This document shows positions 1 to 64,000 of a DNA stretch of 64,000 nt, in pieces. The stretch lies in contig JBLDXI010000025.1 in assembly GCA_047495785.1 (NCBI GenBank), forward strand, positions 992,001 through 1,056,000. The letters are read 5' to 3'. Positions within the stretch are counted from its first letter, which is position 1. Each line of letters starts with the position of its first letter. The notes under the pieces are model-generated. The model worked only from the letters and a program-made list of their open reading frames with translations, was not told the DNA's origin and made no database searches. Made by a program: the position numbers and the translations under genes. The DNA comes from Lepidodermella squamata. Its lineage: Eukaryota > Animalia > Gastrotricha.

Positions 1-94
1 GGTTTATTTCAAGAGAGAGATACCGATTTATTGGTGGTCTGCGTTACATAATTCTTAGTAACATTGCCTTTAAGACACAGAGATATGAATTAAT

Positions 95-543
95 TACCAT
101 ATATACCGGAATATAAAGGACTCCCTACTATTTTTTTCAAACTGTCCGAAAACCCCTCTCTTCAATTCAGGGCCTCTCTTTTATTTAGGGCCTCCCTATT
201 ATTTTTTCTTCGCCCCGAACAAACCCGAGGTATCACTGAAAATGCCGCTAATCACCATCAAAAGAGAGGATTTTCATGGCGATAATGCCTCACACCAGGT
301 AGTCGGGCCACTTATCCCTCAAGTTTCGCTTAAGCTGTATGCAAACAAGATTAAGAGGGATTAAGGTGAACAGCTAATTTGTACCCGCGCACGCATTTCA
401 GAGTGGCGTCAAGAGTGTTGGTAGCTGACCCTCTCTACAATTTAGGTCCTCCCTTTAATTATTTCAAATGCCTCGTAACCCTCTCTACTAAATAGGTCCT
501 CCCTTCTAATTAGGTCCTCACTTATAATCCGGTATATACGGTA
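95..543. mobile_element. Non-autonomous pogo/Tc1-mariner-type MITE (~450 bp)
   Basis: Left end TA-CCATATATACCGGAATATAA (95-116); right end TTATAATCCGGTATATACGG-TA (522-543) is its reverse complement with 2 mismatches; TA flanks; internal subterminal repeats of CCCTCTCT..TTTAGG(G/T)CCTCCC type; no ORF. Confidence 0.8.
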
Positions 544-883
544 ACTTCAGTATAGATGATATTTCTTAATAATAAGTATTGGTTATTTATCGTTGGTTGG
601 AATATAGATGGTGGTGAAGAATTCGAATACTGTCTTTGAGGGCCTGTGAAGCGATATCGATGGCTGTGCCGGCGTTGATTCCATAATCGCAATTTTATAA
701 ATTCAATTTTAATTTTCAATTTTCAATTTTATTATTTTTTAACCTCAATTAATTTGTGTTACTTTTTTATTTACGGAGAATTTTCAGAGGTTTTTGACCT
801 TCAATATTTTTTTTTAATTTTAAGAATTGCATAACTCTGTACTATTTTTATTCTATTTATTCTCTCTTTTTCGTTCATTTTAG

Positions 884-1686
884 GTGAGGAATCTGATATT
901 GTCATTGCGTCTCTAGTTCGCAGTAACGACAAGGGCTCGATCGGTTTCGTCGGCCAGCCGCAACGCGTCAACGTTATGTTGTCCCGCGCCCGGCTCGGCA
1001 TGATCCTAATCGGCAACAAAAACACCCTGGAAACGTCGAAAGACCGCCAAGCCAACAAACCATGGCCTAAATTGTTGAAAATGCTCGACGAGAAAAAGGC
1101 GATTTACCCGGGTTTCCCGGGTAAATTGACTGAATCTATTGAAAAATGGAAAAATCTTGACGAAAATGAACGAAAAAATGAGCTCAATCCGCAACACAAC
1201 AGCGAGCGAGAGGCGCGTGAAAGGCAATTTCGACTCATGCGGGAAGAGACGAAGCGGCAAATGGATGAAATGCAACGCATCGAGCTGGAGCGTAAACTCC
1301 TCGAAGAAGAAATGCAGCACATGGAACAGGAACGAAAACGCCGTGAAGCAGAACTGAAGCGCGTGGAACAGGAGAGAAAACGGCGCGAAGCAGAGCGGAA
1401 GCGCATGGAGCAGGAGCAAAAGCGCCGCGACGCAGAATTGAAACGAATCGAGCTTGAACGAAAACGCCGCGAAGAAGAACTAAAGCGCGTGGAACAGGAA
1501 CGAAAACGACGCGAGGACGAGTTGAACCGCATGCGAGAAGAGCGCAGGAAAGAAGCGCAGGCTCAGCAGAAATTGCGAGACATGGGCCTGTGCCCGGCTA
1601 ATTACATATGGCTGCGAGTGGGTGGCGGGTACCGCTGCGCCGGTGGATCGCACTTTATGACCATGGGCCAACTTGGCATGAACTGA
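884..1686 (+). CDS. Last exon of ZNFX1-like SF1 (UPF1-like) helicase, paralog A: helicase motifs V-VI, charged coiled coil, C-terminal Cys/His motif. Upstream exons lie left of the window
   Basis: Acceptor tttag at 879-883, then (G)[44 protein letters not shown]; same intron position as paralog B; ends [29 protein letters not shown]; AATAAA near 1846. Confidence 0.85.
1270..1555 (+). repeat. Coding tandem repeat, ~42 nt/14 aa unit (RRExELKRxEQERK), coiled coil
   Basis: Recurring GAACAGGAACGAAAACGCCG/GAAGCAGAACTGAAGCGCG-like units; protein period of two heptads. Confidence 0.8.
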
Positions 1687-2095
1687 ATTATTGAAAGCAA
1701 CATACTTATTTTTGCCAATTACCTGGAAATCAAGAAAACGAACTGATTAAAGACTGCGAAACAATCAAGTCAACTCAATTACGTGCAAGTGATTTCTCTG
1801 TATTTTTCTCTTTGTTGAAAATAAACTCAGCATATAATCATATTCAATAAACCAATTCGGCTGCATTTTATTGGATTTTTTTTAATTTCAGCTTTTTTTA
1901 GTTCACTTACACAGAAAGCTGTACGATTGCTGCTAGGCAATGCAGGCATTGTAGGCCGGGTTTGCAGGGTCAAAGTACAACCCTAAAAATTGCGCGCGCG
2001 CGAAGGTTAAAAATAGCACTATTCTGACTAAATTACAGAAAACGAATACAGAAATGATATGTTTTCATCTCATCTAGAGTTTAATTAAAGACTCG

Positions 2096-5000
2096 ATGAT
2101 CCAAATCAAGCCCATGCACCAATTTGGAGCCTATTCTGATGCCAAATTCTCAGCCGCGAATTCGAACCGTGGCTCGAAGCCTAGCTCCAATGAAGAAGCT
2201 CTTTCGTTTCTCAACTACGTCCTCGATCGCGTCGACAAACTCGAAACGCTGAGCCTACTAACGCAAAGTGCCAACGGATCCGAATTTTTCATCGCCTGCA
2301 TGTCTCGACAAGAAATTTCTTTTGATTTTGTTCGCAATACACTAACACCTCTTATCAGGTTTGCAGAAGTTTCTCTTATTTCTTTGTGAATTTACCGCGA
2401 TTTTTTCCAATAGTTTTATCGCGGATGATCCAAGATTTGGCGTCGGTTCGTCTAGCCGCGTGCGAGCAGGTCTGAAATTTTTGAACTCGATAGGCCAAGT
2501 ACCGGGCCTGATTGACGGCTGCATTGAACTGGCGAGAAATGACAATCTCGGTTGTTGGAAAATTGACGATATTTTGCGATTCACCTGGTTTCTTTCTCGC
2601 ATTGACGTTTCAAATTTCGAAGATTCAATTGCCGATTGGAATTTGCTGCTCAGAAGCATTGATCTAAAACCAATCGTTCCGATTTTTTGTGACGAAATTC
2701 AATCGTTCGACTCATTTTTGAAAAACGAAACCGGCTGGCGGCATGATAATGATTTCGAAAATTTTCGTTCGATTTCAATTTTTCCAACTGCGGCCGAGTT
2801 AATTTCAGCCGCCCAGCCATTTCTGCCTGAAGCAAAATCAGTTTTTGAGTCGAAATTGAGCCCGAAAGACAAAATCTCAGCCTACTTAAATTGGTGTTTC
2901 CGCCTGTTGCGCTATGACGTCGTTAATTCGATGAAGTATGAAATCAGACTTCTGCTTCGAACTCGCGATGAAAATGACCTGGATGGCTACGAGTTGCGGC
3001 ATTTGAAGCGATTATCCCATCGAACCGTGGCTATCAATTGCGTGAAAAATGTCGTTTTCAACCGCAAATTTGGCCTAGTTTTCAACTTAACCGTGGATAA
3101 GGCTGTTGAGCTCAATTCGATTTTAGCGATTTTTGACTCCAAAAAATCCGAATTAATCGGTACGGCCAAAGTTGTTGAAATCGCTGAAGACGCCAAAACT
3201 GATATATCAGTCGTGTTTGAAGACGAAACCGCGATCGGAAGAATGTTTTCTAAACTAGGGCAAGCTGAAAATCTGCGGGCCGTTCCACTTTCGAATTCGT
3301 TTTTCGCGTTTCGACCAGTTTTAAATCGCCTTCAAAAACTGCCTAGTGTGCCTTTTTGCGACGAAATTTTACTGGGGAAAATTGGCGAAAAAATCGCTGA
3401 ACCTAGCTACTTGAACGGAAAAATGCGGAAAATCGTCGAAGCGATGGAAAAAATTCCGAAAAATGCCGATTGTTCACGCTTGGTTGGCGTTGCAAATCGC
3501 CTGACTTTGGACAAGCAGCAGAGGCGAGCGGTTCTTCGAGCACTCAATCAACGTGTCGGTTTGATTCAAGGCCCGCCGGGTACTGGAAAATCGTATTGTG
3601 GAGCGATTATTGCGAAATTGATTCACGACCATTCAAGCGAGACGATTTTATGCGTTTGCTACACGAATCACGCGCTGGACCAATTTTTGGAGGATTTGCT
3701 TGATTTTGGCATTCCGAGTTCGGCGATTATCCGGCTTGGGGCTGAGGAGAAAATTCGCGAGCGCATTAAACCGATGACTTTGAGCAATTGTCAAAAATCT
3801 GCGAAAAAATTGGCGAAAAATCGTAAAAAGGAACTGAAATTTTTCAGACGTAAAGTCGGGGAAATCAAGGCGAAAATTGATTTTCTCATCGATAAATTAC
3901 TCGGTCTGAAGAAGGGATTTGATAATTTTGCGGATTTATCATCTGTTTTGCCGCCAATGGCTCGGTTGGCTTTTACAATTGCGAAGAATAAGCGTGGAAT
4001 CAAGAAACGATGGGTTAAATGTGGGTCCGAGGCTGATTACCTTTGGAACCGGTGGAACCAGGGCCTTGACCGGGGTCGATTCGCTGCCCAGCGTTGCCAC
4101 GAAGAATCCGCTCAGATTTGGGCGTTGAATTTTTCTGAACGGCAGATGCTGTTGGATACGTGGCGGTCGGAAGCTATGCAGGTCCTGCAGCATGGTACGT
4201 AAATTCAGATTAATTTCTGCAATTTTTCTCAGAGGGCTGTGATCGAAAGAGTAATAAATTTGTTATAAATTTATTTTTTGCTTATAACGCTAATATAAAT
4301 CGCTCGCGCTAAGTTTTATGTGCAGCAAAAAAATACTGTGATTTTTTGCTGCTGTTTGAGTTCTAATATTCTCTTACGTTATTCACGTCATTTGGGTCAT
4401 TTCCTTCATTCATAAATTTTGACATTGCGCGCAGAGGTGAAACACTGCCCTCGCGGTCTGCATAGCCAATGGCCTCAAGACGATGTTCCAATTCTTTTGT
4501 TGAATCTGGAAAGCTAGTTTTTACCATTTTTCCCAAGAAAATAATCGTGATACAAAAACTACCAAAAGCTAACTCGATTTTCAATCCGCCAATAGCCGCA
4601 TTTTTCGTGTCACAAACTACCTGTATGCTGATGCCTTTATTTTATGATTTTAATCACAAACGAGTTTTCCCCAGCTTGAAAAATTTACCCTCTCACGCCT
4701 TATTTTGCATAATATTGAAGTGCCTCGTAAAAGCTGCCATTTCGAATGATGCAATAGCTAGATTTCAAGTCATCGAATGATTGTGGAATTTGTCAAAGGA
4801 GAAAAATATTTATCAGGGGTAATGCCAGCTTCTATAGCTTCTTATTCTGCTAAGAAAGCTGTTAGATACCAGTTAAAAGGTAACAGGTGTGCGATGAAAT
4901 TGAATGATAACACTCAATCTATCATATATTTTGAAACTCGTGATTCGATTTACCGGTTTATCGAAAACGATCTGCTGAAAATAGTGATAATGACTGTAGT

Positions 5001-8000
5001 AAAGAATGCAATTGAAGCAGCAGAATAGGCAGAATAGGCAATAATATAGCACCAACAATAAAAAGTGTACGATAGATTTTTTTTCTGTGTCGCACTATAA
5101 CGTCATTATAATGTTGTTATAAATCTTATTTATGTACGATCACAGCCCTCTGAGGTTTAGAGGCTGGTAGTTTTAAAGTTCGGAATCATAATTTGATGAA
5201 TCCTAATTCCTCAAGTCCTAATGTTGATGATCTAAAGTTAACTTCAACAAAATCCTTAAATTTAGCTTTTTTACAAATTAAAGTCAACTTACTTTGAAGT
5301 GTGATCGAAGGCTCAAGTTGAGAAAAATGAGTAAAAAATTGGAAATTTGTAACGATAATTAAATCACATTGACAAATCGATATTTTCCGAAGCTGATGGA
5401 GTGATTTTGACTTCGAAATCTTGCTCGGCGGCCTTAAGTTGACTTATTTATGATGAGTCCCGCCACCCAGCCCTAGTAGCTTGAGACTTCGCGTTCGATG
5501 CGCACATGTGCGTATTCAGTTGCCAAGGTGTTGAGCGATCGAGAGAAAAGGACGCCTTAAAGTAGACTTGAGGGTTGTTACACCCCTATGTGTCAGGGCT
5601 TTTTCGACGGGAAAAAACAGTTTCAACACGGAAAACAGCACACGGGTTCCGTATAGACCTCCAGGGCTGCAAAAAGTGTTGTATCCTGGTATCCTGGTAT
5701 CGAAGGTGCAATAAGGGCACGCCGTCCAGGGTCTTCCTGTAGATTTGTTTCGTTATAATTTACGAAGTTTTCAGGTGCAACATTGCTCAACACTTGTCTT
5801 GCTTGCGTTTTTAAAGTAATCGATGCAGTCCCTGACGCATTTTTCTGGCGAACTCGCTCGTGCTGGCGCTTCATAAATGAATAGTACCAGTCACGGCTTG
5901 GCAAGTTTCCTTCGCGGTTGAGTTCATCCAGGGGGATCCATGATTCCCTAACATTACGAGATAGTTGCATCAGATATTCCGTGGTTGATACAAAATAAGG
6001 GAAGCCGTGAAGCTCAAATCTGAGTCGAATGCTAGGTATCATTAGCTATAATCTTCTTTTATTGGTCGTATGCTTTCGAAAATGAAAAAAATGTTGAACT
6101 CAATTCTGGCGGACAACATTTCCATTTTGGACTTGAGCGGAGTATTCCCGATTTAATTGCTATCCATTTCACATAGCTTTGTCAAATTCACAGAACTCCG
6201 TAGAACTCATTTTCATGAAGCTGTTTCAAGAATTATCAGCTTAAGCATGCAGTTTTATGTTCACTTACTCCCTCGTGAAGTTGATGTTCCGGTTATCAGA
6301 AACCGCGATGTATAAGTTTTCCGCGTCGCCTAGTGCTTCGAAGAACTGCCCAGCAAAATCGTGTATGAGTATGTCAGCCAGGTTGCCAAATCTCAGTGGA
6401 AAGTTTCGTTCCGCCAAAATCAGCGCGAAATGTTGGACAAATTGTTTTTCAAGGTTTCGTGGCAGATCTGTCCCCTTGGCGTGTCGGGCCCTGATCAGTG
6501 CAGATGTTTCCGATAGTATGAGCGGACAGATATTTCCAAAATTGATCTAGCGCTGATGCTCATTGATTTCATCAGACGCGTATCTGAGTATTCATGTTTG
6601 GTGAGTACCTATAGATGATTTTCAGGGATACCTACGAGATATACATGCAAATCTAAAATCGCCATGAGGGCAGTCAGTTCGATTTCGTTGGGATTTATGC
6701 TTCGACCCAGCCCGATACATGATGTTATAGTCTTCGAGTTCTTGAGAAATTTCCTGAGATTTTATTTTTGAGCCGAATTCGAATCTATCAATTGTCACGC
6801 CTCCTATTCATGATTATAAATTTGAACCTGAATTCTCTAAAAACAAGTTTATATTATTTTTTAGGCATAGATCGCGAAATGGAAGAATTCCGATCGATCA
6901 AAGAAGAAATGTCCGTTCAATACCAGAAACCGCGAGTTGAATTGCTGAGAACGAAGCGAATTATCGGCTGTACAACAACGGGTGCGGCTAACTTCGCTGC
7001 GGAACTCGAAGCGGTCAAAGCCGGCGTTGTCATCGTTGAAGAAGCCGGCGAAATTCTCGAACCACACATTTTGACGAGCCTCTCATCGAAATGCAAACAT
7101 TTGATCATGATCGGTGATCACAAGCAACTGAGGCCGAAGGTTGATAGCTTCGAGTTGAGTGTTGAATCTGGGTCCGAGTTGAAATTCAACCGATCGCTGT
7201 TTGAACGGCTGGTTTTGAACGGATTCCCTCACGTTACGCTGACCCTTCAGCATCGAATGAGACCAGAATTTTCGGATTTGATCCGAAAATTATGCTACCC
7301 CGAGCTGCGAGACTCGCCGTCAGTTCTGAATAGACCGAAACTTAATGGAGCGATTTCCAGCGTGATTTTCATCAATCACGATAATTTCGAGGGCCATGGC
7401 CTGGAAAATGGCGGCGAAACCAGCGTTTCGAAGGTCAATTTCTTCGAGGCCGAAATGGCGATAAACATCACGCGTTACTTGCTGTGGCATGGCTACAAGT
7501 CTGATCAAATTGTGATTATCACGCCGTACCTCGGGCAGCTTTTTACGATTCGGAAGGCACTGTCTCGCCTGTTTGACGTCGAGTTGAATGGGCTGGATGA
7601 AGCGGAACTCGTGAAACTTGGATTGCTGACGAAGAAAAGCGATGGAAAATTTTCAAGCTCGAAATTCAAGGTTCGAGTGTCGACGGTTGACAATTTCCAA
7701 GGTCAGTTTTCGGATTTTATCCACTTATTAATTTTTTAATAATGATTTTATTAATGAGTGGAGTCAATTGAGGTAAATTTTAGTGGATCAAAAAATCATA
7801 ATCAAAATTCGGAATTTTGAAAATTGGAAACAAGCAGCATAAGTAATATGCTTGTTTCCAATTTTCCAATAATGCTAGAACTCCGTTTGAACCGTATAAT
7901 TAAATTTTTAGGATGAATTTGATATAAATTCTATCACATTTTTTCTCTTTGATTTTTGTGATTTTTTCAATACAGGCGGGGCTGAAGACTGTATGATGAT

Positions 8001-8402
8001 TAAATTGTCCATCGTTTCATCGTTTTAGGCGAAGAATCTGATATTGTTATCGCCAGTCTTGTTCGCAGCAACAACGAGAAGTCGATTGGATTTCTTGGCG
8101 AAATCGAGCGCGTGAATGTTATGTTGTCGCGAGCCAAACTCGGCTTGATATTAATCGGAAATTTGCAGACTTTTGAGGACGCCAAGTCGACTCTGTGGCG
8201 CGAACATCTCATCCCGTTACTCCGTCGAAAAAATGTGATTTTTCCTGGTTTTCCAGGCCGTTGTGATTTCCATTGCCGTGACTATCTTCTCTCGAAACCT
8301 GGTGATTTTGACAAACTGCTGCTGGAGGAGAAATGTGGATCTGGATCGTGCGGTATTCAAGACCAAATTGAAGATTTGAGCGAACTTGCTGACCTGATCT
8401 GA
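2096..8402 (+). CDS. ZNFX1-like SF1 helicase, paralog B; exons 2096-2358, 2414-4194, 6865-7701, 8029-8402
   Basis: All junctions GT-AG and frame-consistent. ZNFX1 motif RHDNDFENFRSISIFPT, Walker A GPPGTGKS, CYTNHALDQFL, IIGCTTTGAA, Walker [53 protein letters not shown]. Confidence 0.9.
4228..5154. mobile_element. ~930 bp element bounded by perfect 18-bp inverted repeats, inside ZNFX1-B intron 2
   Basis: CTCAGAGGGCTGTGATCG at 4228-4245 and CGATCACAGCCCTCTGAG at 5137-5154; no clear TSD; only short ORFs inside. Confidence 0.6.
5623..6600 (-). pseudogene. Degenerate pogo/Tigger-like (CENP-B HTH + DDE_1) transposase remnant in ZNFX1-B intron 2
   Basis: NLPSRDWYYSFMKR and NVAPENFVNYNETNLQEDPG match pogo-family WxxxFxxR and NxDET motifs (first catalytic D replaced by N); upstream minus-strand LEKQFVQHFALILAERNFPL resembles the CENP-B HTH start; interrupted by stops and frameshifts. 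Confidence 0.75.
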
Positions 8403-9001
8403 TATTACTAAATTCGATGTTATGACTTCTATATATGACTTTCGATATTATGCCTGCCTTATTACTCAAGTTATTTTTTGTTTTGCTTGTGTTAAATTTC
8501 AGCTTTCAACTCGACGCAGATGAATATGCAACAAATTTTCTTGCCAATCATATCGTTTCGATATTATTTTTGTTCATTTTTCGTTTTTTTGTTTCAATAA
8601 ATTCGAATGGTTACAAAGTGTGTCAAATAGTCGTTGCCGATTTGCTGTATTACGATCCGGAAACATAATGAAAGGTTCAACTGCCACGGATTTGACTCGC
8701 AATATCTTGGCGAAAAGATATCTGTTCGTAGAACAATAAAACCCAGAGAAATTTTTTTGAACTCTAAAAAACACAAGATTTCACTGATGACATTTTCACG
8801 CAATTTTATGGAAAAAAATTACAGGCGAGGAATTGCAGTTGAGAATCGCCAAGAGCCAAAAATCGCGGTACGGGAATTTTCACAGAATAAAAATATATTT
8901 TCACGAATCATTTCAATTCAACTCATTCTTCATTTCAAAGGCTTCAAGGTCCTTCCATTCATTTATTATTCCATTGTTTGACAAGCTGAACATTTCCACG
9001 C

Positions 9002-10096
9002 TCAGAAACCACCGAATTTCCAAACACTGTGGTGTGAATACAACTCTCCAGGTCGCAGGACAGTATTCTGAAAATTGAAGTGATTAGGCGCATCGGGTGG
9101 GGCTTGGGTCTCGAAACATATTGAAGAATGGTCTTGATACTTGACTCCATTTTTCCCGACGCTGTTTGCGAATTGGCGCGTCATGCAATTCGCCGACCAG
9201 ATGTGACAAGCTGACTCAGTTGTAGAGACTTCCATCCATCGACCACTGGCAGGATCGGTCAGCTTAGCAACTTGATAAAGCGGCAAACAGCAGACACAAT
9301 CTTTCTTTTCCTGCCAATTTCGCATCATGTATGTGACATTGAGCCCGTTATCTGCTCCATACTTATCGATTCGGTCACCCAATCGAACTGGGCTACGATA
9401 ATCGTGCGGGCTACCCGGCTGAACTTGGGCGATCTCACCCGTTGGGCAGTCGTTTTCGTTTTTCAACAGGTAAGCATCGCAGAAAAGCTGCAGATTGTGA
9501 TCCAGAACACTCCCGGGACCACCCGTCAAATTGAAATGGGCATGATTCGATAGATTGACAACTGTTGGCTTTGTAGTTGTAGCAGCGTATCGAAGATGGA
9601 GCTGGTTTAGGTTGTCCAGCTCATAATGTAGCCTCAATGTCAACTCTCCTGGGAAACCTTCATCCCCGTCGGGGCTAACCAGTTCAAGCAAAACTGATTG
9701 TTCATCAGCAGCCATTACACTTAAATTCCGCTTGTTGAAACCAATTTTGCCCCCGTGAACCGTAACACGGCCGCATTCTTCCAAACGATTGAAGGCAAGC
9801 TGATACTCAATTCCATCAATTGAAAATCTTCCTTCGTTTAATTTTGTTGAAAATCGCCCGAGTAAGGTTCCATGGTGGACGACATCTTCAGCGTAGGCTT
9901 CAACTGTATCGTAGCCGTGAACGACGTCAACCAATGATCCATCTTCAGATGGCAGCAAAATTCTTTGAATTGCGCCTCCATAACTGAAAATGTGAACTTG
10001 CATTCCATTGTCATTCTTCAAAACGATTGCGCCTTCGCTTTTACCAATATTTGGCACCATTATGATAAAATTCAATGCTTTGATGCTCTGACGCAT
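9002..10096 (-). CDS. GALM: Aldose 1-epimerase (galactose mutarotase) family, intronless CDS; true start may be the Met at 10060
   Basis: HGG, SPDGDEGFPG, TTTKPTVVNLSNHAHFNL (catalytic His), PTGEI, CFETQxxPDAPNH (catalytic Glu), LRPGE. Confidence 0.9.
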   Translation of the reverse strand: MRQSIKALNFIIMVPNIGKSEGAIVLKNDNGMQVHIFSYGGAIQRILLPSEDGSLVDVVHGYDTVEAYAEDVVHHGTLLGRFSTKLNEGRFSIDGIEYQLAFNRLEECGRVTVHGGKIGFNKRNLSVMAADEQSVLLELVSPDGDEGFPGELTLRLHYELDNLNQLHLRYAATTTKPTVVNLSNHAHFNLTGGPGSVLDHNLQLFCDAYLLKNENDCPTGEIAQVQPGSPHDYRSPVRLGDRIDKYGADNGLNVTYMMRNWQEKKDCVCCLPLYQVAKLTDPASGRWMEVSTTESACHIWSANCMTRQFANSVGKNGVKYQDHSSICFETQAPPDAPNHFNFQNTVLRPGELYSHHSVWKFGGF

Positions 10097-10391
10097 TAAA
10101 ACCTGAAATTATTTGTTATCTTCGTATGTAATGGTGAGATATGAGAAAACTAGACCTCAATTGTTATCTTAACCGCAACGTTGCTTAAAACAGCGATAAT
10201 ACGAGTGACTTCGAGTGAAACCTCAGCAACACGCTCGGAATTTCTCCTAACGAACGGGAGCACATATTTTATTGCGATATGGAGACGTACCAGGTTCCTG
10301 GAAACACAAAAATAACTCTGCGTCCAACATCAAAGTTTTCAAAATTAACAAAACCATTAACCGAAAGTGTGGAATGTAAAACAAGAAAGGA

Positions 10392-13300
10392 TCATTTTTG
10401 ATCTAGAATAGCAAAGTCAATGGGCCTTGGGTTGACATTGTCTGTATTTACGACACCATACGTCGCCAGGGCACGATAAATGCCCGTCTTCTCCGGCCGC
10501 TTACTCAACGGAGCCGGAGCATTAGCCGCAGCGGTTCCGATCTGGCTCTGCAGCTTCGGCTTGACTAGCAAATTGAAATACTGATCTTTCACCATTTTCG
10601 GCTGCCAGAAACGCTTCTTTGAAGGATCCCCATCGACAGCGCTATCAGGTTCCCAACGACTCCGGTCGACAATGAGTGGCAAATCGCGAATTTTCCTCGC
10701 AGCTCGTTTGCGTTCCAATACCTTTTCGCTGGTCATAGGATATACTGGCTTGTCGTCGATATCTGGCAATACAGGTTCAGTCAAAGGTCCGAAAAATCGA
10801 CCAGTAAACGCGAACGGCTGCGGTTGTCCAAAGAAACCCAAGTACTTCGAACTAAAGCCTTTCCAAATCCTGTTAAAATGTGAAACACGTTTTCAAAACC
10901 AGCATTCATCTCTCAGCAAACCTGACAGAGCTGTCCGCCGATGCGGTGAGCAGTATTTCAAGCGGTTCGTAGTAGAATATTTCTTCAATTTTGGCAAGAT
11001 GAGCCCGCCATGACACTCGGAATTTTAGGTTGAAAAACGGCGCCGCGGTGCCTATAATTTGACCGAATTTTGGTGTCGCATTTCCCGATCCTACACTGTG
11101 CTTCTTGATTCGATCTTTCAAGCTTTGCGGTAAAGACAGCTGTTGCGTCCAAGTGCAAACGTAGCCACGGTAATCACCTGCAGCTAAGAATTTGTTGCCT
11201 GGGTCTGAGCAGATGCTTGTCACCGCTGAAGGATGAGCATTGATCTCCATTTGAACCTTGTGGATGAGCCGATTTTGCCCAGCTTGTTTGCTATTGATCG
11301 TCCAGAAGCGGATCCAAGAGTCTTGATGGGCAGTTGCCAGTAACGTCATCGATTTGTACAGCGCAGCACCAGTCGCAAGGCTCTACAGAAAGCCGATCAT
11401 AATTACCAAAAAATAATTAATTATCGTGAAAAATGAATGGAACGCAACATGGCTACAACAGTTAAGTATACATCAATCGTGTGTGAACACTCAAAAAGGG
11501 TGGAAATTATACCCTCATAGCTTGACGGATCTCTTCATCATCCGAATTATGATCACCCTCTGGAGGAGGAGACTTCAAGGAAAGAAAGTATCAGAGTAAT
11601 GTTACAGTTCAAGCTCGATTTACGGAAATGATTTTTATGATTAATGAAACCCTAGCTTACTGCAATTGAAAGTTTTGCGATTGTTGGCTGGGGGCTGTCG
11701 ATTTGCAGTTGAGCTTTTTTAGCTTCCAGGACTTCTGCTGGATTTAGCGTGAGTTTACTTAATCCTTGATCTTGTAGCTGGCTAGGTTCCGCCGTATCTG
11801 GCCTACTGCCGACCTGAGATGGCGGCGTATAGTCGTCATCGGAGTCTTCGGAAGCTGACACTTCCACACCCTCCTCATTAACCTTCTTTTTCTTCTCAGG
11901 AAGCGCAGGCTTAATGACAAGCAATGCATTAACGCGATGTAATTCGTTTTTCCCGATGTTGATCATGCTTGTGTGAGATACCGGCGTTGGGATGAAATCG
12001 TCTCGTGCCGTTGATTTCGCACCATCAACCACTGGGACTGAGGTTTCAGCTGGCGGCAACTTCCACCTCACATCCATCGTCATCGATCTAGCATCCCATT
12101 GAACGCAATGGCCGAAAGATGTCCCGGTTATTAGTGTCCTTCTGTCATCCAGTAGTAAGATACCTCTGTTGTAGCCAAATCGCAAGATTTCCTCAATGTT
12201 AGTTTTTTGCCGCGAAAACGAGATATCTTCATCAAAGTCTGATATTGTGTCCCTCCGCTTCTGAGAAACTCGACCATTTAGCTCAACACCACTACTTGCT
12301 GACTTCCGAGCTCCTTCAGGGTCATCCATCAAAGGCGTGAAAAACATGTCCCGCTCTTGGAAGTTTGGCTCGGAAAAATCGCAAATCTCAAACAGCTCCA
12401 TTTCTTTCGAATCATCGCGGAATATTTTAATTCGACCGCCCCAGCCTAATACGATCAAATAATTCACCCCTGGCAGGGCCGGCTTGTCGTAGAAAAGGAG
12501 GTCTGTTATCAGCTTATCATCGCCTGGTTTGGAGTATTCGTAACTTTTATGAATTTGAGTCGACCCGAAGTCCCAAATACGGAGTGACCCGTTCATCCCA
12601 CCCGTTGCTAGGCGGAAACCTGATGGATCAAACGCAGCGGCTACTACTTCAATGTTCGGACCATGTGGCGAGTCGACTTGAGCCAGTAATTTGCCAGTTT
12701 CAATCTCCCAAACGCGAACTTGTGGAGTGGTATCAGATGTCAGCAGCTGACCGAGTGGAACGTTGACAACCATCATTAAAACTGAGTAAGGATGGGTTTG
12801 TGGAATCAAAATAGTTGCATGGTACTTCCTGGCCAGGGGCCATTCGTCGACAACACTCGAGCCAGTTAGCAAGACCTCATTTTTGTGGTCATAAAGTATA
12901 CAATGGATTCGTCTCTCACCCGGACGGTTTTCGTTGTCTCCGAAAACTTGAAGAGCAGTCAAAGTGTGGATGTCCCAGATGCGAATTAGCCGAGCGGAAC
13001 TATGCAGTTTGAGAGTCAATTTTCAAATTTCATCAAGGCGTAAGGAACTCACGATAAACTGATGATGTGCTGATCGTCGTCATTGATCGCCACGTCGACT
13101 ATTGAAAAAATGTGGCCATACAACTTTCCAGCTGGTTTATTGTAAATTCCTGGGTGCCAGATTCGTAGGACCTTATCCGCACCGCCAGTTACAAAAATAT
13201 TCAACCTATCACTGTAGCAAAACGTGTTACAGCCCTTATCGACAGCAACATATCTCGGGTAGGGACGGTCAGATTTCAACGAATTGATATCCTCTGCGAT

Positions 13301-14570
13301 GAATGAGGTCTTCGAACTGGGTGAGCATGATGCGAAGAACTTGAGATCTGGGCAATAAGTCACCCGAACTGTCCAGTCTGTATGAACTTTGCGGCGAATT
13401 ATCGGGGAGCTAAGGGTACCAATATCGATGACATGGACGATGCCATCTTGTTTGCCGTGACTGCCTTGGTCGTTCTTCCGTTCTTCATTTCCAGAGGGTC
13501 CTGCTTTTTTGTGGGGATTTTTTACTGAAAGGTCCTTTTGATGGAGCCGGATGACCCCAACGCATCCCTCAACGTCTCCGAATAGGATAGCGTCTTCAAA
13601 TTGGGAACTATCAGGCCCATCAGAGATGATCGGGGCGATACATAGTAAATCTGCGCATAAATGAAACAAATTTAGTTGAATCCCCTTTGCGATAATAATC
13701 CAAGATTTTGAACTACACCCTAGGGAGATACTTTAGAATCTAGGTCACTATTTCTAGTCACGTCACGCAGGGCAAGAGAAACTTACTTGAGGGAAAAGGG
13801 GAAATAACGAAGGATTCCCGAGACGGGCTTCTATAGTCCCAGATGCAAAGTTGTCGGTCAGTCGCAATCGCTAATCGTCGTAGATTCGGAAGAAAGCAAC
13901 ACCCAGTGGTCAACATATCACCCTGCTGGACGTTCAGCGATGTGATAGGGGCGTACTTATTAGCCGCTAAAACTTGAACCAGGCCATGTTGACTCGTGAT
14001 GACATAGACATCGGCCTGAGGAACGTGGACAATCTGCTTAACGATATCCCGCCGTTTCGATCCTCCACCTGCTGCGTCCGCAACTTGACGCCGTAACTTT
14101 GTTACAATGACCTTGTCATCATCGATTACGTCATCGCCCTGTTTTTCACGAGCTTCCATCGCTCGCCACTGTTCTCGTTCGTTATCTTTGAAGCCGTATC
14201 CAAACACCTCACTCCAATCGAATTCGCCCTCGGGATTTGCGGAAACGCGTCGGTAAAGCTGCTTGACATCATCGACCTTAATTTCGTCGCCAAAAATGTC
14301 GTACATAGCATCGCGAAATCGGTCGATCGGCACCTTTTCCTGCAAATTCAACCGACGTTGCTCCGCTGTAATCTCCGTCACATTTCGTTGAGTGATATGT
14401 TCGATATAATCGTTGAATCTAGCGATCTGGGTTTCAAACACTTCTTGTTTTGTCGGCTCAGCAGCTTTCGCATTTCGAGATGGGGTTTCTGGTGCGGCTA
14501 GACTAGCGATGACGGCATTTGATGGCACAATAGCTGTTTGGTCTTTGTGGTCTTTATGGGATGTGGCCAT
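10392..14570 (-). CDS. WD40 repeat protein, WDR64/WDR49-like with N-terminal EF-hand-like region; exons 14570-13787, 13650-13053, 12999-11661, 11572-11513, 11382-10922, 10869-10392
   Basis: Frame-consistent GT-AG introns; WD repeats (VTGGADKVLRIW, GHIFSIVDV, LATGGMNGSLRIWD, SWRAH...LTASADSSVRIW); C-terminal YLGFFGQ resembles WDR64. Confidence 0.8.
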
Positions 14571-14667
14571 TTCAATTATAACAAGCCAGGGTCAGTCGGG
14601 GAAAAAACCGGCCGTATACTCTTCATTGGTATATGCCCAATACTGCCACCCGTATTTTAACGATTTT

Positions 14668-14681
14668 GTTGCCATCGTGAT
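14668..14681. promoter_or_regulatory. Putative X-box (RFX site) about 100 bp upstream of the WDR64-like start codon
   Basis: GTTGCCATCGTGAT has a perfect GTTGCCAT half-site and an imperfect second half; position is typical for ciliary genes. Confidence 0.5.
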
Positions 14682-17600
14682 GCCATTGATTGAAAAATGG
14701 CGCACCTGGTCGAAGGCACGCAAAAAGCGCGCGCGCATTTCGTTAATTATTAACGCGCATATTGCTTATTGGCGCGTCATAATGATTTAATGAGCGCGCG
14801 CGCGCGAGATGTTTTCCGCTGCTACTGTCACCGGCAGCCGTGTTCTACGTCCGCGCGTGCATTTTTAAGCCTCAATTCATGCTGAGCTCTGCACCGGGTC
14901 TGGGCCTTAATCTTGTAATTGCGTGTTGTTGTTTTTTTCTGCGGTTTTTAAAGTTCCTAACCCAGCAAACTGCATTGCAGGATATATTGTTTATTTTTGA
15001 CGTTTTAATTTTCGACAAGTTCAAATAGATTGTTTATCATTTTTCCTATTTACTTTTTCGTATTTATTCTATAGATCATTAGAAGCTGTTGTGTTCAGGT
15101 ACTCGCGCACTACTTCCTATAAACAAATTATAGCCTGTAGCTTGAATCCTCCACTCTATGAAAAACAAACAATCCCAGGAGCGTAACTAACTCAAGATTA
15201 CCTTATGAATTTGATAAATGTTTAGTAGCCCGATGAATTCCAGATAAATATTACCAAGTAATTTAGACTTTCCTTTTCGTTAGCCATTTCCTAGACGTGG
15301 ACTCATTTGCCATCTGAGCATATAATAATTCCTTAGACATGAGTCGTCCTTTTGTCTTCGACAAATCATGCGTTTTATGTAGCTACCAATGCACCGCAGA
15401 ACTGAGTCAGTTCTTTCTACTATTTGCACATCCTGGCTAGTCTAATAATGTCTGTTAGTCCAAGAAGTGGAATAGCATTGCAAATTATTTTTTGAAATAA
15501 AAAAAATTGGTCACTCAAATGCTGGAACCCTATGCTGGATCCTTTCCTAAGCAAAATGTCTCATTTTGTACCACATCGGCTGAAAAATAGAAGTTTGCAC
15601 TCTGAACTCCCATTATTTCGATCCAGGGGATTTTGATCCTCAGTGTCTTCTTTAAAGCCCACGGGGTAATAGACTGCCTTCTGACTGCAGACATATAAGT
15701 AATAGGCTGCCATTAGTGAGACTATTTTCATTCGCGCTTAACCATCGCTATATTATTATGTCCTCAGGAAGATACCATTTTATTCCGCCAAATATTCTAA
15801 GTAGGCGAATCATCCTGGAAAAGATATGTCGAAACTGAGCATGATCTTCATGTGTTTTCGGACATCAGAGATCCAAAGAGACTAGCCGAAGCGAACTGCC
15901 AATATTACGCGAGGAAATCCATAATCAAATAGTCACAGACCTCCGCAAGGTGAGATTTGATATTTGAAACATTGCGTGGGCAATTTTTCCAATGGTTATA
16001 AACAATTCAACACATGTTTTGATGATTGATGTGCGGCTGGTTCAAAAATTCTTTCGGCTAGTTGAACCAGCCGAAAATAGCACTCAAATTTGATTAAACA
16101 TTCTGACGTTATTCCAATCTCCCTTAAGTGAGTATAGCTTTTCGAGTTCACCTCACGCAAGTTCATAACCTCGCATTTTACGTTTCGTGCTTAATTGCCT
16201 GTGCCAAGCACAAAGCGCGAACCCTCATTAAAACCTGCGATGGCGATGAGGGCCACGTGATATCAAACGGCGCCATCACAGCGCAATAATAACAATTGAT
16301 GCCTATCACTGGCCATTTAATTTATTCTTTCATTTCATTTCATTTCACACATCTTGTGTTTTTGCATCATTTCAAAACGCACGAGGTAAATATAAACAAA
16401 AACAACGATTTATACGGTTTTTTCGTCCCCATCAGCTATCATCTTTCAGCCGTGTTTCAACAAAACCACGGCCACACCTTTGGCGGTGATATGGCCGGTG
16501 TTAATTGAATTACGCGCGCGCGCACAAGCGACACTTATGTGGCCTTGTTTTGAGGTTATTTAACAACAACGCATCGACTCTGTTGTGTGCGCTAAGTAGA
16601 CGGCAAACACGCGTAATTGCCGCCGATTATTTCAAGACACTCCTCGCGCGCCGGCTACAGACGCGTTATTGTAGTAGGTGTTAGTGCGCACGCGCCGCCC
16701 ATCTGCTCGGCCGCGTATTAAGCAGTCAACAGCGGCTTGAGTGATGGATATTAGAGCGGTGTGTCCTGCGGCTTTCGAACACTGAGTAGAATATAGGTAT
16801 ATATACTCAATATTTATTCTAACAAAAGCAACGCGCCCGCGACTCGCGCGCAAGAAATCAACAAAACAAAACAAACGACGAGCGCTGTTAGGATAAACAG
16901 CCTCCGAGTCTCCGGTGATGATGATTATACTTGTTGTTACTAGTTCGTACTCTTCTCATACAAAAATTGCCTAGTTCGGCCACTCATGCTGAGCAAATAT
17001 TGTAACGCTTTCGCACGCGCCATCAAGCAAACCGCAGGCCCCACTCTTTATTCACCTGTTCTTCGAAAATCAAAAGCCGCAAATCCTAACAGGTCATCAA
17101 GTCAACTCGTTTATTCATTTTTCATCGTCCAGTGGGGTAGACGGATTTATCAGCCCCCGAAAAATGAATTGAATTCCACCTTGGCTGCTTAAGTTGACTG
17201 AATCATACTCCGATTAGCTTAAAAATTACAAAAAATATTAGCGCTGCTTATATCTTGTAATCTCGCGCTTTTTGCTCTTTTTTACCCCGTTTCACGAGTT
17301 GTTTCGTAGGCGGGAGGCATGATGCATGGAACCTTACTTTTGGAGCAAAGGTTTGAGAAATGTCTTCACTGAATATTTTTGATGATGAAACTTCATTTCC
17401 TCAACGTACTTTTTCAGCTTTCGTTCATGGCGAGAATAAGGGATAAGGTAACAGTAATTTCCATCGGAAAATGTGGTTACATTGTTTGGAAGTCCAAGTC
17501 TTATGACTTGTGGTGACAGATTTGCTAAACAATGTTTAGCTCCAAACTTGAACTGTTTTTTGCTTAAAGGCGGATATCAACGAATAGAACTGATTGTTAT

Positions 17601-19017
17601 GGATAAATAACATAACAACTTCGAAGAGCTTCGTAATTTGCGTTCTCCCCTGTTAGTGGTTTGACCAACTTCCAGATTATCTCAATCCTATTTACAACCC
17701 TGATAGCAAATATCTGATTGACATGTTTATGACATTTAGTTCCAAGTTTTAAGTATCCTTGAGCATGAGCCAACAAATCGGACATTGCCTCTCATTATAA
17801 GGAAACACTTATACCTATGCTTCCTCCATTTACCAAGCACATTGCAATGTTTATAGTTATTATCATACCAAATTTGTCGGAGAATAGCATGCAAAACTAC
17901 GCTGGTGCATCTTTTTGTGAATACTGCGAAACTTTCTGAGCCGAGGTTTTTGCCTAACCAAGCGCCGAATGTCTCGGTTTTATTATTATTACGTATCCTT
18001 CCCTATTACGTATCGCTGTTTCATCAAAACTTCTTGTGGCATTTGTGTTCCACGCTCCATTTTTTCTTCTTGCCCACGTTTCAGTTCACCGGTAGAGCAA
18101 ACAGTGAGCCGACCCATAATTCCGCCAAGATCACGTCTGGCAAAACAACAACAATAGCGACGGCGTAAAAATTTGGCGCAAAAATCGGCCGTGTCTGTTT
18201 TGCAGCCGTAAAACAACGTGTTTTGATCACCTTTTCATGTGTTTTGTCTAGGCACGTTTTTGTCTCGCAAGTTATACACTCACACCAGAAATCTATAAAA
18301 TAATATATCGCTAGCGAAAACAACAAAGGCTATTAGACGTGTTTGTTGTAAAGCGCGCGCAATTTTTAGAGCTGGCGCTCATGGCGACCCTATTGGATCT
18401 TGCGCTAGCGCACACAGTCTTCTTTTTATCGATAATTTGGACCGACCGAGCAAACACAAGTATAATCTGCACAAGTTTTTGAAACAGCGCAAGAAAAGCG
18501 CGCTTTTTACTTACATACCTTAGCACTACAACGACTGCTGCTACTAATACGAAAACTTGCCTTCAGGGGCCACCTATAAATAATAGTAATAATAATAATG
18601 GCACGAGCGTGAAGACACACGCATGCATGTATTTATTATAATATGGAAATTATTACTAGCAGTAGGTATATCCTTACATTAAATACGTGAAACGAAGTGC
18701 GTGCTTTTTGAAGGCATAGTAACAAATTGTGTGTATGTGTGTGTGTGCGCGCGCTTAAAGCTTTTATACTACGTGTCGAGCCTCAGTGCACTTGACACAT
18801 ACACTGGCTAGCACAGGAAAAACACTCGCTTTACCTGTGCGATAAAAAACGCAGCCGATTTTTCGAATTCATTTTTTCCCTCTCAATTATAGAAAAAAAC
18901 CGATGTTTATTAGATGTCCTTATTATTTCCTATTTTTCATGTGTAGAGATTTTTCAAGTGTTATACGTTTTATTGAAAGGCGGCAGCTCAATAGCGCAAT
19001 AGCAGCCTTTTTACCGC

Positions 19018-21823
19018 ATGGCAGCGACGATGGCGGCCATTGGTAACGTCAATGACGAGCTTACGAATGTGCCTAGCACAAGTCTCGATTATGACCACGA
19101 CGCTATTTTAACGATAACATGCGCCTCTTGCAAGATCACCGTTCAGGAGTCTGACAATCGCCGCAGAACCATCTGCCCGCATTGTGGCAATTTTCTCAGT
19201 GAAGAACTCGAGCGCGAGGTCAAAATGGTTGCGACCTCAAAAACGACCCGAGGCTCTAACCCACCAGCTCGAGGCCCTCCCCCTCAAACTAGTCGGGTGA
19301 AAACTGGGACAAGAGGCCAGCCTCAACCACAGCCCACCCAGCCTAGGGTGCCTACTGCGCAGAGAGCTAGTCGAATGAGCAATTCGACAACTCTACCACG
19401 AATCGACGATCGCGCGACCCCTCAGAACGCAAGTCGGGCTAGTAACTCACGGGGTACCCCACCTGATGACGGCGAACGCACCCAAGGCCCTCTCCAGGCT
19501 ATTAAAACCTTCTTCAAACGGCTTGGACCAAACAACAGTGGTGGGAGCAGTAGAAGGGATAGCGCTGAGATTAAAGCATCGAAAAAAGCTACCCCTCGTG
19601 GTAGCCAGAACCAAGCCCCTCCTGCGAGGCTACCGCCTTTAACGAAATCCACGTCATCAAACGCGGCTTTGAGCCAACCCGCGTCTTCGCAAACATCCGC
19701 AGCCCCAAAACCATCAGTCCTCCAAATCGTCGAGAAGCGATTAACCGTCGAGCAAGTTGAGGAATTGCATGAGGAATGCAAAACTTCCGGGTCTTGGGAT
19801 AAACTGACCGAATTTTACCAACGGACTTTCTCCAGCGTTGTCGAAATCAATGCAATTTTCAAAGATTTCGAGCGTGAGAAAGATTCACGGTTCACGATCA
19901 GTGACGCGTGTGTTAAGCAAGATTTGTTGAATACCGCATACACAATTCTCGAATCTTGCCCGAAAGAAATTCACAGCGCAACATTCCGCTCTATCATCGA
20001 TTTACTGGTCGATAACAACAAATCTCTCAACTCGCACAGCTCGCTTGGAAGCGGTCGCGAGGACGTGAGAGCGCTGTTGATAGTGCTCCAGAACCCGCTG
20101 TTCAAAGAGCCCGCGCATTCGATTGTTTTTGCTCACCTACTACGACAAATTTCGTCCATTACACAGTTTCAACACTGTCTCGTCGTATGGCTGCGGCATT
20201 TAGAATCCGAAATTTTCCTGCAAATCACCAAGACAGTCAATGCTTTCATCACACGACGGCTGTTCGGCGATTCGACCCTGCCTAGTCACGTCCTACCGCC
20301 GGCTGATAAGTGCACTTGGTGGATTCCGAGTGCGGTCAAAGTCCTGGCGATATTCAATGCGGCTAATAACGTCGCAGCGCCTGGAGAGCCGGGCGCGACA
20401 ACCAGCACGTCGTCTCTTCTTACCTCGAACAAAGGAGTCGTCCAATACACGGAATTCTATAACTCATCGCTGGAACTGCTCGACCTCGGGACTCAGTACA
20501 AAATGTGGCTGAGCAGTTCAGGCGAGAAGAATCGCTTCTCCTTCTGCCAGTACCCATTCATAATGACACTAGCAGCGAAACGAGCTATTCTCGAGGCAGA
20601 TTCTGAGCATCAAATGGTTTTGAATGCTCAGCGGTCTTTGATCATGGACGTTGTAGGCGGAGAGCGGGTTGGTCTCGAAACCTTTTTCTTAAATCTTCAC
20701 ATCAGACGGGCGTTTCTCCTCGATGATTCTATCGACGAATTAAGCCATAAATCCTCTGATCTCAAGAAGAAGCTGCGAGTTAATTTCGTAGGCGAGCCGG
20801 GTCTTGACGTCGGAGGTCTTACTAAAGAATGGTTCCTATTGTTGATGGAGAAGATTTTCTCTCCCGACTACGGCATGTTTACCTACAACAAAATCTCCGG
20901 CTTATTTTGGCTAAGCCCGGCATTACTGGAAAATTTCCAAGAATTCCATCTTGTCGGAGTTTTGATGGGTCTTGCGGTTTATAATGGTATTATCCTCGAC
21001 CTGAGATTTCCGCCGATTTTGTACCGAAAACTGTTATCTCCGGCCGTTTGCCCATTCGATAACCCGAATGCAACAGTTGGAGTTTGCCAGGCGAGCCTTC
21101 ACGATCTCGAGACAGTGTTTCCAGATATTGCAACAGGTCTAAAGGATTTGCTGTTGTATGAAGGCAACGTCGAGGATGATTTCGGTCTCACTTTCCAAAT
21201 CTCGACAAATGAACTCGGCAGTGTGAAGACCAGCGAGTTGAAGCGCGGCGGCAAGACGGTACCGGTGACGAATGCGAACCGCGAGGAATACGTCGGTCTT
21301 TACATAGATTGGCTGTTGAATCGCTCGATCTACCGCCAGTTCAGGGCTTTCTATTTCGGTTTCCACTCGGTATGCGCCTCGAACGCTATTCTGCTGTTCA
21401 GGCCCGAAGAAATCGAGTCTTTGGTTTGCGGCAATCCTGTTGTTGACGTCGCTAAGTTGAGGCGGTCAACCGAGTATGAAAATGGCTACAGTCGGGACAG
21501 TGTAACGGTATGTTGCCAGGGAAACAGCGTCGTTAGTTACCAACAATTTTTTTCAATTTTAGGTGCAACATTTTTGGAAAATTGTTTCCGAGCTGGATCA
21601 AGACAAGTTAAAGAAACTGCTCTTTTTCATAACGAGCTGCACGCGCGTTCCCATCGGCTGTGATTTGGCGCTCAAGGTTGTGCGGGCCGATAACCTGGCC
21701 ATGTTACCCATGGCTCAGACGTGCTTCAACAGGCTCTTCTTGCCCGATTACAAAAACGAAAAACTGCTCGCCGAGCGGCTTCTTATCGCACTTGAAAATG
21801 CTCAGGGCTTCGGTATTGAATAG
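19018..21823 (+). CDS. HECTD2: HECT E3 ubiquitin ligase HECTD2 ortholog; exons 19018-21507, 21563-21823
   Basis: FSFCQYPF...DSEHQM...DLKKKLRVNFVGEPGLDVGGLTKEWFLLL...FHSVCASNA; catalytic Cys in LPMAQTCFN; N-terminal CxxC...CPxC; 55-nt GT-AG intron. Confidence 0.9.
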
Positions 21824-22868
21824 CGCAGCGGACAAGCAAAACAACTTAACAATGCATCCTCAATATTGTGAAACAAATAATTATAACTATTTTCGCGATT
21901 TCTATTTTTCTCGTGGCTTTAATGTGAATTTTTCCTAAAATTGTGCCTTTTCTTTGCTGCGGTTTCAACTTCTGTTTCGGGTCTTGAATTTCATTTATAC
22001 GTACTCTTCGACATTGTTAAATAACACCAATCCCTGTGTCGACAACCGTTTTTTCTCGACCGGCTGTTTGTCCTCACAGAATCGATCATGGTCTGTGTGC
22101 CCTCGAGTCTTTCTCAGGACTTTTCATTTGAGTACGTCCACTTTATAGGAAGTGAACATATAGCCGACGCGAGGACAGTCCGGCTATTTCCTGTTTTTCT
22201 CCACTTTAAAAAAACTCATCATCAAACACTGAATTGTAGCATGCCCACCCGCCGATGCGATCGGAAGGGTACAAATGTATCACTCTTGAATCCGAATTTA
22301 GCCTCCTCAGCAGCCATCTCTGTCTCTACCGCTTTATCTAGAACGTTCGCTTGTGATTATTGAACGATCGATATTTTATTTAGATATGTGCGTTCAGTAG
22401 CTTAGCGCACGGAAAAACCGCTCGGCTGTACCTAGCAACGCATCGGAAAAACAAAAATAGCTAAAAAATATTGACATCATTTTGTGAACGGACAACTTTG
22501 ATGGAAAAAAATCTAATAAAACGTGAAATTCTGCAGCAAAACTAATTTGATCTGTCAGGCGTCAGTCTTAATTCAGGTTATTTTCAACTTTCATCCGGTA
22601 TTCCAACTCAAATGAAAGATGAGTGCTGAAAGTTAACAAATAATGCAAGAAAACGTCGGAGATGAATAATTTCAAGGATTTAACAACTAATAGACGAAAT
22701 CCGCTGTTATCAAGCTCAATTTCTAGCTTCCGGTCTTTTTCAGGAGAATTCATGTAACATGAGTACGTGACGTATGGCGTGCCTTGTATAAGTATTCCAA
22801 GCCGGAGAAACTCTCATACGTGTGTCAATGCATTGTACGTAGCATAAGTTGATTTTTATCCCCTCAAA

Positions 22869-24318
22869 ATGGTGGCTTTTGCCCATTTACTTTCCGCTAG
22901 TTTGTTTCTCGGTGTGATTGCTTTATCACAAGCAATACAAATTTCGATAGAATCCCCTCGAAAGCCTCCGGCTCTCGAAGATGCTGAGCAGGATGCCGCT
23001 GCCCAGGCTTCATCGATTCGCGGTTTCACGCGTAAATTTTGAGTACCGGATGTTAGTTGGCAATAATTAGGCAATAATTAGGTCGCACAACGACTCGGAA
23101 ACCGACGAAGGTTGCGGTAGCGTCCGGATCTTCAGCTGCTAGTCGCCTGCTTTCTAGAAATTTGCCTTCAAATGAGACAGATAAAGCTGCGGCGACTAAG
23201 ACTACGACTACGACTACGACCGCAAAACCGACTACGACAACAACTACGACAAAGCCAACAACGACTACAACGACTACAACAACTACAACAACTACAACGA
23301 CAGCTAAAACTACTACGACGACTTCAAAACTTCTAGCGGCAGCTGCAGCGTCTGCCTCGACCACTGTCAAGCCGGCTAATGCCGGATGTGGCGTGAACAA
23401 ATACATTGGAGAAGGATATGCTTCGGTTCCACGCTCCAGAATTGTTGGCGGAACAAAGGCCGCGGATGTGGAATTTCCGTGGCAATCGTTCCTCCTAATA
23501 TACAGCCAAATCAACCAGGGGTACTACCTTTGTGGAGGCAGTCTTATTGACAAAAACTGGGTCATCACTGCTGGTCACTGTTGCGATCTGGCTTCGTCTG
23601 CTGGGTAAGAAGCTTTGACCAATAAGGATCATTTCAATCGTCGAAATTTCCAGAGATATCGTCGTGAGCCTTGGCAATAATACGCTATTTGACAGCGAAG
23701 GGTATCTCGCGAAGTTTCCTTATCAAAATTCAGCTACTCGCATGGTGAAACATAGCGGATACATTCCTGTAACGTACACCAACGATTACTGCCTTCTGCA
23801 AATACCAAGTGGGTTTTATGCTTGTAAACGAAATCGGAAAATCTGTGTGATTATATTAAATAGCTGTCAGTTTGTCCACGTGGAACATTCAACCGATCTG
23901 TTTGCCCAGGCAATGCGATTCTTCTTTCAAGGGAGAATGCGTTGCTGGTCAGAATGTCACTGCAAGTGGATGGGGCCACACTCAAACCGCAGGATCGCTG
24001 TCAAGCAATCTGAATTTTGTCCCGATTCCGATCGCCAATTTTGACGAATGCGCCCGTAAATTCGTCATGCCGCTCGACTCGAACAGTATGATGTGTGCTG
24101 GCGGTCTCGCGGGCCAGGGCGTCTGCCAGGGAGACTCGGGTGGTCCCCTGTCTTGCGTCTACAATGGCCGCCATTATTTAACGGGCATGGCTTCGTTTAA
24201 TGATGCAGAAGGCTGCGCCTTGACGAACATGCCTTCGGTATTTGCAAAAGTCTGCACCGTTCGCTCATGGATCGATTCAACGATGAGCACATCCCGTAGC
24301 ATCAACAGGCAGGGCTGA
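22869..24318 (+). CDS. Secreted S1A serine protease A with Thr-rich stalk; exons 22869-23022, 23082-23604, 23654-23808, 23864-24318
   Basis: Signal peptide MVAFAHLLSASLFLGVIALSQA; activation R|IVGG; triad TAGHC, NDYCLL, GDSGGP. Confidence 0.9.
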
Positions 24319-25343
24319 GGTTGTGCTTTCTTTCAGACCATCAATTATTCAAGCAGACACTAAAACGCTATGACCATACATTTTACCACTAAGACATCGA
24401 ATTAGTTGTAACAGAAACTTAAAACTGTTTGATACCACGAGGTACCCATGGAAATCGGAATCTTGAAACATTGATAGCTGTGAATAAAATAATAATTCTG
24501 CTGCCGTCGTCGTATCTGTGGCATGGGTCTTCATGTCCCATTCATATTTCCCCTCTAAACAGAATTTTTATGAGGAAATATCTGATTCTGATACTTGCTC
24601 ATTGTGACGCTGTAACGGAATTTCCTCATCAATAGAACTAGTTGCCTATGCTTTTCGAAACATTAACATAATTCTTATCAGTTATGAATAATCGCTAGGC
24701 TCGTAAACCGTGGAATCCAGATATTTGATAGCTCCGTAGCTTATTTTGATCAACTACTCCGGAAAAAATCACTTGCTAACGATTGAAAAATTACTAACCT
24801 TCCGGCTTATCGCAAGTTTCGGTGCTGCAAATTGACACCTTTTGTGGCAACATTCTTGACTGAGGTATTAAAATTTCAAGATTGAAAGACCATTAACATG
24901 ATTGAACTCTGAACTATGTGGAACTCGATTACTCAATCTGAACAATTATTCTGAATTGATCTGAATTATTCTGTATCAATGTAATTATGTAATTATTCAA
25001 GGTCTAACAATTATTCTGAACAATTCCCATTCTTGAATATCTTGAAGATCTTGAACGGGATAGTGAAATAACACTAATTTCTACTTAGACCCCGCCGAAT
25101 CTAAACTCGACCGTAGAATGTTCGAAGCCATTACCTGTGTTAGGAGTTAGGAAGTTATTCATCAAACAAAGCATTACTGCATTCGTTTATTACCTGACGT
25201 CCGGTTTACTTCGGCAAGTTAAGCCAGACAATCCGAATACACTGTGTTAAACGCGTAGTGCAATTGATCCCGGCATGGTTAGAATACGTGCCACGGGAAT
25301 TTAATGAAACATATACGTACATTTACCCATTCTTCGCTGGAAA

Positions 25344-26841
25344 ATGGCATCTTATAGCATTTTGTTTTCCATAACACTAGTCTTAGGAAATACACTATTC
25401 CTTGCAGCCATCGAGATATATATTCAGGCTCCCCGAAAGCCTCCAGCACTCACTGTGACTAGAAATGCGAATGAACCCGCCGAAAGTAAGGCGCGTTTAG
25501 CTATTATAATAAATATTGGGATTGATTAATTTTTTCAGCTCGCCATCTAACCACCCGGAAACCAACGAGGGTTGTAATACCGCATAGTTATTCGGAGGGT
25601 CGCATTTTATCGAGGGACAGGGTTGGCTCTACGCTAAAGTCTTCGCGCACAACGACTACAAAGGCAACGACAACAAGAACTACGACTATTAAAACAACGA
25701 CTACCAGAACCGCAAGGATTACAACCACGGCACCTAGAACAGTCAAGCCAAAGCAGACTGGTGCCCCTAAAACCAAAACAACCACACAGTCCACCACCAC
25801 GACCACCACCCAGGCGAGTACTACAGAAACGACGACAACGACCCCTGCAACTACGGTAACCACAACAATTAAAGCCGCAATAGCTGGGTCACTGTCGACA
25901 GTAGTCAATCCAGCCGATGCCGGATGTGGCGTGAGCAAATACGTCGGAGAAGGGTACTCCTCAGTTCCACGCTCCAGAATTGTTGGCGGCACCAGAGCTG
26001 CTGAACTGGAATTCCCATGGCAATCGTTCCTTTTGATATACAGCCAAATAAACCAGGGCTATTTCATCTGCGGTGGCAGTCTCATCGATGAAACATGGGT
26101 GATCACTGCTGCCCACTGCTGCGACCTGGCCTCGTCGGCTGGGTGAGTTTCGCATGATGGACTAGCTTAATTACAAATTGTGATTTGCAGGGATATTACA
26201 GTCCATCTTGGCAACAATACTTTATTCGACAATATAGGGAACATCGGGCAGTTCCCATATCAGAATTCAGCTATACGTATGGTGAAACATAGCGGATACG
26301 TTCCAGTAACTTACACTAACGATTACTGCCTTCTTCAAGTTCCAAGTGAGATTTCGAAAGGGGTTTTGAAGGAGGTTAAATACATGTTCTTGAAATAGCT
26401 GTCAGTTTGACCACGTGGAACATTCAACCGATCTGTTTGCCCAGGCAATGCGATTCTTCGTTCAAGGGAGAATGCGTTGCTGGTCAGAATGTCACGGCAA
26501 GTGGATGGGGTCATACCCAAACCGCAGGATCGCTGTCAAGCAATCTGAATTTTGTCCCGATTCCGATCGCCAATTTTGACGAATGCGCCCGTAAATTCGT
26601 CATGCCGCTCGACTCGAACAGTATGATGTGTGCTGGCGGTCTCGCGGGCCAGGGTGTCTGTCAAGGGGACTCAGGCGGACCTCTTTCCTGTACGGTCGAA
26701 GGCCGCCACTACTTGACGGGCATGGCTTCGTTCAACGACGCGGAGGGATGCGCATTGCGCATGCCTTCCGTTTTTGCGAAAGTTTGCACTGTTCGCTCAT
26801 GGATTGATTCGACGATGAATAGCAACAGTAGACAAGGCTGA
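25344..26841 (+). CDS. Secreted S1A serine protease B (close paralog of A); exons 25344-25485, 25539-26142, 26191-26345, 26399-26841
   Basis: Signal peptide; Thr/Arg-rich stalk; RSR|IVGG; TAAHC, NDYCLL, GDSGGP; same intron positions as A. Confidence 0.9.
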
Positions 26842-27316
26842 GACAAAAGGTTCCATAGGTTCCCGACTGTCTGAAGGCATTCACTTATTGTTATATTCAA
26901 GCTTCCAATAAAACAACTAATCTTCATTGATCTTCCTTGAAACAAACTACGCATTCAAATTGTGACTACCAATTTCCCTATACTTCACATGACTCTCATA
27001 TCTCATAAAACAACAAGTTCTTTAGCTTTCTGAGTAGAGCCGGACATCGCAGGAGTGTATAAAAGAATCGGTGACACTAATTTCATCCATCAACAAATTT
27101 TATCTCGACTGTGATCTCGAATGTTATCGAGAATGTTGTTACAAAAAATGAAATTTAAGAAGTCAGAAAGCCGCGACACATCTTTCAGAGCGGACACAGC
27201 AATAAAATTGTAATTGCCAAATGACTACAAAGCATGTGAACACTAACATGACTGTGATGATGTGTGAAAGACTGCGCCTGAAGTTATTAATTGATGAGCA
27301 CTCGGGTTTAAACGAA

Positions 27317-27541
27317 ATGGTTTTAGCTTATGCAATTTTGAGCCCGATGTTTCTTGCTGTAGTAGTCTCTGCTTGTGCCTCGGGCATTCCGAGCACTCCG
27401 AACCCAGCAAGATCGATTTATGGCCAACAGCCAAACGTCATCACCCCCTCGCCTGGGCAGACTACGGCCAAGGACGTCAATTTGTACGATACCACAACGC
27501 AGCGACCATCGACGATAACTACCAGAAAGGATGGTGGCTGA
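27317..27541 (+). CDS. Small secreted Thr-rich protein 1 (novel motif family)
   Basis: From the internal Met: MVLAYAILSPMFLAVVVSA-C..., motif PNVITPSPGQTTAKDVNLYD shared with three neighbours; TATAAAAG at ~27058. Confidence 0.6.
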   Translation: MVLAYAILSPMFLAVVVSACASGIPSTPNPARSIYGQQPNVITPSPGQTTAKDVNLYDTTTQRPSTITTRKDGG

Positions 27542-28070
27542 AATAGATGTTGGCGTCCATGCTTTAGGTCTTAGCACAATCACAGCTAACTCATTTTGAA
27601 CGAAATAAATCGTCGAAAGGCACAAGTAGCTTTTGATTCAAGCCGATTTAGAAATATAATGGATTTTCGGAATGCTTCGATCGCCAAGGAAACATCTAGT
27701 TTTAACTTTTAGGGTTAAAATCGAAGCAAGGAAGCAAGGAAGCAAAGAAGTCATGGCCAAACGTGATCAGATGAACTTATTATCCCAGGTCTCAGGGCTT
27801 ACTTTTACCGTCGCTATTCCATTGAAGGTTGATATCGGACAATTTTAGCTGAATAGATGCGATACTTATGACTAAATAGTCATTTAAGGAGTTAAGACTG
27901 GGTTTTAAAAAACTGTGGTTACCTCGACACAGGGAACTGAAGAGTGTTAATAAGACGTGCTTCAATTAATGTAAGATGCCTTGCCTGCTTTGAAGATTCG
28001 TGGCTTTATTAATAAAGCCGCCAAAGATAACTGGCAATATACACAGTTCTTCTAATGCCGCAACAGGAGA

Positions 28071-28553
28071 ATGTTTACCGGGCCCGGTCTTTTAGCTGTT
28101 TTTATCCAGTTTATATGTGATCTCCCTACAGTTCAGGTTTGTGCATCATCGCCTGAGCCTGAGCGAAAGGTTGCTACAGATTCACCAGTGATAACGCCTC
28201 CGCCTTGGGCCACCCTTCCGACTGATCTTAACTTCGATGACAACTCTTCGACGAGTCAGGAAACTACTTCAATTTCGACAACAAAACTGCCGATGAGTTC
28301 AACTGCTGCTGCAATCACTACCGCCACGGCCATTACTACTACAACAACTAGCTCCACTAATCCAGCGAGCTCTACTACGATGCCAGCGTCTGTAACCACG
28401 ATGGCTACAACAAAAACTACAACTAATAAGGCTCCATCCTCTACTACTACCACCGCTAGTACTACTACTACAACTACTACAACTACTACTAAAGTTGCTA
28501 TGACTACTAATACCACGAGGGCAACAACAACACGTCGTCGCATGCCTGGTTGA
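28071..28553 (+). CDS. Small secreted Thr-rich protein 2 (novel motif family)
   Basis: Hydrophobic N-terminus, C, RKVATDSPVITPPPWATLPTDLNFDD, long Thr/Ser tract, ends TTRRRMPG. Confidence 0.75.
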   Translation: MFTGPGLLAVFIQFICDLPTVQVCASSPEPERKVATDSPVITPPPWATLPTDLNFDDNSSTSQETTSISTTKLPMSSTAAAITTATAITTTTTSSTNPASSTTMPASVTTMATTKTTTNKAPSSTTTTASTTTTTTTTTTKVAMTTNTTRATTTRRRMPG

Positions 28554-29457
28554 TGTCAAAACTACAGTAGAATGCGATCGGCTATATTTACACCTGGAAC
28601 AAATCGCTAGCGAACATTTTTTTGGTATTTTCTTTCAACTGGGCAAGCCGAATGACAAATTTCTCCATAGAGTCTGTTGCACATTCTGAGTAGCTAAAAG
28701 CCCTGATAGCTGCATACTTGAAATTGTTCAAAAGTCGTATCCAGCTTGGAAAAAGACAATTTTCATACTATTTCAACAAGAAGATTGATTTGCTGATTAT
28801 CTCAAGACCAATAGGTTTCACAAGTTGAGGCTTCGTTGGTTGAAATTTGATTGGCTATTCAAACGGATTTCATTCACCAATCTTCTTTTCGTTGCTATTA
28901 TGCTCGCCAAATTAGTGTATTATGCTCCTGGAAATTTTTGACTTGTTACATTGCTGCCATGTTGCTCGTTTGTTACAGTAGCCAAATATTAACAGATGAA
29001 AAACCCCATTGACTTAGCTCACGGCAAATATTAAAAAGGTGTAGGCGTGTATTTTTTCCGCGTTTATAAGCCAATGCTGTGACTTTTTTCAAACATAATG
29101 TGATTATCTTCGGGAGAAACATATATTATGAAAAAATCATCGCGAAATTCATCGGCACTTTCCACCGAGATGAAAGTCGAATGTATCTGCCCTTTTAGAT
29201 TTGGCCGCGGAACTTTCTCACATCTTAAACGTCAACTTTCATATCTGCCTATAAATGTTAGATTTCCGCAATTAATGCACTAGTTTCAAGATGTTTACAA
29301 CCACCAAGCACGCCACTGCAAAAGGCATGACGCTCATAAATGTTTCTGTAAAAAATGAAGCACTACACTAATGATCACGAAAGTAATGTTCATATACTGT
29401 GTACCTGTTTCACATTCAGCATTATGTTGATTCTACTCGGAGAATTAGAAAACTAGA

Positions 29458-29760
29458 ATGATGTCAAGCAACCTGATGGTATTAACAGCAGTTATTACGA
29501 TGCAACTTGCACCATTTGTCGATCTCTGCCAATCAGTATCCGACGATCGCAAGAAAGTGACTGATCCACCGGAGATAACCCTGCCGCCTGGCGAGTCCAC
29601 GCCGAAAGACTTTGATTACAACGAATTGTCAACGGCAACACCACCTAAAACTGCAGCGCCGACTACAACAACTACAACAACAAAAGGTACTACAACAACC
29701 ACTACCACTACTACTACGAGGCCCACTACTAGTCGCACTACACGGAGAACTGGAAGATAA
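29458..29760 (+). CDS. Small secreted Thr-rich protein 3 (novel motif family)
   Basis: Hydrophobic N-terminus, CQ, RKKVTDPPEITLPPGESTPKDFDYNE, poly-Thr, ends TTRRTGR. Confidence 0.75.
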   Translation: MMSSNLMVLTAVITMQLAPFVDLCQSVSDDRKKVTDPPEITLPPGESTPKDFDYNELSTATPPKTAAPTTTTTTTKGTTTTTTTTTTRPTTSRTTRRTGR

Positions 29761-30097
29761 TTCATAACTATCTTAAATTAAAGAATTGTTTAATAATATC
29801 AGCCGTATAAAACAAATGCCAGTCAACTATTTGAGATCATTGACAGACAGACAGCCTTAACAGCAAATAACCAAAATAGCAGATGAGACAAAACAGCTAG
29901 ATCATGTAAAAAGAGTGTTTTCGCTGTCATGTCGCAAGTAAAAAAATTTGATTTTCTTCGCTTTCGCTGTTATGCGCTATTGCAAGGAAAAATCAACAGG
30001 TCAGAAAAATCGACTTTTTGCCTCTCCGACGCCTTGGTACTCCTTACGGGAGATCTCAGGTCATCTTGGTGAACTCTCTCGATCTCCAACCGTATTT

Positions 30098-30354
30098 CTG
30101 GAAGCTTCTAATAATGATTTTCAAATTCTCCGTACTCGATTTAGTAACCAATGATCTGTTACAGAGATCTCGACCGCCCAAAGTCATTCGACGAAAAGGT
30201 GTTACTGGTTAAGATGACACCCTAACCCACCCAAACTAAAGTTGACTGATGAAGATCTCCTGAGACTCACTATTTGAAGATGAACCCGCTAAAACATCCT
30301 TGCTTTACTAAATCGAGTACGGACAATTTGAAAATCAATATTAGAAGCTTCCAG
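30098..30354. repeat. Inverted repeat (~50-bp arms, ~155-bp spacer), probable MITE/foldback remnant
   Basis: 30098-30147 CTGGAAGCTTCTAATAATGATTTTCAAATTCTCCGTACTCGATTTAGTAA is the reverse complement of 30305-30354 with 2 mismatches. Confidence 0.75.
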
Positions 30355-30936
30355 GAGCTTCATCCTCCGCTGCGATATTTTGAGATTTTCCGGGAAAACG
30401 GGGAACTTTGAACCCGACTTTTTCTTATCGAATTTCCTATTCAAAAGGCATTCAACGCTGCAGTTTCGGCGAATCGGCGCTATACAGTCTACATTTGTTG
30501 TAGGAACGACGCGGCGCATGGAGTAAACCTGGGCTACTGCTGCCGCGGAAGATCTTTTCGTGGTGGGGTGCTGAGAAAACATCGATAGCTCAACTATTTA
30601 GTAACGAATAAGAATCATATGCGGTCAAATCTTCTGGCAGTGGTCTTGCAAATTGTTCTAAACGGCTTGGGATTTTGAGGATTTCGGGGTCACTGACGTT
30701 CCAAAGACACGTGATGGCACTCGCCAAATCCTAATCCTAATTCCTAATTATTCATTGGCAGATAAGACTATTCTTGACTCGGTCGTGGCGAGATTTCATG
30801 CTCATCTTGTTGTAAAAACCTCTGAAGTCAATAATTGAGATAGAGTGACGAAAGCACGAAAAACTTTTGAATACTTACACACGCTGCATAAAAACTTACT
30901 ATCAAAGCTGTACAAATTACAAATTCACGCCAATAA

Positions 30937-31194
30937 ATGTTGCTGCTACGTGGATCAACTAGGCTAGCTCTCATCATGCTCCTACCAACTGTTTACCTTT
31001 GTCAACCTGACCCAGGACGAATACGGCCGACAGATCACCCAGTAATCACATCTCCTCCTGGAGCAAGGCCACCAGTCGACAGAAATCCTGATGACACAAC
31101 TCCATTTGACGTTATACCTGATTGGAGGTTCCTCTCAAGTCTGACGGAAATTAAGTCAACTCCAACCCCAGAAAACGGCAATGTTCCAAAATGA
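30937..31194 (+). CDS. Small secreted protein 4 (novel motif family, lacks long Thr tract)
   Basis: MLLLRGSTRLALIMLLPTVYL-CQ, RIRPTDHPVITSPPGARPPVDRNPDD; AATAAA just downstream. Confidence 0.7.
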   Translation: MLLLRGSTRLALIMLLPTVYLCQPDPGRIRPTDHPVITSPPGARPPVDRNPDDTTPFDVIPDWRFLSSLTEIKSTPTPENGNVPK

Positions 31195-31248
31195 AATTTT
31201 AATGAATTTAGATTAATAAATTGCTTTCAAATAAGTAAAGCGTTTGTC

Positions 31249-32564
31249 TCATAACTCGAAAAGTTTCTCTTTAGCTTCTGCGGGCAGTAGTCTAACCGGA
31301 GATTTCAGGATACCTCGTAGCAGCCTCTCAAAGTCGAGGGTAATCAATTGGCAGATCCTGCATATCTTGCGGCAAGCATCTGTTGACATGGTTGTTCTTC
31401 GTAGATTACCACTGCTTAGATTGCTATTCAACTCTGAGATAACATCCAACGCCTGAGCGATTGTTTCACATCGACCGAGCTCGAATAGAAGGACAGGGGG
31501 ATTGTAACACAGCCGAAAGATTTCTTGCTCTCGCCAGTTTTTCAAGCCATGAATCGCAGTTTGACAGACCTTGGCTAGGCGCTTCTCTTTAGCACAAGCA
31601 GGTGCTGTAAGGTCACGAATAACTTGGGCGATCTTGTCAATCGAGAATGAATCGCCCAGTCTCTGCTCGATGATCTCCTTCAGAACTGCTGATTCATCTG
31701 AATTGATTGTTGCACTGCTGCTTGAAGTTCCCAGCCTTTCTTTATCGCGCGGTGGCAGAATCGAGTCGAGCTTCATTATGATCGGCAGGCTGGCCTCGAC
31801 TCGAAAGAAATTGAAGATGTTGTAAAGAATCTCAACAACACAAGTTCGCATATCGTCGAACGCTGTCATAACAGCTTCGTTGCAGTAGGGGAGGAGCATT
31901 CCTCCCAAAATGTTTTCTGACTCCTGTTTGACCATTTCCAGAGCCTCACGGGTTCTATCAAAGGGGGCCTTGTTTCTCCCTGAGTTATCTATTTGAATTT
32001 CGCTGAAATGTGATTCCATTTAGAATTCGATTATGTGTAAATGAAATATTCAACTTACCCTAGGTCGTCTGGAGGCCAGAGGGTTTCTTTCTGGGCTTCT
32101 TCCGGAGGTTTCACCTCAGATTCGCGCGATGGCATAGCATCTAAAATAATTGTCTCAGTGAGAGCAAATACATTGTCATTTGCTTCGGCTCGAACAAATA
32201 TGTTCTCTGGCTCAGTCTGAAGTTCACCATCAATTTTCTCGTTTGCTGAGCTCTCAGTCATTACATGAGCAGTTGGCGTCAAATTTTCTTGCACAGGTTT
32301 GAGCTCTGACAGAGACGATGTTTGGTCAATCGATTTGCCAGGCTCAGATGGTGACTGATCGATGATCGCATCAGTTGATAGCTTTTCACTTTTGATTTCA
32401 GCATTACTGCCGTCATTAATAATTGATGGCTCTTGATTCGCAGCGGAAACACTTTCAGAATTAGGTATCGCTTCGGATGAATTCAAATCGCTGTGAGCAT
32501 TGCTGGAGAGAACCCTAATATCCGCCGATACTGAAGAAGCTTCTTGCAAATCCAAAGAACTCAT
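31249..32564 (-). CDS. Hypothetical protein; acidic Ser-rich N-terminus plus predicted helical C-terminal domain; exons 32564-32059, 32002-31249
   Basis: Two long ORFs joined in frame by a 56-nt GTAAG...TTTCAG intron; no recognised domain. Confidence 0.65.
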
Positions 32565-33060
32565 CAATATGGTTGGAGGTTAAACTTGTATCTCTGTAGG
32601 AAAGAAATGTGAGTTCAATGGCTCAGAGAAATGCGAATGAATGGAAGATGAGCGTTTTATTCATCTCTTGCGAATTAAGTTTTTTTCATGCGTGCAATTC
32701 AATCGATAAAACACAGCTGTGGCTTTTGATTGACACGTATGCAGCTTTTGTTCACCTAACAACTCCAGGGACTACGAATAAGTTCAAACGCCCAATTGCA
32801 TTATTATGAGGATAAATTTGGAAGGAGGAGGCGAACAGGTTTTACCATTTACAACAAGTTTAATTGCTATGAGTAAGCGGAAACCGTGTAGGTAAATTGA
32901 CCTGTGATGCCTGCTAGGTTCATCAAATTGCTGCCAGCTTCTTCCAGCCTATTGTAAACATAAGAACGTGCGTGACGGCGAAGACACGTTCTTGTCCGTG
33001 TTAGCTTCTCTTAAGAACGACAATGCATGGAAAGAGAGATAAAAGTCGTGTCTTTAAAAA

Positions 33061-34834
33061 ATGAGGAAAGTTTTGAAGTTGCTACTACTGATACTACTGA
33101 TAGGGTTGCTTGATTTTGCGGATAGGGTGAGTGGTTGCCAGATTTCTCAAACTCCGGCAAGAGGAAAAGAGACTTCGCAGACAACAACAACAACAACTAC
33201 TACTACTACAACGACCACAACGAAACCTACAACAAAAACTGTTTCCTCGACGTCAACCTCAACAACCAGAGCCCCTTCGACAACACCTAGCACAGCAGCA
33301 GCATCAACCCCGACTACAACATCTTCTTCAACAACTCCTAGCACTACTACAACGACTGCTTCAACAACGGCCTCATCGGCTACCACTAGCTCTTCAGCGA
33401 CCACTGCTAGCACTACAGTAACGATAACCACCCCAACAACTACTACAACTACTACTACTACTACACCTGCTCCAACAACCACAACGACTACGACTACAAC
33501 CCCAGCACCAACCACCACTACTACTTCAACTACGACCCCAACCCCAACAACCACTACTTCAACTACTCCTGCTCCAACAACCACAACCACTACGACTACA
33601 ACCCAAACCCCAACTACCACTACTACTTCAACTACGACCCCAACCCCAACAACCACTACTTCAACTACTCCTGCTCCAACAACCACAACCACTACGACTA
33701 CAACCCAAACCCCAACTACCACTACAACTACGACCCCAACACCAACAACCACTACTTCAACTACTCCTGCTCCAACAACCACAACCACTACGACTACAAC
33801 CCCAGCACCAACTACTACTACTACTACAACTACTACTACGACTACAACAACTACCACCCCAGGGTCAACGACTCAGACTTATACTAACCGATGCGGCCAT
33901 ACTCAGTACAACAACTCGGGAGAATCCGCTGGTAGCACCTATAGGATCGTTGGAGGAGTGAATGCTTTGACCAATGAGTTCCCATGGCAGTCATTCCTCT
34001 ACATTTACTCGAGAACGGCAAAGAGTTACTACCTATGTGGCGGAAGTTTAATCAGTGATTCTTGGGTATAGGCTCTGAACTCCGAATTCGACCCATTATC
34101 TCAAAATGCCTTTTTTAACAGATATTAACTGCAGCCCATTGCTGTGTGTTGGCTACTGTAGGCTCAGATATACAGGTCTATCTCGGTGGAGCGAATTTGA
34201 GCCTACCCTTTGCCTATGGAAGGAGCGCACTATCTATGACAGTACATGCAGATTACAACAAATCTGGGCGGACAGAAAATGACATATGCTTGCTGAAAAT
34301 CCCGAGTGAGTAGGGTTAAGCTATCAGGTTTTATTTCATTGCGTAATTCTTTTGTTTAGCTGTGGCATTGACATCATGGTCGATCCAACCGATTTGCCTC
34401 CCGTTAGACTGTAGTAGTACCTACGAATGCCAGGCTGGCACGAATGCAATTGCGTCCGGCTGGGGCTTAACTGCAACTAGTTAGTCAAAAATTCTAACAG
34501 ATTCTATCATTTTGATGATTCTCTGTCCCTAATAGATGGTTACACGTCCACAATGTTGAAATGGGTGAAACTGCCTGTAATCGATTGGAATGCCTGTAAG
34601 AGTTTTTGGTCCATTCTAACCAGTGGCCAAGTCTGCGCTGGAGGCATCAATCTAGAAGGAGTGTGCCAAGGTGATTCGGGCGGTCCGTTGACCTGTGTTA
34701 TCGATGGGAGGAGCGTCATAAATGGTATAACTTCATACGGATCAGCCGCTGGGTGTGCCCTCAGCAATGTCCCGAACGTTTTCACGCGAGTTTGCCAATA
34801 CAAGGCGTGGATTGATTCAGTAATGCAGGCATGA
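33061..34834 (+). CDS. Secreted S1A serine protease C with ~230-aa PTS mucin stalk; exons 33061-34065, 34122-34305, 34360-34479, 34536-34834
   Basis: Signal peptide; (T)nPAP/PTP repeats; YR|IVGG; TAAHCC, NDICLL, GDSGGP. Confidence 0.9.
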
Positions 34835-35104
34835 GACTAAAGCTTGGATACTTATTTATTCTAGCGTTTTATCAATCAAATGATTCACTAGCAACAAATC
34901 TAGTTGATTAGCTCAAAACCTTCAGAATGCTCTTGCTAATAAACCGTTTTGGCAACGGGTTTATCATCTAGTTTTAGCTGTATATGGCAGCTAAAAATGC
35001 GGGGTTTGAGCTGCTAAACCAGATTTCGTGTCTAGTGTTGACATTTCTCAATTTAAAATATGGGGAAATAAAGTCTTAAATAAACGCGGTGCTGCAAATC
35101 ATCT

Positions 35105-35401
35105 TCATTCGTTTGAGGCCTCCGGGACAACGACTGGGGATTCAGTGGTCGTCGTCGGCGGGCGTGATCCACGCGGCGGTGGTGGTGGTGGTCGGGAGTG
35201 AGGCGGGCGGCCAGCAGTTCCATTGCGGTGGGGTGGAGGAGGCGGGCGGCTGCCATTCGGAGGAGGAGGCGGGCGACTGCCGTTTGGCGGTGGCGGTGGC
35301 CGTGAGAATTCGCCGTTATCGGGGCGCTCACTTTCTTCAGCCGAGACTATGGCAGTAAAAACTGCTACAGCCAAAACGCAAGAAATGATCAAACGAACCA
35401 T
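35105..35401 (-). CDS. Secreted Pro/Arg-rich peptide precursor
   Basis: Signal peptide MVRLIISCVLAVAVFTAIVSA, acidic spacer EESERPDNGEF, repeats of (NG)SRPPPPP; TATA-like TTATATAA at 35461-35468. Confidence 0.8.
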   Translation of the reverse strand: MVRLIISCVLAVAVFTAIVSAEESERPDNGEFSRPPPPPNGSRPPPPPNGSRPPPPPHRNGTAGRPPHSRPPPPPPRGSRPPTTTTESPVVVPEASNE

Positions 35402-35980
35402 GTTTTTTTTTTACTACAGCGCTGTGAAAGTGTATGTAACGATGCAGTGAATTTCCCGACTTATATAAGCGCCAGTTGTCTTGTGTCGTGCTGCGGGGTT
35501 TTGTTCTGTGCCATTGAGCGAGAAAAAGACCAATTCAAAGCTAATTTTTGCACGCGAAGCAAATAAGTAGGTCGTTCGGCGTTCTGGTCGTTTCGCCAGA
35601 ATGATTTTTGGCAGCATGTCAAATTTTGTAACTTTCTACCATTTTCGAGATGCGAGTTTCCTGGTAATGGCTGTTACACTGCATTTTGCGGTGAACGGTG
35701 AATGTGCAGTTTCTATTCAATCTTTCTCCGCAGAACATTTCACTGAAAACTGCTTTATGACCATTTACCATTTATTGTTACAACTACAGTGCTTTGCGTC
35801 ATATAACCATTTGACATTTGTTTAAATTTGAGTTTTACTTGCAAAATAGGTGTATCTTAAATAGCAAAATGAAAAGGAAGCTCTTATTCAGTGTTTGATA
35901 ATTGGAAGTTTGATAGGGTTTTGATGCGGGAACCCAGTCGAGAAGATAGGCGCTCGCGATGTTGACACCGGGCCAGGCGA

Positions 35981-36301
35981 TCAACGGCGAGGCCGCGTTG
36001 TTCCCCACGAGTCGGTTGAGAAAGGTCCTCGAGTTGTTCCCCAGTTTTCAGTTGAAAACGGTCCTCGAGTTGTTCCCCAGTTTTCGGTCGAAAAAGGTCC
36101 ACGAGTTGTTCCCCAGTTTTCAGTTGAAAACGGTCCTCGAGTTGTTCCCCAGTTTTCAGTTGAAAACGGTCCTCGCGTTGTTCCCCAGCTTTCGGTCGAA
36201 AAAGGTCCACGAGTTGTTCCACGTGTCTGTGGAGTTGTCGGGGCTGCCGAGACAGCAGCGACGAGCAGCGTTACAGTCAAAGCAGCGATAACACGAGCCA
36301 T
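35981..36301 (-). CDS. Secreted protein made of six 12-aa tandem repeats (TTRGPFSTENWG)
   Basis: Signal peptide MARVIAALTVTLLVAAVSA; 36-bp DNA tandem repeat at ~35995-36220; basic C-terminus TTRPRR. Confidence 0.75.
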   Translation of the reverse strand: MARVIAALTVTLLVAAVSAAPTTPQTRGTTRGPFSTESWGTTRGPFSTENWGTTRGPFSTENWGTTRGPFSTENWGTTRGPFSTENWGTTRGPFSTDSWGTTRPRR

Positions 36302-36988
36302 AGTTAGAATTCAGAAAATAATCCTGCAGAACTGAATGAGTTCATTTCGGTCAGACTTATAAACCTGAGTCATTTGCATGAGAAATTATTCTCGGAAATT
36401 AGCCCTAATTTCGATACAAAAACTCGTTTGCAAATATTGATCGAATTCAATCGTGTGGTGTAAGGACGAAACCTCACCTAGTTTGTCCTAACTCGGTCTA
36501 ATTACCATAGTTCTCAGATGAAAGAAAGCCTGTTATAGCCTTGAAAATTGAGACAATGTGACTCCAATTGTTGATGCTCGTATGAAATGGTATATGGATA
36601 TAGAGCGAAATTTTCTGTTTAATCTGAGAATGGGCGGTGAATTGGCTTTTTGAGATGTTGCGATGGCAAAGTAGCGCATGAAGTGCAACTAAAATGTTCT
36701 TTTATTCGTTTATAATGTTGACAACATTTCAACACAATCAAATGTCATCACCAGGTCCAAATACCAAATACTCCTTTTTCTTCTCAAGATATGGGAGTTT
36801 ATAATGTTTTCCGTCGAATTTGTAATTTCCACCCATAGATTCCTAATTTATGGAATGTAATGACCAAATTTAAGTACCTCAAACCAACGTCGGCGATATT
36901 TATGAAGCATAGACAATTCTTTTATTTCTAAATGAATAAATAAATTCTAGCAAGGTACTGCAGGATAGAATGATTCGTCAGTCTCTGC

Positions 36989-37958
36989 TTAGGCCTTGAC
37001 GTAAGGCGTTTTCAGATTATAATTTCCAGCAGGGCCATAGTTGCAAGCAATAAGGACTTGATCCTTAGTCTTGTAACCATTGAAAGGACTTTCGGCGACA
37101 GGGGGGCTGCAAACAGCCACTCCACATCCAATATGAGTCGTGTTGTCCCACACAAGTTGCGTGTAGTGACCGACGACCTTGCCATTGATAGAGCCAGTGC
37201 CGTGTTTGAAGTCGATTCGCTCATCGGCCCAAAGGTCGATAGCGTCGATGATAACACGGCTAACGTCGAATGGTGCAGTTGCAAGGTAGAGATTCTGACC
37301 AACAGCCGACCAGCCCTGTTTATTCAGATTCGTGCGATTTTTCCCAGCATCATGGCTGTAATTGCACTGCGCTGCCCATCTGAAAGGTCCGAGAATACTA
37401 AGTACTTCAAATAGATTTTTCACGCTTCCTACCTTTCTGCAGTTGCTGCAAGATCATCATCCCATTGGAGAATGGCCATGCTTCTAGCTTTGGGATCAAC
37501 ATTTTGACGCCAGCAGTTGTGGCGGTCGACGGCTTGACTCTGTGAAACAGCGACCAAATCCTTGAGATTAGCAGCGTCCTCCAAACACCGAGATGGGGCA
37601 TCATAACCTCCTTTGTTACATTGATTCTGAGAAAAACAATGAAGCACGTCATAACTCAAAAGAATGAATTCCTAACCCCTCTTCTTGGACCGCTGTATGG
37701 GCCTACGTATGGCAAATTTTCTTGGCAAGGAGCGTTTTCGAAACCCTTACAAACAGGAACAGGCTGAAGCCATGCCCCATTAACGCATTGAATGGTCCCG
37801 CCACCACCTGACTGACAGGTGTAGGTCACAAACATGCCTTGGCTGTTTGATTTCCATGATGACTTGTAGCCACCAGGAATGCGCTCAGGAACAGCAGGGC
37901 AGCTAACTGCAGCTTCAACGGCTACCAAAGCAGATGCTAGGATGAAAGCTGAAATCAT
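36989..37958 (-). CDS. Secreted Sushi/CCP + CAP (SCP/TAPS) domain protein; exons 37958-37677, 37626-37433, 37379-36989
   Basis: Signal peptide; CCP-like C...YTC...C.NGAW..PVPVC; CAP motifs HNCWR, LQWDDDLAATAERWA, GQNLY, GHYTQLVWDNTTHIGCG, CNYGPAGN. Confidence 0.9.
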
Positions 37959-38126
37959 TTTTTTCTTGGGCGAAACAAGTGTCGCTTTTTCTCGGGCAGT
38001 GTCTCGCTGAGTAAATAATACGGCTAATATGTATTCAACTGTGGAAACAAGTGGGGTTAAGCACGATTTGAGTAAATTGGCTATTATATAACACTTTTTA
38101 TTAGAAAAAATAACGACCAGGCATCA

Positions 38127-41100
38127 TTAGAAAAATGTAGAATCACCGTCGCTTTTTGACTCTATGAAAGATGTGGTTGAGGCCTCAGTCGCTGTTCCTG
38201 AAGAATTTCCAGGCGACAAAGACAGCTTGCGTTTTAGCTTGGCGAGGCCAGACAACTTTTGACATGTCAAACGGCGCTTGGCCGCTCTGACTAATTTCGG
38301 GCTAAGGCTCTGCAGAAGCGGGCTAATAGCTGCGTTGAAATAGACAAAGCCTAGGGCGATAACAAAGTAAGAAGATTGTGTTGAATAGCGGTAAGTGCCT
38401 ATGGCTTGATATATGGTCACGGCATTGATTGGAGTCGAACAAACTGGAAAAAATGAAATAACATTTATTGAAATTGAAAGTTTTAATGAGCTTACCAATG
38501 AAAAGCACGACGATTATAATCATAAGCTTGGTCAGAAAAACTTCCCGCCTTCTGCATCTAGCATAGGCTGCTGAGGCCGAGTGGAGCCGATCTCGGAAGT
38601 TTGAAGTTTGACTCGAATTACTAAGTTTAGCCTTGAAGAAAGTCGAAGCCACTGTTGCGAATGATACATTCTGCTCCAGTCCAGCTATCGAGTTCGACTT
38701 CTGCCTTTTGAAGATGATAGGCTCTCTAAAGCTATTGTTCGTTGTACTGGCAGACTCTTTCAGCAGAGGTGAGGACGACTGCCTTTCACCCATTGACGAA
38801 CTTGAGTTCAGAGGTGCGTTCGATATTGGCTCTGGTAACGAAGATCTACTTCGAGGATTGAACTTTTTCGTCATTGCTCGTATTGAAGACATTATTCTCA
38901 GATAATTCACAAGGATCAGCGGAACTGGAACCAATACAGTTGCAATCAGCAAGGTCCCGGCTTGAATTGCGGATCCTGAAGTGGAGCGCTGGCCTCCTAA
39001 AGGAATGCGCCAGTTGAAAACGGAACAAACGTGAACCATGTCGTCATCAGCTCCAAATTTCGCACCGGGGACTTTTACCTGCCTCACCTCTGCAACGCCC
39101 ATGACGAAGTAAGGAATCGACCAGATAGATATGTCCATTATAGCGAGAACTGATAATATATGAGATTCTTATTCGGCACCTTTCGGCACCTTTCGGCACC
39201 ATTCGGCACCATTCGGCACCCGTCGGCACCCTTCGGCACCCTTCGGCACCATCTGCCTTAACTACCGCTTACACACCGCGGCAAGACAGTAGCGCGCGCA
39301 GATGACATATAATTACGCAAGAAAATTACTTATCTAATGCGTATCGCTTACATGTACATACATTGTCATAGGAAATAAATAAGTACAAGTAAGATGTTTA
39401 CGCTGTTTAGCGCTTTTTTCCAATCTAGGCGCGCGTATTTTGTTACGAACAAAGGCGCGCAGTAATCGCCGGTTACGGCATAGGTAGCCAGTTACGGCAT
39501 AATTAGCAGGTTACGGCAACTCGCTATTCGCAGAGCAGGGAATAACAGCCGTTGAAAAAGTATTTGTGCATTATGTATAGCGCATTATTTGAATTTTGCC
39601 AATATTCCTTCCGTTTTGAAATACACGCGGTTTTTACCTGCTGTGAAACAGTGCGATATCCAACCCATTCTATCCAAATTTCATGAATATCGTTTATTTT
39701 AGAAATCCCTGTCCATAAATCCTTTCCGCGCTGACGTTACCATCTCGGATCCCTAGATGCTGCATATACTCCTAGCATGCCTATAACAAATTTATTCTTC
39801 CATTCATTATTGAGCAGTGTTTTCATGAGACGTACTATGAGATGTCGTAGCTTGGAGAAAAGCAGAAGAACAGGGATTTTTTTATAATTTTTGCGATCTT
39901 GAGCTTTCATCATCATCATCTTTGAGGGATTGCGGGCTTCGAAGCCGCAGCGCCTATATGAAATACGTCTCATGATTTTTGTCTGGCCCATGCTATCACT
40001 ATCTTTTTAAATGGTTTCGCAATCGCTGCACATTTTTTTCGCATTTTTTGATGCGCTAACCGTTATCGTTTCAATAGCAATTTTTTCTCCTCCGAGCCTT
40101 GTTATTACCGTATTACCGCGCTTCGAGTGTCATTCCACTATAGCTCGTTTTATAGTGACATGTCACTATGCCCCGTTTATAGTGACATGCCAGATTAAAT
40201 TTCAATGCAAAACATTAGGTGCCACTATAATCGAGGTAAATGAAAACCTGTCAAAAACCATGTTTCACTTTATAGTGGCATGACACTCAAAGCGCGGTAA
40301 TACGGTATGCATCTTCTTACTTAAATTTTATCGTAAAACTGTATTGCTCTCAAGCTCTGATTTCCAGGCTTCAGAAAGCAAAGGAAAGCTTTTTGTTGAA
40401 TCTGTTGACAGTTCAAATCAGCTTCAAATTATAATAAATGAAGAGAGAATTGAGATAAGGTCGTGTTGAAAGTTTGTTTGTCTTGATTTGAGTCGAATTT
40501 TGCCACCATTTGGTCAGGTCGACAACCCCTCCGATGTCATTCTGATGTGGGTCCTATGATTCCAATAGTATTGAGTTAGCAGTTAGCATGTGCTCTTTGG
40601 TCTTTGGTATCTTCACTTTGTGCGATTGAAATGGTAGGAAAAGTTATTTTTGCGTTAGCTATAATCTTGCTCCTACTAAAACTGTGTGTCACTACAACTC
40701 TTGGTTGGTTCTAGGTTGGAACGCGGTGCGGAATGAGGTTGAAATTTGAGTGGCGGATTGATTTCACCTCTGATATCTAGACGAATTGAATGTCCGCTAA
40801 AGCACATATGACTAATTAAAGAATCCGTTTCGTCCCATTGGAAGCTGAATGAGCCAGTACTATACCCGGGTCGCAGTTGAAATTTTATGCGAAAAACGGT
40901 ATTCGGTCTGCCAGTACAATATTTCAAAAGGGAGGAAGTAATTAGCCGGCAGATTCAAAGCTCTAAAATTTGGGATCGTTTAGGCCGGCGTTAGTCAGGG
41001 TGCCTTCCCAATATACGTTACTCATAGCGAAGAATTGACCTATTTGTGGCAGAATCCATTAAAAGACACCGCTTCTCCCGCCAAAAACGTGAGGAAGCGA

Positions 41101-42232
41101 AGCCTAAATCATTTCCTGTTGTAAGAATAGCAATGAAGTTAGATACGCTCACTTGCTATGCCAAGTGCTTTTATGTGAAAGATTCCTGATTCGCCACAAC
41201 CTTGACCAGAACAGCATGAGAATTCGCTCAGGGTTTTGAAGCAAAGACGCGAGATTCCAACGACATTTCGTAAAATCACGTTTATCAGAAGCTAGCGCCG
41301 CAAAAGAAATTATTATTCAAAAAAATGCTGAGCCTTTAGCAGCTACGAGCTACATCAGCATTCGGTGCCTAGTGGTCGCGCTTGTATTAAAAAATGTGCG
41401 GTTGAAATAATTTAAAGGTTCCAACATGGCTCTAAGCACGGCTTTCCTGATTGATTTGAATAAAATAAAATAAAATGCAAATAGTACGCTGATGACATGA
41501 CCTCTTGCCATTTTATCTATCTTTTTCAGCCAAATGCTAACGTTGCAGGAGTGTATTAATAAAAACGGTACTAAATAGACAACAGTCTAGCTTCTTCCCC
41601 ACCTTTTAAAGATATTTTCAGCACCGCATAGCGTTGATTCGTCGAATACCGCAGTAAATTTGAAGATTCTGCTTTCCGTGCCAAAAATATAAAAAGCTGC
41701 CCACGAATTATCTAACTGATAGAGTCACTGCGACAAATTGCATTGTTAGCTGTTTAGATTTGTCGCGATTTGTTATACAAATCCTGCGTTCAATGCTTAT
41801 GAGGCACATTATCCAGAACGACATGCAGACAGTGGCAATGGAGCCGTAGAACCAAGTTACGCAGCCCCATTCGCCTAGAGGCCAATCGTCGGATAGGCGA
41901 ACTATCGCCACCATCAAACCAAGGAGACAAAATGCGATGTTACAAGTTGCCAAAGCGATGACAAGGAGCAGGAAAGCTGGTCGAACTTTACGTTGTTTGA
42001 AGTTGTAGACTGCAAGAATGTTAGAAGGAATTCCAGCTAAGCATATGATTCCTATCACCGCTGCCTCCAAAAACGGCAGGAAGAAGTTGTCGCGATTCAA
42101 TTGAGTTAGGAACAAGAACCACCATCTAGGTTCAGGCCAGCCGCGTTCCGGAAGAGCCGTGCAAATCCACGACTGGCCAACAGCACCTCCCGCATCGAGC
42201 GGGCATGGTTGTGACAAATTTTGTTTCGACAT
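38127..42232 (-). CDS. Class A (rhodopsin-like) orphan GPCR; segments 42232-~41717, ~39150-38496, 38443-38127; first junction does not splice in frame canonically
   Basis: TM1 GIPSN, ECL1 DWPLGEWGC, TM3 ISIERR, TM4 WSIP, TM5 VPVPLILVNYLRI, TM6 FIVCSTP, TM7 FNAAISP. Confidence 0.8.
39172..39250. repeat. 10-bp minisatellite (nTTCGGCACC) x8
   Basis: Directly visible at the edge of the GPCR interruption. Confidence 0.9.
40106..40307. mobile_element. 202-bp pogo-type MITE
   Basis: TACCGTATTACCGCGCTTCGAGTGTCATTCCACTATA at the left and its reverse complement (2 mismatches) ending ...GGTAATACGGTA at the right; TA flanks; same TACCGTA terminus as the right end of the 95-543 element. Confidence 0.85.
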
Positions 42233-43160
42233 GCCACACCATGAAATGGAATGGAAAACCTATAGAATCGAGTCAGCCAAAAGCGGAAGTTTATAAATTA
42301 TTAAAATGCGCAATGTAGTTAATAAAAAATGAGGAAGCCAATGGCAATTGGCAACATCTGCTGGGTGGCTGGATTTTTAGTGATAAAACAATGATTAGTT
42401 CGGCGTTCACTTATCTCGAACGTGATATTCCAATGCTCCCGTTAACCTTTTCAAAATCGATAAAATTCAGATTTTTTCATAAGAAATTCGGCCTAGTAAT
42501 TGAGTAACTGAGAAGGCTATGGAGCCGTGACACAAAATCAATGGTGTGGAAAAATTGGTGAATACTGCGACGTGGGCAGCAATATAATACACTCTTATTG
42601 ATTTAAATATAAAAACAATGATATATGTTTATTCCGAAACGTAATTCCGCACTTCCGTAGGTCTGCGGGATCTCAAAAACATCCGTTCTATCTGCGTCTG
42701 ATTATTGCAATCATTTAATAAAAGCAAACAACGCGGGGCTGGAAATTAAATTTTCGGTCATTCAAGCCCGGATAACAAGTTGGGAGTAACTTTCTAAAAT
42801 GCGTCTTAATTTTGCATTCAATTGATTCATAATCTATGCGCATGGGCTAAATATAAGTATATACTAAATATATTGACTATGTTTTTTAATCTAGTTAGCC
42901 GAATCGCGCTTTTGATTCATTTATACAAGTTATGAGTCAGAACATGCCGGCAAGTTGTTTTTTTAAGAAAATGTATAACAGAACAAATTGAACAAAGAGC
43001 TGATGAAAAAAATCGCAATTTGTGTGCAGCTTTGTTATGATAGCTGCTGCGGTCATTGTTCCGCATATATTGCGTGGGGCTGACCGGCAAGCTGAAATCA
43101 CGATTTTTCCACGAAATAATAGACCTGAGACCAGGAAACCGAGAAATTAAAACACCGCCA

Positions 43161-44562
43161 ATGCTTGTTACACTGACCTTGGTCTTTATCGCATCTGGCA
43201 TAGCAGATGCATGCCAGGGGACGTCTTCTCGTGCGTTATCTAGAGCCCAGAGTGCGGACAATCTCGGTCTAGCTGATGCTAACGCAGTGTGGACGCCTAC
43301 GACTACAACGTCTACGTCGATGGGAACACAGTCCCAGAGCATGACGACGACAACAACAACGACTAGAGCGCCCCCTGCAACTTTGTGGACATGGATGCCA
43401 CCAACACTTAACGTCACTTTGTTTACAAACACTGCCGCTCCTACCACGACTGCTTCTTCCACAATGATGACTATGAATGGTTCAACAGTTTCCACACCGA
43501 CAACTAGCTCATCTGCAAGAACCTCCACAGTAGCTTCGACAGTAGTTTCAACCACGGTCACTCAACCGTCTCCAACTACGACGCAGACTTCTACCACAAC
43601 CGCTACACCTGTGGTTTGCGGCAGGACTAGATATTCTGAAGGAGTCACTGCGAGGATCGTAGGCGGGGATAATGCTCGGCCAGGCGAATTTCCGTGGCAA
43701 GCTCAGTTGCGAATCTACGATGTGACCAACAACAGAAGACTCGGCTGTGGAGGAACTCTGATTCACCCTTTATGGGTAATTTAAGGATAATTTGAGGAGT
43801 TATTAGTAAATATATCGTTAGGCTGAAGTGTTCTAGACTAATTTTATCTGACATTTTCGAATAATCACAGGTATTAACCGCTGGTCATTGTTGTCTCAGC
43901 GAATCAACGATCTTGGTCAGTTTGGGGGATTCGTCAGATCGATACGAACTACCAGCTTTACAAGCAATCCGACATCCCCAGTTCTCGCAAAATCTCACCG
44001 GGCTAACGAATGATATATGCCTACTGAAAATCAGAGGTTGTAATATTCTTTTTTCTTGTCCATTTCATAATGCTTGGCTCAAATTTCAGAGCCTAACATG
44101 ACATCATGGTCAATCAGACCAATTTGCCTTCCTTCCGATTGTGGACCTTCCAGCGAATGCCAGCCGGGTCAAAATGTTGTCCTATCAGGATTCGGTTTGA
44201 CAGAAACAAGTATGCCGCTGTATAACTGATCACTCTGATATCATTTTTCGTTTTCTTTAGATGGTAACTCTAGCGCCCAACTGAAATACGTGCAAAATCA
44301 AGTGGTTTCAAGAGAGCGATGTTCGAGATACTGGACCCAAATTGATGACTCAAAACTATGCGCTGGGGGTGAATGGGGAAAGGGTGTTTGTAACGGCGAC
44401 TCTGGAGGACCAGCGGCTTGCAACATAGACGGCCGCTATGTCTTGAATGGCGTTGTTTCCTATGGCTCAGTTTTCGGATGTGCTCTCAACGAGCTGCCAG
44501 CCATTTTCGAGCGAGTCTGTTTCTACATAAATTGGATACGCTCTATAACTGGCTTGTCTTAA
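43161..44562 (+). CDS. Secreted S1A serine protease D with Thr/Ser stalk; exons 43161-43775, 43871-44036, 44090-44209, 44261-44562
   Basis: Signal peptide MLVTLTLVFIASGIADA; AR|IVGG; TAGHCC, NDICLL, GDSGGP; intron positions as in protease C. Confidence 0.9.
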
Positions 44563-44870
44563 AATGACTTCGTTCAATTTTCGCAGCTGTATTGGTCGTA
44601 ATCTCTATAGAGTTAGTTCTAATTTATTGCCGACAGTCATAGGTAGCCAAGCCCTTTCTACTATTTGTTCTTCCCCCATTTTATTACCTCTATTAGTGCA
44701 AAATACCATGAGTAAACAAGAGTGGGCATATTACAAATAAAAAATGTAGCTGATAATACCAAAAATTTAGCCCAAGAGCGAAGTCGAAGGCCTTATCTTA
44801 TCTGAACTTGAGAAAAAAACACTTCGCCCGACTAGTCACACACAACACAATTTCGACTACCCCAGCAGCA

Positions 44871-47126
44871 ATGTCAACTGAATCTGATTCCACAAAACCG
44901 GCTACAGAAAATGGCGATATTGACGAGCCGGTTGTTGTGTCGCGATGCTCGAGTTCTTCATCGAAGCACGAAGATCCAAAGCCTGAGCTTTTGGAGCCTA
45001 AATCTGTCCACTCTAGCGTGACAACTCTCGACTCGGGGAAAGACAAAATAGCAACGACTTCTGAGGCTACAGCAGCTGCTGAGGGTGATAGTGTCATCAC
45101 AGAGGTGAAACCGAAGAATCAGTCTTTGGGAAGAAGTGGGACGAATGCTTCGATGTCAAGTGCGAGCCGTCTCCAGCGAAAAGAATCAACCCTACGTCAA
45201 TCACTGAGATACCAGATTGGCAGGGCAAATCGAACTCTAACAAGTCGCAAATTCGTCATACTGCGCCAGAAGTCGATATTCTCCGACCCTAGTCAGATCG
45301 AGATAATGAAAACTGGCAGAGATTATGACGCTGCGGCTCTGCTCGATGAGGCTGGACTTGACGTCGACGCTCGGGCTGAAGATGGGAAAACTGGCCTGAT
45401 GTTCGCCTTGGAAAAGAATAATCAAAGCGTTCTCAACTTTTTGATTGATCGAAAAGCTGACGTCCGGGCTAAGGATAACGCTGGTAAAACTGTTCTGATG
45501 TACGCTGCAGAAGGTTCAGACCCTGCAACTGTTAAACGAGTCATATCCCGCGGGGCCAAGGCGAAAATCAATGAGAAGAACGCTGAAAATGGGATGACAG
45601 CCCTTATGTACGCAGCTTCACGGGGTAAAATCGACAACATTGAGCTATTGCTGAGAAAAGGGGCTCAACTTGAAGCAACTGATGCTAAAGGCATAACTGC
45701 TCTTGGAGTCGCAGCTTTTGGCGGTTTCCTTGACCTGGTCAAGTATTTTGTCGAAATTCGAGGTGCTGATATTAATGGAGCTAATGAAGCGGCTAATGGC
45801 CCGACTCCACTGATGATGGCTGCCCAGGGTGGCCATCTTCAAGTTTTGATTTATCTGTTCGAAAAAGACGTGGCCATCAATGCAGTTGACCAGAATGGAA
45901 TGACAGCTGGTATGCATGCTTCAATGGGTGGAAACGTTGAAGTTCTAGCGAAAATTCTCGAACATGGTGGAAGCTCTGGTCAGTTGGCGAACTCTGAAAC
46001 AGACAGCAAGGGCATGACTTGCCTCATGCATGCCGCATCTTCCGGCCACGAAAAAGCTATCAGATGGTTTATGGATAAAATTCCGGATTTGGTGAACGAT
46101 AACGGCAGGGCACTTGATAGGACACGCATGACTGCTCTGATGCATGCAGCGTCCAATGGTAAACTTGAAGCTTCAAAGGCATTGATCGAAGTTGCAGGCT
46201 CTTCTCTGACGGCTTTTGATGCTAAAGGCATGACCCCGTTCCTTCACGCTTCACAAAACGGCCATGTCGCGGTCATGGATTACCTTGCGTCGCTTAACCG
46301 TGAAATCTTTTCAGCTGCCGACACTTTCGGGCGGAATTCGCTGATGCTAGCTGCGATTGAAGGCCACTGCAACGCGATTGTGTGGTTTGATGAAGATGTT
46401 CTTCAAGACCTGGCGTCGAAACGAGATACATCTGGAATGACTGCTCTTATGCACGCGGCGAGAAATGGGAAAGAAACTGCGGTGAAACTTCTGATCCCTC
46501 ACAGTGATGTTCAAGCTTTGGATGTAGCTGGTATGAACCCGTTGATGCATGCATGTTCGTCGGCTGAAATCAGCCGAGCATCCTTGGCGGAAGCTTTGTT
46601 GTCTGCTGGCTGTGATCTCACTTCAGTTGACTCATCTGGTAGGACCTCTCTGGTCCACGCTGTTACATTTGGCAACTTACCCTTGGTCCGACTTTTGATT
46701 TCGAAGGGTAGTAACGTCTCAGCGGCTGATTTTGATCGGAAGACTGTGTTAATGTATGCAAGTGAACATGGTTCTGTGGAAATTGTTCGAGCCATAATCG
46801 AGGCAAGTAAGAACCGAACAGTTGAGACTTCTGCTGTCGACCGTCAACGCCGAACGGCTTTGATCTACGCTGCCAAACGAGGCCATTCTGAAGTAGTGAA
46901 GCTACTAATTGATCGAGGTCTTTCTGAGAAAGATGCTGTTGATTTCGAGGGCATGACTCCATTGATGCATGCTGCAGCTCAGGGCTATGAAGAGGTTGTG
47001 AAGGAGCTGTTGGCGAGGAAGGTTAACAAGAATGCTGAAGACCACGCTGGTCGAACTGCGGCGAAACACGCACGAGAAAATAAGCATTGGAAAATTGTCA
47101 TGAAGCTAGCGACGCATTTTGGATAA
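44871..47126 (+). CDS. Intronless ankyrin-repeat protein (~17 repeats) with Ser/Thr-rich N-terminus
   Basis: Repeated D..G(M/K/R)T(A/P)LM(H/Y)AA..G units; ATG at 44871. Confidence 0.9.
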   Translation: MSTESDSTKPATENGDIDEPVVVSRCSSSSSKHEDPKPELLEPKSVHSSVTTLDSGKDKIATTSEATAAAEGDSVITEVKPKNQSLGRSGTNASMSSASRLQRKESTLRQSLRYQIGRANRTLTSRKFVILRQKSIFSDPSQIEIMKTGRDYDAAALLDEAGLDVDARAEDGKTGLMFALEKNNQSVLNFLIDRKADVRAKDNAGKTVLMYAAEGSDPATVKRVISRGAKAKINEKNAENGMTALMYAASRGKIDNIELLLRKGAQLEATDAKGITALGVAAFGGFLDLVKYFVEIRGADINGANEAANGPTPLMMAAQGGHLQVLIYLFEKDVAINAVDQNGMTAGMHASMGGNVEVLAKILEHGGSSGQLANSETDSKGMTCLMHAASSGHEKAIRWFMDKIPDLVNDNGRALDRTRMTALMHAASNGKLEASKALIEVAGSSLTAFDAKGMTPFLHASQNGHVAVMDYLASLNREIFSAADTFGRNSLMLAAIEGHCNAIVWFDEDVLQDLASKRDTSGMTALMHAARNGKETAVKLLIPHSDVQALDVAGMNPLMHACSSAEISRASLAEALLSAGCDLTSVDSSGRTSLVHAVTFGNLPLVRLLISKGSNVSAADFDRKTVLMYASEHGSVEIVRAIIEASKNRTVETSAVDRQRRTALIYAAKRGHSEVVKLLIDRGLSEKDAVDFEGMTPLMHAAAQGYEEVVKELLARKVNKNAEDHAGRTAAKHARENKHWKIVMKLATHFG

Positions 47127-47759
47127 TTACAGCCTTTAATCGTTCGTTTTTAACAATTGAAGTTTGATTCTATTGATTCCAAGGCCAATACCTATGATCA
47201 CATTGATAAAGCTGGTTAATCAAGATATCCTCTCAGTAAACATAAGCTATAATGTCATGCGTTTTGATTGAAGCAACAACAGCCAAAGGAGAATTTGACA
47301 TTGATTGATATTAACTATTCCTGGGGTGTATTTTTACATTCCTCGCGTCGCCCGGGTCAGCCCGCCGGATTTCACGGGCAAGCAATAAAAAATCCGATGT
47401 ACCCACCTCCCATGCTCCCCCATGCTCCCAATTGATAAACCCCTTTAGGAGCAGTTGATTGTGTTCTGTTAGAAAGAAAATCATCAAGCATGAATCAATT
47501 TTATAATAAAAAGGCAGATAGTCGACATGATGCCGTTTTATTCAAATCGTTGATACTGATACTGATACTGATTTTACCTCACATTTCGTCTCAACGCATT
47601 GAGCCATTAGCTACTGTTGAGCTTTGGGCCCTCAAAATGCGCCCAGCCAAGCACCTTCGCAAAGTGGCAACGATTAAGCACACGCTTCGAATACTGCGTT
47701 TTTCAGAAAAGACCAAGAAGAACCGGGACCGGTAAAAAAACAGTTATCAACTCAGCAAT

Positions 47760-48623
47760 CAGAAATCAGGCCAATTTATACACAAGATTCCAGCTAATTT
47801 TCGAGTGATAAGTTGACTGAATGAATGAGATTAAATGATACTTTGAACACATAAGGATTGATAACGATTGAAGAGGGTGTTTCAGGGTAAAAATTGTGAA
47901 AAAAAACGATGAAAAAGTGAGCAGTGTAATCTTGGAATGTCAATGGCCACCGCTAATTCAAGACTTTTTCAGAGATAGAATGGCGCAATTTTTAATGGAT
48001 AACCAGAAAATGACAAAATATAGACATAGCTGGCAGTACAACGTTGAGCTCAAGATTCAACCAAACTTCCGATTGTAAAGAAGATCCAATCGATTCTGAG
48101 ATAAAATGAATTGAACACACAACGTAAGATAAGCTGAAGACGGTGTTTCATGATTAAACACTGTGCAAAAAAAGATGAAAAAGTTAGCAGTGTAGTATTG
48201 GAATGTCAATCGCCACCGGTAATTCAATACTTTTTCAAAGATATAGAAAATCAAAAGACTCAATATTTAATGTTCCAGATAGACCAGAATATTGAAGGTA
48301 TTATGCGTCAAAAATGGCAAAAAGATGACACAATATAGACAGTTGTCACTTAGGTACAACGTTTTGAGACCAGAAATCAGACCAATTGATAAGAAAGATT
48401 CGATAGAATTTACGAGTAAAAAGTAGATTCAATATCTGCGTTATGAAATGAAGAGAACACACAAGGTAAGATACTGATTGAAGAAGATGTTCCATGGTTA
48501 AAAATTGTGCAAAAAAACAATGAAAAATAGTAGATAAGAGCAGTGTCATGTGAATGCGAATCGCCATCCCTTTTCAATTTCTGTTCAGAGATAATAAAGC
48601 GATTGGCGCAGTTTTCCATGGAT
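47760..48623. repeat. Three degenerate tandem copies (~250-300 bp) of the PIWI-1 3' terminus and 3' UTR
   Basis: TGTG(A/C)AAAAAA...GCAGTGT...GAATG...CGCCA...TTCA(G/A)AGATA recurs at ~47891, ~48161 and ~48501; the last copy contains the PIWI-1 stop codon. Confidence 0.75.
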
Positions 48624-51600
48624 GTTAGAGTCGTGAACGTGCTGGCCGATCAAAAATGCCAGTTTGTGGGCGTAGTGGCACGGCGCCACAACTCGAATCG
48701 TGCCCGTCCAGTTGTAGTACAGGTGCGATAGGCGATACGCCAAGTGGTGATGGTCGTTAGGCGTGAGGGCCGTCGAGTCGTAGATGATGTTGTAGCGCGT
48801 TGGCACGACAGTTCCTTTGAGCACTGATTGTGCGACGACGTAGAAGTCGTACGCCCGTGGGTTTGTCACCGTGTTGTCGACAATTGTGCCTGGCAGGGGG
48901 TTCGCCAAGCCTCCGGTGCGGTCTTTCAAGAAAAAGCGAGGTCGGATGCGTTTTTGAACAACGACGAAGGAGAGTTTCGTCGCAGCTTCACTCTCGGAAC
49001 CTCCGAATGCCGCTATGGCCTTCAGCAGCTGAGGAACCTGCAAATAGTCCAAAACTTAGTTATTCGCAGGTTTAAATACAAATATTGCAAAAAAAGAAGA
49101 AATCAATATGTAGCCAAAAGTAAACTTAAATCTCCAGGAAATTTTGTTGAGAAGCGCAGGGAATTTTCCTTAGAAATCTTAGCAAATGTTGAGGAACCTC
49201 ATAAATAAAGAAGAGGAGGAGCTCTAAGTGATAACTTTCTTGAACATTTTTATTATTAGCCTGGTGAACGACTTCGCATGTCATTGAGACTTGGGGAAAA
49301 CAGAAAAATAGTCAGTTATTGCTCAAAATCAGCCATTTAGATTGAAGACATGGTTACGGCCTGGTTCAACAGTTAGAAAGTGGTGCCCCCAGAAGTAACG
49401 ATTTCGTCGTTTAAAACCTTAGCATTTTGTAAACGCATAAAAATGAAATTTTTTGCTGAATTGGTTAGTTTTCGGGCATACTCAACGAACTGTTCCTAAT
49501 TCGTGCACCGTGTTGAAAAAAGGTTTCGAAATTAATTTGAAAGAATATCCATAGGCTAAGTGTCGAGATAAGCACAATATAAATTTTAATAGGAGCTAGA
49601 AACTATGGGTAATTTGCTCCAAAACCAGTAAAATCGCAATTTTGAGCGAAAATAGTTCAAGAGAACAAAAAAATCAAACTTTGGCCAATCGAAGATTAAA
49701 TTATAATTAGTAGTAAATGAATTCAGGAAACTGAGATTTATACTCTTGGACAGCTTTCAGACAGTTGCATTTATATAAGGGCCAGACTGTTTGGTCCTAA
49801 TTTCACATTCGCGCAGGATTTCGTAGCGCGAGGGAAAAGCTACGGCCCTGGGGTTGAAAATTCGGATCGAATTTAAAGTAATGTATGCATTTTCGAAATG
49901 TCATCCCAATATCCTCATCCAAACAAACTTCGAAATTAAGACACTGATTACAATTAAGAAATTTACTTTCCCAAAGGGTTTTTGATTTCAGAAAATGTGA
50001 ATCATTAGCAATGAAACCGCTTCATCAATTCGAATTCGGAAACTAAAAACAGCTCGGGCATTTTCAATTTCAAAATTCAAAATTCATAAACCGAGTGTCC
50101 GATCTTCGAGGAATTTTACCAAATTTGCAAAAATTTTCAAGAACTCACCTCAATTTCATGAACAGCGCGCAGTTGATTATCAGCGACACCATCGCGATAG
50201 AACACGATCTTATCCGGCAGAGCTCCATTTCGATCGGAGAAGATCTTCAACGCCTCGGTCAAAAACGGCTGTAGAAAGTGCGAAATCTCGCCGCGAACCT
50301 CGTGGTGAAACGATCGCGAGTAGTATTTCGTAAACTCCTGGTCAACAGTCGCCACAAACCCGCCAACTGATTTGCCCCGAGCCGACGAATCGTGGTACGT
50401 ATCGAATCCGCAAATCATGATTTGCTTCAGCGGAATATGAACCTTCCACAAAGCTCCGCCCATTTTAACGCAAATCTGCTGCATAATGTTGCTGCAAACC
50501 GACAGCGTGTTTTTATCCAGCGTTTTCGCGACAACAACTTGGCTCGGGATGCCCAACTCGATTAGCGTGATTTTTTTAATCACCTCATACTGAGCCCGGT
50601 CTTTGCGATCCAGCAGGAACACAATCACTTTACAGTCACGCACAGACTGTTGAATCGATAGGCACTGCCTTTTGATGTGATCAGGACGAAGTGAGTCGAC
50701 TGGACAAATCCGAGGCTGCGAGATGGCGATTCCCAAGCCTTGAGCAGCACGCTTTAGATTGTCTGCGAGGACGCTAGCGACGGCTGCCCTGTTTCTCAGG
50801 TAGACCAGGGCCCAATCGTTGAGACCGCCGCTTTGATCCAGAACGTTGACGCCTGCTCGCATGTTCGACGACCAATTGGCGGATTTTGGATCGGCTTCGA
50901 TGGCTTTGTTGCCTCCGAACACTAGTTTCGGTGCCGGGAGAATTCGACCGGTTACTTGGACGGGAGCTGCGTCCAGCCTCAGGCCCCAGCTGGCTAGTTT
51001 TTGACTTGCTTCCGCTGAATTGTTGACTCTGTTCGCGAATTTGATGTAGCGCCCCTAAACAGGAAAGAAATTAGCAGGTAAAAAATGGAAAATATCTTAC
51101 AGCTGAACCAAATTTCAAAACTTGGCAGCAAATGCAAACCAAGTATTAGGGTGTAATTTTTCGAATTCTAAAATTTTTATAATTTCAGGCACAATTTAGT
51201 TCGACTACTGAAAAAATAATCATGATATACCCAAACATTTGAAATTCGTCAAGCTTTGCCTCTCCTAGTGGAACCTTACACATATTTTTTGAACAAAATT
51301 CAGAACTTGGCTTTAGAGTTTTTTATCTAATCAAAATTATGTAGGTACTACAGCGTTTCCCAGAATTTGCGTAGCTATTTTTTTATTTCAATTTTTAAAA
51401 TTCAACTAAATTGAAATTTGAAGTTTGAAATTAAACCTATACCGAGAGAATATTTCATCTTTCATCCGCGATTTAAGTGAAGAACTAACAAATTCACCGG
51501 AGAAAACCCGGAAAACCTCGATGGTAACTGGTTCGGTAAATATCAGTATTTCACCCGGTTGAACCGAATTCTCCGAACGTTTTTAGTCCCAAACAAGTGA

Positions 51601-53663
51601 CATGCTTATTCTCGTGATTTTTTAAATATTCATCTAATTTCCAAGCATTTCTAAAAATTTCCAATTTCCTAAATTTTTAATTCTTAATTTCATTATATTT
51701 ATTCTAATTTTATTTCTAATTACAAAATTCTTCTGGCCATCAGATGTGGCTTCGTCCTTCATTTTCGAGTTTCTGAACGGTGTATATTTCTTCACTGTTG
51801 CGTTACTTAGGGGACGCGCTATAGAAACCAGCATTTTTTTCATTATTTGTTCATCTAACAGTGATTTTGACCAATTGAATAATGGTCCGGAACCAAATTT
51901 GCTGTTAGCGGAACCAAATTTTGGAATTTTCTAGTGGCCTGAAATCACTTTTCAGATATATCTTGCGGGTCAAGACCGCAATAATTGTAAAAAAAGTCAC
52001 CAGTAAATTCAGCATAGTAAATCATGCATCGCCTAAAATTCATAGAATTATTCATAAAATGACTCTCGAAATGGCATTTTTCGTCTTAGGTTCCGCAAAA
52101 TGTTCCGCTACGGCAAATTAGGTTCTGCTCACCGTAAATTTTGTCCCGCTAAAAGATATTCTGGTTTTTTATTGCATTAATAATTAGCAATAATTAGCAT
52201 TAATAATTAGCCCCGCAATAAATTCTGGTGCCATTTTTCTTATGCGGAGACGAAATTTTTTAAGGTAATCTGAGGTGAGGAATCGGGCTAAATGGTCAAA
52301 AAGTTTCCGGTCATATGCTTTCAGATACAAAAATATCGATTTTATGTAAACTTTTCGGATATTATTCGACAAGCAAGTTTAGAAATAGTTTCAATTCGAT
52401 TGAATTTGAACAAGTAATCAAAAATAGGAAAAAATTCCGGAAAAATTGTTAACATACCATTCGTCGATCGGGCATGAGACGCGTCACCTCGCCGTACGCT
52501 TTCATCAACTCGTAATTGCTGCGCTGCGCATCACTGAGCCCGCTCATAAAACACAACTCGGGCACTAACTTCACCAGTGAATCTTCACCCTCCGCCATAC
52601 GCCGCGCCATTTTCCTCGCCTTGGAAACCAACAACGGCTGGCCCAAATCCTGGATTTCGATATCATACTGCCGCTTCATGTAGGCCGCAATCGAAATTTC
52701 ATTGCCATGCGAGTCTTTGAACACAGTTTCTTTAGGGTTATTGCCCCACAGAATGTCGTCAATGACGTAAGTTTTGTTGTTGTACCTGGTCAGAACAACT
52801 TGGCCAATCAACTCCTTCTCACACTCTTCTTGAATATTGCGGCATCGGGGATTATCGGACAATTTCGCAATGACTTGATAAACTGTTTCAGTCCGCAAAA
52901 CTCGATGGCACACGTCGATATTCAACAACAATTCGTTTTCGTATTTCTGAATGGTCATGTCATAGCCGGGCCAGACAGTTAGGCCGTGCTGCGGAATGGG
53001 CTCAGCAGCCTGGTTGTCGAAAAACGCATCACGGCTTTGAACCAAATTCAGAGCCTTTTGCATCTCCTTCACGGCGATCGACAAAATTCGAATCGCCTCA
53101 TCGCTGTCCGGCGATATTTCACTCGTAAATCTGATTCGAAGCTTGACATCAGTCTGATCCAATTCATTTCGAGAGGTCAAAATCGTTTCATCATCCGGCA
53201 ATCGAGTTGTCGAGATCAAATTTGATCCGTTGAACATGATTTCGTTGCCAAGGGTTTGGTGATGCGCGTAAACAAGCGCTCGCCTGAGTCTCATACTGTC
53301 GATTTGCGGTTCGAAATCGACGTGGTACTCGCAGACAGACCACGTTGGGCCGCCTTGGAAGCGGAAAAAGTTGGTCAGTAGTTTCGTTTCTAGGCCGGAA
53401 TTTCCGGCGACGGTTGTCACGTGGGCAGGGCGGGTGCGCGGGGTGATGAGGGCCTCGTCTCGGCGATTTCGCATCTCCCGGAGCTGTTCGACTCGGAAGG
53501 CGGCTGTTGCTCCACCAACGGCGCCTCGCGGGGCCAGACCGCCGCGTGGGAGTGGTTCTTGATGGCCGCCAACTGGATTATTAGGTGGGTTATTCGGTGG
53601 GGTTACAGGTCCGGATCTTGCGCGGCCTCGAGCTCTACCACGCCCACATCCACCTTCAGCCAT
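48585..53663 (-). CDS. piwi: PIWI-clade Argonaute 1; exons 53663-52458, 51054-50149, 49037-48585
   Basis: N-terminal GRGRARG; PAZ VLTRYNNKTY...LVPELC; MID YEVIKK/PSQ/KMGG; catalytic tetrad GFDTYHD, RGEIS, YRDGV, YAHKLA; C-terminal LYYL. Confidence 0.95.
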
Positions 53664-55338
53664 TTTTTGGTTCAAATTCTGAGTAAAAACAACCTATAAC
53701 AAAGCATCTTAAAGTAAAAATCTAAATAATAAAATAATAAATCTAAAACGAGAAGCGATTCGCGGTTGGAGAACATCCTCAGAAATGTAATTAGTACCGA
53801 AACCCAAACGAAAATTAAAATTAAAATTCCCATTTTAAAGTTTTTATACTTTTAGTTGAGCTCCAAAATTTCTCAAAATTTCTTCGTCGACCCAGACTCT
53901 TCTTTTCGAAAGTTTTGACATTTTTCGCAAATTTTTCGGCATTCAACTTTTTCGAAATAACTTCAAAAGAGTTGGGCGCACGAAGCACATTTATCGCTCA
54001 ATCTAACTGTTAGGGGTTTGAAGGGGTTTGAATTTTTTTAAACACGCTTTGCCGCGAATTTGAAATTCGTATACTAATCATTCGCGTTCTACTTGCTAGA
54101 AGTCAACTGCGTCCTCTCTTCAAATAATAACATAGGTAAGCGACTGAGACTCAACTTTATATGCCTGAATAGACAGTTCGCATATTTTATGTACCCAAGT
54201 GGATAACTCGAGCGGCATTTATTGCCAGCTGGCGGTTGGAGATTACAAGCTAGAAAGTATGGGAAAACACGCTGGCCGGACGTCTACTACCATATAAACC
54301 GTTTCACTAATCGACCTAATGTCGACCTTAATAGCCATTGCAGCTGCTAATGATGCAGCAGGTGTAATTTACTTCGTTCACTTTGACAAGCCTAAATGAC
54401 GCGATTTCGACCCGTCGGAACATAAAGATCAATCTTAGTCGGATGTAAGGTTAATCTGATCTCTATGTCCCCGAAATTCAACAAATCAATAGGCCAGTGT
54501 TTTTTTGCGATTTTTTCTTAATACTTTTAATCGATAATGACGCCGCCAGACATTTCGTAGACAATTCTAGTTAAGCTACCTGATACCATCGGCCTGGTAA
54601 GATCATTTTATATTCAGCTGAAACGAAGCTCGAGCTAGACGAAAAATTCAGCTCGAAAAATTACTGATGTTTAAAATCGATACAAAATCGATACATATAG
54701 GATCGAATTCGAATGCGCAGGTTGACGGATGAAGCGTATCTCGTAAACTGACCGGTTAGCTCGATAAAAATACCTCGTTCAGTAATAGAAAAGAGACGAA
54801 GCTTGAAAAGTCATAATTCAGCAAATTTCAGCCTCGGATCTAGTGTCGAAACCTTCAATTTAACAAGATGTGAACTGGCCACAATCGATAACAGATAAAA
54901 TCTCCCGAAAAGAGCGGTTGGTAATTTAAAAAATTCCGGAATAGGGGCCAAACCTTCGCGCTTCTCTTCATTCATTCTTCATTCTTCTTCAGCTTTTTTT
55001 CGGCCATTCGTCGTTCGACTACTGGAAAATGTTGATTATTTGATAAAAGATGTAGGCCAATATCTAAAACTCGGTACTACCTAAATAGGCATAAATAAAC
55101 GAAAATTCAGAAATTCAAATTAAAAAATCAGAAAAATATTTCAACATGCACTTTGACAAAAATTTGCATTTATTTGCTGGATTTTAAAAGCGAAAAAATC
55201 CGATCAAGTAACCAAGCGTGGAGATAAATCGATAATAATATTGAATGTTGAGAATATCATGCTTCAAAAAATGGCAAGAAGATGATAATACACTAAAGAC
55301 AGCAACATCGCCACAGAGTCTCAATAAATAACATAATT

Positions 55339-58300
55339 TTACAGGTAATACAGCGAATGGCGCAGATTTCGATGGATGTTAGTGTCGTGAACGTGCTGCC
55401 CGATGAGGAATGCCAATTTGTGGGCGTAATGGCACGGCGCCACAACTCGAATCGTGCCCGGCCAGTTGTAGTACAAATGGGACAGCCGATAGGCCAACTG
55501 GTGGTGGTGGCTGGAAGACAGTTCCGAGGTCTCGTAGATGATGTTGTAGCGCGTTGGGGTGACCGTTCCTTGGCGGACGGACTGCGCGACGACGTAGAAG
55601 TCGTACGATCGAGGGTTAGTCACCGTGTTGTCGACAATTGTCCCCGGCAGTGGGTTCGCCAATCGCCCGGTGCGGTCTTTCAAGAAAAAGCGAGGTCGGA
55701 TGCGTTTTTGCACGACAACGAAGGCTAGCTTAGCGGCAGCTTGATTGGTTGAACCGCCGAATCGCGTTATTGCGTCCAGAATCTGAGGAACCTGAAATAA
55801 AAAAAAAGAAATGACATTAACCTGAATAAATAGTCAAAACGTTTCTTATAGTTAATCAGAGTAAGAGAGCGCAAAGCTGGAACAAGTTAAAACATTTTGC
55901 GAATGATTTCATTTCTCTAATTTAATCAAATTTTTTATGCTCCGCTATAGCAAGGACATAGGTAGGCCCATAAAGAGCAATAATTATTGCTAGTTTCAGA
56001 TAAAAATAAAAATCTAGGATGAATGAATTTAGATTTTGAGGTTTTTATTCCGAAATTTCAGCGCAAAATGCGTGTCCCACTGAACGAAGATCCCAATATC
56101 GAAATATTGCCTCAGAATGAGCCTGGAGAAATAAGGGCAATTTCATCTGAGAAAATTTGAGAATTCGCAGATGTGGAACTAGATTCCAACTTTCGACAAC
56201 CCAGCTCCGACCAACTGTTCCATTCCTCAGAAAGATAAGATTGGAAAATTTACCCCCAAAAGCCAGGAGTATAAATATTTTAAAAATTATGGAATTCATG
56301 ATTTGATAAACGCCGCAATCAGAGATTCAAACAAATTCCGAAAATTTCGTATTAATTCAAAAATTGACACTCAGACTTCTACAGCGTGTCCCATTTTTCA
56401 ATTTTGAAAAAAATTCAGCAAACTTTTTTTAATTAAGGCGATTGGGGGATCTTCCATCCGATATCCACGATATACCCGAAGAAATAAAAAATATCACCGG
56501 GGAAACCCCGAAAAACCCAAATGGTAACTAGTTCGATAACTTTCCGTTTTCACCTGGTTGGATCAACATTTCTTCGGATTTTTTTTCTAAGATTTTTCTG
56601 GTAATGAGATATCGTTAGCGGCGCGCCAAAACAACCACTTTACTATTTACAGATTTTATATGGATAGTACGATCGAGAGTAGAAAAAAATCAGTGCTCAA
56701 ATGGCCTATCGTACTTCATCATTACGTTCGGCGACTTCAAGTACGATCGAATGAATCATCTAAGTGGTTGTTTTGGCGCGCCGCTAACGATATGATTTCC
56801 CTCTCATTTTAGAGCTTATGATCCTTTTTCCGTGCATTTTCTTTGTTTGCGTTACGTATAGAACACGCCGTAGTAGGACTAAATATTTGAATGAAGCGAA
56901 ATTTCTTTGAAGCGATTAAAGCGAAAATTATTACAATTTTTTCTGCCTTCATGATTTTTTTAGTTATCTTACAAATTAGGACCGAATTTGAAAATAATTG
57001 AAATTGTACAGTGTGATTAAGATCGAACCTAAAAAGATGCTTTAGAAGGGGAACAAAATTGAAATTGAAAATTTATCCGTCGATAAACAGAAATGACCTC
57101 AAATTTGTTATAATTTAGTTCAATAATAAATGAATGGGCAAGAATGGGGAATGATCGTAAATATATAAACAACATACTTCGACTTGGTGAACAGCCCTCA
57201 GCTGATTGTCCGCGACCCCGTCGCGATAGAAGATAATCTTGTCCGGCAACGAACCATTTCGATCGGAGAAGATCTTCAGCGCCTCGGTCAAGCACGGCAG
57301 AAGGAAATGCGAAATCTCGCCGCGCACTTCATGATGAAACGACCTCGAGTAGTACTTGGTAAACTCCTGGTCAACAGTCGCCACAAACCCGCCAACTGAT
57401 TTGCCACGAGCCGACGAATCGTGGTACGTATCGAAGCCGCAAATCATAACCTTGTTCAGCGGAATTTTCACTTTCCAAATCGAACCGCCCAATTTAACGC
57501 ACAACTGTTGCATGATTTTCGTGCAGACTGACATCATATTTTTCTTCAGCGTGTGGATGACAAACACCTGGCTCGGGATGCCAAACTCAACTAAGGTAAT
57601 TTTCTTAACGATCTCATACTGGCTTCGATCTTTGCTGTCTAGCATGACGATGATCATTTTGCAGTCTGGGATGCTCTGGGCTGCGGCTTGGCAGGCGTTT
57701 TTCAACTGGCCACGCATATTGTCGACGGGGTAAGGTGCCGGCGGGGCGCAGTTCATGCCCATGCCTCTGGCGACTCGCTCCAGGCTGCCGTAGAATTCTT
57801 TGGCGACGCCTTCGTTTCGCCGCGAGAAGACGAACGCCCATTTGACGAGGCCGCCGTTTTGATCGATCACCTTGGCCGATTGGATGTCGCGCGACCATTC
57901 GGCGGTCATCGCGTCGGCGGTTATTGTCTTGTCGCCGAAGATGATTTCGACGGGCTTGAGCTGCCGGCCGGTGAGCTCGACCGGCTGCGGCACGAGGCTG
58001 AGACCCCAGTTGGCGAGTTTTTGAGTAGCTTCAGCAGATTCGGCGACTCGTCTTCCGAAGCCGATGTAACGGGACTGAAAATTAAAGAATAAAAAATTTA
58101 ATTTTCAAAAATTAAAAAATAATTGGAATTTCATAAAAATTAATCCAAAAACAGAAATATCGTTTCATTCCCAAAGTTAAATTTTTTTTCACAATTTCGA
58201 CGTAATAACTTTATTTTTTATCATGTGAAATTTCGAGCGATTTTAAAATATAAAAAATTCGGCGGTGTTTTTTCATCTTTCATCTTTCATTTTTTCCTTG

Positions 58301-60156
58301 CCATCGTTTTTCCAAATGTTGTCCTGAAAATTGATAATTTAGGAAATTTCTGTGTAATTCCAAAAATATGTTTTCACCTAACCAGGACCCTTCAATAATT
58401 CAGCTGAAAATACTTTTTCGTTGAAGTTGAAATTATAGCAAATTTGCAACTCCCAATTTTGCAAATTTAAATGCCCTATCTAGGGAGTTCCGATCAATCA
58501 CTCGGCTAACATGGTCTGGTCCGGGACCAGAGCGAGAAATGCCAAGTGCACCTCTAAAATTGAGGTAAAAAATCCGACATTTTCGACTTGCCACATTCAA
58601 TTAAAAAATCAATTTGGGCGGTACACTTTTCCTGTGTTCACAAGGCCACATCCTTCCTAATTTAGGTCATCAATTAAGTTATTTTCTACAATATCGTAAT
58701 TTTTCAGGAATTTTTAGAAAAATTTGAAAACTTGAATTTCAAGATAAGAAAATTTATAAATAACTCTGGATTCAATTTTTTCAATTTTGAATCGATTCTG
58801 GGGCAAATTTCGAAAAATATTTTATTAATTTAAAATAATTTTAAGTTGAGAAATTTTTTGAAAAATTATTGGACTTGATTGAAATTTAGCGTCGAAAATG
58901 AATGAAATAAATGTTGAATTTTACACAAATCATTAAAAATTTATTTGACTCACCATTCTCTGCTCGGGCCTGAGACGTGTCACCTCGCCGTACGCTTTCA
59001 TCAACTGGAAATTGCTGCGCTGCGCATCACTGAGCCCGCTCATAAAACACAACTCGGGCACCAATTTCACGAGCGAATCTTCACCCTCCGCCTTGCGACG
59101 CGCCATTTTCCTCGCCTTGGACACCAACAACGGCTGCCCCAAATCCTGGATATCAATATTATACTGGCGCTTCATGTAGGCCGCAATCGTAATTTCGTCG
59201 CCTTTAGAATCCTTGAACACAGTTTTCCCGGCAGTATTATCCCACAACACGTCGTCGATCGTGTAAGTCTTGTTGTTGTACCTGGTCAAAACAACCTGGC
59301 CAATCAACTCGCTCTCACACGCTTCTTTGTAACCGCGGCCATTGCAATTACGCGACAATTCCGTCATGACCTGGTAAACTGTCGCAGTCCTCAAAACTCG
59401 GTGACACACGTCGATATTCAGCAGCAATTCTTGGTCGTACTTTTGAATGGTCATGTCGTAGCCAGGCCAGACAGTTAGGCCGTACTGCGGAATCGGCTCA
59501 GCGGCAAGGTTATCATAGAAGGCGTCACGGCTTTGAACTAGATTCAGAGCCTTTTGCATCTCCTTCACAGCTATGGAAAGAATCCGAATCGCCTCATCGC
59601 TATCAGGCGAGATTTCGTTCGTAAATCGAATTCGAAGTTTAACATCGGTTTCGTCCAATTCATTTCGAGATGTCAGGATCGTCTCGTCGTCAGGCAGCCG
59701 GGTTGTAGAAATTAAATTCGAACCATTGAACATAATTTTGCTGCCAAGGGTTTGGCGATGCGCGTACACCAGCGCTCGCCTGAGTTTCATTGAGTCGATT
59801 TCTGGTTGAAAATCAACATGGTATTCGTAAACAGCCCACGTCGGCCCGCCCTTGAAGCGAAAGAAGTTCGTTTGCAGCTTAATCTCCGAGCCAGCATTGC
59901 CAGCGACTGACGTCACGCCGGCTGGGCGAGTGTGGGGTGTAATGATGGCCTCATCTCGCCGATTGCGCATTTCTCGCAGGCGTTCGACTCGGGAAGCAGC
60001 GCCAGCGCCAGCCGCGGCGCCTCGAGGAGCCAGGCCGCCGCGAGGGAGGGCTTGAGGTTCGCTGCTATCGCCGACGCCGGTGTTCATTAGAGGCGGTGAT
60101 GGGCCTGACCGAGCCCGGCCACGTGCTCGCCCAGCGCCATTTCCACCTTCAGCCAT
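55339..60156 (-). CDS. piwi: PIWI-clade Argonaute 2 (tandem paralog); exons 60156-58954, 58074-57178, 55791-55339
   Basis: Same architecture and same two phase-0 introns as PIWI-1; intact DEDH tetrad; YYNWPGTIRV; LYYL end. Confidence 0.95.
56609..56793. mobile_element. 185-bp MITE with perfect ~32-bp terminal inverted repeats in PIWI-2 intron 2
   Basis: ATATCGTTAGCGGCGCGCCAAAACAACCACTT ... AAGTGGTTGTTTTGGCGCGCCGCTAACGATAT. Confidence 0.85.
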
Positions 60157-61124
60157 GAATAATCAATACAAAATTTGATCTAAAAACAAAAGAATAACAA
60201 TTCTGTAGAATGATCACAGTTGACAGCCAATGTGACTTCCAAAAAAAATCAAACGTGCGCATTTTTATACCTACCTTTCACAAAAAGTACGCAAAATGGT
60301 GATTAAAAAATCTGCTTTTAAAAGGAAAAACGCGAATTTTGATAAACGCAAGAATTAAGATGGATTTTTTTGTTATATTCGAGGATTCGAGAATTCGAAT
60401 ATTCGTGAGTTAAGGATTGAAAAAAAATATTTTGTCGCTCAATTTCCGATCAAGAATCAAGCTTTGACATGTACAAGGCGCGGGCAAGAGATATATCACG
60501 ACTTCTGATGTAATCAACAATAATTAAGCCAAAAACAGCTGCGCATTTGCCTAGAGCCGAGATGACCTTTCGCTCGCGCGGCGGTTTATTAGGGGTAATT
60601 AATTATCAATTGCCGCACAGGGAGCGAGGAAAGCGAAGACAGAAATTACCCAAAATGTAGGGCACATTATAGCAGGTTATAGCGCTCGCTCCGACGGGTC
60701 AACAGCTTCACGCCTTTTTTGAATTGGAATAAGTCCAGGGTGCGTTCGAGTGCAAGGCAACGCATGTTGAACGGCACTAAAATTCTAAAATTCAAATGAG
60801 GTGCAATACCGTGAAATTAATTTTCCAATCGATTAATCTGCGATTTAAATACGCACACGTGGGTCTTCAATATATTTTATATAATTTATATATAATTTAT
60901 ATAATTTATCAGAGAACAGGTGTTTTGAGTTAATTGAGAAATAAAAAAGCTTTCGGCAAAATAAAGAAATGAAAGTGCTCTGCTGTCAGGTGGCGAGTTG
61001 TAGGCGATCAATTACTACGATACTAAGCTAGCAAAAATTTGCAATTTCGCACCTATGTGTTCGAAAAAATGTAGCTGATCGTTGAAATTTGAGAAAGTTT
61101 AAAAGCTACACAAATTCATCTCCC

Positions 61125-61484
61125 CGCGAGCGAAGCGAGCTTTAGCTAACGCTATTTTTTGAAAATTGGACTAACTTAGGAATAATTGAAAATTTGTACC
61201 CAATTTTTCTGATCTTAAGTTTTCAGGAGTCACGATCTCAACGAATTCTCCCGCATATGGGCGTGGGGCGTCGTTAACCCTCACTACCTAGTTTTAGTGC
61301 ATTTCTGCCCACTGCGCGCCCTAGCTATACCGGCTACAATTGATGATTTTGCAACTTCTTATTGATTGTTAAATTGATTTCCGATCCCTGAGAAAGCAGC
61401 CAATATAAAAATCTATAATCTGAGCGGAAATGTAGAATAGTACCCGTAACGCGAGCGAAGCGAGCTTTAGCTGGCGCTACTTTT
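61125..61484 (+). repeat. Direct repeat CGCGAGCGAAGCGAGCTTTAGCT..CGCTA, probable interspersed-repeat remnant
   Basis: Two copies at ~61125 and ~61450. Confidence 0.6.
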
Positions 61485-61999
61485 GTGGAGTTTTCTGCAT
61501 GAATAGCCTAAAAATGCTCCAAATTTGGGTTGAGAGCTGAAATTTTCCTGGGAAGCGAGAATTCGATAAAAAATCTCGTCAGGGGGCGGCGCCCCACTCG
61601 CGTGATAAATGGCATCAAAAAGGAAAATCGGGATCATTTTGAGAAAATTTTCAAAGCGAGAAGCCAAATGCAAATTCCTGATAAGCTGTTGTCAATGAAT
61701 TATTAGCAAATGCATGGCACGCTTCTATAACGCCTTCGAAGCAATTAACGTCTGTCTGCTATTACTTGCTTTTCGCGTTTTGCGGTCCTCGCATTTGCTC
61801 GCCAAGCAACAGTGGACCACTATTATTGCTGATTGCTGTTATGGTTATTATTAACATGCATTACACCCATTTAAACCCGTGTTGTGTCGGAGCTGTTGGT
61901 ATTACTTCTTTGGTATAAAAAGACGAAAAATCAGTTTCATTGAAAATTTAACAAGGGAAAATGCGAGGAAAGTGTATTAAAATTGACTTGTCAGTAGAC

Positions 62000-62069
62000 G
62001 CTGGCGGCCCTTTTTGACTGGTGGCCCCTGGGCTCCAGCCCTCCAAGCCCATACGTTAATCCGGCCCTG
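62000..62069. mobile_element. Solo hAT-like MITE terminus
   Basis: GGCCCCTGGGCTCCAGCCC...GCCCATACGTTAATCCGGCCCTG; reverse complement begins CAGGGCCGGATT, a common hAT-type end; partner end not found. Confidence 0.5.
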
Positions 62070-63697
62070 AGTGCTAAGACCGTTTTTTCGAGGAAAATAT
62101 TTAAAAAAATAAGAGAAAATGTTTTGATAATTAAAAAATAATGTCACGTCAGAAATTCTTGGACAAATAAAAGCAAGTGTTACAAGATACTTAAATAAGC
62201 AAACTGCTACTTAAGAGAAGGCTGGTTTGCCTTAGCCATCAAAATTATGATAATGGCCAGATGTAAAAGGTGTGCAATAAGAGCAAAAACACATGGCTGC
62301 GTTCATTAATGCGCCGAGTTCGTCTGAGTTGCCGACGATATAGCCCCGATAAGAAAGCAGCCCATCTGACTAACGAGGGCCAGCATTACCAAAAAGGATG
62401 TATCACATCAGCCGGGGAAGAATTTTTTCATTTAATGCCAGCATTTAATATGATGATATAAAGATGATGCATAGCTATACTTATACTACTGTAAAAAGAA
62501 CCATGTAAAAGACACGCTGTGTTGTTCAAAACAACCACAAATAGTCGTGGCTATTTAAAAAAGGTACGTATACAGCTGCGCATTGGTGTAATAAAAATGA
62601 ATGAAGCAGAGATGCACACACAGGTAAATGCATTTTACACGCACCTGCAAGTTTTATTACACTGACCGTAGTCGCGCGGTCGCTGCATTTTATTTACGCT
62701 GCGTGCGGCTGCTGTGAGCCAAGCAAATGAATAAGTAATATCATTAAGGTTGAGACTGATTGCGCAAGGTCAATCCCGTGAGTGCGATTCAAAGGGGCTA
62801 AGTCATTACTATGGTCATTACAAATTACTGCCCGCTCGTTATAACGCACAGTTGCTGCTTTATTACGGCGGGTGTTGCCGCAAAAACCGCAAGCTCAAAG
62901 CCTGATGGCAGCAGGTCATCAATTTCCTTACAGCGTAGATTGGAAACACTCACAGAAAATGATTAGGTCAAGTCCCATCAAAAATTGGCGCTGATTTTTC
63001 GTTTGTCAGTAATCCTGAAAATCCTGAAAATTTAGAAAAATATTCGGAGTGTATTATTTTACGCGGCTTGAGTAAATTGAGAAAATTCACGTCATCCCAA
63101 AATTTCCAAATAGTGCGAAAATTTAAGATTAATTTTTGACATCTGAACTAATGAGGTGCTGGAATTCATGAATGGATTTATAGATATCGTAATTTTTCTA
63201 AATTTTCCTATAACTTCTAGGCACGTGTCTCTTGTCCCATGCAAGCAAATATAAATGCCTGAAAATGTGTGAATTGAGCGCGGAGTGTTATACATGAATA
63301 TTGAATAGAAAATAATATATAGAGCGGTCGCTGCAAAATTCAAACGCCGAATAAATACATAATGGGCTATATAGACGCTTTTTAGCAAAATAGAAGCAAG
63401 CTACGGTCGCATCGATCGCGACCGCGCGTCTCCTGCATGCAACTCGATACATACAACATGGTGCCATAATAAAATTCCTTGTAAAATACTAAAAATATAA
63501 TAGTATAATGTGAAAAAATCAATATATATGACCCATGCGCAGTCAGCTTAACTTTGCTCCGTTGCGATAATATTTGTTAATGCCAGATCGGCAGTACCTA
63601 TATATGAGCATTTTCGAAATCAGTGAAATAAAAAATAAAAAAAAATAAAAAAAAACGAAAAATGAACCGCATGCCTTTGTCTCGAGTTAAGTGACTC

Positions 63698-63769
63698 TGC
63701 CTTGGCCTGGAGTCGAACCAGGGTCACCTCGGCCACAACGAGGAATACTAACCACTATACTACCAAGGC
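63698..63769 (-). tRNA. tRNA-His (GTG)
   Basis: GCCTTGG/CCAAGGC acceptor stem, D-arm TAGTATAGTGGTTAGTA, anticodon arm CCTCG-TTGTGGC-CGAGG, T-loop GGTTCGACTCC; T-run terminator downstream. Confidence 0.95.
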
Positions 63770-63887
63770 TGATAGCGCGGTTGAAAGAGCATTCGCAAAC
63801 GAGGCTTATAAAGTGGAAACATGATGCAATATGATGCCACCATTTCGATGGCTATTTTACCTGTGATACCTGATGTAGAAATCACAA

Positions 63888-63969
63888 GACGCGGTGGCCG
63901 AGAGGTTAAGGCGCCCGGTTGCTAGCCGGTTGGGCTCTGCCCGCGAGGGTTCGAATCCCTTCCGTGTCG
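63888..63969 (+). tRNA. tRNA-Ser (GCT)
   Basis: GACGCGG/CCGTGTC acceptor stem, TGGCCGAGAGGTTAAGGC D-arm, loop TTGCTAG, long variable arm GGGCTCTGCCC, GGTTCGAATCC; TTTTT at ~63979. Confidence 0.95.
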
Positions 63970-64000
63970 AAAACTAACTTTTTGGAAATAATTTTGGAAT

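What the first reader, a model, noticed from the sequence alone, without database searches (positions are those of the whole stretch)
884..8402. Tandem ZNFX1-like helicases of fungal/oomycete type in an animal genome: candidate HGT-derived RNA-defence genes
Seen: two paralogs sharing the FQG|EESD intron, among clearly metazoan genes. Recalled knowledge: EEAGEILExH, GDHKQLRPKV..ELSVE.G....NRSLFERLVL.GFPH, TPYLGQL...ELNGLD..ELV.LGL and especially the C-terminal KLRxMGxCPxxYxWxxxxGGYRCxGGSH match the ZNFX1 clade I know from fungi and oomycetes, which normally also carries NFX1 fingers and CbbX-like AAA domains. Canonical animal ZNFX1 reads EEAAEV and GDHQQLRP. Inference: horizontal acquisition (or retention of an ancient paralog), then intron gain and duplication.
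Basis: partly seen in the sequence, partly recalled or inferred. Interest (0 to 1): 0.8.

Follow-up and report, generated by a model that had tools for sequence, protein, structure and literature searches.

The report
Fungal-type ZNFX1-family helicase genes in an animal
A small invertebrate carries neighbouring genes for an RNA helicase of the branch known from fungi and protists (Hrr1/SAD-3 type) rather than the usual animal ZNFX1; the genes are real and old in this lineage, but transfer versus retention of an ancient gene stays open.

Summary
Window 884-8402 (+) contains the last exon of one ZNFX1-family SF1 helicase gene (copy 1, cut by the window start) and a complete four-exon paralog (copy 2, about 1084 aa). 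Both have a phase-1 intron in the Gly codon of FQ-G-EESD.

The helicase core matches human ZNFX1 far better than Upf1. It scores higher still (196-290 bits against 142-166) with a non-canonical branch: helicase-only and helicase + 3xAAA + Cys/His-tail proteins of Dikarya, Rozella, Rhodelphis, a green alga and a diatom. Almost none of these carry NFX1 fingers.

In trees, canonical animal ZNFX1 is a separate clade (100/100). The window gene is never inside crown Dikarya (0 of 1000 bootstraps). In the best tree it sits, with a metagenomic relative, as weakly supported sister to (Rozella, Dikarya). That is also the topology expected for vertical descent. Sister to canonical ZNFX1 is not rejected (AU p = 0.12).

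The paralogs are old (about 60% identity, dS saturated) and host-integrated. A distant relative has similar tandem genes. The HGT reading is therefore possible but unproven, and an oomycete link has no support. The adjacent intronless GALM is itself bacterial-like.

The scan had already noted a related giant helicase-AAA gene just upstream; I did not see it.

The parts
884..1686 (+). Copy 1, last exon only (the gene runs off the window start): helicase motifs V-VI, coiled coil, Cys/His tail, stop
   Evidence: Acceptor AG at 882-883, phase 1 in a Gly codon; aligns to residues 982-1060 of helicase-AAA protein P0122 and to the tail of P0132
1165..1569 (+). Copy 1 Glu/Arg/Lys-rich repetitive coiled-coil segment
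   Evidence: Translation; relatives have a similar charged stretch before the tail
1570..1653 (+). Copy 1 C-terminal tail motif [28 protein letters not shown]
   Evidence: 16-sequence alignment A2 with invariant G, C, W, G, R, C, G, G, H; AF2 pLDDT 82, one helix plus three short strands; no Pfam match, no significant Foldseek match
2096..2358 (+). Copy 2 exon 1 (ATG at 2096)
   Evidence: ORF plus donor CAG|GTTTGC; a 55-nt intron restores the frame. No homolog covers this N-terminus, so the start is a prediction
2414..4195 (+). Copy 2 exon 2: family-specific N-terminal region, Walker A (3570-3593), domain 1A and the insertion
   Evidence: Pfam AAA_11; ZNFX1 residues 415-786 at E = 5e-17; 32-34% identity to L001/L002
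4196..6864 (+). Copy 2 intron 2 (GTACGT...TTTTAG)
   Evidence: relatives align straight across the joint, so no exon is missing. The indels that one search lists for run X1 all lie here (12 further indel rows were not shown)
4230..5153 (.). MITE-like insertion with terminal inverted repeats (CAGAGGGCTGTGATCG), high copy, absent from one allele
   Evidence: Inverted repeat I1; depth 850-2100 against about 81, and an X1 contig that joins 4230 to 5153
6865..7701 (+). Copy 2 exon 3: helicase motifs II-V (VEEAGE at 7035, GDHKQLRP at 7113, QHRMRP at 7248, TVDNFQ at 7683)
   Evidence: Pfam AAA_11/AAA_12; 45-54% identity to the top representatives
7702..8028 (+). Copy 2 intron 3, phase 1 in the Gly codon of FQ-G-EESD, the same position as copy 1's last intron
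8029..8402 (+). Copy 2 exon 4: motif VI ([10 protein letters not shown] at 8109-8138), a conserved Cys/His-bearing post-helicase segment (8250-8351), stop; no AAA domains, finger array or tail
   Evidence: Aligns to P0122 residues 982-1099 and bird ZNFX1 residues 1165-1259

Best explanation
These are genuine, intron-bearing host genes of a small short-intron invertebrate. They encode Upf1-like SF1 RNA helicases of the ZNFX1 superfamily, but of its non-canonical branch. That branch holds fungal Hrr1/SAD-3-like helicases and the helicase + 3xAAA + Cys/His-tail proteins of fungi and protists. Copy 2 is a helicase-only protein of about 1084 aa with all ATPase/helicase motifs intact. Copy 1 ends in a coiled coil plus the family's C-terminal tail. 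The family is old in this lineage. The two copies diverged long ago, after their shared intron arose. A distant relative known only from a metagenome has the same kind of tandem array. How the family got there is not resolved: either an opisthokont-age gene that most animals lost, or an ancient transfer from a non-Dikarya eukaryote. Inferred mechanism, not shown here: ATP-driven 5'-3' RNA translocation or remodelling in an RNA-silencing or RNA-surveillance pathway. This follows from homology to Hrr1 (RdRP complex), SAD-3 (meiotic silencing), ZNFX-1 (germ-granule small-RNA inheritance) and ZNFX1 (antiviral sensing).
For: Family: AAA_11/AAA_12; ZNFX1 is the top solved match. Branch: exon 3 scores 196-290 bits against the best 150 of 1.84 billion representatives, but only 142-166 bits against canonical ZNFX1 of insects, a bird, a fish and a sea urchin. 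Named relatives are Dikarya, Rozella, Rhodelphis, Haematococcus, Thalassiosira and an Hrr1-annotated Ceratocystis protein. The signature motifs and the tail are shared. Canonical ZNFX1 forms a separate clade at 100/100. Host gene: GT-AG introns, GC like its neighbours, a high-copy host MITE that is polymorphic inside intron 2, and PIWI genes on the same contig. Constraint: all motifs intact; the listed X1 indels fall only in intron 2, and listed allelic codon changes are 7 synonymous to 4 non-synonymous. Age: the copies share about 60% aa and 59% nt identity with dS saturated; the window groups with L001 at 84-87%. L001/L002 show tandem helicase genes and a tail-bearing AAA gene directly upstream of a helicase gene. 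The same metagenome also holds the closest relative of the adjacent GALM. Literature: Hrr1 and SAD-3 are treated as finger-less fungal homologs of ZNFX-1 (bioRxiv 10.1101/220111). ZNFX1's 1C insertion is closest to Hrr1 (bioRxiv 10.1101/2025.10.14.682297).
Against: No spliced read was seen. Run X2 carries a SMART oligo, which suggests cDNA, and it covers exons 2-3, but it also covers some intron, so expression and the splice model are unproven. Copy 1 is incomplete in the window. Most close hits are unnamed metagenome or Logan proteins, so the taxonomic range of the branch, including other animals, is poorly known. The backbone of the tree is weak, and successive searches kept finding better trees. 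Function rests on homology only.
Confidence: 0.72

Rival explanations
1. Horizontal acquisition: the helicase family entered this animal lineage from a fungus, oomycete or other non-animal eukaryote, then acquired introns and duplicated.
For: Named close relatives are non-animal apart from Bemisia tabaci, which groups with the Dikarya sequences and looks like a separate case. Canonical animal ZNFX1 is clearly more distant. The immediate neighbour GALM is intronless and bacterial-like. Other notes of this scan list many fungal-type genes in this genome (not checked by me).
Against: The window is never nested in crown Dikarya (0 of 1000 bootstraps). No oomycete appears among the named hits. The best topology, animal lineage sister to (Rozella, Dikarya), equals the species tree. 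The paralogs are anciently diverged and are shared with a distant relative. Nothing was found in viral contigs. Relatives carry a same-phase intron 12 nt away, so intron gain after transfer is not needed.
Confidence: 0.33
2. A slowly evolving sister, or early offshoot, of canonical animal ZNFX1. On this reading it is a metazoan paralog that kept the ancestral helicase signature while canonical ZNFX1 diverged quickly and gained its finger/RZ module.
For: A tree that holds window + L001 with the canonical clade is not rejected (AU p = 0.12 against the best tree). It even beat the first free search.
Against: The joining branch in that tree is only 0.03, against a canonical stem of 1.2. A free search started from that tree moved the window back next to the fungal clade and gained 21 log-likelihood units. 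The window has no finger array or RZ finger.
Confidence: 0.1
3. Contaminant or chimeric assembly: the helicase genes come from a fungus or protist in the sample, not from the animal.
For: The closest named relatives are non-animal. No single Logan contig listed spans the whole stretch.
Against: The window is continuous with no N and has uniform GC. The 55-nt intron matches a short-intron host genome. A MITE that is high-copy in the same run sits, polymorphically, inside intron 2. PIWI, HECT and WD40 genes lie on the same contig. No public sequence is closer than about 56%.
Confidence: 0.02

Closest known systems
S. pombe Hrr1 / N. crassa SAD-3 (fungal RNAi helicases; here represented by the Hrr1-annotated Ceratocystis protein P0172 and by helicase-only fungal proteins of about 1000 aa)
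   Same: SF1 Upf1-like helicase with the ZNFX1-type N-terminal region and insertion. No NFX1 finger array. Size about 1000-1100 aa, like copy 2. Same branch in the trees.
   Different: Only about 45-50% identity in the core. The window lineage branches outside all sampled Dikarya. No partner proteins (RdRP, Cid12) or function are shown here.
Fungal/protist helicase + 3xAAA (CbbX/SpoVK type) + GGYRCxGGSH-tail proteins, e.g. Phyllosticta KAK8177442.1 (P0132) and Scleroderma KAL4079909.1 (P0129)
   Same: EEAGEI/GDHKQLRP helicase signature. A coiled coil followed by the same C-terminal tail as copy 1.
   Different: Copy 1's last exon runs straight from helicase motif VI to the coiled coil and tail, with no AAA domain. 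There are no AAA exons anywhere in the window. Copy 2 lacks both the AAA domains and the tail.
Canonical animal ZNFX1 / C. elegans ZNFX-1 (PDB 9q9z; P0384, P0271, P0272, insect ZNFX1s)
   Same: Same helicase superfamily and the best solved-structure match. A post-helicase Cys/His-bearing segment is conserved.
   Different: Canonical proteins read EEAAEV/GDHQQLRP, carry NFX1 fingers and an RZ finger (PF25396, PF20173), are about 1900-2100 aa, and form their own clade at 100/100. The window genes have none of these.
Bemisia tabaci XP_018911144 (annotated 'NFX1-type zinc finger-containing protein 1-like')
   Same: An animal-labelled protein of the non-canonical, finger-less branch, 1161 aa, helicase only.
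   Different: It groups with the Dikarya sequences: beside an ascomycete (Ciborinia) in the FastTree run (97), and within the Dikarya-dominated clade in the later trees. This looks like a separate, more recent event or contamination, and it is not a sister of the window genes.

Membership tests
ZNFX1/Hrr1/SAD-3 superfamily of Upf1-like SF1 helicases | AAA_11 + AAA_12 helicase core with intact Walker A and motifs II, III, V and VI | tested here: met
   Pfam; motif coordinates
ZNFX1/Hrr1/SAD-3 superfamily of Upf1-like SF1 helicases | Closer to ZNFX1 than to Upf1, Aquarius or Sen1, including the region N-terminal of the core | tested here: met
   9q9z at E = 4.5e-43 and 5e-17, against about 1e-16 and 6e-8 for Upf1/Nam7
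Canonical metazoan ZNFX1 | Array of NFX1-type zinc fingers after the helicase | tested here: not met
   tblastn of bird ZNFX1 on the window gives one strong hit past the core (residues 1165-1259) and a weak second alignment of 1376-1444 to the same DNA (E = 0.006). Copy 2 stops at 8402, and copy 1 goes into a coiled coil
Canonical metazoan ZNFX1 | C-terminal RZ-type finger (PF20173) | tested here: not met
   No Pfam hit. Profile-profile comparison of the copy 1 tail with the RZ finger gives probability 1.2%
Canonical metazoan ZNFX1 | Placement inside the canonical clade | tested here: not met
   The canonical clade excludes the window at 100/100. A sister position is not rejected (AU p = 0.12)
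Helicase + 3xAAA + tail family (fungi/protists) | EEAGE(I/V) and GDHKQLRP helicase signature | tested here: met
   Among the 141 hits, EEAGEI/EEAGEV was counted 92 times and GDHKQLRP 97 times; both occur in copy 2
Helicase + 3xAAA + tail family (fungi/protists) | Three CbbX/SpoVK-type AAA domains after the helicase | tested here: not met
   No AAA-domain match anywhere in the window. An upstream giant helicase-AAA gene is reported by another note of this scan, but I could not see it
Helicase + 3xAAA + tail family (fungi/protists) | C-terminal MGxCPxGYxW....GGYRCxGGSH tail | tested here: met
   Copy 1 only; copy 2 lacks it
Horizontally transferred gene (usual criteria) | Nested with support inside a donor clade | tested here: not met
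   0 of 1000 bootstrap trees place it inside Dikarya. It is sister to (Rozella, Dikarya) across a near-zero branch
Horizontally transferred gene (usual criteria) | Absent from other animals | tested here: inconclusive
   No named animal among the close hits except Bemisia.
Horizontally transferred gene (usual criteria) | Physically integrated in the host genome | tested here: met
   Introns, a host MITE in intron 2, animal-type PIWI genes on the same contig

The most novel reading that the evidence does not exclude
An ancient eukaryote-to-animal transfer brought a fungal/protist-type RNA-silencing helicase module into a micro-invertebrate lineage. The module would comprise an Hrr1-like helicase plus a helicase-AAA-tail protein. 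It then diversified into a tandem cluster about 40 kb from duplicated PIWI genes and now works with non-canonical silencing components, such as the RdRP-helicase another note reports in this genome. That would give this animal an RdRP-complex-like pathway otherwise known from fungi.
Probability: 0.3. Interest if true: 0.6.

Novelty: new member of a known kind. Interest (0 to 1): 0.45.

Why it matters
The literature treats ZNFX1 and Hrr1/SAD-3 helicases as one ortholog per eukaryote: finger-bearing in animals, finger-less in fungi. An animal lineage with an old, constrained tandem family of the finger-less type would mean one of two things. Either the two types are ancient paralogs, with wide loss in animals, or RNA-silencing helicases move between eukaryotic kingdoms. 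Both outcomes bear on how small-RNA amplification machinery evolved in animals. The case parallels the unresolved origin of the divergent RdRP clades of bdelloid rotifers (PMC7943196). The conserved Cys/His tail has no Pfam family or structural match and is an uncharacterised small domain.

Tried and rejected
- Exact look-ups of the copy 1 ORF and of GALM, meant to let me walk upstream of the window, found nothing on record. Copy 1's 5' part and the reported upstream giant gene stayed unseen.
- Three cluster look-ups gave names for only about a third of the proteins. The third was uninformative.
- A viral-contig scan found no relatives. In the metagenome scan the best match was 56% identical, so there are no close orthologs.
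- P0121 (Aquatica) topped the list only because two canonical ZNFX1 helicase domains in one gene model add their scores. It is not the window's type.
- The idea that the tail is a shortened RZ finger was not supported: hhalign probability 1.2%, and Foldseek gave no significant match, only zinc-ribbon-like rows at E > 3.
- The idea that the FQ|G intron is shared with relatives was rejected on inspection. Their intron sits in the Asp codon 12 nt upstream. L001 has neither intron.
- The first 'careful' tree search was a local optimum. A constrained search and a restart found better trees, so I rely on the restart tree and on AU tests.
- Paper searches on ZNFX1 phylogeny, on the Pfam domain names and on gastrotrich HGT found nothing specific.
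- The reads gave no splice joints.
- I could not confirm the organism's identity. GALM turned out bacterial-like and therefore useless for taxonomy.
Full report
**What is there.**
- The + strand of window 884-8402 holds parts of two paralogous helicase genes.
- Copy 1 is cut by the window start. Only its last exon (884-1686) is present, entered through an acceptor at 882-883.
  - This exon encodes helicase motifs V-VI ([10 protein letters not shown] at 964-993).
  - It continues into a 135-residue Glu/Arg/Lys-rich repetitive coiled coil (1165-1569).
  - It ends in a Cys/His tail, [28 protein letters not shown] (1570-1653).
- Copy 2 is complete: exon 1 2096-2358, a 55-nt intron, exon 2 2414-4195, a 2669-nt intron, exon 3 6865-7701, a 327-nt intron, and exon 4 8029-8402.
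  - All junctions are GT..AG.
  - Relatives align across every joint with no residues missing.
  - The model is about 1084 aa, and Walker A and motifs II, III, V and VI are all intact.
- I never joined the exons into one query.

**Family.**
- Pfam gives AAA_11 + AAA_12.
- Against all PDB chains, the best match is human ZNFX1 (9q9z): E = 4.5e-43 for exon 3 and 5e-17 for exon 2. Upf1/Nam7, Aquarius and Sen1 score about 1e-16 or worse.
- The genes are therefore ZNFX1-superfamily Upf1-like SF1 helicases.

**Which branch.**
- Exon 3 was run against 1.84 billion representatives. The 150 best score 196-290 bits at 45-54% identity.
- Canonical ZNFX1 proteins fetched separately (insects, a bird, a fish, a sea urchin; all with PF25396 and mostly the RZ finger PF20173) score only 142-166 bits.
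- The close hits have one of two architectures:
  - helicase-only proteins of about 1000 aa;
  - proteins of 2000-2500 aa with the helicase, three PF00004/AAA_lid_6 AAA domains, and often the same C-terminal tail as copy 1.
- Nearly all close hits read EEAGE(I/V) and GDHKQLRP, and nearly none has NFX1-type fingers.
- Named members are Ascomycota and Basidiomycota, Rozella, Rhodelphis, Haematococcus and Thalassiosira. A Ceratocystis protein is annotated as Hrr1.
- The only animal labels are:
  - Bemisia tabaci, which groups with the Dikarya sequences;
  - an Aquatica gene model that is really two canonical ZNFX1 units, and ranked first only because their scores add.
- No oomycete appeared among the named hits.
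- The literature describes Hrr1 and SAD-3 as the finger-less fungal homologs of ZNFX-1 (10.1101/220111).

**Phylogeny.**
- A FastTree of 231 cores and IQ-TREE (LG+C20+F+G4 by PMSF) on 101 cores both separate canonical ZNFX1 from everything else at 100 and 100/100.
- The window groups with a metagenomic gene piece, L001, at 84-87%.
- In 0 of 1000 bootstrap trees does the window fall inside the clade spanned by the named Dikarya sequences.
- Tree space is rugged:
  - A search that forced window + L001 to join the canonical clade beat the first free search.
  - In that constrained tree the joining branch is only 0.03, against a canonical stem of 1.2.
  - A free search restarted from it found a tree 21 log-likelihood units better, with window + L001 as sister to (Rozella, (two unnamed, Dikarya + Bemisia)).
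- The sister clade itself has SH-aLRT 92, but the node joining it to the window has a branch of 0.004 and support of 74.
- AU tests over the three trees keep all three. Sister to canonical ZNFX1 has p = 0.12.
- In summary, the genes are not canonical ZNFX1 and do not come from a crown fungus. The best topology is the one expected for an opisthokont gene inherited vertically. It would equally fit a transfer from an unsampled early fungus or another eukaryote.

**Residence in the host.**
- GC content matches the flanks.
- Introns are short and canonical.
- Intron 2 holds a 924-nt MITE-like element with terminal inverted repeats.
  - The element is high-copy in run X1 (depth 850-2100 against about 81).
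  - It is missing from an allelic contig.
- All X1 indels that one search lists fall in intron 2, though 12 further indel rows were not shown. Listed allelic codon differences in the exons are 7 synonymous to 4 non-synonymous.
- PIWI genes on the same contig match animal PIWIs strongly (Siwi, E = 3e-71).
- Expression is not shown:
  - Run X2 carries a SMART oligo and covers exons 2-3 at 99-100% identity.
  - It also touches introns, and no splice joint was listed.

**Age.**
- Over the 72 shared helicase codons, copies 1 and 2 are about 60% identical in protein and 59% in DNA, with dS saturated.
- The duplication is therefore old, and it postdates their shared intron.
- The closest relatives by exon 2 (32-34% identity), L001 and L002, come from one metagenome, ERZ23486764.
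  - They have short introns and tandem helicase genes.
  - In L002, an AAA-containing gene that ends in the tail lies directly upstream of a helicase gene.
  - The same metagenome also holds the best relative (51%) of the adjacent GALM, next to an intron-split SIR2 gene.
- A distant relative of the window organism therefore shares both genes.

**Introns.**
- Of 76 metagenome loci, 58 have an intron near the same spot.
- On inspection, that intron is phase 1 in the Asp codon of TI-D-NYQG, 12 nt upstream of the window's site.
- L001 has neither intron, but has another at residue 71/72 of exon 3.
- The position is thus near but not identical. It does not decide between inheritance and fresh gain.

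**The tail.**
- Sixteen tails align with invariant G, C, W, G, R, C, G, G and H.
- AlphaFold gives a helix plus three short strands at pLDDT 82.
- There is no Pfam family, no significant Foldseek match, and no profile similarity to the RZ finger.

**Verdict.**
- The 'fungal-type' assignment is right in substance.
- The HGT inference is one of two live explanations. Its fungal-crown and oomycete versions are not supported.
- Other notes of this scan suggest the genome is a gastrotrich or a rotifer and list many fungal-type genes. I did not verify these.

Noticed in passing
window:9002-10096 (-): The GALM (aldose 1-epimerase) gene next to copy 2 is a single intronless ORF. Its best named matches are bacterial mutarotases (249 bits for the best named one, about 232-249 overall, 38-41% identity), while human GALM scores 183 bits. 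Its closest relative (51%) is an intronless gene in a short-intron eukaryote from metagenome ERZ23486764. This makes it a candidate old bacterial transfer.
   Followed up: partly
window:4230-5153: MITE-like element, 924 nt, with terminal inverted repeats CAGAGGGCTGTGATCG. It is high-copy in run X1 and absent from an allelic contig. There is no second copy in this window.
   Followed up: partly
window:5623-6042 (-): A 139-aa ORF inside intron 2 that looks like a transposase fragment (it contains NYNETNLQEDPG). It has no Pfam hit at E <= 0.01.
   Followed up: no
L001:637-5635 and L002:1-5592: Two contigs from metagenome ERZ23486764 carry tandem helicase genes of the same branch, with introns of about 60 nt. 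In L002, an AAA gene ending in the GGxWRCGGGSH tail lies just upstream of a helicase gene. This is probably a distant relative of the window organism.
   Followed up: partly
P0124 (Bemisia tabaci XP_018911144): This whitefly 'ZNFX1-like' protein is finger-less and groups with the Dikarya sequences: beside an ascomycete in the FastTree run, and within the Dikarya-dominated clade in the later trees. It is a separate candidate fungal transfer or a contaminant.
   Followed up: partly
P0121 (Aquatica leii KAK4873187.1): This 2961-aa gene model contains two canonical ZNFX1 helicase units, so it is likely two fused neighbouring genes. Several ZNFX1 paralogs lie on the same firefly scaffold.
   Followed up: no
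L004 (ENA ERZ27247445, contig k141_1195831): A helicase-AAA gene appears here as three adjacent calls separated by only 4-32 nt. It sits beside a DUF5767 gene and a hAT transposase. The odd gene breaks may reflect a variant genetic code or tiny introns.
   Followed up: no
window:48585-60156 (-): Two tandem PIWI paralogs (ArgoN/PAZ/Piwi domains) lie about 40 kb from the helicase pair. I saw no evidence of a functional link.
   Followed up: partly
window:1-883: The sequence upstream of copy 1's last exon has no helicase coding. The preceding intron is therefore longer than 883 nt, against 327 nt in copy 2.
   Followed up: partly

What the first reader, a model, noticed from the sequence alone, without database searches (positions are those of the whole stretch)
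22869..44562. Multi-family secretory gene cluster (proteases, novel peptides, CAP, GPCR): candidate gland/venom/mucus-defence locus
Seen: 11 of 13 genes in ~22 kb encode signal-peptide proteins from at least five unrelated families, most with O-glycosylatable Thr tracts and basic or Arg sites. Knowledge: S1 proteases, CAP proteins and Pro/Arg-rich peptides are recurrent components of venoms, saliva, seminal fluid and mucosal defence. Inference: a co-regulated secretion module in which unrelated families are physically clustered.
Basis: partly seen in the sequence, partly recalled or inferred. Interest (0 to 1): 0.75.

Follow-up and report, generated by a model that had tools for sequence, protein, structure and literature searches.

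The report
Neighbourhood of secreted-protein genes
A 22-kb stretch of a small invertebrate's genome really is packed with genes for secreted, sugar-coated proteins (four related proteases, a private family of tiny proteins, three singletons), but nothing yet shows they are switched on together or form a venom; such neighbourhoods are a known kind of thing.

Summary
Window 22869-44562 carries 13 genes. Eleven start with a signal-peptide-like hydrophobic N-terminus. They fall into five families with no detectable similarity to each other:
- four S1 proteases (P1-P4) with Thr-rich (PTS) stalks
- four small "PxITxPPG" proteins (pepA-D)
- a Pro-rich protein (PRP)
- a 12-residue-repeat protein (WG)
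- a Sushi-like + CAP protein

A uniform scan of the whole 64 kb found signal-like ORFs only inside this stretch.

P1-P4 group together among the 17 sampled paralogues, with an intact triad, an R|IVGG activation site and Gly189 where most sampled paralogues have Asp189. P1/P2 are under purifying selection (dN/dS 0.08) and carry a gene-conversion tract. The small proteins occur nowhere else in this genome, and the pep family has no true relative among 1.84 billion proteins.

The GPCR is not secretory. Its coding exon is split by a 2.57-kb transposon that has a 100% identical copy elsewhere.

The interpretation (a co-regulated gland, venom or mucus module) stays untested. No upstream k-mer is shared beyond chance. 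The CAP gene's nearest paralogues have no protease neighbours. Synteny in a relative could not be read, and expression data were unreachable. A second CAP + protease + PTS locus does exist.

Verdict: a real secretory gene neighbourhood, a new member of a known kind, of modest interest.

The parts
22869..24318 (+). P1: signal-peptide exon + Thr-rich stalk + S1 protease, 4 exons, about 430 aa
   Evidence: Pfam Trypsin on exons 2 and 4. Introns of about 50-58 bp were fitted by GT-AG and reading frame. H57, D102 and S195 are present, with activation site PRSR|IVGG.
25344..26841 (+). P2: tandem paralogue of P1, about 447 aa
   Evidence: Pfam Trypsin. Exon 4 is 94% identical to P1. In exon 2, dS is 1.17 and dN 0.10 (ratio 0.08). 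The first 250 nt of exon 4 have dS 0.12, which marks a gene-conversion tract.
27317..27541 (+). pepA: 74-aa secreted orphan, PxITxPPG family
   Evidence: Alignments A1 and A2. Pairwise z-score 8.8 to pepB. Signal-like N-terminus.
28071..28553 (+). pepB: 160-aa secreted orphan, 32% Thr, ends RRRMPG
29458..29760 (+). pepC: 100-aa secreted orphan, 30% Thr, ends RRTGR
   Evidence: In the whole genome only the window's own pep genes match it.
29987..30355 (.). About 370-bp repeat (MITE-like) between pepC and pepD; it matches itself in both orientations
   Evidence: Many copies at 68-89% identity across the genome.
30937..31194 (+). pepD: 85-aa secreted orphan of the same family, without a Thr run
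   Evidence: z-score 13.4 to pepB.
31249..32567 (-). gene7: orphan, acidic/Ser-rich, no signal peptide, two exons
   Evidence: No Pfam family. No homologue by word search. Nothing usable in the ESM Atlas.
33061..34834 (+). P3: signal peptide + about 270-aa PTS domain + S1 protease, 4 exons, 535 aa, 34% Thr
   Evidence: Pfam Trypsin. Gene model and catalytic residues. The PTS domain holds 3.9 copies of a 102-bp unit at 33445-33833.
35105..35401 (-). PRP: 98-aa secreted protein, 29% Pro, three RPPPPPNGS/T repeats carrying N-glycosylation sequons
   Evidence: No paralogue in the genome. No Pfam family.
35981..36301 (-). WG-repeat: 106-aa secreted protein, six copies of TTRGPFSTENWG, ends RPRR
   Evidence: TRF finds a 36-bp unit x 6.2 at 88% matches. 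No real paralogue in the genome.
36989..37958 (-). CAP gene: signal peptide + 4-Cys Sushi-like module + CAP domain, 3 exons, about 270 aa
   Evidence: Pfam CAP at 47.7 bits. Best PDB matches are GLIPR1 and CRISPs. An intact spliced ORF exists. Exon 1 aligns to the Pfam-positive Sushi of a paralogue at E 0.001.
38127..42232 (-). Rhodopsin-class GPCR (not secreted), interrupted in TM4
   Evidence: Pfam 7tm_1 at 40.9 bits on exon 1. Weak PDB matches to aminergic receptors. With the insert removed the ORF is open for 445 or 447 codons, depending on the junction used, and a hydrophobic helix spans the junction.
39151..41722 (.). 2.57-kb non-autonomous transposon inside the GPCR coding exon
   Evidence: A 100% identical copy lies at C1:4965210-4967781, a 99% copy on C34, and 87-90% copies on C9, C15 and C17. 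The junctions were compared. It carries 10-bp subterminal repeats and a nested 37-bp-TIR MITE at about 40102-40308.
43161..44562 (+). P4: signal peptide + Thr/Ser-rich stalk + S1 protease, 4 exons, 400 aa
   Evidence: Pfam Trypsin. Gene model and catalytic residues. It sits at the base of the P1-P4 group in the tree.

Best explanation
This is a lineage-specific neighbourhood of genes for secreted, heavily O-glycosylatable proteins. It grew in place. Its backbone is a private group of four S1 proteases, branching as (P4,(P3,(P1,P2))). Each is made as a zymogen with a cleavable signal peptide and a Thr/Pro/Ser-rich mucin-like stalk. A Cys lies about 15 residues before the R|IVGG activation site and should pair with Cys122 ('PICLP'), so after activation the glycosylated stalk stays disulfide-tied to the catalytic domain. 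All four have Gly189 where most sampled paralogues have the trypsin-type Asp189, so they probably do not cut after Arg or Lys. Between them lie young genes without relatives: a four-member family of 74-160-aa PTS proteins, a Pro-rich N-glycosylatable protein, and a 12-residue-repeat protein. A Sushi-like + CAP protein completes the set. The most likely reading is that these products are released together into one glycan-rich extracellular compartment: a mucus layer, a gland secretion or the gut lumen. There the stalks would hold the proteases in the gel and protect them. Shown: the gene structures, the families, selection on P1/P2, in-place duplication, orphan status, and the clustering. Inferred: secretion, O-glycosylation, stalk tethering, substrate preference, and above all co-expression.
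For: - **Families and intact active sites:**
- **Signal-like N-termini:** found only in this stretch of the window.
- **P1-P4 as one group:** support 87/88 among 17 sampled paralogues, and one group in 89% of bootstrap trees.
- **Specificity pocket:** all four share G189-V190; 11 of 13 sampled paralogues have Asp189.
- **Selection:** P1/P2 dN/dS is 0.08 at dS 1.17, with a gene-conversion tract in exon 4.
- **Thr tracts kept at amino-acid level:** the tracts use mixed ACN codons and form only imperfect short-period arrays.
- **Pep family:** members are related to each other (z 8.8-13.4 for the pepB-centred and pepC/pepD pairs; 3.0-3.5 for pepA with pepC and pepD), but not to the proteases, PRP or WG.
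- **Orphan status:** the small genes are unique to this locus.
- **A second mixed locus:** C1:1.386-1.396 Mb has Sushi/Kunitz-like/PTS/CAP genes beside a CUB-PTS-trypsin gene.
- **PTS tracts near S1/CAP genes genome-wide:** on contigs C1-C7, roughly 9 of about 30 loci with ten or more ACN codons lie within 10 kb of an S1 or CAP exon. This is a rough reading of the lists.
- **A precedent for co-expression:** trypsin-like and PR-1/CAP genes are co-enriched in an adhesive secretory tissue of another animal (PMC6626399).
Against: - No expression data could be reached, because records of this genome are withheld from the protein collections (notes).
- No exact 6-8-mer is shared by the 11 upstream regions beyond chance.
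- P3's promoter region is shared head-to-head with a non-secreted orphan gene.
- The CAP gene's nearest paralogues (C66 array) have no protease or PTS neighbours.
- The trypsin at the C1 locus is not close kin of P1-P4, so the CAP-protease pairing was not inherited as a block.
- The genome has at least 162 Trypsin exon matches (888 candidates) and 63 CAP matches, so some chance adjacency is expected.
- Signal peptides were judged by a hydrophobicity rule, not a trained predictor.
Confidence: 0.5

Rival explanations
1. There is no functional module. The density of secreted-protein genes is a by-product of tandem duplication in a genome with hundreds of S1 protease exons and dozens of CAP genes, plus birth of short orphan genes in a permissive region. 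The families would be expressed in different tissues or stages.
For: - Only 5 independent secreted families underlie the '11 of 13' count.
- S1 and CAP genes are very numerous.
- No upstream motif is shared.
- The CAP gene's nearest paralogues are not linked to proteases.
- About 2000 windows of this genome were scanned, so one such run could arise by chance.
Against: - All signal-like ORFs of the 64-kb window fall in one third of it; at family level the chance is about 0.34^5 = 0.005.
- PTS tracts recur next to S1/CAP genes elsewhere.
- Tissue-specific secreted genes are known to cluster in other animals (PMC6352337).
Confidence: 0.3
2. One reading: a venom or chemical-defence gland locus whose products act on prey, predators or microbes.
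For: S1 proteases, CAP proteins and Pro/Arg-rich peptides recur in venoms and defensive secretions (general knowledge). Among the best solved matches of the CAP domain are snake-venom CRISPs and insect venom allergens.
Against: - The best CAP match is non-venom GLIPR1, and the protein ends right after the CAP domain, so it has no CRISP-type Cys-rich C-terminal domain.
- The small proteins have 0-2 cysteines and lack the amphipathic or Cys-knot character usual for toxins or antimicrobial peptides.
- Mucin stalks suit retention in a gel rather than injection.
- The organism is unidentified and no venom apparatus is known.
Confidence: 0.07
3. A protease-substrate cassette. The WG-repeat and pep proteins would be propeptides cut by the neighbouring non-trypsin-type proteases, for example after Phe or Trp in each WG repeat, to release many copies of short bioactive or adhesive peptides.
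For: WG has six near-identical 12-residue units, each with one Phe and one Trp. P1-P4 have a Gly189 pocket compatible with bulky or neutral P1 residues. The genes are adjacent.
Against: The repeats are not flanked by dibasic sites, and no Gly-basic amidation signal is present, so the classical prohormone layout fails. Protease specificity is only inferred from three pocket residues. There is no processing evidence.
Confidence: 0.08

Closest known systems
Drosophila salivary glue gene cluster (Sgs3/Sgs7/Sgs8 at 68C) and the other Sgs genes
   Same: Tightly linked genes for apparently unrelated secreted proteins. All start with signal peptides. Several have Thr/Pro/Ser-rich, O-glycosylatable internal repeats that change fast in number and sequence (PMC6352337). 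Here P1 and P2 keep their protease domains but have diverged stalks, and P3 has a 102-bp repeat array.
   Different: Glue clusters hold no enzymes. Here the backbone is a protease clade, and the PTS tracts are stalks on enzymes as well as free small proteins. Co-expression is proven for Sgs genes and unknown here.
Mosaic S1 proteases with a mucin-like region before the catalytic domain (enteropeptidase, other stalked or type II transmembrane serine proteases)
   Same: A zymogen with an Arg|IVGG activation site and a Cys that can keep the N-terminal region disulfide-linked to the catalytic domain. Enteropeptidase and plasma kallikrein are among the best solved matches.
   Different: The N-terminus here has a short (about 10-12 residue) hydrophobic core typical of a cleaved signal peptide, not a membrane anchor. 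There are no SEA, LDLa, SRCR or CUB modules. Residue 189 is Gly, not Asp.
Brachyurin / chymotrypsin-elastase-like digestive proteases of invertebrates
   Same: The closest named relatives of the P3 N-terminal catalytic segment are Daphnia 'brachyurin-like' proteins at about 50% identity. The best solved match of exon 4 is pancreatic elastase 1. The pocket is not trypsin-type.
   Different: Identity is only about 50% over a 52-residue segment. Residue 226 is Ser, Asn or Ala here (my numbering of the sequences printed). No PTS stalk is expected in the classical digestive enzymes (from memory).
Single-domain CAP proteins (GLIPR1, antigen 5, PR-1 type)
   Same: Pfam CAP 47.7 bits. GLIPR1 is the best solved match at E 8e-15. 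The protein is secreted.
   Different: It carries an N-terminal 4-Cys Sushi-like module, an architecture repeated in paralogues on contig C1. It has no CRISP C-terminal domain.
Adhesive or secretory-organ transcriptomes rich in trypsin-like and PR-1/CAP genes (Exaiptasia pedal disc)
   Same: The same two enzyme and CAP superfamilies are co-enriched among secreted products of one secretory tissue (PMC6626399).
   Different: That result is expression-based with no genomic clustering reported. This one is clustering-based with no expression data.

Membership tests
Peptidase S1 (chymotrypsin fold, PF00089) | Profile match above the curated cut-off | tested here: met
   P1, P2, P3 and P4 exons score 24.8-88.4 bits against a cut-off of 20.6.
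Peptidase S1 (chymotrypsin fold, PF00089) | Catalytic triad His57 / Asp102 / Ser195 | tested here: met
   (A/G)HCC, NDxCLL and GDSGGP are present in all four.
Trypsin-type specificity (subset of S1) | Asp189 at the base of the S1 pocket | tested here: not met
   All four have Gly189-Val190; 11 of 13 sampled paralogues have Asp189. They are S1 proteases but probably not trypsins in specificity.
CAP superfamily (PF00188) | Profile match above the cut-off, and relatives among solved CAP structures | tested here: met
   47.7 bits against a cut-off of 21.1. GLIPR1, CRISPs, Ves v 5 and PR-1 appear in the PDB search.
CRISP-type venom CAP | C-terminal Cys-rich hinge plus ion-channel-regulatory domain after the CAP domain | tested here: not met
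   The ORF stops 15-20 residues after the CNYxPxGN motif.
Sushi/CCP module (PF00084) on the CAP protein | Profile match; four-Cys pattern with the conserved Trp | tested here: inconclusive
   No Pfam hit even at E 5. The C...C...C..W...C pattern is present, and the exon aligns at E 0.001 to a paralogue whose module passes Pfam Sushi at 24.8 bits.
Rhodopsin-class GPCR (PF00001) | Profile match; seven helices; E/DRY and NPxxY motifs; intact reading frame | tested here: inconclusive
   7tm_1 scores 40.9 bits against 30.5 on exon 1. Six hydrophobic helices lie in the long exon, plus one in the last exon. The motifs read ERR and SPLLQ instead of DRY and NPxxY. The frame is broken by a 2.57-kb insert.
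Mucin-like (PTS) domain proteins | Long Thr/Ser/Pro-rich, often tandemly repeated tracts in secreted proteins; dense O-glycosylation | tested here: met
   Composition and repeats fit: P3 is 34% Thr with a 102-bp unit x 3.9, and pepB and pepC are 30-32% Thr. Glycosylation itself cannot be tested with these tools.
Co-regulated secretory gene cluster (Sgs-68C type) | Physical linkage of unrelated secreted-protein genes | tested here: met
   Five families with no detectable similarity lie within 21.7 kb.
Co-regulated secretory gene cluster (Sgs-68C type) | Co-expression in one secretory cell type | not testable with these tools
   Records of this genome are withheld from the protein and contig collections. 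No transcript data are available.
Co-regulated secretory gene cluster (Sgs-68C type) | Shared cis-regulatory element | tested here: inconclusive
   No exact 6-8-mer in the eleven 250-bp upstream regions exceeds Markov or random-window nulls. Degenerate motifs and distal elements were not examined.
Co-regulated secretory gene cluster (Sgs-68C type) | Linkage conserved in relatives or paralogous loci | tested here: inconclusive
   The relative's contig ends 228 bp after HECTD2. The JGI scan found nothing close. The C66 CAP array has no protease neighbour, while the C1 locus does pair CAP with a trypsin.
Neuropeptide / prohormone precursor (for WG and the pep family) | Repeated peptide copies flanked by dibasic cleavage sites, often with Gly for amidation | tested here: not met
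   Each WG unit has a single Arg inside TTRG, and the Gly is followed by Thr-Thr. Basic residues in the pep proteins sit only at the C-terminal end.

The most novel reading that the evidence does not exclude
The locus is a self-contained, lineage-specific secretion cassette. A private clade of mucin-tethered S1 proteases with a remodelled pocket would be co-expressed in one gland with orphan PTS, Pro-rich and repeat proteins born beside them. Those small proteins would serve as the proteases' gel matrix or as their substrates. That would make this a case of new genes arising and being recruited inside an already active secretory chromatin domain.
Probability: 0.15. Interest if true: 0.6.

Novelty: new member of a known kind. 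Interest (0 to 1): 0.3.

Why it matters
If the genes prove to be co-expressed, the locus would be a compact example, outside the model organisms, of how a secretory tissue builds its product set. The steps would be tandem growth of an enzyme clade with glycosylated stalks, followed by birth of small orphan glycoproteins next to it. It would also give handles (stalked proteases, orphan PTS proteins) for studying mucus, adhesive or digestive secretions in a poorly known invertebrate. As it stands, it is a well-documented annotation and a candidate list rather than a new principle.

Tried and rejected
- **Exact look-up of nine window proteins** in the 15-billion-protein collection: none present. 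Records of this genome are apparently withheld.
- **Word search with the P3 exon-1 C-terminal segment:** only distant S1 proteases, with Daphnia brachyurin-like proteins the best named hits.
- **Word search with the orphan gene7,** meant as a synteny anchor inside the cluster: no hit. The ESM Atlas gave nothing usable.
- **Full HMMER search of a pep-family profile against 1.84 billion proteins:** the one hit, P0130, is a translated 62-residue satellite whose 19 weak repeat matches add up. I rejected it as spurious.
- **Synteny through the flanking HECTD2 gene:** an 80%-identical relative exists in two ENA metagenome assemblies and keeps the WD40-HECTD2 order, but both contigs end 228 bp after HECTD2.
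- **JGI metagenome scan with P1 exon 4:** one unrelated 47% trypsin.
- **DNA search of the cluster against its own genome:** no second copy, only transposons.
- **Idea that the pep genes are truncated copies of protease 5' exons:** rejected. No similarity beyond shuffles.
- **Idea that WG or the pep proteins are prohormones:** rejected on cleavage-site layout.
- **Operon-like co-transcription:** unlikely. Same-strand gaps are 476-1177 bp.
- **Literature search** for rotifer/trypsin/secreted gene clusters: nothing specific.


Full report
**What is there.** The window is G000:C25:992001-1056000 of a 121-Mb, 151-contig animal genome with very short introns of about 50-60 bp. It is not human.

- P1 (22869-24318, +)
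- P2 (25344-26841, +)
- pepA-D (27317-27541, 28071-28553, 29458-29760 and 30937-31194, all +)
- an orphan gene without a signal peptide, 'gene7' (31249-32567, -)
- P3 (33061-34834, +)
- a Pro-rich protein, PRP (35105-35401, -)
- a repeat protein, WG (35981-36301, -)
- a CAP gene (36989-37958, -)
- a GPCR (38127-42232, -)
- P4 (43161-44562, +)

Pfam confirms Trypsin four times, CAP once and 7tm_1 once, all above the curated cut-offs. It finds nothing for the small proteins or gene7. The flanks hold ordinary intracellular genes: ZNFX1-like helicases, aldose epimerase, a WD40 protein and HECTD2 upstream; an ankyrin-repeat protein and two PIWI genes downstream.

**Is it more than chance within the window?** I applied one rule to every ATG ORF of 60 aa or more on both strands of the 64 kb. 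The rule asks for Met followed within 14 residues by a 10-residue stretch of mean Kyte-Doolittle hydropathy of at least 2.4, with the rest of the ORF not hydrophobic. It gave 11 hits, all inside the finding and none in the 42 kb outside. Ten are claimed genes. P1's signal exon is too short for the 60-aa filter but has the same character. The eleventh hit is a GPCR helix.

Counted by family (five), the chance of all falling in this third of the window is about 0.34^5 = 0.005. That figure is not corrected for the roughly 2000 windows of this genome that the scan has read.

**The proteases.**
- **Architecture.** Each has a signal peptide and then a Thr/Ser/Pro-rich stalk. P1 has a run of 15 Thr. 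P3 has about 270 residues at 34% Thr, including 3.9 copies of a 102-bp unit. P4 is 15% Thr. After the stalk comes a Cys about 15 residues before an Arg|IVGG activation site, then a complete S1 domain with His57, Asp102, Ser195 and Cys122 in 'PICLP'.
- **Tethering (inferred).** By analogy with chymotrypsin and the stalked or transmembrane serine proteases, the pre-site Cys should pair with Cys122. The glycosylated stalk would then stay attached after activation.
- **Origin.** In a tree of 106-residue segments around Ser195, P1-P4 form one group against 13 sampled paralogues (support 87/88; 89% of bootstrap trees). The order is (P4,(P3,(P1,P2))), which fits growth in place.
- **Pocket.** All four have Gly189-Val190, while 11 of the 13 sampled paralogues have Asp189. 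With Ser, Asn or Ala at 226 (my numbering of the sequences printed), trypsin-type specificity is unlikely. The best solved match is elastase 1, and the best named relatives are Daphnia brachyurin-like proteins at about 50%.
- **Selection.** P1 and P2 are old duplicates under purifying selection (exon 2: dS 1.17, dN 0.10, ratio 0.08). The first 250 nt of exon 4 are nearly identical (dS 0.12), which marks a gene-conversion tract. The stalks and flanks no longer align.
- **Context.** PTS tracts also occur in several other S1 genes of this genome, so the stalk is a habit of this animal, not a peculiarity of this locus.

**The small proteins.**
- **Pep family.** pepA-D share a signal peptide ending in a conserved Cys, an Arg, the motif P-x-I-T-x-P-P-G and an Asp. 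pepB and pepC add Thr runs and basic C-termini. They are related to each other, with shuffle z-scores of 8.8-13.4 for the pepB-centred and pepC/pepD pairs. They are not related to the protease N-termini, PRP or WG. The only matches in the whole genome are the window's own pep genes.
- **No relatives elsewhere.** A profile search of 1.84 billion representative proteins gave one hit. It is a translated satellite repeat and not a relative.
- **PRP and WG.** PRP has three RPPPPPNGS/T units and is 29% Pro. WG has six TTRGPFSTENWG units. Neither has a real paralogue in the genome.
- **Not prohormones.** None of these has the dibasic-flanked layout of a prohormone.
- **Are they real genes?** They have signal-like starts. 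pepA, pepC and pepD have AATAAA or ATTAAA 17-63 nt past the stop. The four pep paralogues keep a motif. Transcripts were not available.

**CAP and GPCR.**
- **CAP.** The gene can be spliced into an intact ORF of about 270 aa. It reads signal peptide, then a four-Cys module that Pfam does not call but that aligns to a Pfam-positive Sushi of a paralogue, then a CAP domain closest to GLIPR1 and CRISPs. It has no CRISP C-terminal domain.
- **CAP paralogues.** The nearest ones are five tandem copies on C66 at 54-60% identity, with no protease or PTS gene within 10 kb either side.
- **GPCR.** It is a divergent rhodopsin-class receptor with ERR and SPLLQ in place of DRY and NPxxY.
- **The insert.** The long coding exon is split in TM4 by a 2.57-kb element (39151-41722). 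That element has a 100% identical copy at C1:4965210-4967781 and a 99% copy on C34. With the insert taken out in a local script, the ORF is open for 445 or 447 codons, depending on the junction used, and a hydrophobic helix bridges the junction. On this haplotype the receptor is therefore freshly interrupted, and nothing ties it to secretion.

**Tests of the 'co-regulated module' idea.**
- **Upstream k-mers.** The 250 bp upstream of the 11 genes share no exact 6-, 7- or 8-mer beyond what Markov-resampled or random-window sets give. TATAAGT occurs before P1, PRP and WG, but three of eleven is not unusual.
- **Shared promoter with a non-secreted gene.** P3 and gene7 are head-to-head, 494 bp apart.
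- **Operons.** Same-strand gaps of 476-1177 bp argue against them.
- **Inheritance of the pairing.** The CAP-protease pairing was not inherited as a block. The C66 CAP array is alone, and the trypsin beside the C1 CAP array is not among P1's closer paralogues.
- **In favour of a wider pattern.** C1:1.386-1.396 Mb again mixes Sushi/Kunitz-like/PTS/CAP genes with a CUB-PTS-trypsin gene. On C1-C7, roughly 9 of about 30 loci with ten or more consecutive ACN codons lie within 10 kb of an S1 or CAP exon match. This is a rough reading, and five of the nine are in one cluster.
- **Cross-species synteny.** A relative with 80%-identical HECTD2 keeps the WD40-HECTD2 order, but both contigs stop 228 bp beyond HECTD2. 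The JGI scan found nothing close.

**Organism.** It is unidentified. Earlier notes of this scan guess a rotifer. After the 80% metagenome relative, the HECTD2 neighbour is most like mollusc, brachiopod, nemertean and annelid orthologues at about 50%, and no rotifer appears in the top 120. I therefore only say 'small-intron invertebrate, possibly spiralian'.

**Reading.** The best-supported picture is a secretory gene neighbourhood that grew in place. It consists of a private clade of mucin-stalked S1 proteases without the trypsin-type Asp189, orphan PTS, Pro-rich and repeat proteins, and a Sushi-like CAP protein. Their products probably meet in one glycan-rich extracellular compartment.

Which compartment (mucus, adhesive or other gland secretion, gut lumen) cannot be told. 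Trypsin-like and PR-1/CAP genes are co-enriched in an adhesive organ of a sea anemone (PMC6626399). Signal-peptide, Thr-rich, fast-changing repeat proteins lie in a tight cluster in the Drosophila glue locus (PMC6352337). The kind is therefore known. The venom reading has no specific support.

Exons were searched apart, by reference. Joined models were built only inside local scripts, to read catalytic residues, compute dN/dS and cut segments for the tree.
- Signal peptides rest on a hydrophobicity rule.
- Secretion, glycosylation, tethering, specificity and co-expression are all inferences.

Noticed in passing
window 39151-41722 (inside the GPCR gene): A 2.57-kb element without long ORFs, with copies at 100% (C1), 99% (C34) and 87-90% identity (C9, C15, C17). 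It has eight 10-bp subterminal repeats (TTCGGCACC-like) at one end. I saw no obvious terminal inverted repeats. 'TGATA' is present at both junctions in all four copies compared, which hints at a site-specific or recombinase-type insertion.
   Followed up: partly
window 40102-40308 (nested in that element): An about 205-bp MITE with 37-bp terminal inverted repeats. More than 20 copies at 83-95% identity are scattered over the genome.
   Followed up: no
window 29987-30355: An about 370-bp repeat between pepC and pepD with many genomic copies at 68-89% identity. It matches in both orientations, so it is palindromic and MITE-like.
   Followed up: no
window 23882-24121 versus 26417-26656: A near-identical 240-bp tract in exon 4 of P1 and P2, while the rest of the genes differ at saturated synonymous sites: gene conversion between tandem paralogues.
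   Followed up: yes
L005 = G000:C1:1386001-1396000: A second multi-family secretory locus. It has several CAP exons with Sushi (Pfam), a weak Kunitz-like match and poly-Thr linkers, next to a CUB + poly-Thr + trypsin gene. It is part of a CAP-rich region at C1:1.37-1.43 Mb.
   Followed up: partly
L014 = G000:C24:1925800-1928600: The closest paralogue of P1 outside the window reads GDGGS where the catalytic GDSGG should be, so Ser195 appears lost. It is possibly a non-catalytic protease homologue and is also Thr-rich.
   Followed up: no
P0130 (public protein library): A 1182-aa 'protein' made of 19 copies of a 62-residue unit, evidently a translated satellite. It scores E 2.6e-16 against the pep profile only by summing weak repeat matches, which is a trap for profile searches.
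   Followed up: yes
L011, L012 (ENA metagenome contigs ERZ27333047, ERZ23486787): A related, unidentified animal with HECTD2 80% identical to the window's and the same WD40-HECTD2 gene order. Both contigs break just where the secretory cluster would begin.
   Followed up: partly
window 31249-32567 (-): gene7 is an acidic, Ser-rich two-exon orphan without a signal peptide, a Pfam family or any detectable homologue. It sits head-to-head with P3.
   Followed up: partly
window 63698-63769 (-) and 63888-63969 (+): Two tRNA genes in divergent orientation at the far end of the window (Rfam, 61.4 and 51 bits).
   Followed up: no

Follow-up and report, generated by a model that had tools for sequence, protein, structure and literature searches.

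Four small genes of Lepidodermella squamata lie immediately downstream of the tandem proteases A and B, with protease C following them, all on the same strand, within a 64,000-nucleotide stretch of DNA (the window). The question raised by this locus is whether these genes form a protein family maintained by selection and, if so, what kind of product they encode. A sequence-only reading of the window had described them as four small genes in tandem whose products share a conserved motif and belong to a family that it did not recognise. All four of its open reading frames (ORFs) were found in place on the + strand.

Organization of the four small genes

Small gene A (27317-27541, +) encodes 74 aa, or 106 aa from an alternative upstream ATG at 27221 in the open frame. 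Its product comprises a leader, Cys20, a divergent head (QQPNVITPSPG...DVNLYD), a Thr tract that is nearly nil and the end TTRKDGG; an AATAAA is present at 27604. Small gene B (28071-28553, +, 160 aa) encodes a leader, Cys24, the head ERKVATDSPVITPPPWATLPTDLNFDD, a Thr/Ser tract of ~95 aa and the end TTRRRMPG; a search over 400 nt reveals no poly(A) signal that can be recognised. The same arrangement is observed for small gene C (29458-29760, +, 100 aa), where the leader, Cys24 and the head DRKKVTDPPEITLPPGESTPKDFDYNE precede a Thr tract of ~35 aa and the end TTRRTGR, with TATAAAT at 29250 and ATTAAA at 29777. Small gene D (30937-31194, +, 85 aa) encodes a leader, Cys22 and the head GRIRPTDHPVITSPPGARPPVDRNPDD, lacks both the Thr tract and the basic end, and terminates in a 35-aa tail of its own that ends in NGNVPK, with AATAAA at 31215. 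The basic ends of A, B and C read back exactly as the sequence-only reading had quoted them. Start-to-start distances from A to B, B to C and C to D are 754, 1387 and 1479 nt, a TATA-like box occurs only at A and C among the four, and in B, C and D, whose open frames measure 165, 103 and 85 aa, respectively, an in-frame stop precedes the ATG by 0-5 codons.

Alignment of the four products reveals that only the leader and the head are common to all of them. The head spans ~40 residues with the pattern C..R..TD.P.IT.PPG..P.D.N.D, where C, R, P, I, T, P and D form invariant columns and the aligned cores read TDSPVITPPPW, TDPPEITLPPG, TDHPVITSPPG and QQPNVITPSPG. On the + strand, the head from the Cys to the acidic cluster occupies 27374-27499 in A, with the aligned heads of B, C and D at 28140-28265, 29527-29652 and 31000-31125, and the four score 66.7, 76.4, 77.8 and 70.6 bits, respectively, in a genome search. 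Likenesses of the head to a Bowman-Birk-like inhibitor loop and to the calcineurin PxIxIT motif were rejected, given the lack of a constraining disulfide, an unsuitable spacing and an extracellular context. The four ORFs were also considered as alternative first exons, that is to say, as four leaders with common downstream exons. This arrangement was rejected because every ORF terminates in a stop and no consistent splice donor is present, because the gene that follows downstream is convergent on the minus strand (31249-32567) and because protease C has its own leader.

The small genes are conserved as protein

To address whether the likeness among the four products exceeds chance, profiles built from three copies were scored against 2,057 six-frame pieces of the window, 2,054 of them unrelated. 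In each run, the omitted copy ranks right after the three training copies and ahead of all 2,054 unrelated pieces, with E-values of 3.7e-10 for B, 8.5e-5 for D, 3.9e-4 for A and a weak 0.34 for C (rank 4 of 2057), compared with 1.7-4.2 for the best unrelated piece. Pairwise comparison gives pS values of 0.64-0.86, which are saturated, versus pN values of 0.38-0.54, and the difference reaches p < 0.05 by Fisher test in five of six pairs. Identity at codon positions 1, 2 and 3 is 0.53, 0.63 and 0.29 against a random expectation of 0.26, where the protein-guided alignment somewhat inflates identity at positions 1 and 2. Since position 3 is random while positions 1 and 2 are kept, the genes are old duplicates that have been maintained as protein. 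The 300 nt upstream of the four genes share no k-mers beyond shuffled controls, and no promoter words common to the small genes and the proteases exceed shuffles; the flanks thus lack likeness, and conservation is limited to the coding frame. Likeness among the four small proteins is therefore beyond chance, and both family membership and coding constraint are evident. The leave-one-out ranking together with the pN and pS values bear out the family as first described, and its assertion that the DNA has diverged while selection has kept the motif agrees with pN < pS and with the codon-position identities.

These results also bear on whether the ORFs are non-functional, having arisen by chance or now decaying in intergenic DNA. 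The ORFs are absent from the protein collections searched (one of which also lacks control ORFs taken from the window), and Thr-codon repeats by themselves keep several frames open. Against these points stand four intact ORFs carrying a leader and the same head in the same order, the recovery of every omitted copy, the loss of identity at position 3 alone and the confinement of conservation to the coding frame. Moreover, when the six frames of each ORF are scored for codon usage, the annotated one comes out best in all four cases, and its score equals or exceeds the intergenic maximum for A, the head of B and the head of C. We consider it very improbable that the ORFs are without function.

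Within the genome and databases searched, the motif is confined to these four genes

Searches for relatives were performed at the level of the genome, of domain and structure collections and of large protein sets. Within the 121-Mb genome of the animal itself, two profiles and the back-translated pattern D.P.IT.PP recover only the known four copies and one out-of-frame chance match. A Pfam-A scan of the four proteins yields no family at cut-off, with only C giving two low-complexity matches at E > 2, and an NCBIfam scan gives no match for the small proteins. A profile search of PDB sequences matches no chain, and ESM Atlas queries with D and the head of B return no usable match or cluster. Queries of JGI metagenome contigs with the head of B and with D give pattern matches but no tblastn relative. 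An exhaustive HMMER search with the head profile against 1.84e9 representative proteins returns just two matches, both repetitive artefacts: one is a satellite-like ORF carrying YPVITSS repeats, the other a bacterial protein that repeats IPWESLPEDF. A word-index protein search with whole D and residues 1-64 of B is blank, as is its positive control, a neighbouring 256-aa ORF whose complete spliced product probably exceeds the length filter of the search. An exact look-up finds none of the four ORFs in a protein collection, which is uninformative given that six control ORFs of the window are equally absent. Rfam gives no match over 22-34 kb. The motif is thus confined to these four genes within the 121-Mb genome and the databases searched, and the earlier statement that it is unrecognised holds across Pfam, NCBIfam, PDB, the 1.84 billion representatives and ESM Atlas. 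To our knowledge, only one genome has been sequenced in the phylum Gastrotricha. Secreted families restricted to one lineage are common among animals that have been sampled poorly; an orphan secreted family is expected here and opens no long-standing question.

Leader, Thr tract and predicted disorder

All four proteins begin with a hydrophobic segment whose best 10-residue Kyte-Doolittle mean is 2.5-2.7 and falls within the first 20 residues. Each also has one aligned Cys near the leader end. Inspection of the putative cleavage sites by eye with the -3/-1 rule allows this Cys, which the sequence-only reading had placed at the mature N-terminus, to sit at +1, -1, -2 or -3, and the local sequence makes it more likely that the Cys stays in the predicted leader in B (cleavage between VCA and SS) and C (between CQS and VS) than that it forms the mature end.

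The Thr tract downstream of the head differs widely in length between the proteins, and Thr makes up 10 of 74 residues in A, 51 of 160 in B, 30 of 100 in C and 9 of 85 in D. B also contains 18 Ser and 14 Pro among its 160 residues. A long Pro/Thr/Ser-rich tract is present in B and C and absent from A and D; since A and D are nearly without a Thr tract, a mucin label suits only B and C. The tract of B uses mixed ACT, ACA, ACC and ACG codons, and that of C likewise uses mixed Thr codons, with no pure microsatellite. An AlphaFold2 model of D has a mean pLDDT of 57 and a pTM of 0.16, where helix is confined to the leader and the mature part is coil, and no fold is predicted.

Relationship to the neighbouring proteases

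The position of the small genes raises the prospect that they are stalk-only derivatives of the neighbouring Thr-stalk, trypsin-fold proteases. They would then be partial duplicates in which the leader and stalk survive without the catalytic exons, and would serve as decoys, as partners or as nothing. The small genes sit among the tandem protease genes on the same strand, both sets encode a predicted secretory leader followed by a Thr tract, and proteases C and D likewise read leader-CQ-...-Thr tract with Cys-Gln at the leader end. A loose likeness of the form C/I-Q-x-S-..-P-x-R-K to protease N-termini (IQISIESPRK, CQISQTPARGK) can also be drawn by eye. In contrast, a profile of the four N-termini from the leader to the basic site places the first exons of proteases A-D at ranks 93-1305 of 1533 with E of at least 64, which is noise level, and the N-termini are without detectable similarity. 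The motif profile has no match in the protease exons, from which the PxITxPPG head is absent. The small proteins have no catalytic domain and no Pfam match, and no trypsin-like remnants or motif-like pieces are found between the small genes. DNA likeness to the proteases is limited to the ACN (Thr) low-complexity repeat, and purifying selection on the head speaks against dead fragments. With no sequence link to the protease first exons, the suggestion of stalk-only derivatives made in the sequence-only reading is unsupported, and we regard such an origin as quite unlikely.

A candidate product and its processing

We consider it reasonably likely that the four genes are old, lineage-restricted tandem duplicates whose products are mini-mucins: small, secreted and disordered proteins, probably O-glycosylated, that carry a conserved linear motif at their tip. 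From the features described above we infer that the small proteins are secreted, glycosylated and processed. The hydrophobic N-terminal leader would direct the protein to the secretory pathway. The short stretch that comes next runs up to the invariant Arg (RK, RKK, RIR or R), where a furin/PC-type convertase may trim. The conserved proline/acidic linear motif of ~25 residues would follow, with its invariant Thr in a T-x-P-P context favouring O-GalNAc addition. The Thr tract, ranging from 0 to ~95 residues, would be densely O-glycosylated and could provide hydrated bulk or a stiff spacer, variable in length, and the basic C-terminal patch of three members may offer a second site for processing or anchor the protein electrostatically. 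The work would be done by the head, as a docking site or a short glycopeptide epitope for a partner such as a lectin, a protease or a matrix component, and the stalk may merely present it. It is sequence context that suggests a partner as well as glycosylation and a cut at the Arg, and a binding partner for the head is our guess.

The same basic residues could instead mark precursors of processed peptides that are hormone-, neuropeptide- or pheromone-like. Here, the leader would be removed and a convertase would cut at two places, behind the conserved Arg (or dibasic site) and at the RR/RK near the C-terminus, where the terminal Gly (..MPG, ..DGG, ..TGR) could serve as an amide donor. The bioactive N-terminus would be supplied by the head, and its receptor may be, for example, the rhodopsin-type GPCR that lies 7-11 kb downstream. 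The invariant Arg does lie just ahead of the head and is dibasic in B and C, three of the four proteins end in a basic cluster with Gly, and Gln follows Cys in C and D, where cleavage between the two could yield pyroglutamate. A 7tm_1 gene is found at 38127-42232 on the minus strand, although its proximity is no evidence of pairing. However, no cleavage site bounds the head C-terminally, and the variable Thr tract separates it from the basic end. Known peptide messengers do not resemble a mature product with anything from 0 to 95 Thr. D moreover has no basic end, and its Arg precedes Pro, which makes a poor convertase site. A role as peptide precursors is therefore unlikely in our view, if worth bearing in mind.

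Returning to the mini-mucin interpretation, the genes, if expressed, would be a clean case of a compact animal genome building new secreted proteins from a leader, a selected 25-residue linear motif and a Thr tract that freely grows and shrinks between paralogues. They would also supply four candidate markers for a gastrotrich secretory cell type (mucus, cuticle or adhesive glands) and a short, synthesisable motif usable for binding-partner tests.

Comparison with known mucin-type systems

PSGL-1 presents an N-terminal epitope whose propeptide is removed at a basic site just ahead of it. The head resembles podoplanin and PSGL-1 by analogy of working only, in that a mucin stalk would bear, at its N-terminal tip, a short, acidic, Pro-flanked motif whose Thr may be O-glycosylated and critical. 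In those systems the motif is read by a C-type lectin-like receptor; here, both receptor and glycosylation are putative. In the podoplanin PLAG motif EDxxVTPG, the O-glycosylated Thr and acidic residues bind CLEC-2, and the consensus EDxxVTPG / ED(x)xxT sits on a transmembrane sialomucin (PMC4826181). The head lacks the Glu-Asp pair and has another spacing (D-x-P-x-I-T-x-P-P-G), and the four proteins show neither a C-terminal hydrophobic segment or transmembrane anchor nor a PDB match that would place them with PLAG proteins. An extension of the analogy would make the small proteins gastrotrich-specific processed glycopeptide ligands, with an O-glycosylated PxITxPPG...DxNxD tip on mucin stalks of graded length in the style of PSGL-1 and podoplanin. 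A lectin-like receptor dedicated to the tip would read it, or the tip would regulate the adjacent non-tryptic Thr-stalk proteases or mimic their substrate. If so, the locus would be a self-contained extracellular recognition module, a prospect that we hold to be decidedly improbable.

A parallel in gene arrangement is offered by the Drosophila 68C glue genes Sgs-3, Sgs-7 and Sgs-8, a tandem cluster of small mucin-type secreted proteins with a Thr repeat of variable length. The Sgs proteins have a Cys-rich C-terminal module and no known sequence similarity to the proteins described here, which instead combine a Pro/acidic head with a lone Cys close to the predicted site of leader cleavage. Both sets form a tight cluster of small paralogues, secreted in Sgs and predicted to be so here, with a leader and a short conserved module in common, and in both one member has a long Thr-rich tract that others lack, O-glycosylated in Sgs and putatively in the present family.

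Four tandem genes diverged under protein-level selection

The sequence-only reading had described four same-strand ORFs with a shared motif, a variable Thr tract and, in three, a basic end, and both the ORF map and the protein alignment agree. All lie on the + strand, as small genes A (27317-27541, 74 aa, with an ATG at 27221 also possible in the open frame), B (28071-28553, 160 aa), C (29458-29760, 100 aa) and D (30937-31194, 85 aa). An in-frame stop lies 0-5 codons before the ATG of B, C and D (open frames of 165, 103 and 85 aa), so these starts are not arbitrary. Each of the four proteins opens with a hydrophobic leader (best 10-residue hydropathy 2.5-2.7). Inspection of the alignment reveals the consensus C(A/Q)S.P.P.RK..TD.PVITPPPG...P.D.N.DD, where Cys, Arg, Pro, Ile, Thr, Pro and Asp are invariant and a Tyr stands between the acids of the D.N.D cluster in A and C, not in B or D. 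This conserved ~40-residue head precedes a Thr/Ser tract of ~95 residues in B and ~35 residues in C, which is almost missing from A and D. A basic patch followed by Gly ends the proteins of A (TTRKDGG), B (TTRRRMPG) and C (TTRRTGR) and is missing from D.

Each head was left out in turn, and a profile of the other three was run over the window's six-frame translation, cut at stops into 2,057 pieces. The left-out gene ranked directly behind the three training copies in every case, with an E-value of 3.7e-10 for B, 8.5e-5 for D, 3.9e-4 for A and 0.34 for C, compared with 1.7-4.2 for the best unrelated piece. Likeness among the four genes exceeds chance.

It had also been proposed that the DNA diverged while selection kept the motif, and substitution patterns bear this out. 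Between copies, pS is saturated (0.64-0.86) while pN stays well short of saturation (0.38-0.54), and the two differ significantly by Fisher's test in five of six pairs. Identity is 0.53, 0.63 and 0.29 at first, second and third codon positions, the last near the base-composition expectation of 0.26, where the underlying protein-level alignment somewhat favors first and second positions. Scored with codon usage learned from the window's long ORFs, the annotated frame of each gene is the best of six and lies well above the intergenic mean (-0.39 +/- 0.22). Words common to the four 300-nt upstream regions do not exceed those of shuffled controls. Together, the sequences indicate that the genes are old duplicates, preserved only in their protein-coding reading.

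The family is without recognized relatives

Across the 121.2-Mb, 151-contig eukaryotic assembly, full-length and head-only profiles revealed no further members, and a back-translated D.P.IT.PP pattern returned the known copies plus one out-of-frame chance match. The family matched nothing in Pfam, NCBIfam, PDB sequences or the ESM Atlas, and no relative was found among JGI metagenome contigs or by word-index protein search with D and the head of B. An exhaustive HMMER search of 1.84 billion representative proteins with the head profile gave two matches, each rejected as a repeat artefact: one a satellite-like ORF whose repeats each carry YPVITSS once, the other a bacterial protein containing IPWESLPEDF repeats. 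The motif, not recognized at first reading, matches no known family. The four genes are missing from the protein collection, as are all six control ORFs of the window, aldose 1-epimerase included, so the collection barely covers this genome and, probably, the phylum it belongs to, which limits the weight of absent relatives. Judged by sequence, the four genes constitute a real, lineage-restricted tandem family, new as a family though familiar in kind, whose predicted products are small, of secreted type, disordered and partly mucin-like, with a conserved linear head.

Predicted structure and proposed working

AlphaFold2 modeling of D from the four-row alignment gave a mean pLDDT of 57 and a pTM of 0.16, with helix limited to one four-residue turn besides the leader. 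From this model, intrinsic disorder is the best reading of the mature part; the head would then be a short linear motif and no domain.

The leader would direct export. The aligned Cys appears to sit in the leader cleavage region. Under the -3/-1 rule, cleavage may remove it in B (VCA|SS) and C (CQS|VS), and in A and D it may either end the leader or begin the mature chain; a mature N-terminal Cys is therefore one of several possible placements. A convertase could plausibly cut at the invariant Arg, which is dibasic in B and C, and would thereby expose the head. Pro context favors O-glycosylation of Thr by GalNAc-transferases, and the invariant Thr of I-T-x-P-P, with the acidic D.N.D cluster after it, would offer such a context. 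The Thr tract would carry dense glycosylation as a spacer or hydrated bulk, its exact sequence being unimportant given that length varies freely between paralogues, and the basic end may act as a second processing site or charge anchor.

A glycopeptide epitope is our best guess for the head, held with low confidence and by analogy. The nearest working analogy is an epitope displayed at the end of a mucin stalk, as in podoplanin, whose PLAG motif EDxxVTPG combines an O-glycosylated Thr with acidic residues and binds CLEC-2 (PMC4826181). It is an analogy only; in contrast to podoplanin, the heads do not match the PLAG consensus and the proteins have no membrane anchor. Prohormone-like precursors are also possible but fit worse than an epitope, as nothing marks off the head's C-terminal boundary and the basic end is missing from D.

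Relation to neighboring genes and proteases

Trypsin-fold proteases (Pfam Trypsin; lettered independently) lie upstream in tandem on the + strand, A at 22869-24318 and B at 25344-26841. Downstream are protease C (from 33061), with a very long Thr stalk, a CAP-domain exon (36989-37423, -), a rhodopsin-type GPCR (38127-42232, -) and protease D (from 43161). Rfam identified no family across 22-34 kb of the window. The gap between small genes C and D is wider because a MITE-like dispersed repeat of ~370 bp (29987-30356) sits there; its 50-nt terminal-type inverted arms (30098-30147/30305-30354) are 96% complementary, and at least 40 scored copies (68-87% identity) occur on many contigs. Beyond small gene D, a convergent gene (31249-32567, -; two ORFs, pieces of 256 and 170 aa) has no Pfam family and no relative by word search. 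Only 55 nt separate its stop from that of D, making overlap of the 3' UTRs probable.

The proposal that the small genes are stalk-only protease derivatives was not borne out. Under a profile of the small genes' four N-termini, from leader through basic site, the protease first exons came at ranks 659 (A), 93 (B), 388 (C) and 1305 (D) among 1533 pieces (E at least 64); the head profile did not match these exons, and no protease remnants were found between the small genes. DNA repeat families do link small genes to protease stalks, but as 60-77% matches of ACN repeats, so this likeness reflects composition. A loose by-eye likeness (C/I-Q-.-S-..-P-.-R-K; IQISIESPRK in protease A, CQISQTPARGK in protease C) is too short for testing. 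A shared origin is possible but unsupported by these comparisons, and the selection signal on the small genes makes dead protease fragments unlikely.

The proteases themselves merit comment. A and B are unevenly diverged, with 94% DNA identity in the last exon, 78% in the middle exon and 71% in the stalk and first protease exon, which could reflect gene conversion or differing constraint along the gene. At the position six residues N-terminal to the catalytic Ser (24093-24200, 26628-26700), Gly stands in place of Asp, so the proteases are probably not Arg/Lys-specific. The activation site follows Arg (PRSRIVGG, 23420-23450), which, with that likely specificity, points to activation by another protease. 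Protease C has by far the longest stalk of the cluster, a Thr/Pro stretch of ~270 residues encoded in its first exon (33061-34071) by imperfect repeats of ~27-33 nt (TTTPAPTTTTTT...).
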